In this document: positions 1 through 64,000 of the stretch, piece after piece
How positions within the stretch are numbered: position 1 is the first letter of the stretch
How the letters are laid out: each line of letters opens with the position of its first letter
Assembly: GCA_964558645.1 (NCBI GenBank)
Contig: CAZLEV010000003.1
Span: 32,001-96,000, forward strand
DNA from: an uncultured archaeon
GTDB taxonomy: Archaea; Asgardarchaeota; Thorarchaeia; Thorarchaeales; Thorarchaeaceae
DNA: 64,000 nucleotides
Direction: 5' to 3'
The notes under the pieces: generated by a model
Seen by the model: only the letters and a program-made list of their open reading frames with translations
Told to the model about the DNA's origin: nothing
Databases searched by the model: none
Made by a program: the position numbers and the translations under genes

Positions 1-461
1 CAAGCAAGAGAATTGTGGTGGCGGGTGGCATGGTGGATCCACGGGTTCTCTCGGATGTGGTTGAGAGGCGGAACAAGTCTGAACGGGTAGACATCGTTCT
101 CGACTTGTTGTCATTTGGTTTCAGGACCGTATTCACTCATGCCCCGTCCCTAGATGGGGACCCATTCGAGTCGATGGCCAGATCTGTGCTGAGTGCACCA
201 CTTGAGCCAACTCAAGAGGGTCTCTCTGCGAGAAAGCTGTTCCTGCAGAGTGTTCTAGCAAGCCTCTCTGTAGACGGACTCATGGTATGTGAGCAGTCTT
301 TCTGTGACCCCGACGAGTTCGAAGGACCATCGCTGGAGAGGGTTGCGAGAGAGATGGGCATCCCTGTTGTCCGTGTTCCGTTAGACCCTGAACTCTCTGA
401 TAGTGCACGAATTGAGACAAGAATACAGACTTTCTTGGAGAACATCAACCTGGAGGTATAG
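1..461 (+). CDS. 2-hydroxyacyl-CoA dehydratase / benzoyl-CoA reductase-like subunit (HgdB/FldC/BzdN type), 5'-truncated by window edge
   Basis: C-terminal FCDPDEFE motif and 'RIETRIQTFLE' ending; directly upstream of the partner subunit and activator. Confidence 0.8.
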   Translation, partial: SKRIVVAGGMVDPRVLSDVVERRNKSERVDIVLDLLSFGFRTVFTHAPSLDGDPFESMARSVLSAPLEPTQEGLSARKLFLQSVLASLSVDGLMVCEQSFCDPDEFEGPSLERVAREMGIPVVRVPLDPELSDSARIETRIQTFLENINLEV

Positions 462-464
462 ATT

Positions 465-1676
465 GTGACAGAGTATGCAGAGAAGGATTACAGACCTCTG
501 GAGAGTCAGAGTCTCCTGCAACAGGTGATGTTCAGGTACATGCTTGAGGGACACGCAGCCAGTGAGGAAGGCAGACTTGCATGGGTGACCTCAGGTTTTC
601 CGGTAGAAATACCGCAGGCAATGGGCGTTACTTCAAGCTATCCGGAGCAATATGGTGCAGTTGTTGGTTCACAGAAGGTAGGTCCCATGATATGTGGCTT
701 TGCGGAGGAGCTCGGATACTCTCAAGAGCTCTGTTCATACGCACGTTCCGGTATCGGCTCTACTCTTCGTCCTGGCGATAGCCCTCTGGACGGGCTTCCC
801 ACTCCGCAGGCGTTGCTTGCCTGCAACAACATCTGTGGAACTGTACTGCGTTGGTATGATGCAGTGTCTGAAATTACAGGCGCACCCGTGTTCCTGTTGG
901 ATTCACCACCTCTTGATGACGGGCAAAGCTCCTATCACCTGGAATACGTCAAGAGCGGCATCCAAAAGCTCGTGGGTTTCTTGGAGAAAAGGTTCAAGAC
1001 CGAATTAGAGGTCGACCGTCTACGTCGTGTCGCACATTTCTCCACTCGGGCAATCAGACTCTGGACGAAGTCCCTGGAGGCCTGTAAGAACACCCCCAGT
1101 CCACTGAACTGCGCAGATCGGTTTCTCACGATGGCACCTGTGGTTTCCATGAGAGGGACTGAACACATAGTTGAGTTCTACGAGGCTCTCCTCAACGAAG
1201 TCAGAGATAGAGTGAAACAGAATCTTGGAGCCATAAGAGAGGAGAAGATACGACTCCTCTGGGACAATATACCTCCGTGGTTCAACATATTCAAGTTCTT
1301 CAACGGCTTAGCGAAGAGGGGTGTGGTGTTTCCAGCTGACACATATACTCACGCGTGGTCTGGCTCAATATCAGGAGATGACCTGTTCGAGAGTGTAGCG
1401 AGAATCTACAGCAATGTGTATCTGAACAAAGGGCTCGATGCGAAAGTGGATAAGATGTGTGAGCTCATCAGAAACTACGATCTGGACGGTTTTGCATTAT
1501 TCTCGGTGAGGTCGTGTAAACGATACTCACTAGGGCAACTCGTTTCCAAGGAACTTGTGACTGAGCGGACCGGAGTACCGGGTGTGGTCATCGAGGGTGA
1601 CATGGTCGACAGCCGCCTGTTCAACGAAGCACAGGTTCAGACAAGGATTGACGCGCTGCTTGAGATGTTGATGTGA
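465..1676 (+). CDS. 2-hydroxyacyl-CoA dehydratase subunit (HgdA/FldB/BzdO type)
   Basis: YPEQYG, ELCSYAR, CNNICG, RSCK and IEGDMVD..F...QVQTRIDA motifs. Confidence 0.88.
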   Translation: MTEYAEKDYRPLESQSLLQQVMFRYMLEGHAASEEGRLAWVTSGFPVEIPQAMGVTSSYPEQYGAVVGSQKVGPMICGFAEELGYSQELCSYARSGIGSTLRPGDSPLDGLPTPQALLACNNICGTVLRWYDAVSEITGAPVFLLDSPPLDDGQSSYHLEYVKSGIQKLVGFLEKRFKTELEVDRLRRVAHFSTRAIRLWTKSLEACKNTPSPLNCADRFLTMAPVVSMRGTEHIVEFYEALLNEVRDRVKQNLGAIREEKIRLLWDNIPPWFNIFKFFNGLAKRGVVFPADTYTHAWSGSISGDDLFESVARIYSNVYLNKGLDAKVDKMCELIRNYDLDGFALFSVRSCKRYSLGQLVSKELVTERTGVPGVVIEGDMVDSRLFNEAQVQTRIDALLEMLM

Positions 1677-1688
1677 GGAGCTGAGAGC

Positions 1689-2477
1689 ATGACTGGAGAG
1701 CCTGAGTACGGAGTCGGACTAGACATAGGCTCAACCAGTACGAAGGCTGTGTTGATTGACAAAAACTGTCGTGTGCTAGGAAGCCATCTGTTGCCCACTG
1801 GGGCTTCTGCAGTCGTGGCTGCGGAGAGATGTCTTGATGCAGTAGCGCATCAGATGGGCGTCGATTGGAGTAGGACTGTGACAGTAAGCACGGGCTATGG
1901 GCGGTCTCTCATCGAATCGGTTGACAGAAACATCACCGAGATAACCTGTCACAGTGTTGGAGTAAATCATCTTAACCCAGACATCCGACTTCTCATCGAC
2001 GTTGGTGGACAAGACTCGAAGGTGATCCGGATCGGTGCAAATGGTCGCCCCGAGAACTTCGAGCTGAATGACAAGTGCAGTGCTGGGACTGGTAGATTTC
2101 TCGAAGTCATGGCTGGAGTTCTGGAGATATCCCTGAGCGAATTCGGGCAGTTGGCTCTCAAGTCGGAGAATCCTTGTGATATAAGCAACACATGTACTGT
2201 CTTTGCTGAGAGTGAAGTTGTGGGTCATATCGGAGCTGGCAAGAGAGTCGAAGACATAGCCGCCGGCATTCATGCATCGATGGCTTCAAAGATTGCCTCA
2301 TTGTCGAGGCGAGTCCGAAGCACGGGGCCATTCGGTCTGACCGGTGGCGTTGCATTGAATCCCGCTTTCGTCCATTACCTTTCAACTGAACTCGATGCTT
2401 CGATATGGGTCCCGGAGGAGCCCCAACTGACCGGAGCCCTCGGTGCAGCGATATTGGGGCTTCATGACAGGAAGTGA
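1689..2477 (+). CDS. ATP-dependent [4Fe-4S] activator of dehydratase (HgdC/BadF-BadG-BcrA-BcrD ASKHA ATPase)
   Basis: GLDIGSTSTK, STGYGR, EITCH, DVGGQDSK, NDKCSAGTGRFLE, CTVFAESE. Confidence 0.95.
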   Translation: MTGEPEYGVGLDIGSTSTKAVLIDKNCRVLGSHLLPTGASAVVAAERCLDAVAHQMGVDWSRTVTVSTGYGRSLIESVDRNITEITCHSVGVNHLNPDIRLLIDVGGQDSKVIRIGANGRPENFELNDKCSAGTGRFLEVMAGVLEISLSEFGQLALKSENPCDISNTCTVFAESEVVGHIGAGKRVEDIAAGIHASMASKIASLSRRVRSTGPFGLTGGVALNPAFVHYLSTELDASIWVPEEPQLTGALGAAILGLHDRK

Positions 2478-2625
2478 GACGCTCCAGCCCATTGAAGCAC
2501 AAGCTATTCTTCCACCTTTTACTGGCTGTTTTCAGCCACCATTCATGTCTTTCGTGCATATGACCTCCTGCGTCCATCGAATGACTTTTTGGATGATGTG
2601 TGAGCGGTGGAGTAGGTTTTGTCTG

Positions 2626-3399
2626 ATGACCGGCAATAGGGTGGAGATAAGCACAGAGGATCTCAGGAAAAGCTTTGGTGACATTCAAGCTGTCAGACCT
2701 TTGAATCTCGACGTGGAACGTGGAACAACATTCGGCTATCTGGGACCTAATGGTGCAGGGAAGACAACGACCGTACGAATGCTCTCTGGTCTACTTCGTC
2801 CCACTGGTGGAAGTGCAACGGTGTGTGGTCTTGACATATCTAACCAGAGAGACCAGATTAAGGCAATCACTGGTCTTCTCCCCGAGGCACCAGGCCTGTA
2901 CTCAAAGCTTTCTGCCTATGAGTTCCTGGAGTTCATTGGAGCCCTGTATGATTTGAGCGGCGAAGCACTCGCACGCACAATCAATAGGCTACTCAATCTT
3001 CTGGATCTAACTGAGCGTCAGAACGACCTGTTGGAGAGCTACAGCTCTGGAATGAAGCAGAAGGTACTGATTGCCTCGACGCTGATCCATGAACCACGGC
3101 TTGTCTTTCTTGATGAGCCTACCGCCCGACTTGATCCGGCCGCGAGTGCTCTTGTGAAGGAGATCATCATTGCTCTCGCTGAGGAAACGGACACGACCTT
3201 CTTCATCTGTACACATCTCACTGATTTCGCTGAGGATGTATGTGACGTCATCGGGATACTGGTTGAAGGTGAGCTCGTGGAACATGGACCCCCACAGGAG
3301 ATTATCAGTCGTACGGATTCTGAAGACCTTGAAGATGCATATCTCAAGATAGTCGGAGGAAAAATCGACCGAGAGGAACTGCTCAGCTGGAGGGAATAG
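2626..3399 (+). CDS. ABC exporter ATP-binding protein
   Basis: Walker A GPNGAGKTT, signature YSSGMKQK, Walker B FLDEP; start moved to ATG 2626 because the upstream extension has no ABC-like sequence. Confidence 0.92.
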   Translation: MTGNRVEISTEDLRKSFGDIQAVRPLNLDVERGTTFGYLGPNGAGKTTTVRMLSGLLRPTGGSATVCGLDISNQRDQIKAITGLLPEAPGLYSKLSAYEFLEFIGALYDLSGEALARTINRLLNLLDLTERQNDLLESYSSGMKQKVLIASTLIHEPRLVFLDEPTARLDPAASALVKEIIIALAEETDTTFFICTHLTDFAEDVCDVIGILVEGELVEHGPPQEIISRTDSEDLEDAYLKIVGGKIDREELLSWRE

Positions 3400-3402
3400 C
3401 TC

Positions 3403-5046
3403 TTGGCACGTGGTTGGTGGGCAATCGCAAAAGCCGAGTTTCGTGTTTCCACATCCAACTTCAGAAAGAATCGGGCAGCTGCTTTTGCAGGAATCTATGC
3501 CTTTGCTATCGTTTGGGCATTGTTTCTTGCACCTGAAGTGCTCTCTGCTTTCTTCTGGATGCTTGAGGTTGACCCAAACCCGCTGATTCAGGGAGGGCTG
3601 CCGGGAATCATGCGCACACTCCTGCTCATCCTCTGGTTGATGATTCTACTCTATCCTCTCTCATATTCACTTCAGGAGATCAAGATCGGTCAATGGGAGA
3701 TCATGCTCAGCAGCAATATCCGAACACGTGACATGCTTCTCGGAATGTTTGTTGGGAAGATTCCAGTATACTTTCTCATTGCCCTCTTCATGGCTCCGCT
3801 CTTCTTCTCAGTGGTTGTGAGTGCCTTCTCCATGACACTAGTGGGACAAATCCTCATGTATGGTGTAGTCTTTCTCTTCGTGCTTGCAACCATCTGGGTC
3901 TCGAATCTTCTCTCAGTAGGCATCCAGGCAAAGCTCGGTGATTCGTCCAGGGGCAATGATTTGGCCAAGGCTCTCAGCATTGTGGTAGCACTAGTCTTTT
4001 TGGTTCCGGTTTACGGACTGATGTACTTTGCAGGGCCCCTCACCGAGATCATGGGGTGGGACATTTTTCTCATTCTTCCATCAACGTGGTGCGCCGACCT
4101 TTTGAGTTGGATTGCTGTGTCTACTGCAAGTCTAGCTCTTCCTCCTGCCCTCATCGCCCTCTACAACACTGTCCTTGTCCTGCCACCGATTCTCTATGCT
4201 CTCTTGCTTTCTCTCCTCGCATGCGTGACAGTCATCGGTGGGTTTGCCGCCTCTGAGAAGATGTTTTCTCTGGAAAGCACGAGAGGTGCCGAAAAGGTGA
4301 TCACGGTCAAGGGAGAGAATGCCATACTCAGAGGGCTCAGACGTCTTATGCCCGGTCCATCTGGAACTCTTACCGTTACCTCCGTCAAGGAGTTCAATCG
4401 AAAGGCTCAGAATATCTCTCGAGTTGCATATGGAGCCATTCTAGCCATCATCCTCCCTGTAATCCTCAATGCGTCGTCTCTTGGCGAAATTGGTGACCCG
4501 CTATTTGTCCTTGTACTATCAACCTTCATGGTGAGCATGATGCTCGGTCTGATTGCGGGACTCACGTTCGGTGGGGTAGGTTTCTTGGAGTCAAGGGACC
4601 AGCTCTGGATCATTCAGAGCGGACCATCAGGCGCCTGGAAATACATGAAGGCTAGGCTGATACAGTCATTCTTGATTTCCATTCCCTTGGCTCTGTTTCC
4701 CACCGCAGTCGTTTCATTTGTTATGGGGCTTACGATCATCGATGGACTGCTGATGAGTCTGCATAGCTACGTACTCATGTGTGGTTGTGTCATGATTGCC
4801 ACAGGGATTACGGCGCTCAATCCTGCCTATGAGGATACCAAGAGCAGTGCTTTCTATGTCAATACATTCGTCAGCATGACCATCATTATGTTTCTGGTGT
4901 TGGGGTCTTTGATATTGGGAATAAGAGTTGGCACAGTATTCGAAAACGTCTATCTGCTCTTGATAACAGCGGCAATGCCAGCTGTCTTGCTCGGAGCTGT
5001 CATTGCAGGCGCAGGTGCGTACAGGCTATCATCTCCCGAATCATGA
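3403..5046 (+). CDS. ABC exporter multi-pass permease
   Basis: Many hydrophobic helices in two halves; 3 nt after the ATPase stop. Confidence 0.8.
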   Translation: MARGWWAIAKAEFRVSTSNFRKNRAAAFAGIYAFAIVWALFLAPEVLSAFFWMLEVDPNPLIQGGLPGIMRTLLLILWLMILLYPLSYSLQEIKIGQWEIMLSSNIRTRDMLLGMFVGKIPVYFLIALFMAPLFFSVVVSAFSMTLVGQILMYGVVFLFVLATIWVSNLLSVGIQAKLGDSSRGNDLAKALSIVVALVFLVPVYGLMYFAGPLTEIMGWDIFLILPSTWCADLLSWIAVSTASLALPPALIALYNTVLVLPPILYALLLSLLACVTVIGGFAASEKMFSLESTRGAEKVITVKGENAILRGLRRLMPGPSGTLTVTSVKEFNRKAQNISRVAYGAILAIILPVILNASSLGEIGDPLFVLVLSTFMVSMMLGLIAGLTFGGVGFLESRDQLWIIQSGPSGAWKYMKARLIQSFLISIPLALFPTAVVSFVMGLTIIDGLLMSLHSYVLMCGCVMIATGITALNPAYEDTKSSAFYVNTFVSMTIIMFLVLGSLILGIRVGTVFENVYLLLITAAMPAVLLGAVIAGAGAYRLSSPES

Positions 5047-5091
5047 ATCACTATGAAGAAAGGATTCTGAATACGGGGTGACTGGGAATCT

Positions 5092-6846
5092 TCAGACTCT
5101 TCTTCTGAATCGCTTTTCCAGTTCAGCAGCTGTGATCTTGAAAAGAGTTGGACGTCCATGCGGGCAACTGTATCTGTCCTGGGTACGAGCAAGCTCAACA
5201 AGGAGTGCTCTAATCTCTTCGTTGTTGAGTGGCTGTCCGCTTCGGATTGCGTTGTGACATGCAGTAACCTTTACGAGTTCATCCATGAAATGCTCAGTGG
5301 CGTGGTCACTTCCGATATCTAGGATTTGGTCCATGAGCGCGACCATGTCCTCTTCAGAAACACTTCGTCCAAGTATTTCAGGCACTGCCGATATCAGCAC
5401 TTCATTTCCACCGAAGAAGCTGATATCATATCCGATCTCTGCCAGATCGTCGGCCACCTCCAGTATCCTTTCTACGTCAGTCGTGCTGAGCTGCAAGACG
5501 ATGGGCTCAAGCATTTCCTGAATCCCAATCGAACCCTCATTGGCTTCTCTTCTGAATCGCTCATACATCACTCGCTCGTTTGCTGCGTGTTGGTCAACCA
5601 CAAGAATGCCATCATCGGTCTCAAGCAGGATGTACAGATTCATTACCTGTCCTATGATTCTGAAGCTGCCTCCGAGGGGGCCGAGTTCCATCACTTCGTC
5701 TTGGAGCCCGATTTCGGGATCATCTAGGAGCGTCTGATGTTCTACAAGGGGCTGGTTATTCTTCATCAATCCCCTCACAGAACCTGAAGAGGTTGTGCTG
5801 TGACGGATGGTGCCATTGCCCCTATCTCCGTGGGGCATCCCCAAAGAATGAGGTATCTCATCTTGGTGTAAGACTCTTCGGACCGCGATTCTGAGCGTCT
5901 TCGCGATCTCGTGGAGGTCTGTCACTCGGACTTCCTTCTTGGTTGGATGTACATTAGCGTCAACATCCGTTGCTTCTAATGAGATGTCTAGCACACACAC
6001 AGGGTATCTGCCCCGCATCAAGAGAGTCGCGTAAGCGGCCTCGACAGCTTTACTCAAAGATTCCTCTTCAATCGGGCGCCCCAAAACATAGAAGAACTCT
6101 CTACTTCTGTTTCCTCTGGATATTGGCGGTCTCGCCACGAAGCCCTGTATTCTTACTCTCTTCCCCTCATGATTTACCTGAACAAGATTCTGACCGATTT
6201 CCTGCCCCATGATGTCGGAAATCCTGTCGCACCAGTCTTGATTGGGCGGCACTTCAATTGCGGTCTGTCCATCACGCACAAGGCGGAATCCGACATCATT
6301 TCTGACCGCGGCATGGCGCATGACAACCTCATTGACTTTCATTCCTTCGTGTCCCGGACTGCCAAGGTGTTTCTTTCTGGCGGGAACCCGCGCAAATAGG
6401 TCCTCCACAATGACGGTAGTGCCTCGTGGTCTTGAAGCATCAGTAACGATCGGTTTCTCACCTGCCCTTGCTGTCAGTTTTGCTCCGACGGTCTTGTCAG
6501 AAACACTGGATAGAATCTGTATATCTGCAACGGCTGACATACTGGCCAGCGCCTCTCCTCTGAACCCATAAGTCTTGATCCTATCGATGTCAGACTTGCT
6601 GGATATCTTGCTCGTCGAGTGTCGAAGGATGGATATAGTTAGATCATCTTTCTCTATCCCTTCTCCGTTATCTGAAACAAGAATCTTAGACAGTCCACCT
6701 CTCTCAATCTCGATGTCTATCAGAGAGGCCTCTGCATCGAGTGAGTTCTCTATCAGTTCCTTGACAACTGAAGAGGGGTTCTCGATGACTTCACCTGCAG
6801 AGATGAGAGAAACCAGGTCATCATCCAAAACCCTGATTCTAGTCAA
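5092..6846 (-). CDS. mutL: DNA mismatch repair endonuclease MutL
   Basis: ISAGEVIENPSSVVKELIENSLDA, GFRGEAL, DANVHPTK, endonuclease motifs DQHAANERVMYE, ACH, CPHGRP. Confidence 0.97.
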   Translation of the reverse strand: MTRIRVLDDDLVSLISAGEVIENPSSVVKELIENSLDAEASLIDIEIERGGLSKILVSDNGEGIEKDDLTISILRHSTSKISSKSDIDRIKTYGFRGEALASMSAVADIQILSSVSDKTVGAKLTARAGEKPIVTDASRPRGTTVIVEDLFARVPARKKHLGSPGHEGMKVNEVVMRHAAVRNDVGFRLVRDGQTAIEVPPNQDWCDRISDIMGQEIGQNLVQVNHEGKRVRIQGFVARPPISRGNRSREFFYVLGRPIEEESLSKAVEAAYATLLMRGRYPVCVLDISLEATDVDANVHPTKKEVRVTDLHEIAKTLRIAVRRVLHQDEIPHSLGMPHGDRGNGTIRHSTTSSGSVRGLMKNNQPLVEHQTLLDDPEIGLQDEVMELGPLGGSFRIIGQVMNLYILLETDDGILVVDQHAANERVMYERFRREANEGSIGIQEMLEPIVLQLSTTDVERILEVADDLAEIGYDISFFGGNEVLISAVPEILGRSVSEEDMVALMDQILDIGSDHATEHFMDELVKVTACHNAIRSGQPLNNEEIRALLVELARTQDRYSCPHGRPTLFKITAAELEKRFRRRV

Positions 6847-6855
6847 TGGACCACC

Positions 6856-8415
6856 TCATTCCTTGATGGCCGAATACTCCTCTATTCCACCGACGAAGGT
6901 GCTTTCGACTCTGATATCCTTGATCTTCTCAGGAGGGCACTCCAGGATGTGATCGGAGAGAACCACGAAGTCCGCCCTCTTTCCTACTTGGATGCTCCCT
7001 GCAATCCGTTCCATGAATGAAGAGTATGCTCCCTCGAGAGTATAACACCTGAGCGCCTCTTCGACTGTGAGGCGAACGCGATCATTTGGATGAGTTGCGG
7101 CTGCCCAGATACCATAGAGCGGATCGTAGGGCATTCCATCAGATCCAAAGGCTACTCTTGCGCCATTATCGAGTGCAACCCTGAACATATTCATCCCTCG
7201 AACGCGTTCCTCGTCGAAGCGTCTTTCATAGAGTCCGTCTTCGAGCTGCCACTGTCCAACGAAGTTGGGCTGCATTGAAAGGATGACCCCGAGGCTCACT
7301 GCTCTCCTGATCTGGTACTCGGATATCATCTCGGCATGTTCTATCCTGTGTCTTTGGCCTCGAATCTGGGCCTTTTGCTCCTCTTCCAGTGATTCAAACG
7401 CATTCAGGACAGTCTCGATTGCAGCGTCTCCGATTGCATGAGTAAGTGTCTGAATACCATGCTCTATTGCTTTGGAAAAGATATCCCGAATATCATCCTC
7501 TGATATGAACATCTTGCCCGTGTTCTTGGGGTCATCTTTGTATGGTTCCGAGACTGCGGCCGTTCGGGCTCCAATGGATCCATCCACAAATAGCTTCACT
7601 CCTCCGATGCGTACCATTGGTCCGCCTAGGCCTGATGTAATGCCGAGTGCTATCATGTGTTCCAGATTCTCAACACGGGGGTTTACAACAAGGCGTGCAG
7701 TCAAGAGCTCCTTACGTTCGCAATCACGAATTGCTTTGAGAAAGCCAGATTGGATGTTGTCGACTGCTGTCGTTATGCCGTGCTTGTTTGCAAGGCGTGT
7801 TGCTGCACAGACTGCATCTTGAAGATTCGTTGAAGCGGGTGCATCCTCGCCGAAGAGCCCAACTACGTCTTTCAGTACCCCTGTGGGTTTTCCATCTTCG
7901 TCAGTCATGACCCCCTCGCTCTCTGACGGCAGATTGAACTTGCGAAGAGCAAGCGTATTCGCGCTCGTGAGATGCATATCGACTCTGTCGATGGCTATGG
8001 GATGTTCTGTGGAAACCTCGTCAAGGTCTTCAGCAGTGATGTATCTGCTCTCTTTCCATTTGCTTTCATCCCAGTTGTAACCCCTTATCCATTCCCCGGG
8101 ACTGTAACGTGGAAGCGCATCCTTCAAAATTTTCTTGACTTCGTCAATCGACCTTGCATCTTCAAGGTCGATGTGGGATGATCTCATGCCTGCATAGGTT
8201 ATGTGTGTGTGAGCATCGACAAACCCTGGGACTACAGTCTTCCCTCCTAGGTCAATTACCCGTTTTGCTGTCCCCACAAGATCAATCACGGAGTCATCGT
8301 CTCCAACCACCAGGAACTTGTAGTTCTTCACAGCTATGGCGGTAGCATCTGGATTCTCGGGGTTCATCGTCAGGATTTTACCGTTGATTACCACGAGTTC
8401 TGCTTCAAGCTCCAT
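6856..8415 (-). CDS. Amidohydrolase 3 family (YtcJ-like) metallohydrolase
   Basis: PGFVDAHTH, KLFVDGSIGARTA, HAIGD, RHRIEH, FGSD motifs. Confidence 0.92.
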   Translation of the reverse strand: MELEAELVVINGKILTMNPENPDATAIAVKNYKFLVVGDDDSVIDLVGTAKRVIDLGGKTVVPGFVDAHTHITYAGMRSSHIDLEDARSIDEVKKILKDALPRYSPGEWIRGYNWDESKWKESRYITAEDLDEVSTEHPIAIDRVDMHLTSANTLALRKFNLPSESEGVMTDEDGKPTGVLKDVVGLFGEDAPASTNLQDAVCAATRLANKHGITTAVDNIQSGFLKAIRDCERKELLTARLVVNPRVENLEHMIALGITSGLGGPMVRIGGVKLFVDGSIGARTAAVSEPYKDDPKNTGKMFISEDDIRDIFSKAIEHGIQTLTHAIGDAAIETVLNAFESLEEEQKAQIRGQRHRIEHAEMISEYQIRRAVSLGVILSMQPNFVGQWQLEDGLYERRFDEERVRGMNMFRVALDNGARVAFGSDGMPYDPLYGIWAAATHPNDRVRLTVEEALRCYTLEGAYSSFMERIAGSIQVGKRADFVVLSDHILECPPEKIKDIRVESTFVGGIEEYSAIKE

Positions 8416-8580
8416 TTGAGAACACACTGGTCACCTATCATGTACTCTTAGTTTATATTCTTGATGCATAGTCACCCGAAACTCTCATGGACGCAGAATA
8501 TCTGCTGATGGGTGACTCTTGGTGAGGAACTCTTGGCAAGATACTATTTTGCTCGGGTCATTCTGCTCTTAGAGGACCGT

Positions 8581-9225
8581 TCATTTCTTGGCTTTTTTCC
8601 AATCATCAAGAAATCGCTTGATACCAACATCCGTGAGGGGATGATTGATCATCTTGTCAAGCACTGCAGGGGGGATTGTGGCGATATCCGCGCCGACAAC
8701 TGCAGCCTCATAGACATGTACTGGATGTCTGATGCTAGCCACGATGATCTCGGTATCAAATGCGTAGTTGCTGTAGATCTCTGCAATGTCGACCACTATT
8801 TGCATGCCAACGTGACCGATATCATCCAAACGACCAATGAAGGGGGAAACGAAGGATGCCCCGGCCTTGGCGGCGAGGAGCGCTTGGTTTGGGCTGAAAC
8901 ACAAGGTGACGTTTGTATGGATTCCCTCATCCGAGAGAACCTTGACGGCTTTCAAGCCTTCCCAAGTCATTGGAATCTTGATTGCTGCATTGTCTATCCA
9001 AGTGTTCAGTTCTCGAGCTTCCTCAATCATTCCATCTGCCTCTTCACTGATCACTTCAAGACTGATAGGTCCGTCAACAAAAGAAGCAATCTCATCCACA
9101 ATCTCCCTGAAATTGCGGCCTTCTTTTGCTACAAGGGACGGGTTTGTGGTCACCCCGTCAACCATACCTCTCTCATGTGCTTGCCTGATGGCCTCGACGT
9201 TTGCGGTGTCTATGAAGAACTTCAT
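8581..9225 (-). CDS. tal: Transaldolase (small TalC/FSA-family type)
   Basis: [21 protein letters not shown]; Glu in SLEV and Phe in SPF favour transaldolase over fructose-6-P aldolase. Confidence 0.9.
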
Positions 9226-9322
9226 CGCTATCAACTCTTATGATTTTGAAGGCCAGTTATATCTTCTTGTCTTTGGTGGTAGAATTGTTAGATGATATTC
9301 ATTTTGGTGATTCCAGTCTAGC

Positions 9323-9994
9323 CTAGTCTGGTGACCAACTCTTTGCAGCATTTCTCAGGTCCCTGACTGCTTGAGCTATGTCTTTTGCTTTGAATATCGA
9401 AGATCCTGCAATGAAGAACTCAGCACCTGCAGCATGCAGGGCCCCTATGTTCGCCATTGTCACTCCTCCATCGACAGCAATCTTCACTTCAGGCTTTTCA
9501 TCATCCAAGATGTGCCTGAGCTTCTTGATGCGAGTAATGGATGACTCGATGAATTTCTGCCCCCCAAATCCAGGGCAGACGCTCATAATCAGGACCGAGT
9601 CGATCAAATCGAGCAGGGGAACGACCCATTCGACGGGAGAGCCGGGATTCAGGGTGATTCCTGCCCTTGCTCCTTCGTGAACAATCAGCTGCACCGTCCT
9701 GTAGACATCATACGATGCCTCTGCATGTGGATAGATCAGCTCTACTCCGGCATCAACAAACTTGGGGATGTACTTGTCTGGATTCGAAATCATGAGATGT
9801 GCATCGAGGGGTCTTTCTGTGATTCTATTCATCGTTTCTGCAATCATTGGTCCATAGGAGATGTTTGGCACAAAGTGACCGTCCATGATATCAAGATGGA
9901 AGTAGTCGGGTTCTCCGTTCTCCGCCTTACGTATGTCTTCTTCGAGTCGAGCGAAGTCTGCAGAGAGAATTGATGGGGAGATGATGACTTCCAT
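9323..9994 (-). CDS. rpe: Ribulose-phosphate 3-epimerase
   Basis: [27 protein letters not shown], [12 protein letters not shown], VDGG. Confidence 0.96.
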
Positions 9995-10068
9995 GACAGT
10001 AGCCTCGCGGTGTTTATGATTCCCAAGTCTATTCTGGCATATTTAAGATTCGCCTATGTTGGCGGCAC

Positions 10069-11003
10069 GTCTTTGACTAGTCCAGATGCTCTCCTCGGTT
10101 TTGGACTCGGACGCACACTCCTAGCCCTGTTCATGCGAGTAGGTGGAGGAATCTATATCAAGACGGCAGATGTTGGTGCAGACCTTGTGGGCAAGGTGGA
10201 ACAGCGGTTCCTGAGGGCGACCCACGGAATGCTGCTGTCATTGCTGCGGTGAGTCTGTTTGAAACCTATTGGTCATCGGCGGGCTTCACCACCTGCTCCT
10301 GGACAGCCCAACTGTGTTCTCTGGGCTACTCCTGGGTGCTGTGCTCCCATGGTTGTTCTCAGCTCTGAACATCAAGGCGGTCTCACGTGCAGCGGGTCAG
10401 ATGGTCAGGATATCCGACGCCAGTTCAGGATACCCGGAATCCTGGAGGGCACGAAGGAACCAGACTATGATCGTGCTGTGGACATCTCAACGAGTGCGAC
10501 TCAGAAGGAGGTCATCGCCCTCTCAGCCATTACCACCTCGATACCCCTCATTTTAGGGATTCTGTTTGGTGTCGAGGCTCTGGGTGGATTCCTCGGCAGA
10601 ATCATCGTGTCCGGACAGCTCCTAGCTGTGCACATGTCCCACCGTGGTGGCGCATGGGACAACGCCGAGAAGTACATCGAAGACCGCCCTGTGCTCCTGA
10701 GAAACACCTTGGCAAAGGCTGGGAGCGTGACCAGTGTGGTGTTATTCGCGACACCATCAGTGACCTTCAAGGACACTGCTGGTCGGCTCTTGGCCCATGC
10801 TCAAGGTCGTGAATCTTGTGTTTCTCATCCTTGCTCCCCTTATGGTCACTTTCCGGTGCGGCGCTGAAATGAAGGTCAACCTTGCTCTTCTAGGTGTCCT
10901 CTTGATCCTCTTGCTAATGACCTATTGGGCCATTCGTAAGAGCAGAGCAGAGGCAGGCTCCGGCGCCGATATGGAAGTACGGACAGAGATCCACGAACAA
11001 TAG
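10069..11003 (+). pseudogene. hppA: Decayed membrane-bound H+/Na+-translocating pyrophosphatase
   Basis: Fragments in different frames: [20 protein letters not shown] / [13 protein letters not shown] / AVSRAAGQMV / RRQF..IPGILEG..PDY.RAVDIST / GGAWDNAEKYIE / FKDTAG; N-terminus and centre missing; 5' boundary approximate. Confidence 0.9.
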
Positions 11004-11016
11004 GACTAGACTAGAT

Positions 11017-11045
11017 GGTGGCCTTGTGCCACCTCCTCCTTTTTT
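11017..11045 (+). terminator. Hairpin + U-tract terminator after hppA remnant
   Basis: GGTGGC-cttgt-GCCACC followed by tcctcctttttt. Confidence 0.6.
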
Positions 11046-11120
11046 CTGGAAACAGAGCAATACTCGATTACCACTCACAGACTGCGTGCTAGTTATTAGG
11101 CTCGATCAACAGATACACTC

Positions 11121-11339
11121 ATGACAGTTGAGTGGCGATGGCGACGTATAGGCGGAGAGGTATTTCGTCTTGCTGAGCTCTTTGACTCACTTGCTGACAC
11201 CAGAGAGCTGGTCACCGAACTGAGAAAGCAGAAGTACTATATACTTCTGTCCATAGTTGATGAGAGATGGGCAATGTTCTGGCGGCCTCATAAAGAGAAG
11301 ACGCCTTGTGATGCTCATTGCTACAACATCTTGATCTAG
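11121..11339 (+). CDS. Small hypothetical protein (72 aa)
   Basis: ATG start, fills the intergenic gap, protein-like composition; no family recognised. Confidence 0.55.
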   Translation: MTVEWRWRRIGGEVFRLAELFDSLADTRELVTELRKQKYYILLSIVDERWAMFWRPHKEKTPCDAHCYNILI

Positions 11340-11375
11340 ATACCGGTCAATCGGAGAAGCGTAAGGTTCTTTGTG

Positions 11376-11906
11376 TCAAGCTCCCGGTATCATGGGTACC
11401 TCCCACCTACTCTTCATCCTCCTCCAGGGATTTCTCACCAGATTGGGATTGACGACTATACCAGCCACTACAAGCAGTGTCCCAGTCCAGAGCACTCTGA
11501 GGTGTGGTGTTGCTCGCCAGATTGTCATGGATACACTCTTGCGTCTTGATGTGTTGTCATCGTCCAGCGTCACCACAAGAAGATACGCACCAGATGAAGG
11601 AAGGTGTACCACTCCCACAAACTCATTGACATGCTCTATAGAGGCCAAGGCAGTGACGTTGTCCATTGAGCCCTCCTTCCAAACTGTGGCTCCAACTTCA
11701 AAGTCAAACAGGTGTAAAGAAAACGTATCGTCACCATTTCCCTTGGCACGGACAAAGAGATCACCTGTGTGCATCACAAGGAGGCCCACATGCTCTCCAT
11801 CATCCGATGAGATCCCGTAGGAGAGTAGATACGTTCCAGACAAGAACGATAGAACCACCAGAAAGACTCCCCCAAAGACCGCCATCTTTGATACTCTCTC
11901 TCTCAC
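11376..11906 (-). CDS. Membrane protein: N- and C-terminal TM helices around a beta-sandwich-like domain
   Basis: Hydrophobic termini, alternating beta pattern (..HLPSSGAYLLVV..); last gene of the ABC cassette. Confidence 0.75.
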   Translation of the reverse strand: MRERVSKMAVFGGVFLVVLSFLSGTYLLSYGISSDDGEHVGLLVMHTGDLFVRAKGNGDDTFSLHLFDFEVGATVWKEGSMDNVTALASIEHVNEFVGVVHLPSSGAYLLVVTLDDDNTSRRKSVSMTIWRATPHLRVLWTGTLLVVAGIVVNPNLVRNPWRRMKSRWEVPMIPGA

Positions 11907-11913
11907 TCTCTAA

Positions 11914-12756
11914 TCACACTCCCGTGTACTTGAAGATGACATGGCTCAAAAGCAGGAGCAGGAGTGCTAATGCACATGACAGGACCATCCCAGTCAGGAC
12001 ATCTGTCAGTACAAGTTCGGTTTCGAACAGTCCTGCCCACCAAGAAAACATACCATCATAGTTGGCAGCATAATTGGCAGCGGCGAACGGGGGAAAGAGT
12101 ACCATCTTCACCAGTTCATCTGTTTCCGGACTGGTCACTCCGATGAAGGCCATGAACCAGAGCGATACACACCCAAAGGAGGTCACAAGTGCATTCCTCG
12201 AGATGACAGCAACAAGTCCAGCCACTGACACCATCAGTAGTGCAAGGGTCCAGATGGAGAGGAGGAGGAGCAGGGTATGCCCAAGGTCGGGAGCCACAGG
12301 GACGAAGAAGAAGACCCCGGCCAGACTGCCAAGGCAGGCCGAACATGAAACAAGGAGGAAGATGGGAAGGAACTTCATCAGGAGGAGACTCGCACGGCTT
12401 ATGGGATAGGTCAACAGCGTCTGCATCAGGCCTGAACTATATCCTGTGGTGAAGTTGTAGGCCACCAACAAGGGCACTAAGAGGATAAGGACAAAGACAC
12501 AGTTCGACACACAGCTTCCCAGCACTGCAAGGCCATGGGTTAGAATGAGCTCAGAGAAGTACTCCAGCCGGTCAGCAGACCCTGGCGCCGGGGTCTGATC
12601 TATACGTATGTCGAAGTTGAAATAGTTGTGAGTCACTGCGGCATGGATGCCTACTGCAATAAACACACACAACACTGCAACAATCGAGGGAAATCGGTAC
12701 GAGCTCTCTCTCTCAAACTGAAGGACTGTATGAATGCGCTCTCGCAGACTACTCAC
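11914..12756 (-). CDS. ABC-2 type exporter permease
   Basis: ~6 TM helices, SGLMQTLLTYPISRASLLLMK motif; overlaps the ATPase stop. Confidence 0.88.
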   Translation of the reverse strand: MSSLRERIHTVLQFERESSYRFPSIVAVLCVFIAVGIHAAVTHNYFNFDIRIDQTPAPGSADRLEYFSELILTHGLAVLGSCVSNCVFVLILLVPLLVAYNFTTGYSSGLMQTLLTYPISRASLLLMKFLPIFLLVSCSACLGSLAGVFFFVPVAPDLGHTLLLLLSIWTLALLMVSVAGLVAVISRNALVTSFGCVSLWFMAFIGVTSPETDELVKMVLFPPFAAANYAANYDGMFSWWAGLFETELVLTDVLTGMVLSCALALLLLLLSHVIFKYTGV

Positions 12757-13708
12757 TGCGGTTCACCTTCCTGTATACGTCCTCAAGGGTTCCGGTTGGC
12801 TCGACCCGGTAGACTGTTATACCACTTGGTGTGGCCATGGTATTTACAAGTTCCTCTATAGCAACATCGGCCTCATCTGAAACCTCTGCAACGACGCTCG
12901 CGGTTCCTATGATTGTCACATCAACTATTCTCTTGTCAGCCCTGAGTAACTTGGAGAGACGACTCGAGTCCGATGCTATGATCAGGTATCGGTCCTTGGT
13001 GTATCGCGTGACCAGCTCACTGACCGTGCCTGAGTCCACTACCTTTCCTGCTCTGACAAAGGCGACTGTGTGACAGGACCTCTCAAGCTCGGACAGGATG
13101 TGGGATGCGATAAAGAACGACACACCAGCCTCGCGATGGACTCTTGCAAGGAGGCTCACAACATCATCGCGACCACCGGCGTCAAGATGTATCGTCGGTT
13201 CGTCCAGAAAGACGAGTTCGGGATTCCCACAGAGTGCCTGAGCCAGCCCAAGCCTTCTGTGCATTCCAGCTGACAGTTGGCCAATCTTCCTCTCGGCTGC
13301 GTGTTCCAGACCAACCAGCGATAATATCTCATCAATGGAGGTTGTTGAGTTGTAGACTCTATTGACCACTCTTAGATAACTCGTTGGACTCATGGACACT
13401 GGGAAATAGGCCTTCTCATGGAGAACGCCGATTCTCTTACGTATCTGAATGGACTCTCTTGAAACATCATGACCCAGGACCTTAGCACGCCCCCCATCCG
13501 GTTTCAACAGACCAAGCAAGATCTTCAAGAGCGTTGTCTTTCCAGCACCATTTGGGCCAATCAGTCCGAAGATCCCGTCACTCACCTCAAGTGAAAGGCC
13601 ATCAAGTGCAGTGACGCTGCCAAATCTCTTGTAGAGATGATCTATATCTATTATCGCGTTTCTTTTCTCCACTCTAGACACACCACGCCTCATAACTCGC
13701 ACTTTCAA
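12749..13708 (-). CDS. ABC exporter ATP-binding protein (true start may be GTG 13672)
   Basis: GPNGAGKTT, LSAGM, FLDEP, SHIL. Confidence 0.93.
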   Translation of the reverse strand: MKVRVMRRGVSRVEKRNAIIDIDHLYKRFGSVTALDGLSLEVSDGIFGLIGPNGAGKTTLLKILLGLLKPDGGRAKVLGHDVSRESIQIRKRIGVLHEKAYFPVSMSPTSYLRVVNRVYNSTTSIDEILSLVGLEHAAERKIGQLSAGMHRRLGLAQALCGNPELVFLDEPTIHLDAGGRDDVVSLLARVHREAGVSFFIASHILSELERSCHTVAFVRAGKVVDSGTVSELVTRYTKDRYLIIASDSSRLSKLLRADKRIVDVTIIGTASVVAEVSDEADVAIEELVNTMATPSGITVYRVEPTGTLEDVYRKVNRSE

Positions 13709-13721
13709 AACTAAGAGATAG

Positions 13722-13768
13722 GGGTCTTGGGATAACTACAGACATGGTCATCCCTGACTCCAAGACCC
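13722..13768 (-). promoter_or_regulatory. Intercistronic stem-loop between secreted-protein gene and ABC genes
   Basis: 9-bp inverted repeat gggtcttgg (13722-13730) / ccaagaccc (13760-13768). Confidence 0.45.
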
Positions 13769-13787
13769 TCATATTGACCCATTAATC

Positions 13788-14279
13788 CTAATAGTCAACC
13801 GCGACATATGGAGTATCACTGGAATACCATGTGTGCTTCGTAGAGTCGCTTGAAGGTGCAGCGTTTTTGAATCGTAGGTAGAGAGTGTCCTCATCACCTG
13901 GATCATTGATTGACCAATCTTTATCACTTACTACATAATCGAACCATGCAATGAGTATCCACTCACCTGATCCCCACTTGTAATGTGCGTAAATACTCTC
14001 ACAGTTCCAGGGGTAACCAGGATCACACCCATCATAGTCAATGTTGATGTAGTAGGCAGAACCATCAGTTCGTATCTCAGTGAATACAAACAGCATTTCA
14101 CACTGATATGCGCCATTCGCATACTCCTCATAGCAATCATCAGATGCAGTCCATGTGCCAAAGGTCGCGTCAGGCGTGTCATCATTATAGGTTTCACGTC
14201 CTGCCTCGACAAAGAACATTCCACTGACGACAACAAGACAAAAGACTAGTACTAGAAGCACCTTCTGGTTCTCTTTCAT
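13788..14279 (-). CDS. Secreted acidic, aromatic-rich protein with four Cys in the mature part
   Basis: Signal peptide MKENQKVLLVLVFCLVVVSGMFFVEA; mature part rich in D/E/Y/W. Confidence 0.8.
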   Translation of the reverse strand: MKENQKVLLVLVFCLVVVSGMFFVEAGRETYNDDTPDATFGTWTASDDCYEEYANGAYQCEMLFVFTEIRTDGSAYYINIDYDGCDPGYPWNCESIYAHYKWGSGEWILIAWFDYVVSDKDWSINDPGDEDTLYLRFKNAAPSSDSTKHTWYSSDTPYVAVDY

Positions 14280-14343
14280 CTAGACGTATCATCTCCACCC
14301 ATTCTAACAAGAGTTACCTTGTGAGAGCCAAGTAACTGTCTAA

Positions 14344-15590
14344 CAGAATAATCATTTAAGGATTCCTTATGATTTCTGTGACTGCATCAAGCATACCAAA
14401 ACCGGGCTTTATGATTTCGGTGCAGTATACCTGGACCTCCATTCTTTCAGATACGCATCATACCATGATCTAGATGCCGATTCGATGATTCCAGCAGATG
14501 GAAATATATTCTTTGACATGGAGTTGGTAGGTAATGATGGATACTCATTAGGAAATGATTGGACGATCCAGACAATGCCTAACGGTGGGGATATCAGTGG
14601 CCACGGGACGGCCCCCAGGGGTGTCGATTATCCCCTCAGGATTCAAGCTGGTGATTACACACCGGCCGTAAGAAACGGTTATGCAGCGTTGCTTACAGGC
14701 TAAACGGAGTTCTCTATGGGATGATTGAGCGAACAACCCCAGAGATACATCCGGAACGTGCTAGTGCAGCTGCTTCTGAGTTCTATATCGATCTTCCAAC
14801 AGATTTTCAGGTTCGTCATCTATGATGAGGACGGGATTGCTCAACCAGGATTCGCCATCAATTGCAGTATCGGTAGTACGATGAAAAGCCAAGTAACTGC
14901 TTCATTCAGTGGTGAGAAGTCGTCGGTCGTCTATGAGAATCCCATTCCTGCATATGCTGGTAGATTGCCTGTCACTGGTTCATGTCCGAAGACAACATAT
15001 TTCGATGTTGGTTTTGCTGACCTTTCACTGCGTGCCTATCATAGAAACGTGAACGTGAGTTCTAGCTCATTAAGTATGGACTATGCTCATCGGTCTGATA
15101 AAATGAATATTTGCTTGGAACTCCTTGATGCGTTGACAGGAGAAGCGATAATCGCTGGCATCGAGGTAAGTCGATTCTCGGCATTTTCGTCCCTGATTCA
15201 GAATCCTTCACTCTGCCCGAAACACTCCAATCCGGGGACTACTCGGTCAAAATTCTCGTGTCGCAAGGTCGCGTCTACAGTGCTGTAGATGATGACTTGA
15301 GTTTCGTGGGATATACGTTATCACCCTTGAATTTCAAATATCGGAAGAACCGGGAAACATTAGATGAATATGACCTTCGTGTGACATTGACTGCTGAGGA
15401 AGAATCACTCTTTGAAGTCGAATACATATCACCCTACGCTCGTGGTGGAAAACCAGTTCTCACAGTAGAGACTCTTTGGATATCTGAAGAGGAGCAAAAG
15501 CTAGAAAATCCAGATTATATTCTGCATGGGCCACGCGTCATACTATCTGCACAGGTCGACTGGTTCTCGATGACTTACAGCAGGCCCTAA
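14344..15590 (+). pseudogene. Probable frameshifted remnant of a large extracellular/surface protein
   Basis: Consecutive protein-like segments in shifting + frames; Ig-like repeat signature LLDALTGEAIIAG; no intact start or signal peptide. Confidence 0.4.
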
Positions 15591-15738
15591 CAGTCTCATG
15601 TGAACGCAATGAGTCTTCAAGCGAAGCTGTCAGCTGATGGGATTACCCCTTCGTCATTGAATCGAGAAAAAGGAGCCTCTCCTATCCATGATTATTCAAT
15701 CACTATCCACGTTTGTAGCCGCAGCAAATGACATTCCA

Positions 15739-15942
15739 TTATTCCTGATGAAGTCTGCCTGATTCGAAATCGATAAGACCCTCACCTTCAATCTCTAGGA
15801 TGCCGCTGAAACCCGGCAAGGAGTACTTTTCCTCAAGATGCGCGTTTACCCAGAAAACCCCGATGTGTCTTCCATCACGATGGACATTGTACCAGACTGC
15901 GGTCAGGACGAAGATTGATCCTATTCGTGCCCCCTTCTCCAT
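15739..15942 (-). CDS. Small hypothetical protein (67 aa) downstream of mutS
   Basis: ATG start, co-oriented with mutS, beta-rich protein-like sequence. Confidence 0.45.
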   Translation of the reverse strand: MEKGARIGSIFVLTAVWYNVHRDGRHIGVFWVNAHLEEKYSLPGFSGILEIEGEGLIDFESGRLHQE

Positions 15943-15996
15943 GATTATGGTCTACAGTCCTGTGTTGCGCCCCTATTGGAACAAGAGGTCGTGTAG

Positions 15997-18600
15997 CTAG
16001 GCGTCACGCCGTCGAATCTCATCTCGCATCTCCTTGAGCCGAAGGAGTGCATCGATTGGAGTGACGCGCTCAAGGTCAAGGTGTCTGATCTGCTCTATAA
16101 TCGGGTCTTCCACCGTGAGTGGTTCCAGAGATGTCTGAACCTCTTGGACCGCATCCCCCTCCGATTCTCCGATTTCAACGCGGTTTTGTTTCTCTAGGAG
16201 ACTGAGTAATTGTCTGGCTCTGTTCACAACGTCTTCAGGTACCCCCGCTAGAGCAGCGACATGGACGCCGTAGCTCTTGTCTGTACCACCCTCGACGACC
16301 TTATGGAGGAAGACGATTGAGTCACCGCTCTCCTTTGCCAGCGTATGCACGTTCTTGACACCGTGATACTTGGAGGCCATATCTGTCAACTGGTGGAAGT
16401 GAGTCGCGAAGATGGTACGCGTCTTCCTCTGTACAATCCGTTCGGCGACGGCCCACGCAAGAGCCATTCCATCGAATGTGGAGGTCCCTCTGCCAATCTC
16501 ATCCAGAACAACGAAACTCCTCTCTGTGGCATTGTTTAGGATGTTCGCAGTTTCTATCATCTCCACCATGAAAGTGCTTTGTCGTGCCGTCAGGTCGTCA
16601 AATGCACCAACTCGTGTGAAGACTCGGTCAATGACCCCTATTCGCGCCTGTTTGGCTGGAACAAAGGAGCCCATCTGGGCCATGATTGCAATGATTGCAG
16701 CCTGTCTGCCATATGTGGACTTGCCGCTCATGTTAGGACCTGTTACGATGAGTAGCGTACAATGCCCGTCCCCCATCTCCAGACTGTTGGGAACAAACTC
16801 GTTTGGCCCTAGAATCATCTCCATGCATGGATGGCGACCATCAATGATTTCGATGCTTGTATCCTCTTTCAGGATAGGCCTACAGTACCTTCTCTTCACG
16901 GCAGTTTCTGCTAGTGCGGCTATGACATCAATTGTTGCGAGGGCGTCGGCGTTGCTATGCAGAACCTTAGCTACTTCACGAACCTTCGATCTCAGCTCTT
17001 CGTACAACTCGTACTCTAGGCTGTTTATCTGGTCCTCACCTGCGAGAACAGAGGCCTCTTTCTCTTTGAGCTCTGGCGTGATGTATCTCTCGGCGTTTGT
17101 CAGAGTCTGTTTCCTATCGTAGTCCTCTGGTACTCGGTTCACGTTTGCCTTGGTCACCTCGATATAGTAGCCAAAGACCTTGTTGTAACCGACCTTGAGC
17201 GACTTGATACCTGTTCTCTTCCTTTCCCTGGCCTGGAGTGAAGCAATCCATTTCTTATCAGATGCAATTGACTCACGGAGCTTGTCCAGTCTATCACTGT
17301 AGCCATCTTTGATTATTCCTCCTTCCTTCACGGTTGTTGGAGGGTCATCAACAATGGCACGCTTGAGTTCTTCGCGAAGCTGATCCAGAGGATCGATTCT
17401 CTCTCTCTCTCGGACGAGGACCTCGCTTGTACACTCCTCGAGAGCTCCAAGGATACGCGGAATTCTCTCTATCACATACCGAAGTGATAGTAAATCTCTT
17501 CCACTCGCAGATCCAAAGGCTATCCGACTCGTTATTCTCTCGAGGTCAGCCACAGGCCTGAGGCTGTCTAAAATACCCTGCCGAACAATTGCAGCTCTTG
17601 ACAATTCCTCCACTGCATCGAGTCTGCCTTCGATTCTATCGATATCAGATAGTGGTTGTAGTATCCACTGCTTTATCTTGCGCTTGCCCATAGCAGTCTG
17701 TGTGTCAGATAGCACAGAGAGCAGGGTGCCCCGTTGAGATCCATCTCTAGCATTCCTGACGAGTTCTAGGTTTCGCTGTGTAGTTGCATCAACTATCATG
17801 TATTCTTCGATGGAGTAGGTCCGAAGGCCCGTAACGGTAGAGGTGTTTGCCTTCAACACCTCATGAAGATACTCCAAGATGGCTCCAGCGGCACCTAATG
17901 CAACCCTCTTATCATGGATGCCATAGCCTTCCAGAGTCTTGACACCGAATTGCTCCTTCACTCTCTGTTCGGCCGTTCTTGCTGAGAAGGCCAAATCGTT
18001 TCTGTAGGTGAGCTTCTCACACACATGCTTCAAGCGTGCTATGAATCCTTGTTTCTTGCCAAATGAATCCGGTAATAGGATTTCGGAAGGTGAGATTCGG
18101 TCAAGTTCGTTGAGAACCTCCTCCGATACGGGATCTCCCTCAATCTCAGTTGCCTGAAACTCTCCCGTGCTGATGTCGATTGAGGCGAGGCCCACCCTGT
18201 CATCATGCTCAACTAACGCCAAGAGGTAGTTGTTCACCTCGTCTCGAAGCATGCTCGGTTCCAGAAGAGTACCCGGTGTTATTACGCGGACCACATCTCT
18301 CTTGACAAGCCCCTTTGCCTGGGACGCATCTTCTACCTGGTCAGCTAGTGCGACTGTATGGCCTCCTCTGAGCAGCTTTGCAATGTAGTTATCAACAGAA
18401 TGATGGGGAACTCCACACATGGGCCACTTATCTACACCTTCTCCGCGCGCGGTCAAGACGATGTCAAGCACCTTGCTCGCGGTCTTGGCATCTTCGTTGA
18501 ACATCTCAAAGAAATCGCCAAGACGAAACATCAGTATGCTATCAGGGTATTGGCGTTTCAGCTCAAGGTACTGACGTTGCATGGGGGTGTATTTGGCCAA
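15997..18600 (-). CDS. mutS: DNA mismatch repair protein MutS (MutS1)
   Basis: TPMQRQY, FRLGDFFE, PMCGVP, TGPNMSGKST, STFMVEM, DEIGRGTST, SYGVHVA. Confidence 0.97.
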   Translation of the reverse strand: MAKYTPMQRQYLELKRQYPDSILMFRLGDFFEMFNEDAKTASKVLDIVLTARGEGVDKWPMCGVPHHSVDNYIAKLLRGGHTVALADQVEDASQAKGLVKRDVVRVITPGTLLEPSMLRDEVNNYLLALVEHDDRVGLASIDISTGEFQATEIEGDPVSEEVLNELDRISPSEILLPDSFGKKQGFIARLKHVCEKLTYRNDLAFSARTAEQRVKEQFGVKTLEGYGIHDKRVALGAAGAILEYLHEVLKANTSTVTGLRTYSIEEYMIVDATTQRNLELVRNARDGSQRGTLLSVLSDTQTAMGKRKIKQWILQPLSDIDRIEGRLDAVEELSRAAIVRQGILDSLRPVADLERITSRIAFGSASGRDLLSLRYVIERIPRILGALEECTSEVLVRERERIDPLDQLREELKRAIVDDPPTTVKEGGIIKDGYSDRLDKLRESIASDKKWIASLQARERKRTGIKSLKVGYNKVFGYYIEVTKANVNRVPEDYDRKQTLTNAERYITPELKEKEASVLAGEDQINSLEYELYEELRSKVREVAKVLHSNADALATIDVIAALAETAVKRRYCRPILKEDTSIEIIDGRHPCMEMILGPNEFVPNSLEMGDGHCTLLIVTGPNMSGKSTYGRQAAIIAIMAQMGSFVPAKQARIGVIDRVFTRVGAFDDLTARQSTFMVEMIETANILNNATERSFVVLDEIGRGTSTFDGMALAWAVAERIVQRKTRTIFATHFHQLTDMASKYHGVKNVHTLAKESGDSIVFLHKVVEGGTDKSYGVHVAALAGVPEDVVNRARQLLSLLEKQNRVEIGESEGDAVQEVQTSLEPLTVEDPIIEQIRHLDLERVTPIDALLRLKEMRDEIRRRDA

Positions 18601-18656
18601 ATCGCATCCCTGCTGGCCCGCTCTTGAAAAACTACTCTAATAATCGCATCGGAATC

Positions 18657-19313
18657 TTATGCCCCGGTCGCGAGTGCCAACACCACTAGTATCGCGATTG
18701 TGAGGACTCCCGCTGCAATAGTTCTCATAGTGTTTTTCAGGATACTATCTTCTCCTATTCTCGCATAGTATGATCCCAGGATGATAAGCATCACAAATCC
18801 AACCATTAGAGATGCATAGAAAGACTGCACGTATGTGAGCACACCTATCAGGGGCAGGAGCATGGGGCTGAGTGTCGCTAATGCTGTCAGTGAAGGAACC
18901 GCCCCATCTAATAGCGCGATATAGAGTGTTGTATGGTGTTCTGCTCGGACTATGACTGAGTGGCTCAGTCTGGTACGCCCTGTTTCTTCAAGTTCTGATA
19001 CAATCTTCTTGCCCTCAGCAGTCTCGGTCAGGTATGCTGCAAAGAAACCCTCAACAAAGAAAGCTATAGCAGTACCTACCGAACCTAGAACCGTTGCTTC
19101 ATAGAAGAGACTGAATTGCAGACTGTGAGCCGTGATGATGCCCGCAGTCGCGATACCGAGAATTGGAAGGACACCACGGAATATGTCCATTCCAACATGG
19201 CGCCGTGCGACCTCTGCTCTGTGGGTGAGGTTGAGTTCATCGACGATCTGTTTTAGCCGGCTGTGTTTTCCGTTCTCGTCGTAGCCGAATGGATAGTCGC
19301 ATTGCTCATTCAT
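18657..19313 (-). CDS. VIT1/CCC1-like (TIGR00267-type) membrane protein
   Basis: ~5 TM helices, AAYLTETAE cytosolic acidic motif. Confidence 0.7.
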   Translation of the reverse strand: MNEQCDYPFGYDENGKHSRLKQIVDELNLTHRAEVARRHVGMDIFRGVLPILGIATAGIITAHSLQFSLFYEATVLGSVGTAIAFFVEGFFAAYLTETAEGKKIVSELEETGRTRLSHSVIVRAEHHTTLYIALLDGAVPSLTALATLSPMLLPLIGVLTYVQSFYASLMVGFVMLIILGSYYARIGEDSILKNTMRTIAAGVLTIAILVVLALATGA

Positions 19314-19603
19314 GAAACATCACTATACTCTTTCTGATTCCTGTCTTATGTCAGACCGTAGCAGGATTTTTTCGAGTGCTCTCCAGTTGGTTTCTTATCT
19401 CCACATGTCTGTTAATACCTGATATACTGTCGGGAAATGCCTAATTTCACCGTCAAACGAAATTGCAATCTGATTCTTGCCAACCGTGGCACATATCATC
19501 AAAATGCCCGGTTTTTCGGGTATATCAAGGTTATGTCGACGGCCAGATGTTGGTCAGGGGACATACTGATATGGCCAATCGCACCTGTCAATCTTGAACT
19601 GAT

Positions 19604-20002
19604 TTGCGGATATTCGATAGCTCAGGAAGCGCAATAGGGCACATAGAAGGCCCATTGATCATGGATGGTTCTCGAAACGTATTGGGTCGTCTCTCTCGGT
19701 CCGGTGTTGTATCGACTAGAAGAGGTAGTACTCTGGGGAGGGTCTTCAAACAATCTGTAACTGACGCTACGGGTGTTTCAGTTGCTCGATACAGTGCCTC
19801 TTCGGCAAAGAATAGCGATGGCTCAGTGTGCTTCCAATTCAAGCATGATAGGATTCTCACACCAGATGGTCTCACGCTATTCAGAGCTGACAAAGGCCTA
19901 GAAGAAATGTTGGAGTCGGTAGCTGCGTGGCTTGTGTTCTTTTCGGAACACTGGCAGCCTACAGTCTCTGCGGCTACCGCGAGCATGGCAGATGACCGCT
20001 AG
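19604..20002 (+). CDS. Beta-hairpin repeat protein with C-terminal hydrophobic helix
   Basis: Six ~16-aa units resembling hhDxxGxxhGxh followed by LESVAAWLVFF. Confidence 0.65.
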   Translation: MRIFDSSGSAIGHIEGPLIMDGSRNVLGRLSRSGVVSTRRGSTLGRVFKQSVTDATGVSVARYSASSAKNSDGSVCFQFKHDRILTPDGLTLFRADKGLEEMLESVAAWLVFFSEHWQPTVSAATASMADDR

Positions 20003-20046
20003 TCTTGAAGAAAACACCTTTCGGACTGTGCGACGAATCCGTTCCT

Positions 20047-21387
20047 TTACAGACGCCCCCAGAACTCATCTGTTCGCTTTTGCCTGCCAAATCCGAGCAT
20101 ATCATCAAATGCAACTATCAGTCTGTGCAGCCATGGAAACCGCTCTACAATGAATGTGACAGTTTTGTGAAGCCAGCCATTTCTCTTATTGAACGGGCAA
20201 GATCGTATGCAGTTGGAGCAATCGCATCCATTCTCAATCCAGAAGTTGTAGCAGGATTCGACATCAACGTACCACTTCTTTGCACCCGGATTGTTCGATT
20301 TGCTTTGTCCTGTCCAAGTTCTCTCTCTTTCATACGGGATTGACTGAGATGGACACATCTCTGCACATTTGCCACATATCTCACAGAATCGAGTCACCGC
20401 TTCGCAGAATCTTGTGTCGATTCGGCTGGGGACAAGTGGCATGTCAGTCAGCACCTTGGCCAACCTGACTCTTGGGCCATATTCTCGAGTTATCAGCAGT
20501 CCATGTCTGCCGTACTGCCCCAACCCAGCATCGATCGCAAGCGGAACGCTGAGTGCTATATCATTTCCACAGGGCACTGCTCGGTAGCCAAGTCTTCGCA
20601 ATAATGCAGAGACCTCGGTTTCCAAGAAGGCCATCCATGAGTAGCCCAATCCCGTCTCTGCGGAACTCGTGAAACTTGGGGACGTGGCTATGGCGTCATA
20701 GTTCATCTCTATGGCCATAACAATCGCATACTCGATCCCATCCGGAATATCGAATGTGTTACCTTCTCTGTCAGTGGAGTATATCCAGCGTTGATCAATC
20801 TGTGTTATCCCAACCAGATCTGCACCAAGAAACTTGGCGGCCCGTTTCACCATACTGGTGAGTGTCAATGGGCTAGCCTCTCTTCTTGTTCCTCTCTTGG
20901 TGCCCCTCGAGTCTTGTTCTATGATCTTTCGTTTATCATAATACTCCCAAGCGGCTCTTGTTAGTTCGTGCTCAAAGCGCGAGTATCCGGAAATCTGCCG
21001 AGAGATCATCTCGTCAGCACCGAAGAATTCTGACTTGCGGTGGTTCTGAAAGGTTGGATCGTTGTGTACTCTTGCAAAGACCATGTCAGACTCGGGAAAC
21101 CGTTTCAGCCGACTCGAGGTTTCATAGACTGCTATATCTCTGTCATCAGGTAAGAAAACTGATCTCTGAGACGGCGACTCCTCAGCTCGATTGTCTATCA
21201 GGATGGCATCAAACGGGCACGCTCTAGCACAGGCGAGGCAATTTGTGCACCTTGCTTGGTCAATCACGGGAAGTAGCGATTTCTCCTCCGCAACTAGGGG
21301 GGATTTCTCTCCATGGATATTCTGACAGGCATCTGCACATTCATATTGACAGTTTCTTGGGGCGCATCTGCTCGTATCGATCCTCAT
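20047..21387 (-). CDS. rdhA: Cobalamin-dependent reductive dehalogenase (no Tat leader) with an extra N-terminal 2x[4Fe-4S] domain
   Basis: VKRAAKFLGADLVGI, PLAIDAGLGQYGRHGLLIT..YGPRVRL.KVLTD, FCEICGKCAEMCPS, CY.FW..NGCDCSNCIRSCPFNK. Confidence 0.92.
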   Translation of the reverse strand: MRIDTSRCAPRNCQYECADACQNIHGEKSPLVAEEKSLLPVIDQARCTNCLACARACPFDAILIDNRAEESPSQRSVFLPDDRDIAVYETSSRLKRFPESDMVFARVHNDPTFQNHRKSEFFGADEMISRQISGYSRFEHELTRAAWEYYDKRKIIEQDSRGTKRGTRREASPLTLTSMVKRAAKFLGADLVGITQIDQRWIYSTDREGNTFDIPDGIEYAIVMAIEMNYDAIATSPSFTSSAETGLGYSWMAFLETEVSALLRRLGYRAVPCGNDIALSVPLAIDAGLGQYGRHGLLITREYGPRVRLAKVLTDMPLVPSRIDTRFCEAVTRFCEICGKCAEMCPSQSIPYERERTWTGQSKSNNPGAKKWYVDVESCYNFWIENGCDCSNCIRSCPFNKRNGWLHKTVTFIVERFPWLHRLIVAFDDMLGFGRQKRTDEFWGRL

Positions 21388-21438
21388 TGAATGTTTGCCC
21401 TCCTCTGGAGTCCCCTACAGGGCAGCATAGTCAATGAC

Positions 21439-22854
21439 CTATTTCCCGTCATTTCTGAGTTTCGACCTCGTCTGACTGAGTTTGAGTGCATTGGCCAAGG
21501 CTCTACCGGCTCTTTGAGGGCTTGAAAAGAACGGAATACCCCCCTGTTCAAGAATTTCAACCTTTGGTGGTGCTCTGTCCTGGGGAGAGTTGAGCACACT
21601 GACAACCAGTTTCTCCCACCTGTTCGTGACTTCAACAATCCTCTCTACTGGCATCCCTCCACCGATTCCCTCTTGGTAGTTTGGTGAGAAGACGGTTAGT
21701 AGAGCATCATACTCAGGCCTTTCGGCTATTATCTCAAAGGCCTTGGCAAAAACATCTGGTTCGGCCCAACCCTTGGCAAGGAGATCTATGGGATTCTTGA
21801 TGGGCACATGTACGGGCATTTCCAGGAGTTCTTCAATCCTGACCGCTGTATCACTATCCGGAACGGGCAATTCCATTCCATTCTCCTCCAATGTCTGTGC
21901 AGCAATCAACGCAATCCCCAGACTGTGGGTTATCACCGCCACCTTGTTGCCTATGGGTATTGACTTGGCTGTCGAAACAACCTTTGCTGTATCCATCATG
22001 TCTACTATGCTCGGGAGTTCTAACGCACCAGCCTGCTTGATTGCGGCAGAGTATATTTCTGCCTTGCCAGCCATACTCCCTGTGTGACTCAGCGCCGCTT
22101 CTCTTGATGCAGGTGTCTTGCCGACCTTGAACACAAGAACCGGTTTCTCTCGGGTTGTCTTGCGCATCTCCGAATACATGTCCCTTGCCTTTTCTGTTCC
22201 TTCAATGAACATACATATAGTACTGGTCTCTGAGTCATCTCGGAAGTATCGGAGAAGATCTGCAAAGTCTATGTTCACACGGTTCCCGACGCTCGCGAAT
22301 TTTGATACTCCCAGTCCATTGTCCGATGCTCTGTATAGCATGAGGCCGGATACACCGCCGCTTTGACTCACAATGGCAACAGACCCTTTTCGCAGGCCTA
22401 CAGGGTGTGGGAAGAACGTGGCGTTAAGATCTAGGTTCACATTTCCAGCCCCAAGGCAGTTGGGGCCAATTACTGCAATCTTCCCCGAATCTGCAACACT
22501 CTGAAGCTCACGTTGAGCTTTAGCACCTGCCTTGCCGAGCTCCTTAAATCCCGCTGAGAAGATGATTGCTCCGCCGACGCCTGCATCGGCGCACTCCTGC
22601 ATGGTCGGAAGTATGTGCTTCGGGCCAAGAGCTATGATTGCAAGATCTACCCTTTGACCAATCGCACCTATCTCAGGGTAGCATTCTAGGTGTCCAATCC
22701 TGTCTAGCCGCGGGTTGACAGGGAACACTTTGCCTCTGTAGTCTGATAGAGCAACAAGAGTGAGAGCCCCGAGTTTTTCGGCCTTGTCCGAAGCCCCAAT
22801 CACTGCAACCGAATCTGGATTGAAGAGCCTGTCAAGCGAATCATTCTTCCACAT
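21439..22854 (-). CDS. ADP-forming acyl-CoA synthetase, alpha (CoA-binding) subunit
   Basis: LFNPDSVAVIGAS, GPNCLG, SQSGG, phospho-His SHTGSMAG, NPIDL; no ATP-grasp domain. Confidence 0.9.
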   Translation of the reverse strand: MWKNDSLDRLFNPDSVAVIGASDKAEKLGALTLVALSDYRGKVFPVNPRLDRIGHLECYPEIGAIGQRVDLAIIALGPKHILPTMQECADAGVGGAIIFSAGFKELGKAGAKAQRELQSVADSGKIAVIGPNCLGAGNVNLDLNATFFPHPVGLRKGSVAIVSQSGGVSGLMLYRASDNGLGVSKFASVGNRVNIDFADLLRYFRDDSETSTICMFIEGTEKARDMYSEMRKTTREKPVLVFKVGKTPASREAALSHTGSMAGKAEIYSAAIKQAGALELPSIVDMMDTAKVVSTAKSIPIGNKVAVITHSLGIALIAAQTLEENGMELPVPDSDTAVRIEELLEMPVHVPIKNPIDLLAKGWAEPDVFAKAFEIIAERPEYDALLTVFSPNYQEGIGGGMPVERIVEVTNRWEKLVVSVLNSPQDRAPPKVEILEQGGIPFFSSPQRAGRALANALKLSQTRSKLRNDGK

Positions 22855-22925
22855 GAGTCCGTCTCCATCTCCCAAGCGGCCTCAACTGGATAACTGCCAC
22901 AAGGGGGCTACGCAGAGAGCGGGGG

Positions 22926-23840
22926 CTACTTATCCTCTACGGTCTGTAGCATACTCTTGATCTTTTTAGTCACAATCTCTGCCAGCTCAAGAGACACAGA
23001 CCGATAATCGTCAAGACCGAGTCTGGCTACACTCCCACTTTCTGCTTGTTGTCTAAGGTAGTATTGGATTTCTCTTGTCGCGTTGAATTCATCAAGTCTT
23101 TGTTGAGAGCTGCCCTGCACGCTTCTTAGACCGGTTGCAGAGAGCTTGGTAAGGAACATTGACCTATGAGTCTCCTCTGAGGGGTCTACTAGTATATCTA
23201 GGACACCCTGCGATAGATGTGAATACCGGCTTGGCTCAATATGGACCCCTTCGACAATCGAATGTATCCCCTCACCGAGAATGCGTTGTATCGTGGATGA
23301 GATATCTTCCCTCATCAACTGGCATTGCGCCAGATATCCGCGTACAACTGGCGACAGACTCTTGGCTCCTTGCTGCCTGAATTCGTAAGCCTGATAGGTA
23401 TGCACAAATAACTCCGGGTGAATGGACTCGTCGGATCTGGTTCGAAGCAGTTGGCGGACTGTGTCTGTGCTTATGATCCTAGTTATCGCTAGCAGCTCGA
23501 TTGCCATCAATGCAACCATGGATTTTCCAGTAGCAGATGCACCCTCAATCATTAGTGTCAGGGGAGGTACTTTGCCTTCCCGGCGAAGGGCTTCATAGCG
23601 AAAAAGCATCTCAAGCAAATCGGCATATTTCGCGTTAAGTCCTGAGGCCTTCGTCTTCAGTTCCTCGATGAGGTTCATCTCTGATTCAATAACACTGCCC
23701 CTATGTACGGAGAGAATTTCGTCGAGTACTCGCTCGCATTCAAGTCGGTTCATGCCAGCAAGAAGCAGCCAGCCCCGAAGTGGAGCAATAGGATAAGGAA
23801 TGATCTCATCTTGAAACGCCACACGCAATAGGCACACCAC
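22926..23840 (-). CDS. 2-phosphoglycerate kinase-like P-loop kinase
   Basis: GASATGKS, ISTDTVRQLLR, IVEGVHI. Confidence 0.8.
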   Translation of the reverse strand: MVCLLRVAFQDEIIPYPIAPLRGWLLLAGMNRLECERVLDEILSVHRGSVIESEMNLIEELKTKASGLNAKYADLLEMLFRYEALRREGKVPPLTLMIEGASATGKSMVALMAIELLAITRIISTDTVRQLLRTRSDESIHPELFVHTYQAYEFRQQGAKSLSPVVRGYLAQCQLMREDISSTIQRILGEGIHSIVEGVHIEPSRYSHLSQGVLDILVDPSEETHRSMFLTKLSATGLRSVQGSSQQRLDEFNATREIQYYLRQQAESGSVARLGLDDYRSVSLELAEIVTKKIKSMLQTVEDK

Positions 23841-23888
23841 TTCCCGTCCGGTCTATCCTCATTCAAAAGGTATTCGGCATGATTGCTA

Positions 23889-24362
23889 TCAGAAGTCCTT
23901 CTGCACACAATACCCTCTATTCTCCCGAGCGGGTCGTCCCGAGAAGGTTCTCCCTATGGTTGCTCCCTTCTTCTTTGTGCCTTTCCAAGCGAACGGTTTG
24001 CTCATGTCTCTGGAGGAGACTGGTGAGAAGCGAGAGTTCATGAGGGAACGGATAGTACCGTCAGGACCCTTCTTCAACTGCATAGCCTCATTGTATACGC
24101 CCACATGGGCGTTGGTCAGAAGATAATGGTGCCCCCTCTCAATCAAGTCGATGTCGTTATCCCATAGGACAAGCTCTATACGTCCTGTAGTGTCTGCAAT
24201 TCTGGCTACTGCTACTCGATGGTGTCGTCCAGTTCTTTTCGAGGTAACAACTCGGTGTCCATTGATATCTAGTACCTTGAACCTGATCCTGAGAGACGCC
24301 ATAGAGGGTTGCAGCTCTCCGATAGTGGTAGCCTGCTTCTGCTCAGTGAGGTGTTCGTTCAA
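23889..24362 (-). CDS. Single-OB-fold ssDNA-binding protein (SSB/RPA-like)
   Basis: TIGELQP, IADTTGRIELVLWD, LTNAHVGVYN. Confidence 0.85.
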   Translation of the reverse strand: MNEHLTEQKQATTIGELQPSMASLRIRFKVLDINGHRVVTSKRTGRHHRVAVARIADTTGRIELVLWDNDIDLIERGHHYLLTNAHVGVYNEAMQLKKGPDGTIRSLMNSRFSPVSSRDMSKPFAWKGTKKKGATIGRTFSGRPARENRGYCVQKDF

Positions 24363-24591
24363 ACTACTCTATTCCTGCTGAGATACTGTATCTCTAGATG
24401 ATAGATAAGCACCACAAGGAATCGAATGGGAATACACTTGACATATCTTCTGGGTATTGTGTTCGATTTCGATACGAATAGATGCAGTCCTTTCCAAACC
24501 GATAGAAAAAACATCGAATATGTATGTTTGCGATTCCCTAATCCTTATTGGGAAACTTACAATCCGAAACCCGGACGATAGACAAGGACTG

Positions 24592-25659
24592 ATGAGAATG
24601 TGTCCCTCATATGTGATGAAACAAGATGATATCACCAAGCTGATCGAGTCTGTAAAAGACAGCTTCGATATCTTTGGTCCGGTCAAGAAGCGCACCAAGC
24701 ACGTCTTCGATAAGATTGATGACCCTGCGCAGATTGACATGGCCTATGACAGTACAATCCTGTCACCTAGGAAATTCTTCCAACCACCCAGTGAGGTCAT
24801 GATGACTTTCAATCTGGAAGATAAGAATGTCGAAGACACCCTCAACGCCCTTAGGGCGGAGCGCCCCCGACTGATTCTTGGTGTTCATTCGTGTGACCTC
24901 AATGGCATTCTGCTTCTTGACAAGGTGTTTGGGGGGCAGTATGTGGATCACTATTACAGGATACGACGAGAGAACACCACTCTGGTCGGCCTTAATTGTC
25001 TGGAGCCTTGTGAATATGGCTTCTGCCGATCGATGAACACACATCATGTGATTGAAGGATACGACCTGTTTCTGACGCCCATAGATGGCGACCGGTATTT
25101 CGTCCAGGTGGGAACCGCAAAGGGTGAACACCTCATCCACATGGCGGAGGATCTATTCGAAACGGCTAATGAGAACGATATTCAATCCTTCAAAGATGCT
25201 CTAAAGCATAAACAGGAATCTCTTCCTCATGAGCTAGACCTAGAGGGCATAAATGAATACCTCGACCTCTCTTTCTCGCATCCTATATGGGACGAGATAG
25301 CTGAAGACTGCGTCAATTGTGGAGCCTGTGCAATGGTGTGTCCCACTTGTTACTGCTATGATGTTATCGACGAGCTTGACATCTCTCTTACCTCGGCTGA
25401 CAGAACACGCAAATGGGATGCCTGTCTGTTCCAAGAGTTCGCTCTTGTGGCAGGAGGACATAATTTCCGAGATACACCTGCAGCTCGTCTCAAGTATCGG
25501 TTCTATCACAAGATGCGCGGCTTTGCTAACGAGCACGGCATCATTGGATGTACGGGATGCGGTCGATGTACCGCTGCTTGTCCGAGTGATATTAGCATCA
25601 AAGAGGTTCTGAGAGAGCTCTCCACCCTCTGGGAAGTCCCATTGAGTGAGGTGAAGTAG
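24592..25659 (+). CDS. hydB: Group 3b [NiFe]-hydrogenase (sulfhydrogenase) beta subunit, AsrA-like Fe-S
   Basis: SPRKFF, GVHSCD, CVNCGACAMVCPTCYC, CTGCGRCTAACP; start 24592 or 24598. Confidence 0.92.
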   Translation: MRMCPSYVMKQDDITKLIESVKDSFDIFGPVKKRTKHVFDKIDDPAQIDMAYDSTILSPRKFFQPPSEVMMTFNLEDKNVEDTLNALRAERPRLILGVHSCDLNGILLLDKVFGGQYVDHYYRIRRENTTLVGLNCLEPCEYGFCRSMNTHHVIEGYDLFLTPIDGDRYFVQVGTAKGEHLIHMAEDLFETANENDIQSFKDALKHKQESLPHELDLEGINEYLDLSFSHPIWDEIAEDCVNCGACAMVCPTCYCYDVIDELDISLTSADRTRKWDACLFQEFALVAGGHNFRDTPAARLKYRFYHKMRGFANEHGIIGCTGCGRCTAACPSDISIKEVLRELSTLWEVPLSEVK

Positions 25660-26502
25660 ATGCAACTGCAAGTCAAGAAAGAAAATGTGTATGTTCCAGA
25701 CCTGGCCAAGCTGGTCTCAAAAAGGAAGATGAGTGATACTGAATCCCTCTTTGAATTCGAATTCGTGGATTCCAAGTTACGTGCCCTGTTCGACTATCGA
25801 CCTGGCCAGTTCGTTCAGTTGAGCATGTTTGGTATTGGTGAGGCTCCGTTCTCGATCAGCTCAACTCCTACGAGAAAAGGGTTCATCGAGCTCGGAATTC
25901 GCAGAACCGGCAGTGTTACCAATGCAATCCATAATCTGGAGATTGGTGATGTCGTTGGAATCAGAGGACCCTATGGCAATGGCTTTCCAATTGAGAATCT
26001 CAAGGGACGAAATCTCCTCTTCGTTGCGGGAGGTATTGGGCTTGTCCCGTTGCGTTCGCTGATCAATTACGTCATTGATAGACGTTCTCAATTTGGAGAT
26101 GTGACAATCTTCTATGGTACGAGGAGCCCATCCGAGATTATCTTCAAGGATGAGATTGCCGCATGGGATGCATTGGACGATGTGGACTTTCTGATGACTG
26201 TGGACGCGGGCGATAAGAACTGGAACGGCAATGTCGGTGTTGTCACGACCCTCTTCCAGAAGCGAGATATTGACCCTGATACAGTTGCTCTGGTCTGCGG
26301 TCCGCCGGTGATGTACAAGTTCGTCGTCAAGGAACTCTTGAAGATTGGTATTGGACGTGATGAGATTCTTGTTTCACTCGAGAGACGAATGAAGTGTGGA
26401 GTGGGTAAGTGCGCTCACTGTCAGATTGGCCATAAGCTCACGTGCATGGATGGACCAGTCTTCTCTATCTTTGAGGTAGAGCAATTGCAGGAGGCGATCT
26501 AA
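25660..26502 (+). CDS. hydG: Sulfhydrogenase gamma subunit (FAD/NAD(P), [2Fe-2S])
   Basis: PGQFV, GEAPFSISS, RGPYGNGF, AGGIGL, CGPPVM, ERRMKCGVGKCAHC. Confidence 0.94.
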   Translation: MQLQVKKENVYVPDLAKLVSKRKMSDTESLFEFEFVDSKLRALFDYRPGQFVQLSMFGIGEAPFSISSTPTRKGFIELGIRRTGSVTNAIHNLEIGDVVGIRGPYGNGFPIENLKGRNLLFVAGGIGLVPLRSLINYVIDRRSQFGDVTIFYGTRSPSEIIFKDEIAAWDALDDVDFLMTVDAGDKNWNGNVGVVTTLFQKRDIDPDTVALVCGPPVMYKFVVKELLKIGIGRDEILVSLERRMKCGVGKCAHCQIGHKLTCMDGPVFSIFEVEQLQEAI

Positions 26503-27276
26503 TTGGGTAACAACGGAAAGCCCACTGTCGGCATCTTTGGCCTTACAGGCTGTGCTGGCTGTCAGTTGAACATCCTCAATATTGAGGATAACCTTCTGGA
26601 CATTCTGAAGCTGGTTGACATCACCAGTTGGGTCATGGCGAAGCAGGACAACAGCGAAGGCCCTTGGGATGTCGCTTTTGTGGAGGGGTCTGTCGCAAAG
26701 CAGTCTGAAGTGGATCGGGTGAAGAAGATTCGTGAGAAATCAGGGGTTCTAGTTGCCATTGGAGCGTGTGCCACTCATGGTGGATTGCCTGGCCTTCGCA
26801 ATTTCAGGGACATCGACGAGATGACGAGGATTGTCTACGGCGAGGATAACGAGCGCATCGACGCAATTCCCATCAAACCCGTTTCTGCCTATGTCGATGT
26901 GGACTATGAACTACCTGGCTGTCCGATGGAGAAGAGCGAGTTCGTCGAGATTGTTAAGTCACTGGTCATGGGCAAGAAACCGTATATTCCTCAATACAGC
27001 GTCTGTGGAGAGTGCAAGGCGCTTGAGAACATCTGCCTGTTGAAGGAAGGTAAGTTTTGCATGGGCCCAATCACACAGGCCGGATGCAATGCTCTCTGCC
27101 CCTCACACGGAGCTGCCTGTGAGGGCTGTAGAGGGCCTGCACCTGAGGCTAACTGGGCCGCCGAAGTGAAGATCTTGAAGGAGATAGGTGCTACAGGCGA
27201 TGATGTACGACGGAAATTCTTGAAGTATTGCCCGTCCGTGGCTGACATGCCTGCGTTTAAGGAGTTGGAATTCTAA
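26503..27276 (+). CDS. hydD: Sulfhydrogenase delta ([NiFe] small) subunit
   Basis: TGCAGC, EGSV, GACATHGG, PGCP, CMGPIT.AGC.A.CP..G..CEGCRGP. Confidence 0.94.
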   Translation: MGNNGKPTVGIFGLTGCAGCQLNILNIEDNLLDILKLVDITSWVMAKQDNSEGPWDVAFVEGSVAKQSEVDRVKKIREKSGVLVAIGACATHGGLPGLRNFRDIDEMTRIVYGEDNERIDAIPIKPVSAYVDVDYELPGCPMEKSEFVEIVKSLVMGKKPYIPQYSVCGECKALENICLLKEGKFCMGPITQAGCNALCPSHGAACEGCRGPAPEANWAAEVKILKEIGATGDDVRRKFLKYCPSVADMPAFKELEF

Positions 27277-28556
27277 TGGGTACTGAGAGTATTGACATTA
27301 AACATATAGCTCGTGTTGAAGGACATGGGTCCCTCTACGTTACGACGAAGGACGGCGAGCTAGTTGACGTGAAGATGGCTGTTGATGAGGGGGCTCGGCT
27401 CTTTGAGGCATTCCTTCAGGGTAGAGAATATACCGAAGTCCCTGAGATAGCATGCCGGATCTGCGCCATCTGCAGTGCATCTCATAGAGTTGTTTCTACA
27501 AAGGCTGTAGAGAAGGCAATGGGCATTCAGGTCGACCAGCAGGTGACAGACCTTCGAAGGTTGCTTGTCTGGGGTGAATACATAGAGTCGCATATTCTCC
27601 ATGCGCTATACTTGGCGCTTCCCGATTATGTTGGTCATGAGAGCGTCATTTCCGCCGCTGCGGACTTCCCCGATGTCGTCAAGATTGCCCTGAAACTCAA
27701 GAAACTGGGGAACGATCTCCAGATTCTCACAGGAGGACGTGAGGTTCATCAAGTGACTCCCATGGTGGGGGGCTTTTCGGCTTACCCTGCACATCAAGAT
27801 TTGGAAGTGCTTCATGACAGACTTCAAGATGCACGACCTGACCTACAGACCTGCCTCGATGTCTGGGCCAGTCTTGAGGAACCGGAGTTCGAACGCAAAA
27901 CAGACTACTTTGCTCTTCGGAAAGATGATGAATATGCTCTTGTTGGTGGTGACCTCGCATCACTGAGCGGTGTTCGGGCGCCTGTTGAAGACTACAAGCA
28001 ATACATCACCGAGAGGGTTCCTGAGTATAGCTACGCAAAGGCTGGAATCAGAGATGGTCACGGCATCTTTGTCGGTGCTTTGGCTCGTTTGAATATCAAC
28101 CGAGACCTACTCTCTCCCTTTGCCAAGTCTGCACTGAAGACCCTGGGCATCGAACTACCCAGCTACAACACGTTCCACAACAATGCTGCTCAGCTCATCG
28201 AGACGGCTCAAGTGTTTGATATGGCTGATGAAACGATAAGCAGTCTCTTGTCATCAGACCTGGAGTGGCACGAGCCTGAGACTGTTCCCAAGGCTGGGAA
28301 GGGCACAGCAATGACAGAAGCTCCTCGAGGAACTCTTGTCCATTCGTACGAGTTCGACAAAGATGGTCTGCTCAAGACTGCGGATATCATCGCTCCGACT
28401 ACCATGAACTACACGAACATGGAAGAGGATGTCAGAGCCCTGTTTCCGCAGATTGCCGGCAAGAGTCGTCAGGAGATCGAGCTTATGCTCAATCGCCTAA
28501 TCAGGGCATACGATCCCTGTATCAGTTGCTCTTGTCATCTGGCTGAAATCCTGTAG
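27276..28556 (+). CDS. hydA: Sulfhydrogenase alpha ([NiFe] large) subunit
   Basis: RVEGHG, L1 RICAIC, EAPRG, L2 RAYDPCISCSCH plus 5-aa tail. Confidence 0.95.
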   Translation: MGTESIDIKHIARVEGHGSLYVTTKDGELVDVKMAVDEGARLFEAFLQGREYTEVPEIACRICAICSASHRVVSTKAVEKAMGIQVDQQVTDLRRLLVWGEYIESHILHALYLALPDYVGHESVISAAADFPDVVKIALKLKKLGNDLQILTGGREVHQVTPMVGGFSAYPAHQDLEVLHDRLQDARPDLQTCLDVWASLEEPEFERKTDYFALRKDDEYALVGGDLASLSGVRAPVEDYKQYITERVPEYSYAKAGIRDGHGIFVGALARLNINRDLLSPFAKSALKTLGIELPSYNTFHNNAAQLIETAQVFDMADETISSLLSSDLEWHEPETVPKAGKGTAMTEAPRGTLVHSYEFDKDGLLKTADIIAPTTMNYTNMEEDVRALFPQIAGKSRQEIELMLNRLIRAYDPCISCSCHLAEIL

Positions 28557-28565
28557 TTCATCAAT

Positions 28566-28598
28566 GGGGGTTACCACCCCCTTCCCTCTTTCATTCTT
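28566..28598 (+). terminator. Hairpin + pyrimidine tract after hydrogenase operon
   Basis: GGGGGT-tacc-ACCCCC then ttccctctttcattctt. Confidence 0.55.
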
Positions 28599-28726
28599 GG
28601 ACTCCTCCCAATATCAGAGTGATTGCCTTGCCGTGTATTGCAGTTTAGTGATTCAGGGGGCAGCTGCAAAATGCTTTTGTGACCAACTTATTATATTGCA
28701 GGAATGACTCTGCAGGAAGAGAAACA

Positions 28727-30298
28727 ATGATGCTCAGAGGAAGACGATCTTTCACCTTGGTTGCGTTTGTCACCTTATTGGCCTTTCTCATGTTTGTGGG
28801 GACTAGCACTGCACAGACCGATGATGACTGGTTCGGAGACGAACACGTTCAACTCTATGTTACACTGAACGGGCAGTCTCTTACGGATGCGAACCAGCTC
28901 AACCCGATTGTAATCGATATGGAAGCCCCTATGACTCTGCACCTAGAAGTTGATGTTATTGGAGCAGAATCAGTCTACAACCTGAGTGGAGCCATTGGCT
29001 TCTACTATCAGGGTTTTCGTATATTCACTATTGGAATCCAACAGAATGTAACACAGATGATTTCTCCCGAGATTACGATTCCTCCCGTTGAGGCGGATGT
29101 TGACTTCGCATCTATTATCGAGACCGAGGTCTCAGGCTTTCCAGTTCAGATTGCCACCGGAACATTTCAGGCAGGCGTCGATTTCCAGTACTACCTCGAA
29201 GGTGAGACTCTGGGTGTGGACGATCCACACACATTCACCTTGGACTTCTACTTCAACATTCCGTCGGAAGACCTGACTGATGTCCTCTTCACTGTTGCCG
29301 GCGCTGCAACCGCGGTCGCAACAGTGAGTGCCGTTGCGGGATTCGGATTCAATTTCAAGTATCTTTTCGATGGCATCCAGACTGCCCATAAGGTCCGTTC
29401 GATTCAGAAGAAGGCTGGAGAGATACGTTCTCTGCCCAACTTGACAGTCATCGGTGCGATGCCAGCTCTATTCTCTGCGGTCAAGGAGATGAAGAAGAAA
29501 GATGAATCACCTGAGCAGTCACAAGTCAGTGAATACATGTTGAAACAACGTCTACGTGAAGTAGCACCTGATGCTTGGCCTATGAAGAAATGCCCACGCT
29601 GCGTACGCAAATGGAACAGCAAAGAGGGCAGGTGTAAGAAGTGTGATTTTGATGTTGAGGAGGCAAAGCGAGAGTATGCTGAGGTTCTTATTGAAAAAGT
29701 TCCCCGCGCCATGCGGGTATTGGACAAAAAGAAGGCGCTCTCGGTCAGGAATCTTGCAAAGAAGACAAAGTCCAATGAGTACAACGCGGGAGTCATCTCG
29801 GCAGCCATGGTTGACACTGGACTGACTGAGATCACCAAAGTAGAAACCCCGTTACGTAGCTTCGTGATGAACATTGGAGGTCTCGTCTTCCTTGTGCTGA
29901 CTTGGCAGCAATTGCTTGGAGGTGCTGCCAGTGAGTTTCAGACAACATTGACATTTGTTGGTGCTGCGCTTTCTGTTGCCGTCATTGTCGCCTTATACTT
30001 CGCCAGAAAGTCACAGATAGAGAAGTTACAGGTGGCAATCGATGAAGGGAAACCAATGATGCCAACCAAAGAAGAGGTTCTTGGGGAGGAAGAACGTACT
30101 GAAGCAGTCGAAGAGGAGACCGTATACGAGGGAGATAGCGAATATCCCTCTGAGTTCGAGCCAGCAGAGGAAGGCTATTCCGAATCAGAGCAAGAGGTCG
30201 ACGAAGCCCTTCTAGAGGACGAAGAAGGCCTTGAGTCCTTGGATGAGAGAGGCCGTGACGACACCCCCTCTTCGGATTACACGGTCACCGAAGATTAA
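28727..30298 (+). CDS. Receptor-like membrane protein: signal peptide, extracellular beta domain, TM, Zn-ribbon, wHTH-like region, TM hairpin, acidic tail
   Basis: Architecture read from sequence: CPRC..CKKC; LSVRNLAKKTK..AAMVDTGL; Glu-rich C-terminus. Confidence 0.75.
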   Translation: MMLRGRRSFTLVAFVTLLAFLMFVGTSTAQTDDDWFGDEHVQLYVTLNGQSLTDANQLNPIVIDMEAPMTLHLEVDVIGAESVYNLSGAIGFYYQGFRIFTIGIQQNVTQMISPEITIPPVEADVDFASIIETEVSGFPVQIATGTFQAGVDFQYYLEGETLGVDDPHTFTLDFYFNIPSEDLTDVLFTVAGAATAVATVSAVAGFGFNFKYLFDGIQTAHKVRSIQKKAGEIRSLPNLTVIGAMPALFSAVKEMKKKDESPEQSQVSEYMLKQRLREVAPDAWPMKKCPRCVRKWNSKEGRCKKCDFDVEEAKREYAEVLIEKVPRAMRVLDKKKALSVRNLAKKTKSNEYNAGVISAAMVDTGLTEITKVETPLRSFVMNIGGLVFLVLTWQQLLGGAASEFQTTLTFVGAALSVAVIVALYFARKSQIEKLQVAIDEGKPMMPTKEEVLGEEERTEAVEEETVYEGDSEYPSEFEPAEEGYSESEQEVDEALLEDEEGLESLDERGRDDTPSSDYTVTED

Positions 30299-30305
30299 AG
30301 GCATA

Positions 30306-30335
30306 GGAGCTGGCCGTGCTGACCAGACCAGCTCC
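30306..30335. terminator. Hairpin between convergent genes
   Basis: GGAGCTGG (30306-30313) / CCAGCTCC (30328-30335). Confidence 0.45.
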
Positions 30336-30342
30336 CCAATTC

Positions 30343-31722
30343 CTACTGAGTTGCTGCAGTCAGGGTACAGTCCGAAACTCGAACATGCGGGATAATGGTA
30401 GGAGTAGGCACTTCCCACCAGTAGATCTGCTTCAGATCCTGTCCCAGTGCAGTGATCTTGGAGAACATCCGCATGAGATTGTCGCTAATTCTCAGATTCT
30501 TGATAGGTTTCATGTCTCCTTGCTCCACCAGAAACATGGCATCGCGAGGTATCGTTGAGAACTCACCTGTCTGATAGTTCTGGAACCTTGTGTACCAGTT
30601 GCAGGTCACATATATTGTGGGCTTGTTTCCTTCGAGTAGCTCTTCAAAGGAGTGGTCTCCCTCATCAAAGACGATATTCGAATTGCCGGGAAGCAGCATC
30701 TTCGAACCTTGACTTATGGACTGAAGCGAGGAGCTCCCAGTCGATTCCGTTTGAAACATCTTTGCAGTTGTGGTATTGTGAACAAGCGACTTGAGGACAC
30801 CATTCTCAACAATCTCAACCTCTCGAGTTGGTGTACCTTCGAAGTCGAATCTCTTGCTTCCCAAAGCACCTGCAAAATGTGGGTTGTCTTTCACGGAGAC
30901 AAAATCGGGGCCTATGCTCTCACCCATGCGGTCTCCCAATGGTGAAAGACCAATAAGAATAAGAAACGGGTTGGCACTTCCTGGTACGCCAGCAATGATA
31001 TCCGCTGCGACCGTGGGGCTGAGCACCAAATCGTATTTGCCGGGTTCTCCCTGTTTTGCTCCAATTGCCTGTTTCGACAGACGACCTGCTTCCGCCCCTG
31101 CTTCTACCATCTTCTCTTTGTCCTCTGTCGGCATAGTGCCACAATGAAGTCCTTGTCCTGAGTAGTCCAGTTCATCTTGGAATGCTCTCACATTGAGGTC
31201 GAACGACGTTGACCTGGTCAATCCTTCAGGACCGTAGCTTGATCTGAAGTACTTCTGCACTTTTCCAAACTTTAGTGCACCAGCCACTCTCTTAGCTCCC
31301 TTGGTTATGGCAGCATCTATGGACGAGTTGACTATCTCTGGTGCCTCTGCAGTGAAACTATCGATATTCTCGTCGAAGGTTCCGTGGATAGGCGAGTATT
31401 CACTGACAGTCCCCTCGACTCCTTGGAAGAACTGTGACTCGGGAAGAATCCTCGTGAATTCTAGCGCTGTGTCGACTGCGCTTCTCACCTCGTCCTCGTT
31501 GGAAACAGACCTCTCAATCGAGCCGATTTGGGCCCCCGTGCGAATGAGGAATATTTCTAGCTTGAGTTCTTTCCATCTCTTGCTGATATCTATTGCATTC
31601 TGCGAGAAGCGTATCTGGGACGTTGATGACTCGATCCCATGGACGATAATCCCCTCTGTTCTATCTTCTGCATAGTCAACAGCAAGGTCGACAAAGGTCT
31701 TCATGTCTTCGAAACCAGTCAT
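30343..31722 (-). CDS. pmbA: PmbA/TldE family protein
   Basis: IRFSQN, PGKYDLVLSP, FDFEGTPT, WYTRFQNY..GEFST..RD; no HExxH. Confidence 0.88.
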   Translation of the reverse strand: MTGFEDMKTFVDLAVDYAEDRTEGIIVHGIESSTSQIRFSQNAIDISKRWKELKLEIFLIRTGAQIGSIERSVSNEDEVRSAVDTALEFTRILPESQFFQGVEGTVSEYSPIHGTFDENIDSFTAEAPEIVNSSIDAAITKGAKRVAGALKFGKVQKYFRSSYGPEGLTRSTSFDLNVRAFQDELDYSGQGLHCGTMPTEDKEKMVEAGAEAGRLSKQAIGAKQGEPGKYDLVLSPTVAADIIAGVPGSANPFLILIGLSPLGDRMGESIGPDFVSVKDNPHFAGALGSKRFDFEGTPTREVEIVENGVLKSLVHNTTTAKMFQTESTGSSSLQSISQGSKMLLPGNSNIVFDEGDHSFEELLEGNKPTIYVTCNWYTRFQNYQTGEFSTIPRDAMFLVEQGDMKPIKNLRISDNLMRMFSKITALGQDLKQIYWWEVPTPTIIPHVRVSDCTLTAATQ

Positions 31723-33152
31723 TGACCAACACCTCCCAATCTAATGTTCCTCAGTCTAAGTTCGCCGCCTCCCGCGTAGACCGGAACTCCCTGCATGGGA
31801 TCGCTTTTTCCGCATGTCCCGGGGAAGTCGAACTTTAGCCGCTTCGAAACTGCATCGATTGCGCTGAGAAGCCCCACGCTTGTGGTTTCCAGAACCGGCC
31901 TGCTTACCATCTCGTCTGTCACCTCACCCTCACGGATAACATAGGCCACGGAGCCTTTGTACTTGGATTGGTATCGTCTGTCATCAATATTCCACTCGGC
32001 AAATGTCTTCAAATATACGCCGAGTTCCACATCCTCGACGAGCTCCTCGAAGGAGTAGTTCCCTGGCTCAAAGTATGTGTTTGCCATCCGTATAATCGGT
32101 TCTCGATTGTACTTGGCGGAGCGTGCGGCACCATTGGACTCCATTCCAAATCTCTGACCAAACTCTCTGTTTAGGAGAGGTTCGTTGATGATACCCTTCT
32201 TGATGAGTTCCCTCTTTCGGGCCTTGACACCTTCATCATCGTACAGGTAGAATCCACCTGTATTAGGTATAGTTGGATCTTCACTCACATTCACGGCGTC
32301 ACTTCCTACCCGCGACTTCCCCATTTCAAGGTCTCGCCAGAAGCTCTCTCCTGCCTGTGCTCCTTCTCGACCTTTGATTCTGTCGCCCTCGCTGGGATGT
32401 CCAACGTTCTCGTGTGCAATGATTCCGGCTACTTCAGGTCCTACAATCATGTCAACTGGCCTGCTGAGGAGTTCTTTGACTGCCACGGCCTCATTGGCTG
32501 CTTTCTGAAGTAGCTTGACTTCTTCGCTTAGATTATCGATTACATTCCCTTCCTCGATTCGTTCCCAGCCGCCCGCCTGAGTCATATCGAGAAACTTCTG
32601 TTCAGAGCCCTTTTCTCCCTTAGCTGTCATGAGGGCAAAAGCGAAGATATGCGACAACATGCTAGCTATCTCTGTCCCTTCGCTTGTCACAACGTACTTC
32701 TCACTTTGCGACGGTGTCAATATCAGAGTGAACTGCGGGAGTCCGTTCATGACCGAGTTCATCTCATCGGCAGTAGCCATGATGGTTTCTGTGTCCACAT
32801 CCTCTATCTGCTGTCTGGCATCTATTTCCCATTCGGCCTTGTTTGTAACGGGTTCGCCGAAGTCGATCGGCTCTTTCCGGTTACCATGCTTAGCCATCTC
32901 GAAAGCTTCAGAAATCGCTTCTCTTGCGACTTCTTTGTTCAGCCTGTCAAACGTGCCGAATCCCATGTTGCCATTGACAAGCATTCGAACTCCAATGCCC
33001 GAATCAGGCTGCGTTCCTGCGGAGACAGGTGCGCCATTTCTATAGACAAATCCTCTACTGAGTCTGTCTTCGAAACGCGCTTCCACATAAGATGCTCCAA
33101 GGTCGCGACCTAGTTCAACGCAGTATTCTGCAAGGTCCTTACCATTAGCCAC
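31719..33152 (-). CDS. tldD: TldD family metalloprotease
   Basis: HENVGHPSEGD, YDDEGV, PIIRMANTY, CGKSDPMQGVPV; start probably GTG 33152. Confidence 0.92.
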   Translation of the reverse strand: MANGKDLAEYCVELGRDLGASYVEARFEDRLSRGFVYRNGAPVSAGTQPDSGIGVRMLVNGNMGFGTFDRLNKEVAREAISEAFEMAKHGNRKEPIDFGEPVTNKAEWEIDARQQIEDVDTETIMATADEMNSVMNGLPQFTLILTPSQSEKYVVTSEGTEIASMLSHIFAFALMTAKGEKGSEQKFLDMTQAGGWERIEEGNVIDNLSEEVKLLQKAANEAVAVKELLSRPVDMIVGPEVAGIIAHENVGHPSEGDRIKGREGAQAGESFWRDLEMGKSRVGSDAVNVSEDPTIPNTGGFYLYDDEGVKARKRELIKKGIINEPLLNREFGQRFGMESNGAARSAKYNREPIIRMANTYFEPGNYSFEELVEDVELGVYLKTFAEWNIDDRRYQSKYKGSVAYVIREGEVTDEMVSRPVLETTSVGLLSAIDAVSKRLKFDFPGTCGKSDPMQGVPVYAGGGELRLRNIRLGGVGQ

Positions 33153-33320
33153 TATTGGCACCACGTCTTCAGAGAAAAGAGCACTGGTAGATAAATTGAT
33201 GGGACAAAGCACGGAGGATGCGCGGCTGAAAGACTGGATGAAGTCGTGTCTGTAAAGCTTGAACTCTTATAAGCACTGAAAGTTGCTCTCTTGTTGTCAA
33301 GAAATTAAGAGGCTGTCAAT

Positions 33321-34682
33321 ATGACTGAACGGATAGCAATCATCGGTTGTGGTGCCGCAGGTGCCACTGCAGCTCTGCAAGCACGCAAATTCAACAGGGA
33401 AGCTGAGATCACTGTTTTCAACACCGAGGTGTATTCCCAATATTCTAGGTGTGGTCTTCCGTATACTATCTCGGGAAAGGTCCGAGAGTTCGAGGACCTT
33501 GTGCTCATGCCTCCAGATAACTGGGGGATGTTGAAGATTGACGCCAAGTTGGGTGTTACTGTCACTGCCATAGACCACGACAACAAAGAACTAAGCTTCG
33601 AGGGCCCTGATGAATCAGGCACTCTGGAGTATGATTCGCTCATTTTCGCAACAGGTGCAGTGAACGCGGACCCGCCAATCAAGGGTCTGGACAAAGAGAG
33701 GGTCTACGGGCTCAGAACGCTGGATGACGCGAAAGCGCTGGCGAAGGAGGCTGACAAAGCCAAGGACATTCTCATCGTTGGTGGAGGGCTTGTGGGCATG
33801 GAGACTGCCGAGGCGTTCCGCGAGAGGGGTCTCAATGTCACGGTTGTCGAATTTCTGCCCAATATTCTCCTTGCCATGGTCGATTCTGATATGGCTGAGA
33901 TAATCGAGGAACACTGCAAAGAACATGGTCTGAATATAATGTGTAACAGTGCTGCCAAGGAAGTTATCGGCGACAAGGCCCCCAAGGCGGTATTGGTTGA
34001 AAGCAGAGAAACAGGTGAAGACAAGGAGATTCCGGCTGACGCCGTCGTTGTTGCAACTGGCGTTCGTCCCGTGACCGAGATTGCTCAGAGTATCGGTGTG
34101 GAAACTGGCCCCACTCGAGGCATAGTCGTTGATGATAGGATGGAGACCAACTTGAAAGATGTCTATTCTTGTGGTGACTGTGCCGAGCATGTAGATTTCG
34201 TCACCGGAAAGCCCATGGCCGGTGGTCTTGGTACCATTGCGGTCCGTCAGGCGAGAGTTGCGGGGATCAATGCAGCCGGGGGAGATGAGAAGTTTCCAGG
34301 AATTGTTGGAGCAAAGGTGACCAAATTGTTTGGGCTGGAGATTGCCTCGACTGGCCTCACTGAAAGTCTTGCAGAACGCTTTGAGGTCAAGATCAAGAAA
34401 GGGTCGGTGAAAGGTTTGACAAAGCCCCCCTACTATGTGGGTGGAAAAGAGATCAAAATCAAGACATTCTATGACTCGGATGGAGGAAAGATTGTTGGTG
34501 GGCAACTAGTGGGTGTTGAGGATGCTGCCATGCGTCTCAATGTTGTAACCGTGGGAATCCAGACCCACATGACGGCACCTGAGTTCTTCGACTTTGAGAA
34601 TTGCTATGCCCCTGCTATCTGTGATACTTGGGATCCCCTTGTGACCTCCGCTGAGGCTGCGAGGAAGCGTCTCAGGATGTAA
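33321..34682 (+). CDS. NADH oxidase / CoA-disulfide reductase family flavoprotein
   Basis: GCGAAG, redox Cys YSRCGLPY, GGGLVGME, CGDC, C-terminal YAPA. Confidence 0.9.
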   Translation: MTERIAIIGCGAAGATAALQARKFNREAEITVFNTEVYSQYSRCGLPYTISGKVREFEDLVLMPPDNWGMLKIDAKLGVTVTAIDHDNKELSFEGPDESGTLEYDSLIFATGAVNADPPIKGLDKERVYGLRTLDDAKALAKEADKAKDILIVGGGLVGMETAEAFRERGLNVTVVEFLPNILLAMVDSDMAEIIEEHCKEHGLNIMCNSAAKEVIGDKAPKAVLVESRETGEDKEIPADAVVVATGVRPVTEIAQSIGVETGPTRGIVVDDRMETNLKDVYSCGDCAEHVDFVTGKPMAGGLGTIAVRQARVAGINAAGGDEKFPGIVGAKVTKLFGLEIASTGLTESLAERFEVKIKKGSVKGLTKPPYYVGGKEIKIKTFYDSDGGKIVGGQLVGVEDAAMRLNVVTVGIQTHMTAPEFFDFENCYAPAICDTWDPLVTSAEAARKRLRM

Positions 34683-34703
34683 TTCTCGGGAGAATGAGAA
34701 TCT

Positions 34704-34737
34704 GGGCCAACAGGCTTGAGTTACAGCCTGTTGGTCC
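34704..34737. terminator. 13-bp hairpin between convergent genes
   Basis: gggccaacaggct-tgagttac-agcctgttggtcc. Confidence 0.65.
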
Positions 34738-35214
34738 TTAGGGTGCGATGACGGAGCCGTTCTCAAGTGCGAACTCTAGAGAGCTGTATTGGGTAGGTGA
34801 ACTCGCAACAATGACTGCCTTCTTCAGTTTGGACTCCCTTTTTGCATGTATATGTAAAGCCTTGACGATCTCTTCAGCCACCTCCCAACTTGGAATCCTG
34901 GCGACTTCGTAACCTATGGTGTAGAAACCAACGTCCGATAGTTCTTGGTTGTGGGCAATCAGCAAAGCCTTCTCGGCTGCGTCATATATTGTCTGACGTC
35001 TGTCTGAGTCCGTGATTGACAGGGTTGGCCAGTACTCAATGACATCTGCTTGGACTTCGCGCATCATCGAAACGTCATATACAGGCAAGTATCTCCTGCT
35101 GGGCGGTCTCGAGGCAGGGGTCAAATCCTTCGAGACCAGCGCCAGTCCAGTCTTTTCATCAAATTGTCCCATGACAGCCTGGACCTGTATAGCACCAATA
35201 TTGCACTGCTTCAC
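34738..35214 (-). CDS. Degenerate Macro-domain-like protein
   Basis: Macro-like topology (IQVQAVMGQF ... DVGFYTIG ... EVAEEIVKAL ... LKKAVIV) without NAAN/GGGV motifs; 4-nt overlap with the Macro gene. Confidence 0.6.
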   Translation of the reverse strand: MKQCNIGAIQVQAVMGQFDEKTGLALVSKDLTPASRPPSRRYLPVYDVSMMREVQADVIEYWPTLSITDSDRRQTIYDAAEKALLIAHNQELSDVGFYTIGYEVARIPSWEVAEEIVKALHIHAKRESKLKKAVIVASSPTQYSSLEFALENGSVIAP

Positions 35215-35747
35215 ATGTTCCCCTCCACGAGTTCTGTCAGAGCTTTCTCGAACGCTGGCTCTGATTCCGGATTGTATGCAACAAGTACGACCCGCTTCAC
35301 TCTTTGATTCTCTCTGGTATGACCTACGACTGCCCTGACAATGGCGCGGGCGGACTCTTCCATTGTCAATCCCCCTGCACCAGCTCCAATAGCCGGAAAC
35401 GCGACCTCCTCGAGACTCTCCTCGTCTGCAATCTTAAGTGCCTCCGCCACGCAGTTGGTTACGTTCTCAGATGTGGCTCTTCCTCCAGGTGGCATGCCCG
35501 CACAGTGAAGTACTCGTTTTGCAGCAAGCCTGCCGGCATTGGTGACTACCGACTCGCCAGGCTTGATTGGCCCCTTGGAGATAGCCTCCTTCTCGATCTC
35601 GGCTCCTCCCTTTCTCCTGATTGCTCCCGCCACTCCCGATCCCATCCACAGGTCTGAGTTGGCCGCATTCGCGATAGCATCAACACCTAGGTCTGTGATA
35701 TCTCCAACATAGGTTTCCACAGTAATATCGTTCACTTTCTTCTTCAC
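35211..35747 (-). CDS. Macro-domain protein (Af1521/MacroD-like ADP-ribose binder or hydrolase)
   Basis: GDITDLGVDAIANAANSDLWMGSGVAGAI, VAFPAIGAG; GTG start with GGAGG RBS. Confidence 0.93.
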   Translation of the reverse strand: MKKKVNDITVETYVGDITDLGVDAIANAANSDLWMGSGVAGAIRRKGGAEIEKEAISKGPIKPGESVVTNAGRLAAKRVLHCAGMPPGGRATSENVTNCVAEALKIADEESLEEVAFPAIGAGAGGLTMEESARAIVRAVVGHTRENQRVKRVVLVAYNPESEPAFEKALTELVEGNM

Positions 35748-35942
35748 AGAAGACCCTCCGAATGTCTTGAAACCAGAAGCAGTATGGGATAGACACAAGA
35801 AAAAGATTCCTAGCCATCTGGTTCAGCTCCATAAGTCTTCACAACTGGATGGTCTCAAGAGGTAGAACTATTTGCTGGTAATCCATTCCCTGACCAGGCG
35901 AGAATACTGACTGACCTCGATGACTCAGAACTCCAATCACTT

Positions 35943-36494
35943 GTGGCGGAATATGGTGTCCCCAAAAAGATCCACTTCGAAGCAGACTTCTTGGATTTTG
36001 AGTGTGATCTGATACGAAAGAGTGAGGCAAAGGGTAGAAACCATGATATCACATGCTTCATCCGACATGATGAAGACTGGGTTGTCATCCAGAAGCATGC
36101 TTACGCCGGCACCGGTATCTACAGAGCGCCATCGGGAGGTGCGAATCCTGGCGAGTCTCTTGAGGAGGCAGCTATTCGTGAGATGTGCGAGGAAACCGGC
36201 ATCATCGTGCAACTTCGCAGGTTTGTGCTAGATGTGAGTCTAGACATCCGTTGCTCTGACAGAACCGTACCGTGGAGGTCACTCGTATTCCTGGCTGACC
36301 CGGTCGGCGGAGCCCTTGAGATCATCGATGACTTCGAGATCTATGCCGTGAAAGTCATGTCACGCGAGGAGATTCTTGGAAACGTCCAAGATAGGATGGA
36401 GGATACCGGCTGGGGTGGGTTTGCCTATCGCGCCTTCTTGACACAGAATTTCTTCCAAGCACTTGACGAACTCGAAGAAGAAGAGAAGCGATAA
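35943..36494 (+). CDS. Nudix hydrolase (true start possibly CTG 35907)
   Basis: Nudix box GGANPGESLEEAAIREMCEETG. Confidence 0.9.
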   Translation: MAEYGVPKKIHFEADFLDFECDLIRKSEAKGRNHDITCFIRHDEDWVVIQKHAYAGTGIYRAPSGGANPGESLEEAAIREMCEETGIIVQLRRFVLDVSLDIRCSDRTVPWRSLVFLADPVGGALEIIDDFEIYAVKVMSREEILGNVQDRMEDTGWGGFAYRAFLTQNFFQALDELEEEEKR

Positions 36495-36538
36495 GGATCT
36501 GTAGACTCCCTATCGCACAAGTCTCAGTGATGTGTTAT

Positions 36539-37498
36539 CTATGGTTCCATTGTGATATGCAGTCTTCTGACAAGTTCCTTGTACCGATTCCGTACTGTCA
36601 CTTCAGTGACGCCTGCAGCCATTGCGATATCCCGTTGTGTGACTCGATTGTCAGTCAGTATTGATGCGATGTAGATAGCTGCTGCAGCAAGACCTCGAGG
36701 ATCTCTTCCTGTGATCAGATTGCGTTCTTTCTTCGCATTTTCGAGGATCTCAAGGACCTTCTGTTGAACTTCACCTGGGAGGCCGAGTTGCGTGATGAAT
36801 CTGGGTACATAGTTCGCAGGGTCGGATATCGGCATTCTTAGTTTAAGTTTCTCCACGAGAAGCCTGTAGTGCTGTCCTATCTTCTTCTTGCTTACCCGGG
36901 AATGTCTTGCTATCTCTTCAAGTGAACGTGGGGCCTCTCGTAGTCTGCATGCAGCATAGATTGCTGCGCCCACCATTGCATCGATGGAGCGACTCCTTGC
37001 CAGGCGACGGACGATTAGTTTCCTGTAGAGCAGGGCTGCAAGTTCCTTGATGCTCTTGCTTAGTCCCAGCTGTGATGTGAGCCTGTCAAGCTCAGACATG
37101 GCCTGAGCAAGGTTCCTATCAACCGAGCTGTGGACGCGTGTTCGAATCTGCCACTTTCTGAGTCGATAGATCTCGGAGCGTTTCTTGGCAGAGAATCGTC
37201 TGCCCTGCGAGTCGTAGTCCCTCCAATCTATCATGGTGGACAGACCCTTATCGTGAATGGCATAGTTCGTCGGAGCCCCTGCCCGAGACCGTGCGTTTCG
37301 CTCGTCCGCAGTAAAGGCTCTCCATTCAGGCCCCGTATCTATGCGGTGATCGCTCACTACAAGTCCGCAGGATGCACAGATACGCTCTCCCTTTTCGACG
37401 TCCTGTACAACGTCGTGTCCTCCACATTCGGGGCATGTGAAACCGTTCTCTGAACGGGAACGACCCTCCTGTTTCGTGCGATTTGAATTTGATGCCAT
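36539..37498 (-). CDS. tfb: Transcription initiation factor IIB (TFB)
   Basis: Zn ribbon CPECG..CASCG, B-reader GPEWRAF, two cyclin repeats, GVTEVTVRNRYKEL. Confidence 0.97.
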   Translation of the reverse strand: MASNSNRTKQEGRSRSENGFTCPECGGHDVVQDVEKGERICASCGLVVSDHRIDTGPEWRAFTADERNARSRAGAPTNYAIHDKGLSTMIDWRDYDSQGRRFSAKKRSEIYRLRKWQIRTRVHSSVDRNLAQAMSELDRLTSQLGLSKSIKELAALLYRKLIVRRLARSRSIDAMVGAAIYAACRLREAPRSLEEIARHSRVSKKKIGQHYRLLVEKLKLRMPISDPANYVPRFITQLGLPGEVQQKVLEILENAKKERNLITGRDPRGLAAAAIYIASILTDNRVTQRDIAMAAGVTEVTVRNRYKELVRRLHITMEP

Positions 37499-37622
37499 GA
37501 TCTATCTGACCTCTCTAACCTATGAACTAGAATATAGAGTGGCTTGCCCTTCCTTCATCTCAACAAAATCTGTTGGTGGTGGCTTCGGGTGATAAGAACA
37601 CTCATTCTCGCCCATCTGGTTC

Positions 37623-37638
37623 CGCTAAACTTATATAT
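37623..37638 (+). promoter_or_regulatory. Putative + strand BRE/TATA promoter with no downstream CDS
   Basis: cgctaaac-TTATATAT. Confidence 0.45.
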
Positions 37639-37649
37639 GCGGATGCGGG

Positions 37650-37665
37650 CTTATAAATCTTTCGG
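37650..37665 (-). promoter_or_regulatory. BRE + TATA promoter of tfb
   Basis: Minus strand reads ccGAAAgaTTTATAAg. Confidence 0.65.
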
Positions 37666-37812
37666 TGAAATTTGATGAGATGGCACATCAGCTAACCATC
37701 CTGCCCCCGTTTGTCAATGGACATCTCCCGATTTAAATGTAGCGCCACTCGGGAAGAGCCGCTGTTAGCTCTTGGGACGCGTTCCACGATTCGGATGTAA
37801 CTCTTTCTCTGT
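37663..37812 (+). ncRNA. Candidate structured ncRNA (four-way junction at 37721-37798)
   Basis: Four nested or abutting helices whose G-U pairs work only on the + strand; upstream TATA; downstream pyrimidine tract; ends approximate. Confidence 0.35.
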
Positions 37813-37828
37813 TGTCCCCTGAGCAGCC

Positions 37829-38962
37829 TTACTTGCGTCTGCCTATGATCTCGACGAAGGTATCGATCTCATCCGTGGTGTTGTAGAAGCTCGGGGAGAT
37901 TCTCAGCCTCCCGTGTCTGGCTGAACAGAACACACGCTGTTTTCGGAGTTCAACCTCGACTTGCTCTGCTCCGTCATATTCACAGGAGACTATAGGTGAG
38001 CAGTTCTCCTGATCGAAATCATAGTACTCAAGCCCGACTTCATCGAGCCGCTGCTTCAGGTAGGCTGCATTGTTGAGGGCTGTACTCTCCCTCACCTCAT
38101 CTTGCAGAGTCTGCAATATGTCCAACGCCTTTCTGAAGCCCGCATAGGCTACAAGTGGCGGAGATCCTCCCTCGAGCATACCCGCATCATCCCTGAATTC
38201 TCTGGAACCATAGGTGAAGTCCCGATGGTTCTTGACACTGTGCCATCCGATGAACCTGGGCTGTAAGATTTCTCTAACTTTAGGGCTCACATAGGCATAG
38301 CCGGCGCCAATCGGTCCACAGATCCACTTCGTGGCCTGGCCTGCGGCGAAATCCACATCCTGGTCAACCAGGTTGAAGTCTGCCCATCCAGCAGACTGGA
38401 TGATATCAGCTACAAGAAATCCATCGAACTCATGCACTGCATCAGCCAGTGCCTTCAGATTGCTTCTGTATCCCGAGCCGAACTGAACATGACTGATAGC
38501 TACGATTCTTGTGTTTTCATCGATGACTCGAGCAAAGTCCTCGAAGAGCGCTGCTCCGTTCACTGACTCCACAACTCGAAGCTCAACACCGTAGAGTTTC
38601 TCAATGTTTTGCCATGGTAGAAAATTCGATGGAAATTCCAAGTCGCATATGACGATATTTGCTTCGTCTGAGTAAGATATGGCGTGACCGAAAGAATTCA
38701 TTCCAATGGATGTGCTTGGCACGAATGCATAATCCGATGGTTCTCCACCCAGAAGCTTAGAGAGACTCGCCTTCACATCGCTGTAGAGTGAGTCTGTGTC
38801 GGTATAACCCCACTTTCCCTCGCTACGCTTCACCATGTACTCGTTCATCGCTTCAACGACTGGTTGCGAAGGAACGCCTGTAGATGCAGTATTGAGATAG
38901 AGCATAGACTTCATAGATGGCCAATATTTTTCGATTAATGAATAATCCAGTCTTGGGAGCAT
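37829..38962 (-). CDS. Class V PLP-dependent enzyme (cysteine desulfurase/kynureninase-like fold)
   Basis: YLNTASTG, DLEFPSN, SHVQFGSG, DIIQSAG, ATKWICGP, LRISPSFYN; start at ATG 38962. Confidence 0.9.
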   Translation of the reverse strand: MLPRLDYSLIEKYWPSMKSMLYLNTASTGVPSQPVVEAMNEYMVKRSEGKWGYTDTDSLYSDVKASLSKLLGGEPSDYAFVPSTSIGMNSFGHAISYSDEANIVICDLEFPSNFLPWQNIEKLYGVELRVVESVNGAALFEDFARVIDENTRIVAISHVQFGSGYRSNLKALADAVHEFDGFLVADIIQSAGWADFNLVDQDVDFAAGQATKWICGPIGAGYAYVSPKVREILQPRFIGWHSVKNHRDFTYGSREFRDDAGMLEGGSPPLVAYAGFRKALDILQTLQDEVRESTALNNAAYLKQRLDEVGLEYYDFDQENCSPIVSCEYDGAEQVEVELRKQRVFCSARHGRLRISPSFYNTTDEIDTFVEIIGRRK

Positions 38963-39191
38963 GAAAAAGGCGGATAATTCGTCACTGATAAATGCAACGA
39001 ATGTGAAAGAACGATAAAGCCTTTTTCTCTTGGTATCATGGCCGAAAGACCATATGGTTTGGCCCGTCCTTTGCACAATGGCAGCAGTAGTTGGAATATG
39101 GAGTTGAACTCACTTGATTGGGATTTCTTCTTCAAATAGAAAGACTTTTAGTGAATCAAAATCCGGAAGTGAATCTCGGGGATGGTTACTA

Positions 39192-40157
39192 ATGGTCGGC
39201 CTCTCAAAAAATGCACGAACACTGGAGGACAACTTGCCTCTCTCACTCGATTTCATTGCGGATAGCAAGCTTAGAGAGCTATCTGGTCTGGAAGATCCCG
39301 AATATTCACGGGCGAAGCAGGAGCTTGTTGACGCTGGTTTTGCCAAGATTGGAAGAGGCCGAGGTGGTCCGATTAGGCGGATGGGGACTCCAAGACAGAA
39401 GGTTCTCTCGAAGCTTCCCAAGGATGGCTCATTTGTTTCCAATGACAAAATCTACGAATCGCTTGGGATGTCTCCAGAGGAGTTCTATGCTGTTCAAGCC
39501 AAACTCGTCAATGAGGGAAAGGTCGTGGTTGGGAGAGGTCGTTACGGAAGGACAGCTCTAGTTGTTGATGACTCTCCTGTTGAAGATGACGAACACTACA
39601 ACAACGGTCTGGGAGCAACAAGTGATGAGGAGCTCCATGAAGAAGTGAAGCGATACTTCGATAGGAAATTAAAACCTAACTACGAGCCCTCACCTCCAAA
39701 TCTCTATATCTCAAAGATCACGGCACAGTCAAGGACGGGGCGGCGAGCCCCCCTCATTCCTGATATTTCGATTCTAACTATCATGAAATACGACTTTGTT
39801 CCGGGTACGCATCTTGAGGTTATCACTGCTGATGTGTGGAAGCATAACACACTTGTTCTGGAAGCAGTCTATGAGACCAAGGCCAACAGCATATACAGTC
39901 ACCGACCCTATCTAGTCTTCGAATGGATAAAGGATGTCGACTTCGAGAGAAGCGGACGAGACGCAAGAAACATCCTATCGGAGGCCAAGAGTCTAGGTGT
40001 TGGGCTGATAGAGATGAAGCCCGCTGATGATGACAAATGGGAGTTCCGCACAATACTCGGCCCACAACTCCATCATCCTGAATTAGGAGAGCTGAACTCG
40101 TTCATAGACTTGCGTTTCAGAGATGATCATGCACGGATCCGTGGAGCAATCGGGTAG
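39192..40157 (+). CDS. Tandem winged-helix (GRGRxG) + PD-(D/E)XK-like nuclease-fold protein
   Basis: Two ~60-aa repeats ending GRGRGG / GRGRYG; C-terminal DEELH..IPDI..ADVWK..AVYE..HRPYLV..GVGLI. Confidence 0.65.
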   Translation: MVGLSKNARTLEDNLPLSLDFIADSKLRELSGLEDPEYSRAKQELVDAGFAKIGRGRGGPIRRMGTPRQKVLSKLPKDGSFVSNDKIYESLGMSPEEFYAVQAKLVNEGKVVVGRGRYGRTALVVDDSPVEDDEHYNNGLGATSDEELHEEVKRYFDRKLKPNYEPSPPNLYISKITAQSRTGRRAPLIPDISILTIMKYDFVPGTHLEVITADVWKHNTLVLEAVYETKANSIYSHRPYLVFEWIKDVDFERSGRDARNILSEAKSLGVGLIEMKPADDDKWEFRTILGPQLHHPELGELNSFIDLRFRDDHARIRGAIG

Positions 40158-40353
40158 AGAGTCCACCTTACCTTGTTTTGTGGCTCCGATATTGGGACTA
40201 TGCAATTCCATGCCTCCCTGATCCAGAGATGCATGTCTATTCGTCAGCTCAAATGGAAGCATGTTCTGCGCTTGTCGAAAAAAGCCCATTTTTCTTGAGT
40301 TCCGAATAATAACTGTAATATACTGCAATCTCTTTTCGGTATAGCACACATCC

Positions 40354-41574
40354 ATGGACAAGCCGATATTCGGGAGTAGAATATCTTTGAAATTCAATGA
40401 ATATCCAAGAGAATTTTTTCTTTTGGTCATCTCAACATTGGCAATCTTTCTTGCATACAACATCACTCTACCAATTCTGCCTCTTCATCTCTTGCTTCTA
40501 GGCGCAGGGTCTCTTGAGATTGGGGCTATCATGGGAACTCTATCATTTGTCCTTACCTTCACCAAGCTACCATCAGGAATCCTTGCACAAAGATCCACGA
40601 TGCAGAGGGCCCTTGCCTTTTCGGCAACTGGGCAAGCTATAACTCAGATTCTCTACTCCGTATGTACTGCTTCGAACTGCTTCATATTTGCTCAGATTTT
40701 TCATGCAATAACCTTAGCCCCGTTGGTGTCTGTGGGTATCGCATCTTCTCAGAAGATGGCGCCGGACGGTAGAAGGGGAGAAGCAATGGGTTTCTATTTG
40801 TGTGCCTACGGAATAGCGGCAACAGTCGGTCCAGTCATCTGTTCACTGTTGCTCCTTTGGATGAATTATGCACAGATATTCCTCATTTCCTCTGCTATAC
40901 CTTTACTGGGTGTTCTTCCATTTCTGTTCGTGAAGGGGTCTGTTCACTTGGGTATTGATGAAACAGGCTCTGAACGGAACGTGATTAAAGAGCTAGGCCT
41001 ACTAGTACGCTCTAGGAATGTGAATCTCGTTAGTTTTCTTCGTTTTCTCTATGCTACAACTTTCGGGTTTTTTGGTGCATTCTTCGTAATACACGCAGAG
41101 GTAAATCTTCTATTTCTTCCATCTGCGATAACGCTTATGCTTGCCGCGATGGGCGCAGCCGATTTAATTGCTCGGTTTCCTCTGGGGCGCATGCTTGACA
41201 GGATTGACTACAGGTGGGCCCTTGTGGGTTCGTATGCAATACTTGGGTTCCTCTACTATGTGCTATCAGAGATTCAAGCTCCCTTTGAGCTGACAGCTAT
41301 CCTCTTTCTGACTGGACTGGCAACAGGTGTAAGGGTCACCTCAGAATGGGTAATGCTGGCAGATAACTCTCCCGAGGGTGCCCGCTCGATGACGTCTGGC
41401 TATATGTCAACAATAGACAATATCGGCAGAGGGTTCGGTGCCACGCTCGGTGGATATATCGTGATGGCCTCCTCGATATCTCTAGGCTTCAAGCTAGCGG
41501 GAGCAATAATGTTTGTAGCCGCACTAGTATCTACGCAAGTAGGCGGTTCAGTCGATCCTGCCGTCCGTGAATAG
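40354..41574 (+). CDS. MFS transporter
   Basis: ~12 TM helices, KLPSGIL and GRMLDRID loop motifs, RRGEAMG. Confidence 0.92.
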   Translation: MDKPIFGSRISLKFNEYPREFFLLVISTLAIFLAYNITLPILPLHLLLLGAGSLEIGAIMGTLSFVLTFTKLPSGILAQRSTMQRALAFSATGQAITQILYSVCTASNCFIFAQIFHAITLAPLVSVGIASSQKMAPDGRRGEAMGFYLCAYGIAATVGPVICSLLLLWMNYAQIFLISSAIPLLGVLPFLFVKGSVHLGIDETGSERNVIKELGLLVRSRNVNLVSFLRFLYATTFGFFGAFFVIHAEVNLLFLPSAITLMLAAMGAADLIARFPLGRMLDRIDYRWALVGSYAILGFLYYVLSEIQAPFELTAILFLTGLATGVRVTSEWVMLADNSPEGARSMTSGYMSTIDNIGRGFGATLGGYIVMASSISLGFKLAGAIMFVAALVSTQVGGSVDPAVRE

Positions 41575-41669
41575 TCCGGCTGGTGACCCCAGTGATCTTT
41601 CCCGCTCGGTAGAGCGGAGGAATACTTGCTGCTGCTATTCAGCATCTGTTTGAAAACTGTTTACGAAGC

Positions 41670-41714
41670 AAAAAAAATTGGGGGATGTGAAGGTCTACCC
41701 ATCCTTCACATCCC
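41670..41714 (-). terminator. Intrinsic-type terminator of the PLP/CysK/M24/cupin operon
   Basis: Perfect 12-bp stem gggatgtgaagg / ccttcacatccc followed on the minus strand by a T8 tract. Confidence 0.75.
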
Positions 41715-41774
41715 GAGGAGGTCGTTTTCGACTCTTGGAGGTATAGGAGGTCTCAGAGTCAGAGTCCGTGGTTG

Positions 41775-42176
41775 TTAGGGGTATTTCCCCTTCTTCAAGA
41801 TTGTAACCATTCTGCCCGTACCTTTGATTACTCTTTGAGAATGAGGTATTTCCTTCGGAATGAATACCGTCACGGGAGCGGTCACAATGTATTTTTCGTC
41901 TTCGAGCGTAATTTCAGCCTGTAGAGGACTATCATTTCCCGGTTCATCGAGGAATATGAAGACCTGATCCACATCATGAGTATGCAGTTCCACATAGTCC
42001 GGCATGTCCTCGGGAACATTATCTATGTGGCGTGTTGTGACTCTGATTCCGGCGCCTTCATAGTGAATGTCATCAAGCAACACATAGGACTGCCCTGTCT
42101 TGTTCATGACAGAGCTATCATGATGTTTAATCTCCTCGCTAGGCCGAGGTTTTAGAATGGTATTCTCGTACTTCAT
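41775..42176 (-). CDS. Cupin-fold metalloprotein
   Basis: HTHDVDQVFIF and VFIPKEIPHS motifs. Confidence 0.85.
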   Translation of the reverse strand: MKYENTILKPRPSEEIKHHDSSVMNKTGQSYVLLDDIHYEGAGIRVTTRHIDNVPEDMPDYVELHTHDVDQVFIFLDEPGNDSPLQAEITLEDEKYIVTAPVTVFIPKEIPHSQRVIKGTGRMVTILKKGKYP

Positions 42177-42188
42177 GGGTGCACATCC

Positions 42189-43346
42189 TTACAGTTCTAG
42201 TCCACGATGGAGATTTGGTGTGAATATCTCATGGCCGTCTGAAGTAACATGAACAACATCCTCAACGTTGAATCCAGCAACTCCAGTCCAATAATACGGG
42301 ACTTCTATAGAGAGTACCATGTTCTCTTCGAGTTCGATGTGATTGTTGGGGTTGACCAGAGGCTCTTCCTCCGTGATGAGACCGAGACCGTGACCAAGAT
42401 GAGACCTCTCAAATTCAGGATAACCCATCTCTCGGACTGTTTCGATTCCGGTCTTGAAGAGGTCTGAGAACTTGACGCCTGGCTCTATCATATCGACAAT
42501 GCGCCTCTCTGCCTCAGCGAGAGCGCTGTATACTTTCACAATCTTCTCGGATGGTTCTCCCAGCACACGACAGCGAGCGAAATCACAGCGGTATCCATAG
42601 TATATAGCCCCACCGTCGAATCTCATGACATCACCTTTCTTTAACTTGTGGTCGAGAGGCCATCCGCGTCTAACCGTTGCAGACTCTTTGCCGATAGTTA
42701 GATTCTGATGAATTAGACCCTTGTGCATGAATCCTCCCTGTTTGGTGATTTCGAGCTGAAATGCCCCTAAGAAATCTGCTTCTGTCGCACCTTCCTTCGC
42801 AACTGCGAATGCAGCTTCGAATCCTTTCTCAGAGATTTCGCAGGCTCTCTTTATCCTGTCGACTTCTTCCTTGATTTTGACTGCTCTGATGTCTAGGAAG
42901 GTCTTGGAGGCATCGTGGAACTTCACGTCCGGAAGTTTGTCCACAATCTTTCTGAAGTCAACAATAGGCAAGGTCTTCTCCTCAATCCCGATAGTTGCCT
43001 TGGTGAGCCCTTTCTCTTTAAGAACATCTTCGAGTGCTACCACAGTGTTGTCGTAGACATCTATCTCATCCTCATTTTCCCTTTTGAAGTACGCCCAAGT
43101 CTTGGTGAATCTCTGGTCCTTGATGGGAGAAACGACTTTGGCGAGGTCTGCGTCCAAGGCAGTAACGCACAAGACTGGATCTCCATCAAGAGGAATCAGA
43201 ACGAACTGTCCAAAACCGCTCGAGAAACCCCTGAAGCGGTCTATGAACGGAATGTATAGATCTCCTGCGTAGAAGAAGTTCTCGGGAGAGGAAGCAAGGA
43301 GAGCATCCAGCTTCCGCTCCTTCATTATTTTCTTTGCTCTCTTCAT
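42189..43346 (-). CDS. M24 (Xaa-Pro peptidase/creatinase-like) hydrolase
   Basis: LDALLASSPEN; metal ligands D..GYRCD, GHGLG, SIE, VED present. Confidence 0.92.
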   Translation of the reverse strand: MKRAKKIMKERKLDALLASSPENFFYAGDLYIPFIDRFRGFSSGFGQFVLIPLDGDPVLCVTALDADLAKVVSPIKDQRFTKTWAYFKRENEDEIDVYDNTVVALEDVLKEKGLTKATIGIEEKTLPIVDFRKIVDKLPDVKFHDASKTFLDIRAVKIKEEVDRIKRACEISEKGFEAAFAVAKEGATEADFLGAFQLEITKQGGFMHKGLIHQNLTIGKESATVRRGWPLDHKLKKGDVMRFDGGAIYYGYRCDFARCRVLGEPSEKIVKVYSALAEAERRIVDMIEPGVKFSDLFKTGIETVREMGYPEFERSHLGHGLGLITEEEPLVNPNNHIELEENMVLSIEVPYYWTGVAGFNVEDVVHVTSDGHEIFTPNLHRGLEL

Positions 43347-43400
43347 GTTGATTGGCGTTTTCTACATCTCCTTTCATTTCATCATAATAACGAACAACAT

Positions 43401-44471
43401 CTAGACAACGTACTTATCGTTTGGATACTCATCCATGTACCTATCACGTCGATCGACAATGACCGTGACGACATTCTGGCCTTCGTCCAGATTCTCAGCA
43501 ACTTTCAGGGCTGCATGCACGTTTGCGCCAGAAGACATACCACAGTAGATACCCTCTTCCTTGCACAGCCTGTTGGCCATGTTCCTAGCATCGTCCTGAG
43601 TCACACCGAACCATTCATCTGGATACCCTCTCTTGTACATCTTCTCTACAATCGAGTCTTCTGTTACCCATTTCTCAAGTCCGAGCATCTCACATATCTT
43701 CATTCGGAGTGGTGGCCGTCCCATTGTTGTGCTATCCATGATGTCCGTACTGATATCTACCAGGCTGGTTCCTTCGTCAGGAACCACTCCAAAGGTATAC
43801 GGTTCAACACCATGATTCTTCAGTGCTGTTGCCACTCCCAAAAACGTGGCACCTGATCCCACCGATGCGCCCCATGCATCAATCTTACCCTCTAGTTGAG
43901 TGTGAATCTCTTCACCCATGGGGATCTGCCCTTCCCAGTTCGCATCATTGTAGATCTGGTCAACCCAGACGACATCAGGGTTGTCACGTTCCATCTCATA
44001 CATGTGGTACTTTCCGGCGATTATGACAGCGAACCTGCGTTCTTTGTCGGTTTCGAAGGCATCTAATACCTCATCGCACGGCAGTGGGCAGGGATAGTGA
44101 TTCGCACCGAAGGCAGAGCTGATTTTGAGTCTAGCGCTCATATTCTTGTCTCCGGAGTGTAGGAAATGAGCATAGGTGCAGAGTTTGATTTTGTAGCCCT
44201 TCATGGCACAGACAAAAGCCAGGGCTGGAGCTGTGTTTCCAGCGGATGCATCACAGACCGTCCCGCCCGGCTCGAGTTTCTTTCCGTTCCAGGTATCGCC
44301 CCTCTCTGCAGCTTCGATCATGGAGAGTGCCATTCTGTCCTTGTAGCTCCCACTGGGGTTGAGGTGTTCGAGTTTCACGAATACGTTTGCGGGAACATCC
44401 TTGCCGACTCTGTTTAGCTTAAGCAGAGGGGTATTCCCTATCACTTCTAGCATGCTTTCCTTATAGTCCAT
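43401..44471 (-). CDS. Cysteine synthase-like PLP enzyme (fold type II), divergent
   Basis: IGNTPL, KLEHLNPSGSYKDR, SAGNT, GSGAT, GMSSGAN; start ATG 44471 after GGTGA RBS. Confidence 0.9.
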   Translation of the reverse strand: MDYKESMLEVIGNTPLLKLNRVGKDVPANVFVKLEHLNPSGSYKDRMALSMIEAAERGDTWNGKKLEPGGTVCDASAGNTAPALAFVCAMKGYKIKLCTYAHFLHSGDKNMSARLKISSAFGANHYPCPLPCDEVLDAFETDKERRFAVIIAGKYHMYEMERDNPDVVWVDQIYNDANWEGQIPMGEEIHTQLEGKIDAWGASVGSGATFLGVATALKNHGVEPYTFGVVPDEGTSLVDISTDIMDSTTMGRPPLRMKICEMLGLEKWVTEDSIVEKMYKRGYPDEWFGVTQDDARNMANRLCKEEGIYCGMSSGANVHAALKVAENLDEGQNVVTVIVDRRDRYMDEYPNDKYVV

Positions 44472-44503
44472 TTTTGTGGTCACCTTCTCAGGTTATTGTT
44501 CAC

Positions 44504-45967
44504 CTACTTCTCTATCTCGCTAGCCCACTTCGCAATGGTTTCAAGCGTCTTCACGAGTCCCCTTACACAGAGCTCAACAACATCTGGAATCAGTTTACCT
44601 TCCGAATCTAGGTTGCCTTGGCCCATGACCAAGAACAGATTTCCGTCATAGCATAGTGGAGGTCGGATCCCTAGCTGCGGGGTTCCTTTCTGTATCAGAT
44701 TGCTGGCTGCGTACATGTCCTCTATACTGAATATTGGCATTCCCCACTTGTCTCCCTTCCAAGTGTCGGCGTAGTTGATTTCTACAGCCATTCCGTTTAC
44801 AGTAGGAGTTATCCTCCAGCCATTCTGCTGTATGAGATCAGATTCAGAGGTCGTGGCTTTGATGATCTTGTGCATGGTTGCAACATTTTCTCTCATCATG
44901 TCTTCTTTCGCGAGAAGGTTTTCAAGCGCAACGACAACTCCAGCCAGTGCCTCCTTCCCGGGGTCCGCCATAACATGTGCCGCTTTTCCATACGAGGATG
45001 CTGTGCCTTCACGTGCTCCATGAACTCCCATTGCCTTGCGTACAGGGACCATAACGTCTTCCTTTCCGAGAATAAGGCCGCACGTGGGACCTCCTGCTGC
45101 TTTGTCCATGCTGTACATCATTATGTCTGCGCCGTTCTGCCTGGGATCAATTCCTAAGAATGGAGTTCCTCTTGCGTTGTCGCAGATGTAGGGTACATCA
45201 TACTTGTTTGCGAGGCCACCGATGAGTTTCTGAAGCTTTGGTGTTCCATCCTTGTCCTTAATGTCGTATCCGTAACCAATCGTGTCATAGCCAAGTGACG
45301 TGAATGCTGCAAGCCTGTCAATATGCCTCTCCGCAACGGTCTGCATCCTTTCAGCTGACGCCTCAGGGTCAACTTCTGTGAGTATTGGTACAGGATGGTA
45401 CTTGATACCGTGAGCAGGGTAACGAGCTCCTTCGAGAGGGACAATAAGGGTATCGAGATTGGACAACCTCTTTCCCGAGAGTCCGAGCTCTCCTGATGTG
45501 ACTCCTCGGTCACTGAAGAGTTCTTTGTACTTGGGTGGAAACGGACGGCCATATCCTCCCTGATGATGCAAGTGTCTCTCGTAGGGCGCAATATATGCTG
45601 ACCTATAGGCGTCACCTCTGCCTAGAGTGGGTGGCGTTACAAGAGCCTCAAATGATACCCAAAGAGCCGCTTCGGCTGTACTCACTACAGTGGCATCATA
45701 GTCGTCCCCATATACATCCTTGACCATATCACGCACTCTATCGATATAGGTGACAAGCGAGATTACTTCCTTGCTGGCGTTATGCATCGCATCGAGAATA
45801 TTATCAGCGATGGTGGGTGGTGTTCCAGATCCCCCACCCATACCGATTCTACCATACTTATCCTTTGGAACCTTGACCTCGTCTGACTGTGCCTTTATAT
45901 CAGACATGATTTCCGACTTGTGTTTTTCAAGATACTGATACATCCTGAACTTATTATTATCTGACAT
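44504..45967 (-). CDS. Uncharacterised fold-type I PLP enzyme, SelA/DgaE-like
   Basis: VPYICDNA, GADIMMYSMDK..GGPTCGLILGK resemble SelA-family GADLVxFSGDK..GGP..GII.GK. Confidence 0.7.
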   Translation of the reverse strand: MSDNNKFRMYQYLEKHKSEIMSDIKAQSDEVKVPKDKYGRIGMGGGSGTPPTIADNILDAMHNASKEVISLVTYIDRVRDMVKDVYGDDYDATVVSTAEAALWVSFEALVTPPTLGRGDAYRSAYIAPYERHLHHQGGYGRPFPPKYKELFSDRGVTSGELGLSGKRLSNLDTLIVPLEGARYPAHGIKYHPVPILTEVDPEASAERMQTVAERHIDRLAAFTSLGYDTIGYGYDIKDKDGTPKLQKLIGGLANKYDVPYICDNARGTPFLGIDPRQNGADIMMYSMDKAAGGPTCGLILGKEDVMVPVRKAMGVHGAREGTASSYGKAAHVMADPGKEALAGVVVALENLLAKEDMMRENVATMHKIIKATTSESDLIQQNGWRITPTVNGMAVEINYADTWKGDKWGMPIFSIEDMYAASNLIQKGTPQLGIRPPLCYDGNLFLVMGQGNLDSEGKLIPDVVELCVRGLVKTLETIAKWASEIEK

Positions 45968-46319
45968 ATTTTGAAATACGATGCTTCTCCCTAATATATT
46001 CTCTGATATTCCCCCGTCCGCGACGGATATTCAATGAAAAATCCGTAACTTGGCTGACGACAGAAACACAGTTCTTTCGTTCTCTTGTTGAATTATCGGA
46101 GACACGACTTCTCCTTTCACTTCAGAAGATGCCTTCAATCGGCCATCCGGGGGCCGTTTCTGGGATGCTTCGCTTGGAGGTTTTTCACTTGATATGTACT
46201 TGACCACAGGAAGAGGCATTGAAGTGGTCGCAAATACCGGTTTTTATATGAAGGTTTATTTTCCCGATATTCGGAATATTCGCTCGGGTTTACAATAATC
46301 GTGAGAGTCATGATGTTCT

Positions 46320-47528
46320 ATGATGAGTGAGAAAGGCTATCCATCAGAGTTCTATGTCCTGATCGCTACCTCAGTAACAGTCTTCCTTGCTGTTGAAACA
46401 ACCCGTCCGATTCTCCCGTTGCACGTCACGGCGATTGGAGCATCTCCTGTTGAGCTGGGCCTCATCATAGGATTGCTCTCGTTTGGATTGATGATTGCGA
46501 AGATTCCACTGGGTGCGTTTTCGGAAGCAGTTCCTGCTAAGAATATATTGGGTATAGCGGCAGTGGGCCAGAGCGTAGTTCAATGGATGTATTCGATCGC
46601 ATCGACTACAGAGGCCTTCTACGCTATACAGATCATTCATGCCATCATCATCGCACCGGTGGTACCTGTTGCAGTGGCTGTATCTCAGAATCTTGCTCCT
46701 CGCGGCCGCGAGAGTGAAACCATGGGGGCATTCTTAACATCATACGGAATCGCTTCGATGGCCGGCAGTTTCCTTTGTTCATTTCTTCTCACCATAATGG
46801 ACTATGCTCAGATATTCCAAGTGGCAGCGATTGTCCCTCTATTAGGCCTAGTACTTTTGATCATCGCCCGAAACGGCGAGTACTTGAGGGAGCCAACAGG
46901 TGGAGAAGAGCGTCCGGGTCTTGCTTCTTCTATGACTAATATACTGAGGTCGAGAGATATGCTGTTGCTCTCTTATCTCCGTCTAGCCTACGCGATCACC
47001 TATGCATTCTTCATTACCTTCTTCATCATCTACGCAGAGAACTCTCTCCTGATTCCAGCTGCTCTCGTAGCGTTGCTCTTTGGTGTGAGGAGTGCAACAG
47101 ATATGGCGGTGAGACTTCCGGTTGGGAAGATGTTGAACAAGACAGACTACAAGTGGTGTATTGTTGTAGCGTTTCTGTCACTCTCCGCAATATACTACCT
47201 TATCTCTGAGATGACGGATTACATAGTGTTGGCAGTGTTGATGGCCGTGTTTGGTATAATGATCGGCCTCCGCGTTGTTTCCGAATACACCATGCTTGCT
47301 GAGCATTCGGAGCCGGGGGCTAGGAGTGTGTCAGCAGCCTACTTATCTACAATGTTCAATATTGGTTCAGGGTTTGGATCTGTAGCTGCAGGAATTCTAG
47401 CAACCATTCTTGGTATTCCATCCATCTTCAAGATAGCAGCAGTATTGATGGTCACAGCCGCGATTGCAGCTCTTGCAATCACTAGTGATGCTAAGCAAGC
47501 AGATGTTCTCCACCCAGGATCGAACTAA
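46320..47528 (+). CDS. MFS transporter (paralog of 40354-41574)
   Basis: ~12 TM helices; shared motifs YP.EF..L, PILPLH, Q..AP.GR..E.MG, YAQIF, AY.ST..NIG.GFG. Confidence 0.92.
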   Translation: MMSEKGYPSEFYVLIATSVTVFLAVETTRPILPLHVTAIGASPVELGLIIGLLSFGLMIAKIPLGAFSEAVPAKNILGIAAVGQSVVQWMYSIASTTEAFYAIQIIHAIIIAPVVPVAVAVSQNLAPRGRESETMGAFLTSYGIASMAGSFLCSFLLTIMDYAQIFQVAAIVPLLGLVLLIIARNGEYLREPTGGEERPGLASSMTNILRSRDMLLLSYLRLAYAITYAFFITFFIIYAENSLLIPAALVALLFGVRSATDMAVRLPVGKMLNKTDYKWCIVVAFLSLSAIYYLISEMTDYIVLAVLMAVFGIMIGLRVVSEYTMLAEHSEPGARSVSAAYLSTMFNIGSGFGSVAAGILATILGIPSIFKIAAVLMVTAAIAALAITSDAKQADVLHPGSN

Positions 47529-47596
47529 GAGTCGCCATGCCGCTTAATTCGAAAACAACAAATAACTAACAGTCGCCCGTTTCTGTCGGGATATTA

Positions 47597-49027
47597 ATGA
47601 CATTATTGGAAGAAATTCATGCGTATATCGATAGTCACAGCGATGTTCATCTTGAGGGCTTGCAGGATTTTGTCAAGCATCCAAGTATTTCAGTTGAGGG
47701 TCGCGGTACACGCGAGTGTGCCCGGTTTATCAATCAGTGGATGGTTGAAATCGGGTTTCAGATGGTTGAGCTCTACACCCCCGAAGGGAATCCAACTATA
47801 TACGGTGAATATTCCTCCTCGGCTAATCCGGATAAGACACTCTTGCTATATGGCGCATACGATAGCAATCCTGTGGAAGAGGAAAAATGGCATTCTCCTC
47901 CATTCAGCGGCGAAATCGTTGAGAAGCCGGGGTTGGGTAAGTGTTTGGTCGCCAGAGGTGTCAATAACAAGATGAAAGTGACAGGCATCCTAAATGCGAT
48001 TTCTAGTATTCAAAGTGTTTCCGAGGATCTTCCTGTAAACATCATTGTCGTTATCGATGGTGAAGAAGAGATGTTCAGTCCGAATCTTCCATCTTTTGTT
48101 TCAGAATACGCCGAGCATCTGAAGGCTGCAGATGCTCTTTACATGCCCTTCTCTTCTCAGAATTCTAAGGGCGTAGCTAGGGTTCAACTTGGCTATAAGG
48201 GAGTTTCATATCTTGAGTTGAGCTGTTCACACGAAACGTGGCATAGAGGCCCGAGTGATGAGATTCATAGTATGCACAGAGCCGCGGTTGACAATCCTGT
48301 GTGGTATCTGATCCACGCACTGGCATCCATGACAACCAAGAACGGCAACGAAGTTGTAGTCAATGGATTCGGTGATGCTATTGCTCCTCCTGAGCCGGGT
48401 TTTGTGAAGCTTGTAGAGAGTCTAGCTGAAGACTTCGATGTCAGCTCCTACAAAGAAGGGCTGGGAGTAGATCATCTCATGGATGATGAAGAAGAGCCGT
48501 TGGATGTGCTCAAGAAACTCTTCTTCACGTCACAAATCAACATAGACGGGATTTGGGGCGGCTACATTGGAGAAGGCGCAGAGGCGGTTGTTCCGCCAGA
48601 AGCAAGGGCCAAGCTTGACATCCGACTTATTCCTGAACAGAAACCTGTTAGGGTCCGCAGGCTAATCGAGAATCACCTTACATTACACGGCTTCAATGGA
48701 ATCACTATTGATGAATTGGCGGCAGTTGAGACTTGTCGAACCTCAGTAGATGATGAAATCGCAAGGTCTCTGATTCAGGCCTACGATAGCATCGGGGTTC
48801 ATGCTCAGGTATGGCCCAGCTCATTGGCCACGATTCCCATCTATGTCTTCAACCAGCCCCCGTTGAGCCTGCCGTTTGCCACTGGCTGTGTCGGCTTCGG
48901 TGGTCACACTCACGGAAGCAATGAGTATTTCGTTGTTGAAGGGAACGGCGACATTCAGGGGTTGGCGGGTTACGAGAAACTCATTGCGTCTGTTATCTGC
49001 CATTTTGGGCAATGTAATAGGACATAG
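47597..49027 (+). CDS. M20 family metallo-hydrolase (dipeptidase/deacylase) with variant ligands
   Basis: PSISVE, LLYGAYD, W.SPPF, ARG, GEEE, KLDIRLIPEQ, HGSNEY. Confidence 0.88.
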   Translation: MTLLEEIHAYIDSHSDVHLEGLQDFVKHPSISVEGRGTRECARFINQWMVEIGFQMVELYTPEGNPTIYGEYSSSANPDKTLLLYGAYDSNPVEEEKWHSPPFSGEIVEKPGLGKCLVARGVNNKMKVTGILNAISSIQSVSEDLPVNIIVVIDGEEEMFSPNLPSFVSEYAEHLKAADALYMPFSSQNSKGVARVQLGYKGVSYLELSCSHETWHRGPSDEIHSMHRAAVDNPVWYLIHALASMTTKNGNEVVVNGFGDAIAPPEPGFVKLVESLAEDFDVSSYKEGLGVDHLMDDEEEPLDVLKKLFFTSQINIDGIWGGYIGEGAEAVVPPEARAKLDIRLIPEQKPVRVRRLIENHLTLHGFNGITIDELAAVETCRTSVDDEIARSLIQAYDSIGVHAQVWPSSLATIPIYVFNQPPLSLPFATGCVGFGGHTHGSNEYFVVEGNGDIQGLAGYEKLIASVICHFGQCNRT

Positions 49028-49222
49028 AATGGAGTCTTCGTTCTGCCGAGGATTAGTGTGTGACGCGATGCAGCAGATATCTCTCCGCCTAACACCTTAG
49101 TCGAGGGTGGAGTTGTGGCCATCGAGTATTCGTGCCAATATTCCTTGTAAGGATGACTCCTCTAATCGAAAAAGAAAACACGTTTATATATTGCGTCGAT
49201 ATTCATCCAATGGCTGATTAAA

Positions 49223-50206
49223 ATGAAGATATTCTCCGACATCGATGATATTCTAAAGAAAAAAGGGGTTGTTGAATCCGGGTGGTTAAGAGTATCAACT
49301 CGGTCAGATGGTTCGCCGTATGGTATTCCCATTAACGTACTATGTGGGGACGAGTCTGGGCCTGTCTTCCTTGTTGAGGCCTGTTGTCACGGTGATGAGG
49401 CCGAGGGCACACTCGCTGCTGTCAGCTTGGTGAGAGAACTGGACACCAGTGCTATTAGAGGGAGCGTCATCGTCGTTCCTGCTCTGAATACTAGGGCATA
49501 CGAGTCATGTACAAGGGGTAATCCTGATGAGAGATACAACTATGACATGAACCGTCTCTTCCCTGGCAATCCAGACGGTTCCGTGTCACAGAAAATCATC
49601 CATACCTATGTTTCAAAAATCGTGTCAAGAGCAGACTATGTAGTTTCTTTGCACGGCGGTGGCAACCTCTTCTATCTTGCGAACCGCGTTATGGTAAGCA
49701 AAGACCCGAAGTCGATACAGTTGGCAAAGGCAATGGGCCCAGAGTGGACGTATCTGCATCAGAGCCATCATCCGGGGACACTCTTGGTGGAATGTGCCGA
49801 CCGGGGAATCCCCTGCGTAATTGCCGAGCTCGGTGGTTCAAGTAACAGGCTCCCGGATGCTCTAATGAGAAATGTCAGTGCCTTTGTGGATGCAGTGAAA
49901 AACATCATGAGATCTGTGGGAGTTATAGAGGGAGATGTCGCGTTTCCAAAGAGATGGGGGGTTCTTGAAGGAACGAATGTGCGGTGTAGATTCGGTGGAA
50001 TCATGATGCCCACGGAAAAATGCAGAATCCGTACGGATGTCAAGAAGGGCGATCACATGGTGACAATCTATGACCTCTTCGGCAAAGAACTAGAGAAGGT
50101 ACTAGCGCCTCAAGATGGCATGGTCTTGGGAGTACCTGTACTCCCGGTTGCTTATCCGGGCAACAACATTCTTACTATAGCAAGAGTGAGCGAGTGGATT
50201 GAGTGA
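49223..50206 (+). CDS. Succinylglutamate desuccinylase/aspartoacylase (M14) family deacylase
   Basis: HGDE, DMNRLFPG, SLHGG, AELGG, C-terminal hybrid domain. Confidence 0.92.
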   Translation: MKIFSDIDDILKKKGVVESGWLRVSTRSDGSPYGIPINVLCGDESGPVFLVEACCHGDEAEGTLAAVSLVRELDTSAIRGSVIVVPALNTRAYESCTRGNPDERYNYDMNRLFPGNPDGSVSQKIIHTYVSKIVSRADYVVSLHGGGNLFYLANRVMVSKDPKSIQLAKAMGPEWTYLHQSHHPGTLLVECADRGIPCVIAELGGSSNRLPDALMRNVSAFVDAVKNIMRSVGVIEGDVAFPKRWGVLEGTNVRCRFGGIMMPTEKCRIRTDVKKGDHMVTIYDLFGKELEKVLAPQDGMVLGVPVLPVAYPGNNILTIARVSEWIE

Positions 50207-50230
50207 CTTCAGTTAAGGGATTGAGTGTCA

Positions 50231-51094
50231 ATGAAAGCACAAGTCAGTCTGACGGTTTCGGAAGCTAAGAGAATCATAGCAAAAGGGATCGCATCCAGAA
50301 CTGATGTCAAAAACGCACTTGAACAAGGCCGCATTCTTCTCAAGGGCGGGACGACGGTTTCTGCTATTGCAGACGAACTCATCGGACGAAGTCTGAGAAT
50401 TGGTGGTCGAATAACACCGAGGGGTACTAAGAACGCACTTGAGAAACATAACCAGCCGCACTGTGTTCTTGTTGATAGAGATTCAATTCGAGATGCTGAC
50501 ACAGACATCGAAGAAATCACCGGTAGTCTAGGCCGAGATGACATGATTATCACAAGTGCAAACGCAATCGATGCTGGTGGGAATGCTGCCATGATGGCAG
50601 CAGCTCCTCTTGGGCATTATCCTGGTCGCGCTATGGGTGGATTCTCTAGTCAAGGCTGCAAAGTGATAATTGCAGTGGGTCTTGAGAAGATGATTCCTGG
50701 GACCATTAGGCAAGCCATCCTTGCATCGGGTCGAGAGTCGATTGACATGGCGTTGGGGTCAGCTGTTGGCTTGATCCCACTGACTGGAGAAGTATTCACT
50801 GAATTGGAGGCCATCTCGACTCTTGCAGATGTCGAAGTCACCGTCATTGGCGCGGGAGGCATCCTGGGAGCTGAAGGATCAACTACAATGGTTATTGATG
50901 GACCTGAAAACCAAGTTAGAGCTATCCTTGATACCATAATCTCTATCAAAGGTGCAATAATCAGTGGAACATCAGAAAGCCTTGAAGAATGCGTGCAAGG
51001 TTGTCGTCAATGTCGCAATCATCTTGCCTGCATGTACAAGCTTGGAATGCTTGCCGAGAATTTTTCAAGAATCAAGAAGGATAGAGAGAAATAA
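50231..51094 (+). CDS. Hypothetical NagB/RpiA/CoA-transferase-like fold protein with C-terminal Cys cluster
   Basis: LTVSEAKRIIAKG, GGTT, SANAID, VGLEK, GAGG..GAEG; C-x3-C-x2-C-x2-H-x2-C tail. Confidence 0.65.
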   Translation: MKAQVSLTVSEAKRIIAKGIASRTDVKNALEQGRILLKGGTTVSAIADELIGRSLRIGGRITPRGTKNALEKHNQPHCVLVDRDSIRDADTDIEEITGSLGRDDMIITSANAIDAGGNAAMMAAAPLGHYPGRAMGGFSSQGCKVIIAVGLEKMIPGTIRQAILASGRESIDMALGSAVGLIPLTGEVFTELEAISTLADVEVTVIGAGGILGAEGSTTMVIDGPENQVRAILDTIISIKGAIISGTSESLEECVQGCRQCRNHLACMYKLGMLAENFSRIKKDREK

Positions 51095-51141
51095 ATGCAT
51101 GTATTTTCTGTATTTACATATATTCACGAAGGTGTCCGTTA

Positions 51142-51462
51142 ATGGCTAAAGAATATAAAACTCCTTATGAAACGCACGAAATTGTCGCAGAAGTTGTATC
51201 AGTGCACGGACTGGGCGGCGAAGATACAGGCGGAAAAGGTCCTTGTAGATACTACAAACCGGGTGACAAAATACTGTTCAAAGAGGCCGAGATAGAAGGC
51301 GTGATTTGCTATAGCGCACTGGTCACAATGATGCACAAGATTCATCCCATGCGAGTTGGCTTCCAATATCCTTGGGCAAAAGATGGTATTATTGTACATG
51401 CCTGCCCAGATGCAGCTAGGCCAGTGGTGTTTCATATTCGAAGAGCTGAGAAGAAAGAATAG
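51142..51462 (+). CDS. TIGR04076-like small Cys protein
   Basis: GPC..YKPGD, IC.SAL, ACPD...PVVF.I.R. Confidence 0.75.
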   Translation: MAKEYKTPYETHEIVAEVVSVHGLGGEDTGGKGPCRYYKPGDKILFKEAEIEGVICYSALVTMMHKIHPMRVGFQYPWAKDGIIVHACPDAARPVVFHIRRAEKKE

Positions 51463-51480
51463 AATTGATGGTGATGTTGA

Positions 51481-52836
51481 TTGCCTACTGTAAGTGAAGT
51501 ACTGGCTGATTGGGCAGCGGGGATAGATCTTAGTGAAGTTCCCAAGGACTTTGTAGAAGCTGCCAAGATGGATATACTTGATATACTGGGATGCGGGCTA
51601 TTCGGTTCCAATCTGCCGTGGGTTCGGATATCCTCAGGACTTGTCAAGGACTGGGGCGGCAAAGAGGAAGCGACTGTCTGGGGGCACGACTGGAAGGCGC
51701 CAGCTGTAAACGCTGTCTTAGCTAATGCTCATGCAGTCAATTCGTTCGAGTTCGATGACACGTATGTCCCCACAGGAATTCACCCTGGCGCCCTTGTTGT
51801 GACTTCAGCAATTGCTTCCGCGGAGTGCTTGGATTCAGTGAGTGGAACTGAACTCCTTGGTGCTGTTTTTGCTGGGCATGAAGTATCTGCCAGAGTCAGG
51901 GCTGGGTTGGGCTGGTCTATTCTGCACGGATGGAATAGCACTGCGATATGCTCGACCTTTGGGGCTGCTGTTGCTTCCGCTAAGATCATGGCCCTTGACA
52001 CCGACGGAATCGTCAATGCCATGGGGATTGCAGGTCCTTACGTTGGAGGTCTGCTTACATATGGTTTTGGAGCTATGGCAAAACGACTTGTAAACGCGCG
52101 TTCGGCCCAAGGTGCAATCATGGCATCTTTTTTGGCAGCGCGAGGATTTACCGGATTCAGAGACATCCTTGAGTCTCCTCAGGGTGGATTCTGCTTAGCT
52201 CATTCACCAGATTGCACGATTGATCAGATACTTGAGGGACTAGGAGAAATCTACGAAATCAGCAAACTGAGACTGAAGAAATACCCCTGTTGCACAAGCT
52301 TCCATGCCGTAGTTGACGCCGTTGCCGAAATCATCGATGAACATTCGCTGAAGCCTGATGAAATTAGGAGAGTTACGATTCAGACAACATCAGGTGCCCT
52401 CAAGAACAACGTCGGTGACGCCTATGACAATATTTCTTCTGCTCAGATGAGCATGGAATATGCGGTCGCCGCAAGGATTGTCGACGGGGAGCTAGGCATC
52501 GGCCAGTACACTGATGAAAGAATAAGAGATTCCGAGCTTAGAGCCATGGTCCAGCGCACTGCAACAGAAGTTGACCCGAATCTAGATGCGAGAGGGCTTG
52601 ACAACAGGATGGCTGCGAAAGCAGAAATTGAAACCAACCATGGGCTCACTGTTAAGAGCTCGTATATTCTCCAGCCCAAGAAGATGACTCAGAACGAGGT
52701 CGTGGAGAAGTTCCGGAAGCTTGCTCAGACCTGTCTGGAAGAAGATAGGGTTGAGGATATCATAGAACTGGTCATGAATATGAGGAATTGTGACGATGTC
52801 AGAGATCTGACATCATTGCTCAGCAAGGAAACATAA
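51481..52836 (+). CDS. MmgE/PrpD family protein
   Basis: ILDILGC, AHAVNSFEFDD, HPG, AARGFTG, KKYPCC..FHA. Confidence 0.9.
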   Translation: MPTVSEVLADWAAGIDLSEVPKDFVEAAKMDILDILGCGLFGSNLPWVRISSGLVKDWGGKEEATVWGHDWKAPAVNAVLANAHAVNSFEFDDTYVPTGIHPGALVVTSAIASAECLDSVSGTELLGAVFAGHEVSARVRAGLGWSILHGWNSTAICSTFGAAVASAKIMALDTDGIVNAMGIAGPYVGGLLTYGFGAMAKRLVNARSAQGAIMASFLAARGFTGFRDILESPQGGFCLAHSPDCTIDQILEGLGEIYEISKLRLKKYPCCTSFHAVVDAVAEIIDEHSLKPDEIRRVTIQTTSGALKNNVGDAYDNISSAQMSMEYAVAARIVDGELGIGQYTDERIRDSELRAMVQRTATEVDPNLDARGLDNRMAAKAEIETNHGLTVKSSYILQPKKMTQNEVVEKFRKLAQTCLEEDRVEDIIELVMNMRNCDDVRDLTSLLSKET

Positions 52837-52843
52837 CGAGAGA

Positions 52844-53905
52844 ATGGTGTATAAGATGAAGAATAACAGCAATTTTACAATTCTTGCGCACACAGACTAT
52901 CTCATTGATGTAGCTGAAAGGCGTAGTCGTGGAGAAACGCATGTTTTCGAACGTAGACACTACCCAGTTCTGAAAGAAGGAGGAGTGAACGTCATTTGTG
53001 ATCACGTTGGCGGTGGCACTAATATGTTCTCTCTTTTCCCCTTGAGTAAAATAGTTACAAATGCAGACCCTCTTGAGCGGTCGCTGAGCGGGATAGATTA
53101 CATGCGGAGTGAAGCGCAAGAGAGCACAGAGAGGGTTTCCATAATCACTCAGTACAGTGATTTCGAGCAAATCGTGGGAGAAAAAAACCTGGGAATAGTG
53201 CTGTGCTTACAGGGAGGTTCGCCGATTCGGCAAGACTTAGCTCTTCTTCGCACCTTTTATCGACTCGGGATTCGATGCCTGCATCTCACAGCAAACCGAA
53301 GGAATCAGATATCTGATAGCTGCATGGGGCGAACTAGTGGCGGACTGACAGAGTTTGGTGTCAGTGTTGTAGAAGAGATGAATAGACTTGGCATGGTGAT
53401 AGACATCTCACAGCTCTCACCGAAGGGATGCCACGATGTACTTGAGTTATCTTCCGATCCAGTAATAGCTTCGAATTCTAATGCCAAATCACTTTGTAGC
53501 CATCCGCGGAATCTTGATGACGATGTCATAGAGAAAGTCGGGTCAAACGGTGGAGTTATCTGTATCCACTGTCTACCTGCTTTTCTTGTTGATTCAGGAC
53601 AGGCATCAGTCAGAGATATGGTCAGACATATTGAATGTATAGATGGCCTCATTGGTATAGAACATGTGGGGGTTGGCCCCGATTTGCTTGAGAACTGGCC
53701 TGAAGAACAGCATGCCGCCATATGGGAATCGGGACAGGATCTGGGTAACAAGACGATACAGTTTGAATACCCCGACGGGTTTCAGAGTATCTCTGATATG
53801 CCTAATCTACGTGCGAGCCTGCTGGAGCAAGGGTATTCTGAGGATGATGTGAGTGGAGTAATGGGCAACAACCTTCTGAGAGTCTTTCGCCGTGTATGGA
53901 AGTAG
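52844..53905 (+). CDS. Membrane dipeptidase (M19) family protein with altered metal site
   Basis: HTD, FYRLGIR, GLTEFG..VVEEMNRLGMVID, HPRNL.D, HVGVGPD, MGNNLLRV. Confidence 0.9.
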   Translation: MVYKMKNNSNFTILAHTDYLIDVAERRSRGETHVFERRHYPVLKEGGVNVICDHVGGGTNMFSLFPLSKIVTNADPLERSLSGIDYMRSEAQESTERVSIITQYSDFEQIVGEKNLGIVLCLQGGSPIRQDLALLRTFYRLGIRCLHLTANRRNQISDSCMGRTSGGLTEFGVSVVEEMNRLGMVIDISQLSPKGCHDVLELSSDPVIASNSNAKSLCSHPRNLDDDVIEKVGSNGGVICIHCLPAFLVDSGQASVRDMVRHIECIDGLIGIEHVGVGPDLLENWPEEQHAAIWESGQDLGNKTIQFEYPDGFQSISDMPNLRASLLEQGYSEDDVSGVMGNNLLRVFRRVWK

Positions 53906-54584
53906 TAATGATGCATATCGCTACTGAATTCAAAGGAGTTATTTGAACTGCTCATGTGGATGTGCCGATAATCTGCAGATACAGGCTTTCTATGGTCTTG
54001 TCTTGAACCTCATTACGATTCGCCCGTTCATCTAAACTCCCTTCTGTTTGGAGAGCAACATGCAAAGGGTCACTGCCATCATTCCATCATTGAGAGTATG
54101 CCTGCCGAAACAAGCATCGATTAGCGAGTCAAACACCGCGATGAAGGTAAGGCATGGGGGGTTCATCCCCCACTCTGCGAAGAGCAAAGATTGGTTTTGT
54201 CTTTGCGATAGGTACCTCTACCTTCAGTAATAGTTCCCTCTTTCCCTCTGATTAGGGGAATGCCTGCTGTTGCAGCCAACGAGAGTACACACGCTGTAAT
54301 GAACCTTCCCAGCGATCTTGGCTCTAAGATTGCTGTTCTGATAGTGATTACAACTGCGCTCTCATGAGCCGTGGTTGGGGGTCAGCGATGCAGTTTCGCA
54401 CTCTAGCGACTAGATCTAGGGGTTTTGTGTACTCCAGTTAGAGACCAGATCTGTACCCACATTCCTAGTTCTCAGGTTTCTGTCGACCTCAGTGTAATGG
54501 ACTGCTGGGACTACGCTCATGAGTCAAGGCAGACCATCGGCCCTATTCAGAGATTACACGACCGATTCACAAGGCATCGGGTTA

Positions 54585-55670
54585 TCACAATCTGTATTCG
54601 ACGTACTTTCCACCGCATGGAGAAGAATTGGCCACCCAGCACATCCTCTCCTTTGGTTGAAGGATGACGTTGCTTCGTGTTTGTATCCCTTCGCCGTGTC
54701 TACAGATTGAATTCGCGCCGTTTGGAGGCACATTTCCGTACTTGTGATCACTCATTATTTGCTTGGTTCTCTCAAAATCCAATTGACCGTAGTTATCAGT
54801 AAGCAGCTCCACGAGTCTGTCGTACCGTGCATAAGATGATGGATATTGATCTCGCGAAGCAGGTCCAAGGTATCTCATTTCTTTATTGTGATAATGGTTG
54901 GTGGAAACAATGAAATGATTCTTAGACTGAACGATGAAGAGCTTGTTCGTTGAGAAGCTTATTCTTGCGATGTTTCCGCCAGCGTCCACAATGTCAACAT
55001 TCTCACCTGCATGAGACCACTTTGGAACTTGCTTCACGTAATCAATGAATTCATCTACTGTACTGCAGGATTCTAGCCCGATTCTGGTGGCTATCAAAGG
55101 TGGCAGTCCAACTCCTCCGCCCCTCAGCTGTCGGATGCCCGATCCCACAAAGGTCAGTCCCTTCTGATTGAAACCGATTACCGATGGCCTACCAAGATTG
55201 CCTGCCAATCCCCGTCCTATGAAGCTGTACCGTTTCTTTGGATTGATGCGGAAAGTGAAGCCAATCCGCTTGTTCATCATATCTGGTGACCAGTCGGAGT
55301 TCTGACTCGCTATTTGCATTCCGTTTCGAGTGGCACTTCCTGAGGCCACAAATGACGAACACTGAGGAAGCGCATGTGAAACAGTGTCCCGGATTTCCCA
55401 GAAGAAGAGAATGAGCAAAGCTAAGGAGTAAGGAATTCCTGATCCGTCAGATATTCCCCTGGTTTCATCCAATATCTCGGGATGTGTGTTAGACAATAGC
55501 AGCTCGTAGCTATCAACAGCCTTCTCATAGGCACTCTCAGAAATGCCAAGGGTTGCCATGTCCTCTCTGACAAACGGAACCACCGTCTGTACAATGGTCG
55601 CTTGAAGCTCCTCGCCGTGTTGTCGGCCTATATCATAGTGTGACCCTTGGAGTCGAACCAGATCATTCAT
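54585..55670 (-). CDS. C45 family Ntn-hydrolase (acyl-CoA:6-APA acyltransferase/Tan-like)
   Basis: GSHYDIGRQHG, nucleophile QCSSF, QNSDW, GFNQKGL, STNHY, SICRH. Confidence 0.9.
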   Translation of the reverse strand: MNDLVRLQGSHYDIGRQHGEELQATIVQTVVPFVREDMATLGISESAYEKAVDSYELLLSNTHPEILDETRGISDGSGIPYSLALLILFFWEIRDTVSHALPQCSSFVASGSATRNGMQIASQNSDWSPDMMNKRIGFTFRINPKKRYSFIGRGLAGNLGRPSVIGFNQKGLTFVGSGIRQLRGGGVGLPPLIATRIGLESCSTVDEFIDYVKQVPKWSHAGENVDIVDAGGNIARISFSTNKLFIVQSKNHFIVSTNHYHNKEMRYLGPASRDQYPSSYARYDRLVELLTDNYGQLDFERTKQIMSDHKYGNVPPNGANSICRHGEGIQTRSNVILQPKERMCWVANSSPCGGKYVEYRL

Positions 55671-55749
55671 TTCTTACGTCCCTCGCATGAACGTAGACTC
55701 TCTCGAGTTGGGCACATCTTTTTCAGAGGTTGATTCCAGTTCAGATTAT

Positions 55750-56832
55750 TCAGTTCCATATGCTCACTTCTTGATATTGGTTTATGCATGGGGGTCCATG
55801 AGAAATCATCATCCTTACATTCGTCAGGTCAATGATCATGGACGCATTTGTCTGCATCTGGCGCAGGCTGGGAAGCTTCTCATCAGGATGGCGACAGACC
55901 GAGTGCGGTTTGCTGAAGTGATCCGTGAAAACTCTCTTGAAACTCTCGATTGATAAAGAGCCTACTTCCGATGAAAGAATCTTGTCCGCGCGATGTTTTC
56001 TGATTAGAGTGTCAGGCGATTTGAGTACCTTGTTATCTGTTACCTTTGGGTTGTTGGCTGTAAAGTGATTCGTATGGGTCAGAAAACCCGTTGAAGGAAA
56101 GATGAAGTCTGCAGTCTTTGGAGTGGCTTCAATGTCAACGCATTCGCCATCGACATGTGTGACGAGGTAGTTATGGGATGAACACCTGGGGACGGCAGTT
56201 ACAGCCTTTATTGCGTCGACAAAATTACTGCTAGAGAGTATTCCTCGTTTGATGAAGAGGTGCGGGATTCCTTCCATTGACCAACCACTGGAAAGCAGGG
56301 AATTCGCACAGAGGCCGATACCTGCTGAATTAATCCCATTGCCGCCGATTGTTCCGGCCTCAGTGAACTGGAAAATGTCTGGACCCTCTTTCTGTTTTAT
56401 CCTAAGAAGAATGTGGGTCTGCTGAAACAACTCGCTCCAATCGTCGTTCTGACCGATGAGTGTGGTTCTTTCCTCTGTGCACTCCGGAAGTGCAGCAATC
56501 GTTGTGCAACCACTCCATACGCCATCTACCTTCAGACTGAAAAACTCGTAGACGGAATTCAGAAAGAGAATGACATCAAAGGTTGTATTCGCGCCTTCAG
56601 AGATTCCCTCCATTTCCTCTATCATTCTGGCGTCATATCTCTCTACGTGTTTTTGACATTCTTCTGCCTTCCGGACTGCCTTCTCCCAAGAGAGGCCGAA
56701 ATAGTCCTCCGAGTCGATAAGGGACCGAAGAATCTCTACTCTCTTGGCAATAAGCTTTGCGCACTTTGAACCATATTCGTGTCCCCGCTCGTACGGAGCT
56801 CCTTGGATGCTGATTTGTGGAAATTTGTTCAT
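55750..56832 (-). CDS. C45 family Ntn-hydrolase
   Basis: GAPYERGHEYG, GCTT, GQNDDW, TEAG, GINSAGI, HTNHF, SVCRH; start ATG 56832. Confidence 0.92.
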   Translation of the reverse strand: MNKFPQISIQGAPYERGHEYGSKCAKLIAKRVEILRSLIDSEDYFGLSWEKAVRKAEECQKHVERYDARMIEEMEGISEGANTTFDVILFLNSVYEFFSLKVDGVWSGCTTIAALPECTEERTTLIGQNDDWSELFQQTHILLRIKQKEGPDIFQFTEAGTIGGNGINSAGIGLCANSLLSSGWSMEGIPHLFIKRGILSSSNFVDAIKAVTAVPRCSSHNYLVTHVDGECVDIEATPKTADFIFPSTGFLTHTNHFTANNPKVTDNKVLKSPDTLIRKHRADKILSSEVGSLSIESFKRVFTDHFSKPHSVCRHPDEKLPSLRQMQTNASMIIDLTNVRMMISHGPPCINQYQEVSIWN

Positions 56833-56845
56833 TCGACCTTGACTC

Positions 56846-57349
56846 CTATTGGCCGTGTGTCCTGCTTGTCTGGTCAGACGCGTTGTGTCCAAATGTTATT
56901 TCATCATCAAGACCAATCTCCAAGGTTGCTGTTGTCCTATCTAATGTTGTCTTCATGATGCGTTTGAGGTTCTCTGATTCAGCATAGACCAAAATGTTGA
57001 GATGATTTGGCTCGTGAATGTCGCTGAAACCGACAACCCTCCCAATTCGCATGTCGCTGATGTGTACATCTTCACCCACCACAATGATGCCTCCTGAAGT
57101 GACTTCGAAGAAACCTAAATACAGGACAGATTCCACTACATCACCTGGCGAAACACCATCCTGATCGGTAGCTGTAATCTCTACGACGGTGTATCTTGGG
57201 AACGACCTGCTTCGCGGGAACATGAGATTTGTCCCCCTTTTCAGTAGCCTTAGGCCTGAAACCGCGACCATCTTCCCAAGGACAGCTCTCTTCTTTGAAC
57301 TCGCCCAATGGTCTGGTATCTTCTCACTTTGATATGGTTCATCTGTCAT
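56846..57349 (-). CDS. DUF6917-like small beta-barrel protein
   Basis: LGFFEV..GGII.VG.DV, IGRVVGF..HEPNHLNI. Confidence 0.65.
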   Translation of the reverse strand: MTDEPYQSEKIPDHWASSKKRAVLGKMVAVSGLRLLKRGTNLMFPRSRSFPRYTVVEITATDQDGVSPGDVVESVLYLGFFEVTSGGIIVVGEDVHISDMRIGRVVGFSDIHEPNHLNILVYAESENLKRIMKTTLDRTTATLEIGLDDEITFGHNASDQTSRTHGQ

Positions 57350-57560
57350 TTTGGTGGTCTCAAGGATTATTTGTGCTAATTTAGAGAATTATTGGAGCGT
57401 GGAGTAATATTGCCTTTATTTCTTTCGTTTTTTCATTCACCTGTGAGTACTCCATTAGGTAAGATACTGGGTCTTGAATCCAAAGGCAGTTTCGAAGCGC
57501 CAATTGTTGCCAAGATTTCGGGCTCAAGGGTGATCCACTGGATTCACGTTCACAGATATG

Positions 57561-58859
57561 TTAAGAGATGGGGTTGAAGATTTTCTCAAGAATATCAGTA
57601 GCCTTGTCAATATCCGCTTCTGTGGTAATCAGGGGCGGACAAAGACGAAGGGTGTTGTGATATACTCCGCCTGGAAACATAAGGAGTCCGTTCTTTGCTG
57701 AAGCCTCAATTATCGCTGCTGTTTCTTCCGGTGCCGGTTCATTAGTATTCGTTTCTTTGACCAGTTCTATTCCGAGCAGCAATCCGCATCCCCTAATCTG
57801 TCCGACAAGTGGATGCTCCCCGAGGATGTCATGGAGTCTTCTTCGAAGGTACTTCCCTGTTCTTGCGCATTGCTCAAGCAGGCTCTTTTCTTCAATTAGT
57901 GAGATAGTTGCAAGTGCAGCTGCACACGCAACAGGATTTCCTGAGAAAGTCCCTCCACCTCTGAAATGGGTCATGATATCCTTTCGCCCTATCACCGCCC
58001 CTAATGATAGCCCAGACGCCAAAGGTTTCGCCATATAGAGGAGATCAACTTCGACCTCCCAATTCTGAACGCCAAACCATTTTCCCGTCCTACCCATCCC
58101 AGTGACAACTTCATCAACTGCAATTAGGATTCCATATTCGTCACATAGTCTTCGCAGACCTTTCATGTATCCTTCGGGTAGAGGGACAACCCCTCCGTGT
58201 ACTTGTACGGGCTCTATGAAGAACACTGCTGTTTCGTCAGGGGGTATAACCTCGGTTTCAAGCTGATAACGGATGAATTCGAGGCATTCAAGTCTGCATG
58301 ATTCAGCTTCCCTGCTGAAGGGGCACCTGAAGCAGTATGGATATGGCACGTATAGAATGCCTGGCACTTGAGGGACACCGTACTTTCTGCCGTCAGGGCT
58401 TGTATTCAGTGCAAGTGCCCCCATAGAGGTCTGACCGTGAAAGCAACCGAAAGTACAGACCGCCATAGGTCTTCCAGAGTACTGTCTTGCTAATCTTAGA
58501 GAGAGTTCAGTAGCCTGAGAACCTGTGTTGCAGAATCCCACCATTCCCGACGACAACTCTTTTGGGGCTATTCTTTTGAGGGTCTCTGCAAGCACAACTC
58601 TCTGTTCGTTCATTACCCAGCCAAGTGATGTCAATCCTGTATGTTCTAGTTGCGTCATCACAGCTGACATGACTTCTGGAGGACAGTGGCCAAGATTGGC
58701 TGTCTGTCCCCCCGATGTGAAGTCGAGGTAGGAACGCCCCTGAATATCTTTCAGATGGATACCTTCCGCTTGAGTAATGAGCATGGAGGGGAATCTGTAG
58801 TTACGTGCGCATGATTCTGCGTTTCTTTCTATCCATGTGTTTTCCATTTCTTGTTTCAT
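57561..58859 (-). CDS. Class III PLP aminotransferase (GABA/ornithine/racemase-like)
   Basis: YLDFTSG, LGH, FHG, EPVQ, DEVVTGMGRTG, MAK, GTFSGNP. Confidence 0.93.
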   Translation of the reverse strand: MKQEMENTWIERNAESCARNYRFPSMLITQAEGIHLKDIQGRSYLDFTSGGQTANLGHCPPEVMSAVMTQLEHTGLTSLGWVMNEQRVVLAETLKRIAPKELSSGMVGFCNTGSQATELSLRLARQYSGRPMAVCTFGCFHGQTSMGALALNTSPDGRKYGVPQVPGILYVPYPYCFRCPFSREAESCRLECLEFIRYQLETEVIPPDETAVFFIEPVQVHGGVVPLPEGYMKGLRRLCDEYGILIAVDEVVTGMGRTGKWFGVQNWEVEVDLLYMAKPLASGLSLGAVIGRKDIMTHFRGGGTFSGNPVACAAALATISLIEEKSLLEQCARTGKYLRRRLHDILGEHPLVGQIRGCGLLLGIELVKETNTNEPAPEETAAIIEASAKNGLLMFPGGVYHNTLRLCPPLITTEADIDKATDILEKIFNPIS

Positions 58860-58903
58860 CTCGCATAAAGGTGATAATTGATCTACACGTGAACGATGTC
58901 TGG

Positions 58904-58934
58904 AAAAAAAGAGAGAAGCGCCCCGAAGGGCGCT
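58904..58934 (-). terminator. Intrinsic-type terminator with cUUCGg tetraloop after the SBP gene
   Basis: Minus strand AGCGCCC-TTCG-GGGCGCT then tctctcttttttt. Confidence 0.8.
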
Positions 58935-58966
58935 AGGAGGATCAGCAGTTCCAATGTTCTTCTAGG

Positions 58967-60586
58967 CTACGCGAAGTAGGCTCTGTGGTAATTGACATCC
59001 CACTGAAGCCCACCGAACCAGATACCTTGCAAGGAGGCGTCTCCGAACTGGAAGAGCTTAGGCCTGTAGAGGAAGATATTCGGAACCCATTCTGCCCAGA
59101 GTTCCTGAAGTTCGGTGACAAGCTCAATGAACTCGGTTTCGTTTGTTGTTCCTGCAGCTTGGGCGATGAGATCATCTATCGCAGGATAGAGGGGACCCAT
59201 GTCGCCTTCTGTGACTTTGCATCTGCCAGTTCCGTATCCATAGGAGGACATGAATGGAACGTTCCAGTTGTCTGCTGCTGGATAGTCTGCTCTCCACCGC
59301 CACAAGGTCATCTCCTGATTGTCAGTATTCCTGTACTGGTCTCTGAAGACACCAATTTCTTGAGTTTCGATTGTCACATCGAAGCCCGCGGCTAGGGCGT
59401 ATTCCTTAATGACCTGAAGCATATCGGCCTCCCGCGATGTGTAGCTACCCGAAGTGTAGATTGTCATCTCAATAGGAGTTTCGTATCCTGCGTCATCAAT
59501 GAGTTGGAGAGCCGTTGCCGGTTCATAGTCATAGGGGGAGACTTCAGCATACCCTGCGTACTCCGCGGGTAAGTAGCTGTAGAGCCTGTCTGCTTCGCCC
59601 TCGTAGACGGTATCAATGATAACGTCGTAGTTTATGGCGTAAGCAAAGGCCTGTCGCAGTAGCTTGTTGTTTGGGAATGTGTCGTGGACTGTGGTGTTAA
59701 AGTTGAATTGCAGCCAACGTGCAGAAGAAGCTGTGCTTATGTCGTAGCTCTGCAAGTCAGGATTTTCCAGAAGACTTGGATAGTCGTCTTCATTGAGTAC
59801 TCCTAGGCTAAGATCGACAGTTCCACGCTCAAGTGCCAGCTTAAGTGTAGAGGCATCTGGAATCACGATGTACTCAAGGGTCTGAATGCGATGGGTTTCA
59901 CCGGGAACTGCGTTCCACCAGTCAAGATGCGCATCGAGTATTGCTTCTTGATCTGTAACATAACTGGTGAGCTGGTATGGACCAGTACCGATATACTCGC
60001 CTTCATAGATTTCTAGTCCTGCGTCCCGTGCGGCCTCTGATGCAGTTGGACTGGGAATCTTACCCGGGACGGCGGCCAGCATGTATCTAAAAGCAACGTT
60101 TGGATAATTGAGAACAAATCGCACGGTGTAGGTATCAACAATCTCTGTCCTGTTAAGGAGAGCTTGATGGAACATGTATGTTATACCTTGCTGGATCTCA
60201 AACATGGAATCGAAGTGATCCTTGACAGCTGTTGCGTTGAAATCTGTCCCGTCCTGGAACTTGACGCCTTGTCGAAGAGAGAACGTCCATGTCAGACCAT
60301 CTTCGGAAACCTCGCCCATATCTGCCGCAAGAACAGGTTCAAGCTCGAAGATTTCTCCGTATTCATAACCAAACAGACCCTCGTAGATCTGCCTGATAAG
60401 ATCATTGTCTCCTCCTCTCGCTGTCTGAGGATGAAGGTTTCTTCCTATTTCTACTGGAGCCCCAAGAACCAAGGTAGTCCTGTCCTCAGCAGTTGTGGGA
60501 GTCAGTTGCCAAAGGTAAAGCAGACCTGCACTTTGGATTATAACTATAATCACCAGGACTGTAATTACCATCTTCTCTTTTTTCAA
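58967..60586 (-). CDS. ABC transporter substrate-binding protein, family 5 (peptide/opine/nickel), N-terminally anchored
   Basis: IYEGL, P.LA..., WTFSLRQGVKFQDGT.FNA.AV, GTGPY, LRQAFAYAIN. Confidence 0.94.
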   Translation of the reverse strand: MKKEKMVITVLVIIVIIQSAGLLYLWQLTPTTAEDRTTLVLGAPVEIGRNLHPQTARGGDNDLIRQIYEGLFGYEYGEIFELEPVLAADMGEVSEDGLTWTFSLRQGVKFQDGTDFNATAVKDHFDSMFEIQQGITYMFHQALLNRTEIVDTYTVRFVLNYPNVAFRYMLAAVPGKIPSPTASEAARDAGLEIYEGEYIGTGPYQLTSYVTDQEAILDAHLDWWNAVPGETHRIQTLEYIVIPDASTLKLALERGTVDLSLGVLNEDDYPSLLENPDLQSYDISTASSARWLQFNFNTTVHDTFPNNKLLRQAFAYAINYDVIIDTVYEGEADRLYSYLPAEYAGYAEVSPYDYEPATALQLIDDAGYETPIEMTIYTSGSYTSREADMLQVIKEYALAAGFDVTIETQEIGVFRDQYRNTDNQEMTLWRWRADYPAADNWNVPFMSSYGYGTGRCKVTEGDMGPLYPAIDDLIAQAAGTTNETEFIELVTELQELWAEWVPNIFLYRPKLFQFGDASLQGIWFGGLQWDVNYHRAYFA

Positions 60587-60720
60587 TCTTATTTACTCCT
60601 TCTCGTGTTTTTTCGATGGGAATAGTATATTCGTTATAGTCGAGCCATATAAAAAAGTACCGACCAATAATCTATTCTCTCCATACATATATAACGGGAT
60701 ATCCTATGAGTTTCAAGATT

Positions 60721-61848
60721 CTATAGGCGATATTTGGCATATTTGCCTTTACACGGGTTTCCGTCTGAGATCCAGAACTCCTTTCGACTCGGCAATGAGA
60801 TCATATTGGATAATGTGTGATGTGTTTCTCCGTGTCGGCAAATGGAGTTGTTTCCTTCAGGTGGTTGGTCACCGTACTTATGATCTGACATAATAGTCTG
60901 AACTCCATTAAGGTCTATGTGGCCATACTTTTCCCATCCGAGTTCTACTAACCTTTCATATCTTTTGAAAGTCGACATATAGTCTTCGACGCTTCTGGGC
61001 CCGAAATTCCTCATCTCCGGATTGTGATAGTGGTTTGTTGAAACAACGAAGTGGTTCCTCGTCTGTATAGTCATTATTCTCTTGGTTGAGAATGATATTC
61101 TTGCCATGTTTCCTTCACTGTCCACGACATCGACATTCTCTCCTGCGTGTGAGTAGTATGGTATTCTTCTCACCAGTTGAACGAATTCATCAACGCTACT
61201 ACATCTCTCGAGCCCAATTCTCGTTATTATCAGAGGCGGAAAACCGAAATCAGCATCTCTGAATTGAACAATGCCAGAACCCACGAATGCTAATCCCTTT
61301 TCATTAAATCCAATTACGGAGTTTCGACCAAGATTACCGGCTAGTCCTCTTCCAATGAAACGATATCGACCTTCGGGACTAATATGAAAGACTTGAGCTA
61401 GGCCTTTTCCATGCATCGTAAGGGGCCAATCCGAGTTCTGTGTTGCAATAGGCATTTCGTCAGCTGTTGCATCTCCAGCTGCCACAAAGGAAGAGCAATC
61501 GGAATCACCTGTCGCGGTAGGCGTTGAATCGACAGATGCACCTTTGGTGTGGCTCACAGTATCTCTGACCTCCCAGAAGAACAGAAGCATCAGTGCAGTC
61601 TCATAATCCAATTCGGCTCCTTCAGCAAGCCCTCTGGCCTCGTCAATGACTTCTGGAAACTCTGATCCGATGAGATCTTCATATCTCTTGGTTATTTTTC
61701 TGATGCCTTCATTTGAGAGGGCAAGTTCCTTCATTTCTGTTTCCACAAAGGGAATCACGTTGTTCGAAATGATACTTTGCAGTTGAGTTCCATGCTGCAC
61801 GCCTATTTCGTAATGGCTACCTGTAAATCGGTGCATTTTCTGTGTCAT
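60721..61848 (-). CDS. C45 family Ntn-hydrolase (close paralog of 54585-55670)
   Basis: GSHYEIG.QHG, DCSSF, QNSDW, GRGLAGNLGR, STNHY, SICRH. Confidence 0.9.
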   Translation of the reverse strand: MTQKMHRFTGSHYEIGVQHGTQLQSIISNNVIPFVETEMKELALSNEGIRKITKRYEDLIGSEFPEVIDEARGLAEGAELDYETALMLLFFWEVRDTVSHTKGASVDSTPTATGDSDCSSFVAAGDATADEMPIATQNSDWPLTMHGKGLAQVFHISPEGRYRFIGRGLAGNLGRNSVIGFNEKGLAFVGSGIVQFRDADFGFPPLIITRIGLERCSSVDEFVQLVRRIPYYSHAGENVDVVDSEGNMARISFSTKRIMTIQTRNHFVVSTNHYHNPEMRNFGPRSVEDYMSTFKRYERLVELGWEKYGHIDLNGVQTIMSDHKYGDQPPEGNNSICRHGETHHTLSNMISLPSRKEFWISDGNPCKGKYAKYRL

Positions 61849-62254
61849 ATTATATCGACTCTGGAATAAAGGAGCATTCCCGCAATAAATAGGTTACTTC
61901 TTCTGTTATATTGAGGATAAAACTCGATTATCAGACTTCAGCTGCAGCGCTTCTGTGTCCGGCATACAAGGTGCTGCTATATTCCTTTCTCAATTCTTCT
62001 TCAATGCTACAGGTAGTCGCCTCTTTAGTCAAGTACAGTCACGGCGTATCTGAGTTCTGAGAAGACGTGAAACAAATCGGACACAACACCGAGACTTGTT
62101 GTGGGACGGGATTCTAGTAGCGAGGGAGCATTAGAGCACCAAGGTTTCTCTTTTTGAGAATAGTCTCCCCGGGCGCACCTGGGTTAAAGCGCGTGAGCCA
62201 TTTCCGGCTACGACGATTTCCTGCAACCGGAACAGAAGGTTTGCAGCAGTTGAG

Positions 62255-63283
62255 TCAACTCTCTTCAATCCAGTTGCCGACCCCATGGCAAGCAACCCTC
62301 CTTCCTCCGAACTCCCTAAGCTGTGGTTCATCTGTCCTGCAGATGTCCTTAGAATATATACATCGTGTACTAAATCTACATCCAGGTGGTAAATCGACTG
62401 CGCTAGGCATCTCATCTTCAGATGGGAGCGATTGGAGGTGATGCTTGGTTCTAGGGTCGAGCGTAGCCAGTGCTGACTTGAGGAGCATGGTATATGGGTG
62501 ATACGGTTCTTCCAAGACATCCTTGCTTGGTCCTTCTTCTGCTATCCGTCCGAGATACATAATGCCAATCGTCTTGCACATGTACTGGGCGCTAGCCAAA
62601 TCGTGCGTTATGAGCAACATGGTGAGATCATGCTCATCCTTCAGTTGTCGAAGGAGGTTGAGTATTCCAGCTCTGACTGATAAATCCAACATGGAAACAG
62701 GCTCATCTGCCACTATGAATTTGGGGTTCAGCGCAAGTGCCCTTGCAATACTGAGTCTCTGCCGTTGCCCGCCACTAATCTGATTGGGATGTTTGCTGAG
62801 GAAGACTTCCGGAGGCACTAATCCAACATCTTCAAGGAGCTTGTAGACTCTTTCGTCCTTTTCTTCTTTGCACTCGCATATCTTATGGATTCGAAACGGC
62901 TCAGTGAGTATCTCGTCGGCCGTCAGCCTGACGGGCAGACTTGAGAATGGATCCTGATAGATAATCTGCATCTCGCGACGAAATGGTTTCATCTTCTTTC
63001 TTCCAAGATGGGAGATGTCATGACCCATGAATTGTAGAGATCCGTCGGTGGGTTCTAATAGCCGAATCAGAAGCTTTCCGAGTGTAGTCTTTCCACAGCC
63101 ACTCTCTCCTACTATGCCATACGTGGTCCCATCTTCAATCACGATGTCAACTCCATCGACGGCCTTGACATATGCGTTTGGGGCTCTGGATATGATTGCG
63201 CCGAGTCCCTTGCTTAGAGGGAACCATTTCTTCAAGTTCTGAGTCTGGATTATAGCTCGTTTGGCTTCATCTCTGCCTGACAT
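62255..63283 (-). CDS. Oligopeptide ABC transporter ATP-binding protein (OppF/DppF-like)
   Basis: GESGCGKTT, ISGGQRQR, ADEP, HPYT, GCRF..RC; start ATG 63283 just after the upstream stop. Confidence 0.94.
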   Translation of the reverse strand: MSGRDEAKRAIIQTQNLKKWFPLSKGLGAIISRAPNAYVKAVDGVDIVIEDGTTYGIVGESGCGKTTLGKLLIRLLEPTDGSLQFMGHDISHLGRKKMKPFRREMQIIYQDPFSSLPVRLTADEILTEPFRIHKICECKEEKDERVYKLLEDVGLVPPEVFLSKHPNQISGGQRQRLSIARALALNPKFIVADEPVSMLDLSVRAGILNLLRQLKDEHDLTMLLITHDLASAQYMCKTIGIMYLGRIAEEGPSKDVLEEPYHPYTMLLKSALATLDPRTKHHLQSLPSEDEMPSAVDLPPGCRFSTRCIYSKDICRTDEPQLREFGGRRVACHGVGNWIEES

Positions 63284-63287
63284 TGAA

Positions 63288-64000
63288 TCATACCTCTCTC
63301 CAGTTATGGCATTCAATATAGGATCTCTTGCGTCCTTCGATAGGCTCTCCGATTGGCTTGACATTTCTGCATATCTCAGTCATATACGGACATCTGGGAT
63401 GGAAGGGACATCCGCTTGGTGGACTCAGCAAATTCGGGGGAGTGCCTGGTATTACAGTCAGTTCCTTATCCAGCTGGTCTATAGTGGGAAACGATCCGAG
63501 GAGTCCCATTGTATATGGGTGCTTGGGCTCTAGAATCAAATCCTCTGCATATCCCGTTTCCATGATTCTGCCCGCGTACATAATCGCAATGCGTTCACAC
63601 ACCTCTGACAGGACAGCAAGGTCATGAGTGATCCACATCACTGAAAGACCCAGTTTCACCTTCAGATCGTGAATCATCTTCAGAATCGAATGCTGAACGA
63701 CAACATCCAAAGCCGTAGTAGGCTCGTCCAAGAACAAGACCTTTGGATCTGATATCAATGACATCGCAATGAGGACTCTTTGTTTCATTCCGCCTGAGAA
63801 CTCGTGAGGGTAGTTACTTATTCTAGATGGGTCAATCCCCACCATTTCTAGAAGTTTTCTTGCCTTGTCGAGTGCATCCCCTTTATTGAAATCGTCGTAT
63901 CTGGTTAGAGGTTCAATCATCTGGTCGGAAATCCTGAACATGGGATTGAGGGCATGCATCGATTGCTGCAAAACCAGTGCAAGGTCATTCCATCTGTATT
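63288..64000 (-). CDS. Oligopeptide ABC transporter ATP-binding protein (OppD/DppD-like), 5'-truncated by window edge
   Basis: YPHEFSGGMKQR, DEPTTALD, HPYT, GCPFHPRC. Confidence 0.94.
   Translation of the reverse strand, partial: YRWNDLALVLQQSMHALNPMFRISDQMIEPLTRYDDFNKGDALDKARKLLEMVGIDPSRISNYPHEFSGGMKQRVLIAMSLISDPKVLFLDEPTTALDVVVQHSILKMIHDLKVKLGLSVMWITHDLAVLSEVCERIAIMYAGRIMETGYAEDLILEPKHPYTMGLLGSFPTIDQLDKELTVIPGTPPNLLSPPSGCPFHPRCPYMTEICRNVKPIGEPIEGRKRSYIECHNWREV

Follow-up and report, generated by a model that had tools for sequence, protein, structure and literature searches.

Gene content and extent of the island

The window analyzed here, a 64,000-nucleotide stretch of a Thorarchaeota (Asgard) genome, holds an island of approximately 25 genes that are inherited as one block, with the left edge near position 37829 and the right edge approximately 4.9 kb beyond the window end. 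The sequence-only reading of this DNA had delineated a block of about 24 kb at 40354-64000; its genes are indeed present, but the limits are too narrow, since the island extends on both sides. Beyond position 64000 it continues with genes for OppD, OppC, OppB, an AspDH-like protein, and a second PrpD-like protein, PrpD2 (288-1256, 1260-2177, 2217-3224, 3748-4551, and 4598-5935 in locus L004). The protein families named in that reading agree with Pfam and NCBIfam models, with the exception of a cupin and of an RpiA fold, the latter matched by a structural model, and no housekeeping gene is interspersed, as it had stated. None of the island proteins reaches the equivalog cut-off of any characterized enzyme in the NCBIfam models. 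Nearly all members are single-copy in their own genome, and the C45, M19, M14, PrpD, SelA-like, DUF6917, and TIGR04076 families are confined there to the island.

Two members at the left have no assigned family. A 347-aa protein (39114..40157, plus strand) without a Pfam or NCBIfam match is a variable member and a possible regulator; its orthologues adjoin the block in G001, G002, G013, and G375. The 133-aa protein (41775..42176, minus strand) is encoded by the last gene of the SelA-like operon, which adjoins the M24 gene in every island copy. Its identification as a cupin lacks statistical support (Cupin_2 E-value 0.097) and comes down to an HxH motif. In the window's genome the island is followed by DtxR and FeoAB genes, an arrangement conserved within the genus only.

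Transport genes

The import role proposed earlier gains support from a family-5 ABC system that is complete, comprising a single binding protein and a pair each of permeases and oligo_HPY-tailed ATPases. The binding protein (58967..60586, minus strand; SBP_bac_5, 249 bits) has an N-terminal membrane anchor and belongs to the Nik/Gsi/Dpp group. Its nearest named relatives are NikA (148 bits), GsiB (133 bits), CntA (103 bits), and DppA, all far under the respective cut-offs. The window also encodes an OppF-type ATPase (62255..63364, minus strand; ABC_tran and oligo_HPY) and an OppD-type ATPase truncated by the window end (63288..64000, minus strand). The composition of the system is that of DppABCDF, GsiABCD, and NikABCDE in E. 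coli. Unlike in these systems, the binding protein falls under every equivalog cut-off, and a C45 gene separates its gene from those for the permeases and ATPases.

Two paralogous MFS transporters (39% identity) are also encoded. MFS2 (46320..47528, plus strand; MFS_1, 123.4 bits) is a core member found in every island copy. MFS1 (40354..41574, plus strand; MFS_1, 123.6 bits) is an additional copy observed in this genus alone, with close orthologues in G001 and G002 only.

Hydrolases with intact and altered active sites

The island encodes seven hydrolases, and the earlier claim of repeatedly rewired active sites is true for two of them, the M19 and M20 homologues, whereas the M24, M14, and all three C45 proteins are canonical. 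The three C45 Ntn-hydrolase proenzymes span scores of 68-232 bits. In C45 a, a putative acyltransferase (54585..55670, minus strand; C45_proenzyme, 188 bits), the cysteine of the PQCSSF motif aligns to Cys103 of isopenicillin N acyltransferase. C45 b (55750..56892, minus strand; C45_proenzyme, 232 bits) is a lineage-specific extra copy that keeps the nucleophile cysteine; translation probably begins at the ATG near 56832, because orthologues align only from residue 21-24 on. C45 c (60721..61848, minus strand; AAT, 67.7 bits) also keeps the cysteine nucleophile and is a paralogue of C45 a (54% identity).

The M24 prolidase-type hydrolase (42189..43346, minus strand; Peptidase_M24, 138.9 bits, and Creatinase_N) has an intact metal site, in which the D, D, H, E, and E ligands align with those of aminopeptidase P (2ZSG). 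Likewise, the AstE/AspA-type M14 deacylase (49223..50206, plus strand; AstE_AspA_cat, 81 bits) retains the HxxE, H, and E residues of the zinc site. Its best named relative is DoeB (101 bits, cut-off 403; PDB 6TWL, 2.7e-19), and the match to MpaA has an E-value of only 2.8e-4.

These two enzymes resemble components of the Doe/Eut clusters (DoeA, DoeB, DoeC, DoeD; EutA, EutB, EutC) for ectoine and hydroxyectoine catabolism in Halomonas and Ruegeria, which likewise combine an M24 protein with a creatinase N-domain, an AstE/AspA-type deacylase, class III and fold-type II PLP enzymes, and an importer of their own. By analogy, the island might degrade an ectoine-like or N-acetyl-diamino-acid compatible solute, with M24 as the ring hydrolase, the AstE-type protein as deacetylase, the class III enzyme as transaminase, and a PLP protein as dehydratase. 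The DoeB match of M14, the Creatinase_N domain and weak DoeA match of M24, a class III match to DABA transaminase (among many families), and one island-bearing MAG from salt-lake sediment, to judge by its isolate name, agree with such a role. However, all island proteins score under the Doe/Eut model cut-offs (DoeA 72 against 613, DoeB 101 against 403, EutB 34 against 413), and M24 is nearer to prolidases (1e-33) than to DoeA (1.5e-9). The island also has no aspartate-semialdehyde dehydrogenase. Its importer is of the peptide ABC type rather than TRAP or Ehu and, like the C45 genes, would be left unexplained. Conversely, the Doe/Eut clusters have no counterparts to the C45, M19, M20, PrpD-like, SelA-like, DUF6917, and TIGR04076 proteins. 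Thus, we regard degradation of such a solute as very unlikely.

In the M19 homologue (52844..53905, plus strand; Peptidase_M19, 279 bits), three of the five zinc ligands are replaced (E to Q, H to Q, and H to N in alignments to 3ID7 and DPEP1); His20 and Asp22 are kept and the beta-metal site is lost. These changes are specific to the island clade (37 variant versus 84 canonical sequences; 120 homologues). The M20 homologue (47597..49027, plus strand; M20_dimer and Peptidase_M20) lacks the metal-site His and the bridging Asp (H to A, D to N), with YGAYDS and RGVNNK at the positions of HYD and DNK in Sso-CP2. Here the changes are common to all 119 nearest homologues and represent a subfamily-wide trait. 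In both proteins the substitutions are invariant among island orthologues at 53-90% identity, and therefore the genes are under selection; the variants themselves may be catalytically inactive.

A precedent is PvdM, a non-hydrolytic M19 homologue of pyoverdine maturation, whose gene is conserved and functional (PMC9305348). Like the island protein, PvdM has an M19 fold in which the two-zinc site is lost; the fold and the peptide-binding pocket are kept. In PvdM, however, His219 is the sole retained ligand of five, and a hydrophobic residue occupies the bridging position in its relatives, whereas the island protein keeps two ligands and has polar Q/Q/N replacements. It is also cytoplasmic and not tied to siderophore genes.

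MmgE/PrpD proteins and adjacent genes

The 289-aa protein (50225..51094, plus strand) matches no Pfam family and carries a C-terminal Cys/His cluster. The RpiA-like fold suggested earlier agrees with the structural model (pLDDT 95; Foldseek RpiA E-value 7e-4), for which VIA Z is 8-9 to eIF2B and ribose-1,5-bisphosphate isomerase. The family comprises 665 cluster representatives, and the Cys/His tail is conserved. Relatives with 46-54% identity occur in bacterial and archaeal modules that combine racemase, S-Me-THD-like (DUF917), DUF1177, and AroM genes with OPT transporters, sometimes together with PrpD-like genes. Unlike these modules, the island lacks genes for DUF917, DUF1177, AroM, and hydantoin racemase, and its 289-aa gene is always followed by those for the small TIGR04076 family protein (51142..51462, plus strand; 50.3 bits, cut-off 33) and PrpD1, in that order.

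PrpD1 (51481..52836, plus strand; MmgE_PrpD_N, 183 bits; MmgE_PrpD_C, 112 bits) matches cis-aconitate decarboxylase (1.8e-33), IDS epimerase (4e-28), and 2-methylcitrate dehydratase (3e-5) in the PDB. Both it and PrpD2 are assigned to the cis-aconitate decarboxylase/IDS-epimerase branch. The closeness of PrpD1 to IDS epimerase, the matches of the binding protein to NikA and CntA, and the DtxR and FeoAB genes after the block would fit an island for the synthesis and re-uptake of a metal-chelating aminopolycarboxylate or opine-type metallophore. Its key parts would be the CysK-like enzyme as a C-N synthase, a PrpD resembling IDS epimerase, an MFS protein as exporter, and an importer of the Nik/Cnt type, and, speculatively, the degenerate M19 and M20 metal sites would suit metal-carrying substrates. 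We consider this highly improbable: the DtxR/Feo neighbors are genus-specific, the island has no nicotianamine-synthase-like, opine-dehydrogenase, or ligase gene, and seven hydrolases suit synthesis poorly.

PLP-dependent enzymes and DUF6917

The three PLP enzymes of different types reported previously, a CysK-like PALP protein, a class III aminotransferase, and a SelA/DgaE-like protein, are all present, and a class V gene at the left edge brings the number to four. The latter, SufS-like enzyme (37829..39076, minus strand; Aminotran_5, 126.9 bits; SufS subfamily, 108 bits, under its cut-off) is a variable member that adjoins the block in G001, G002, G003, and G013. The CysK/CBS-like fold-type II enzyme (43401..44483, minus strand; PALP, 198 bits; under all NCBIfam cut-offs) is the best-conserved island protein (75-97% identity). 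It retains the PLP lysine and deviates mildly, with SAGNTA and GSGAT loops and insertions.

The SelA/DgaE-like fold-type I enzyme (44504..45967, minus strand) belongs to an unnamed family; it has no Pfam match above cut-off, scores 44 bits with DgaE (cut-off 385), and carries an SMDK lysine motif. A total of 263 bacterial species have homologues with 50-53% identity. In a quick tree rooted at the midpoint or on paralogues, the island sequences form a single clade (SH-aLRT 100) within the bacterial radiation, the fork itself (support 91) being open; the island gene seems to derive from a single acquisition from bacteria. The DUF6917 protein (56846..57349, minus strand; PF21891, 105.7 bits) is modeled as an all-beta barrel (pLDDT 89.5), for which a structure search gave no clear relative.

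The SelA-like and DUF6917 genes are the only island genes with a bacterial counterpart, a pair found in many anaerobes. In Bacillota, Thermotogota, Atribacterota, and others, they belong to an uncharacterized operon that encodes GntR, DUF6917, RidA, the SelA-like PLP protein, a GidA-like flavoprotein, a KamB-like reactivase, and a B12-binding protein; DUF6917 lies alongside in 65 of 80 SelA-like loci examined. In the island, by contrast, the two genes are 11 kb apart in separate operons, and the RidA, flavoprotein, and B12/KamB-like genes are absent. The bacterial pair, in turn, is without the island hydrolases, except loosely in one MAG (L098).

For three of its four PLP enzymes, the likeness is to enzymes of sulfur or selenium amino acids. 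The substrate might be an S-conjugate or a thiol-containing peptide, for instance one similar to glutathione, taken up by GsiB-like import, cleaved by M19 and M20 in the Cys-Gly manner, and processed by CysK-, SufS-, and SelA-like C-S chemistry. Among the solved relatives of the binding protein, ranks 2-4 are taken by GsiB (YliB) and the glutathione-binding protein HbpA; Dug1 and CNDP2 count among the relatives of M20 and GliJ among those of M19. Yet all these similarities are far under family cut-offs, and NikA outscores GsiB for the binding protein. Gamma-glutamyltransferase, ChaC, and oxoprolinase are absent from the island, and the PrpD-like, AspDH-like, and C45 genes would have no role, which makes a thiol substrate decidedly unlikely.

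The class III enzyme (57561..58859, minus strand; Aminotran_3, 327 bits) is closest to racemase/epimerase members of its family, although sequence alone cannot separate a racemase from a transaminase. In the PDB it best matches Ala/Ser racemase (1.7e-79), Ile 2-epimerase (1.7e-73), and a broad-specificity racemase. If this enzyme were a racemase and gamma or N-acyl bonds were cut by the deacylases and C45 enzymes, the substrate could be a D-amino-acid or unusually linked peptide, for instance peptidoglycan stem-peptide fragments from dead sediment bacteria. M19 enzymes prefer L-Xaa-D-Xaa dipeptides (Sco3058), the binding protein falls in the di/tripeptide-sized Dpp/Gsi/Nik group, and relatives of the 289-aa protein adjoin Asp/Glu/hydantoin racemase and AroM genes or are fused to AroM. 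On the other hand, the island contains no MpaA, LdcA, DdpX, or D-Ala-D-Ala-type enzyme, M14 is AstE/DoeB-like, and the M19 homologue lacks the beta-metal site. We treat a D-peptide substrate as unlikely.

Distribution among Asgard genomes

A search of 400 Asgard genomes located a core of approximately 21 genes together in 10 of them, from two families, with protein identities of 45-97%; SelA-like orthologues (at least 59% identity) occur in the same number. The island is whole in seven genomes (G001, G003, G013, G016, G375, G105, and G106), with shuffled sub-operons, and fragmentary in three (G002, G347, and G392). Of the 86 genomes in the family of the window, 7 carry all three markers (the M19 variant, C45, and the SelA-like gene) and 77 carry none of them; two exceptions to the pattern are fragmented assemblies. 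Absences are bounded by MAG incompleteness. The gene-neighborhood and presence/absence comparisons that the sequence-only reading had called for thus find the genes together as one block, not scattered, and missing from most relatives. The locus is a conserved accessory island of Asgard archaea, approximately 28-31 kb long, and neither a chance cluster nor part of the core genome. Flanking regions differ across genera, with synteny within a genus only.

The order of sub-operons is rearranged between genera, and the copy number of the C45, MFS, and class V PLP genes varies among island copies. Bacterial relatives of single members sit in quite different gene contexts, and sediment Asgard archaea are generally thought to be peptide fermenters. 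These features would agree with a loose gathering of general peptide and amino-acid scavenging genes without a dedicated substrate. Such a gathering is decidedly improbable, given the retention of the core across two families, the all-or-none pattern in 84 of 86 genomes, the occurrence of the families involved nowhere else in the genome, and the island-specific M19 variant.

Proposed function

The most plausible role of the island, to which we assign a probability of roughly 0.6, is to take up and degrade a small compound (or a few related ones) that resembles a peptide or an N-acylated amino acid. The earlier proposal was a system that imports and dismantles, or makes, an unusual amino-acid conjugate or modified peptide; import is supported, and catabolism is preferred to synthesis because family searches, including the part past the window, found no ligase, ATP-grasp, NRPS, methyltransferase, or other synthetase gene in the island. 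In the proposed pathway, the ABC importer would bring the compound into the cell, and cleavage of its amide bonds would fall to the C45, M24, and M14 enzymes. Variant M19 and M20 would act with one metal or none, or only bind the substrate. A possible role of the class III PLP enzyme is to invert or transaminate an amino acid set free, and that of the SelA-like (with DUF6917) and CysK-like enzymes to remove or exchange a substituent in the beta or gamma position. The AspDH-like and PrpD-like proteins would pass a dicarboxylate product to central metabolism. Since the sub-operons are rearranged between genera, several smaller pathways could share the island, and the MFS carriers could be exporters instead.

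Genomic Distribution of the Island

The amide-hydrolase/PLP block, which runs from about 37829 to roughly 4.9 kb beyond the window end, recurs as a unit in other Asgard genomes. Synteny was assessed on genomic DNA flanking SelA-like orthologues in related genomes, queried with all 26 block proteins. The full set is co-located in a genome of the same genus (G001), in four other genera (G003, G013, G016, and G375), and in another family (G105 and G106), with island proteins 45-97% identical among carriers. Sub-operons are inverted or reordered between carriers, and copy number differs for the C45, MFS, class V PLP, and 347-aa genes, around an invariable core of about 21 genes. Within the window's genome, nearly all island members are single-copy, and the C45, M19, M14, PrpD-like, SelA-like, DUF6917, and TIGR04076 families have no member outside the island.

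SelA-like orthologues (at least 59% identity) were detected in 10 of 400 Asgard genomes. Three markers, the M19 variant, C45, and the SelA-like enzyme, were surveyed in the 86 genomes of the window's family; all three were found in 7 and none in 77, counts subject to MAG incompleteness, so that "not found" does not equal "absent". The two mixed genomes are both accounted for by assembly. In G002, from the window's genus, the contig terminates within the island, and in G392 a fragment with M19 and PrpD1 lies on a 4.3-kb contig. No C45 genes were found outside island carriers in this 86-genome survey. The co-occurrence check proposed in the sequence-only reading thus comes out in favour of a linked block, and presence/absence in relatives marks the island as accessory.

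Composition, proposed earlier as a further check, combines a slightly low block GC (47.6% vs 49.6%, 3rd percentile) with ordinary tetranucleotide usage, and a recent foreign origin is unsupported by these values. Flanking genes are held in common within the genus only. Taken together, the genus-limited flanks, the composition, and the syntenic and phyletic pattern describe a long-resident accessory element that has been repeatedly gained or lost.

Operon Structure and the Importer

The window belongs to an assembly of 3.6 Mb in 37 contigs, placed in Thorarchaeota (Asgard) by a TFIIB gene at 36539-37498 and by the names of close database relatives. Operons were drawn from six-frame ORFs combined with Pfam and NCBIfam scans. 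At the left edge, a SufS-like class V PLP gene and a gene for a 347-aa protein without family lie between TFB and MFS1, a single plus-strand gene outside any operon. A minus-strand operon encodes the SelA/DgaE-like and CysK-like PLP enzymes, M24, and a 133-aa cupin-like protein, and a plus-strand operon encodes MFS2, M20, an AstE/AspA-type M14, a 289-aa protein without family, TIGR04076, the first PrpD-like protein, and M19. The long minus-strand operon starts beyond the window, in the adjoining stretch L004, and includes OppB, OppC, OppD, OppF, C45c, the family-5 binding protein, a class III PLP enzyme, DUF6917, C45b, and C45a. Beyond it, an aspartate-dehydrogenase-like gene and a second PrpD-like gene lie on the plus strand. 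The gene list drawn up earlier was therefore correct, but its right border had been cut by the window, and the left border is soft.

The importer is complete. The binding protein matches SBP_bac_5 at 249 bits, OppF and OppD carry ABC_tran and oligo_HPY domains, and OppC and OppB, immediately past the window end, carry BPD_transp_1. By these domains the predicted transporter falls within the definition of a family-5 (Opp/Dpp/Nik-type) ABC importer. The binding protein belongs to the small-ligand Nik/Gsi/Dpp/Cnt group, in which it has no diagnostic match.

Active Sites of the Hydrolases and PLP Enzymes

The M19 protein (52844-53905, plus strand) is a clear family member (PF01244, 278.9 bits; cut-off 26) with an incomplete two-zinc site (His20, Asp22, Glu125, His198, and His219 in human numbering). 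Alignment with Sco3058 and human DPEP1 reveals Gln for Glu125, Gln for His198, and Asn for His219; the protein retains His20, Asp22, and the late Asp. The substitutions are invariant among orthologues, except that His198 remains His in a few. Variants make up 37 of 120 database homologues, including every sequence of at least 56% identity, and the next relatives have the canonical HDEHHD. Among these 120 sequences the changes define the island clade. Distant Q/H/N variants (P0155-P0157) also occur among the database hits. PvdM (PMC9305348) is a published case of an M19 fold that is functional without being hydrolytic.

The M20 protein (47597-49027, plus strand) has both the catalytic and the dimerisation domain (PF01546, 31.8 bits; PF07687, 44.4 bits) and matches Sso-CP2 at 6.5e-50. 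It, too, is without the complete two-metal ligand set: the HxD His is Ala or Ser and the bridging Asp is Asn in all orthologues. Because the same loss is common to all 119 nearest homologues (P0392-P0510), from Asgard archaea, Bathyarchaeia, Nitrososphaerota, and some bacteria, it is, judging by these homologues, an old trait of the subfamily and not an island-specific rewiring. The contrast between clade-specific changes in M19 and subfamily-wide changes in M20 is newly drawn here, as are the racemase/AroM setting of the 289-aa family, the affinity of PrpD1 to CAD and IDS epimerase, and the cross-tabulation of the three markers.

Other enzymes keep their catalytic residues. The three C45 proteins (C45a, 54585-55670; C45b, 55750-56892; C45c, 60721-61848; all on the minus strand) match their family models: NF040521 (cut-off 85) gives 188 bits for C45a and 232 for C45b, and Pfam AAT (cut-off 23) gives 68-71 bits. 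The nucleophile Cys, which in the PQCSSF motif of C45a aligns to Cys103 of isopenicillin N acyltransferase (2X1D), is kept in all three paralogues. Family model and nucleophile agree in identifying them as predicted autoproteolytic Ntn-hydrolases/acyltransferases. M24 retains all five metal ligands, and M14 retains HxxE, H, and E. In the CysK-like enzyme the PLP lysine is conserved, alongside modest loop changes and some insertions, and the nearest solved structures of the class III PLP enzyme are racemases and epimerases.

The description of these active sites as "repeatedly rewired" was therefore an overstatement. Deviation is real in M19 (Q/Q/N) and M20 (His and Asp lost) and modest in the CysK-like enzyme, but M24, M14, and the three C45 proteins are intact, and the M20 loss is an old trait.

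The SelA-Like Enzyme and DUF6917

The SelA-like PLP enzyme (44504-45967, minus strand) scores below the family cut-offs for both DgaE (TIGR01437, 44.4/385.3) and SelA (TIGR00474, 21.4/267.9), and its alignment with these enzymes is limited to 60-120 residues or so about the PLP lysine. It belongs to an unnamed, tightly conserved family with an SMDK motif and a mean column identity of 65% over Asgard archaea and bacteria; members at 50-53% identity are present in 263 bacterial species. In a quick tree, all island sequences form one clade (support 100) inside the bacterial radiation, and an Asgard paralogue from outside the island, 41% identical, falls outside that radiation. This topology, in a weakly rooted tree, fits a single acquisition of the gene from bacteria. 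The second paralogue occurs apart from island genes in 10 genomes of another Asgard genus (L105-L107; for example, G102:C1:1212977-1214425 and G110:C27:67028-68470), and two of the 10 carry the island too.

DUF6917 (56846-57349, minus strand; PF21891, 105.7 bits, cut-off 27) accompanies the bacterial SelA-like gene in 65 of 80 loci. A recurrent bacterial operon (L033-L104, e.g., L058:9053-17427), found in Bacillota, Thermotogota, Atribacterota, Sumerlaeota, and others, encodes these two proteins together with a GntR/FCD regulator, RidA, a GidA-like flavoprotein, a 460-aa membrane protein, a KamB-like reactivase, an 80-aa protein, and a 606-aa B12-binding protein. The island resembles this operon in having both a SelA-like orthologue and DUF6917, but the two genes are 11 kb apart here. 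No RidA, GidA-like flavoprotein, or B12/KamB-like genes were detected within the island block, and no island hydrolases in the 80 bacterial SelA-like loci, save for a loose association in one MAG (L098). The partnership with RidA suggests elimination chemistry via an enamine. The DUF6917 model is confident and all-beta, with no meaningful structural relatives (E no better than 0.21 in Foldseek; a top VIA Z of 4.2, with generic barrels of the translation-factor type), and no mention of DUF6917 was found in the literature searched.

The 289-aa Protein, TIGR04076, and PrpD1

The 289-aa protein (50225-51094, plus strand) is confidently modeled (pLDDT 95) with a predicted fold like that of RpiA, eIF2B, and ribose-1,5-bisphosphate isomerase, and has a conserved C-terminal Cys/His cluster. 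Its family comprises 665 cluster representatives, two of which (P0244 and P0266) are AroM fusions; an ESM Atlas search with the protein returned unnamed clusters only. What looked like an in-frame stop in the G016 orthologue is that gene's natural stop codon, reached because the coordinates ran too far. Relatives 46-54% identical in metagenome loci (L117-L192; an example is L133:8001-8816 and its neighbours) form modules with Asp/Glu/hydantoin racemase, S-Me-THD-like (DUF917), DUF1177, AroM, and M29-like proteins, an OPT transporter, and sometimes PrpD-like genes. The neighbouring TIGR04076 protein (50.3 bits, cut-off 33) appears in the literature searched only in annotation tables.

PrpD1 (51481-52836, plus strand) scores 32.7 bits with the 2-methylcitrate dehydratase model TIGR02330 (cut-off 458), below the equivalog level. 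It is much nearer to cis-aconitate decarboxylase (1.8e-33 among PDB matches) and IDS epimerase than to 2-methylcitrate dehydratase (3e-5). From these scores it is assigned to the MmgE/PrpD superfamily only, and not as a PrpD equivalog.

Possible Substrate and Pathway

The sequence-only reading proposed import and dismantling, or synthesis, of an unusual amino-acid conjugate or modified peptide. Several features favour the former: the importer is complete, five of the seven homologues of amide-bond hydrolases have intact sites, and the block encodes four PLP enzymes but no ligase or synthetase. The island is likely to serve uptake and catabolism of a small compound of peptide-like or N-acylated amino-acid type. 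No substrate class reaches a membership threshold. Racemase associations suggest peptides with D-residues, sulfur-amino-acid-type PLP enzymes suggest thiol peptides, and Doe-like hydrolases suggest ectoine-like solutes, three classes that we rate alike as improbable; for the last, all Doe/Eut models stay below their cut-offs (DoeA 71.7/613, DoeB 101.2/402.7, DABA transaminase 243.8/671, EutB 34/413). A metallophore, brought to mind by adjoining iron genes, is a weak candidate because these neighbours are limited to this genus and synthesis genes are lacking.

Beyond catabolism as such, we consider it possible, with a probability of roughly 0.3, that the island encodes a single, complete and previously undescribed pathway directed at a specific metabolite of anoxic sediments, with new chemistry at several steps, and that components of both archaeal and bacterial origin were brought together in Asgard archaea to form it. 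Such steps would involve an M19-fold enzyme functioning without a two-zinc centre, a SelA-like/DUF6917 lyase, and the RpiA-fold Cys/His-cluster protein acting together with TIGR04076 and the CAD/IDS-epimerase-like protein. No description of the island was found in the literature searched.

Few Asgard archaea have been cultured, and what they live on in sediments is deduced from their genomes. An island of more than 20 genes, carried or lacked whole, represents a specific nutritional trait separating otherwise similar lineages. It brings at least six proteins of obscure function into one context: SelA-like, DUF6917, TIGR04076, the 289-aa RpiA-fold protein, the Q/Q/N M19, and the ligand-poor M20. 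Some of them belong to families widespread among anaerobic bacteria, so the ligand of a single binding protein could assign function to many families at once.

Flanking Genes and Gene Boundaries

Past the island, L004:6004-11259 encodes a DtxR-family repressor, a split FeoB, and a LarA-like lactate-racemase homologue, neighbours of the island within the genus only. DtxR and FeoAB are not block members, and an iron or metal link through them was rejected since the flanks are common only within the genus. Upstream, a PmbA/TldD metallopeptidase pair (30343-33212) is likewise syntenic in the same genus only. Between the M19 and C45a operons, which converge, lies a 680-base gap (53906-54584) with no ORF of at least 90 aa. 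The longest ORF of C45b opens with TTG and shares 47 bases with DUF6917; because its orthologues begin to align only at residue 21-24, translation more likely begins at an ATG near 56832.
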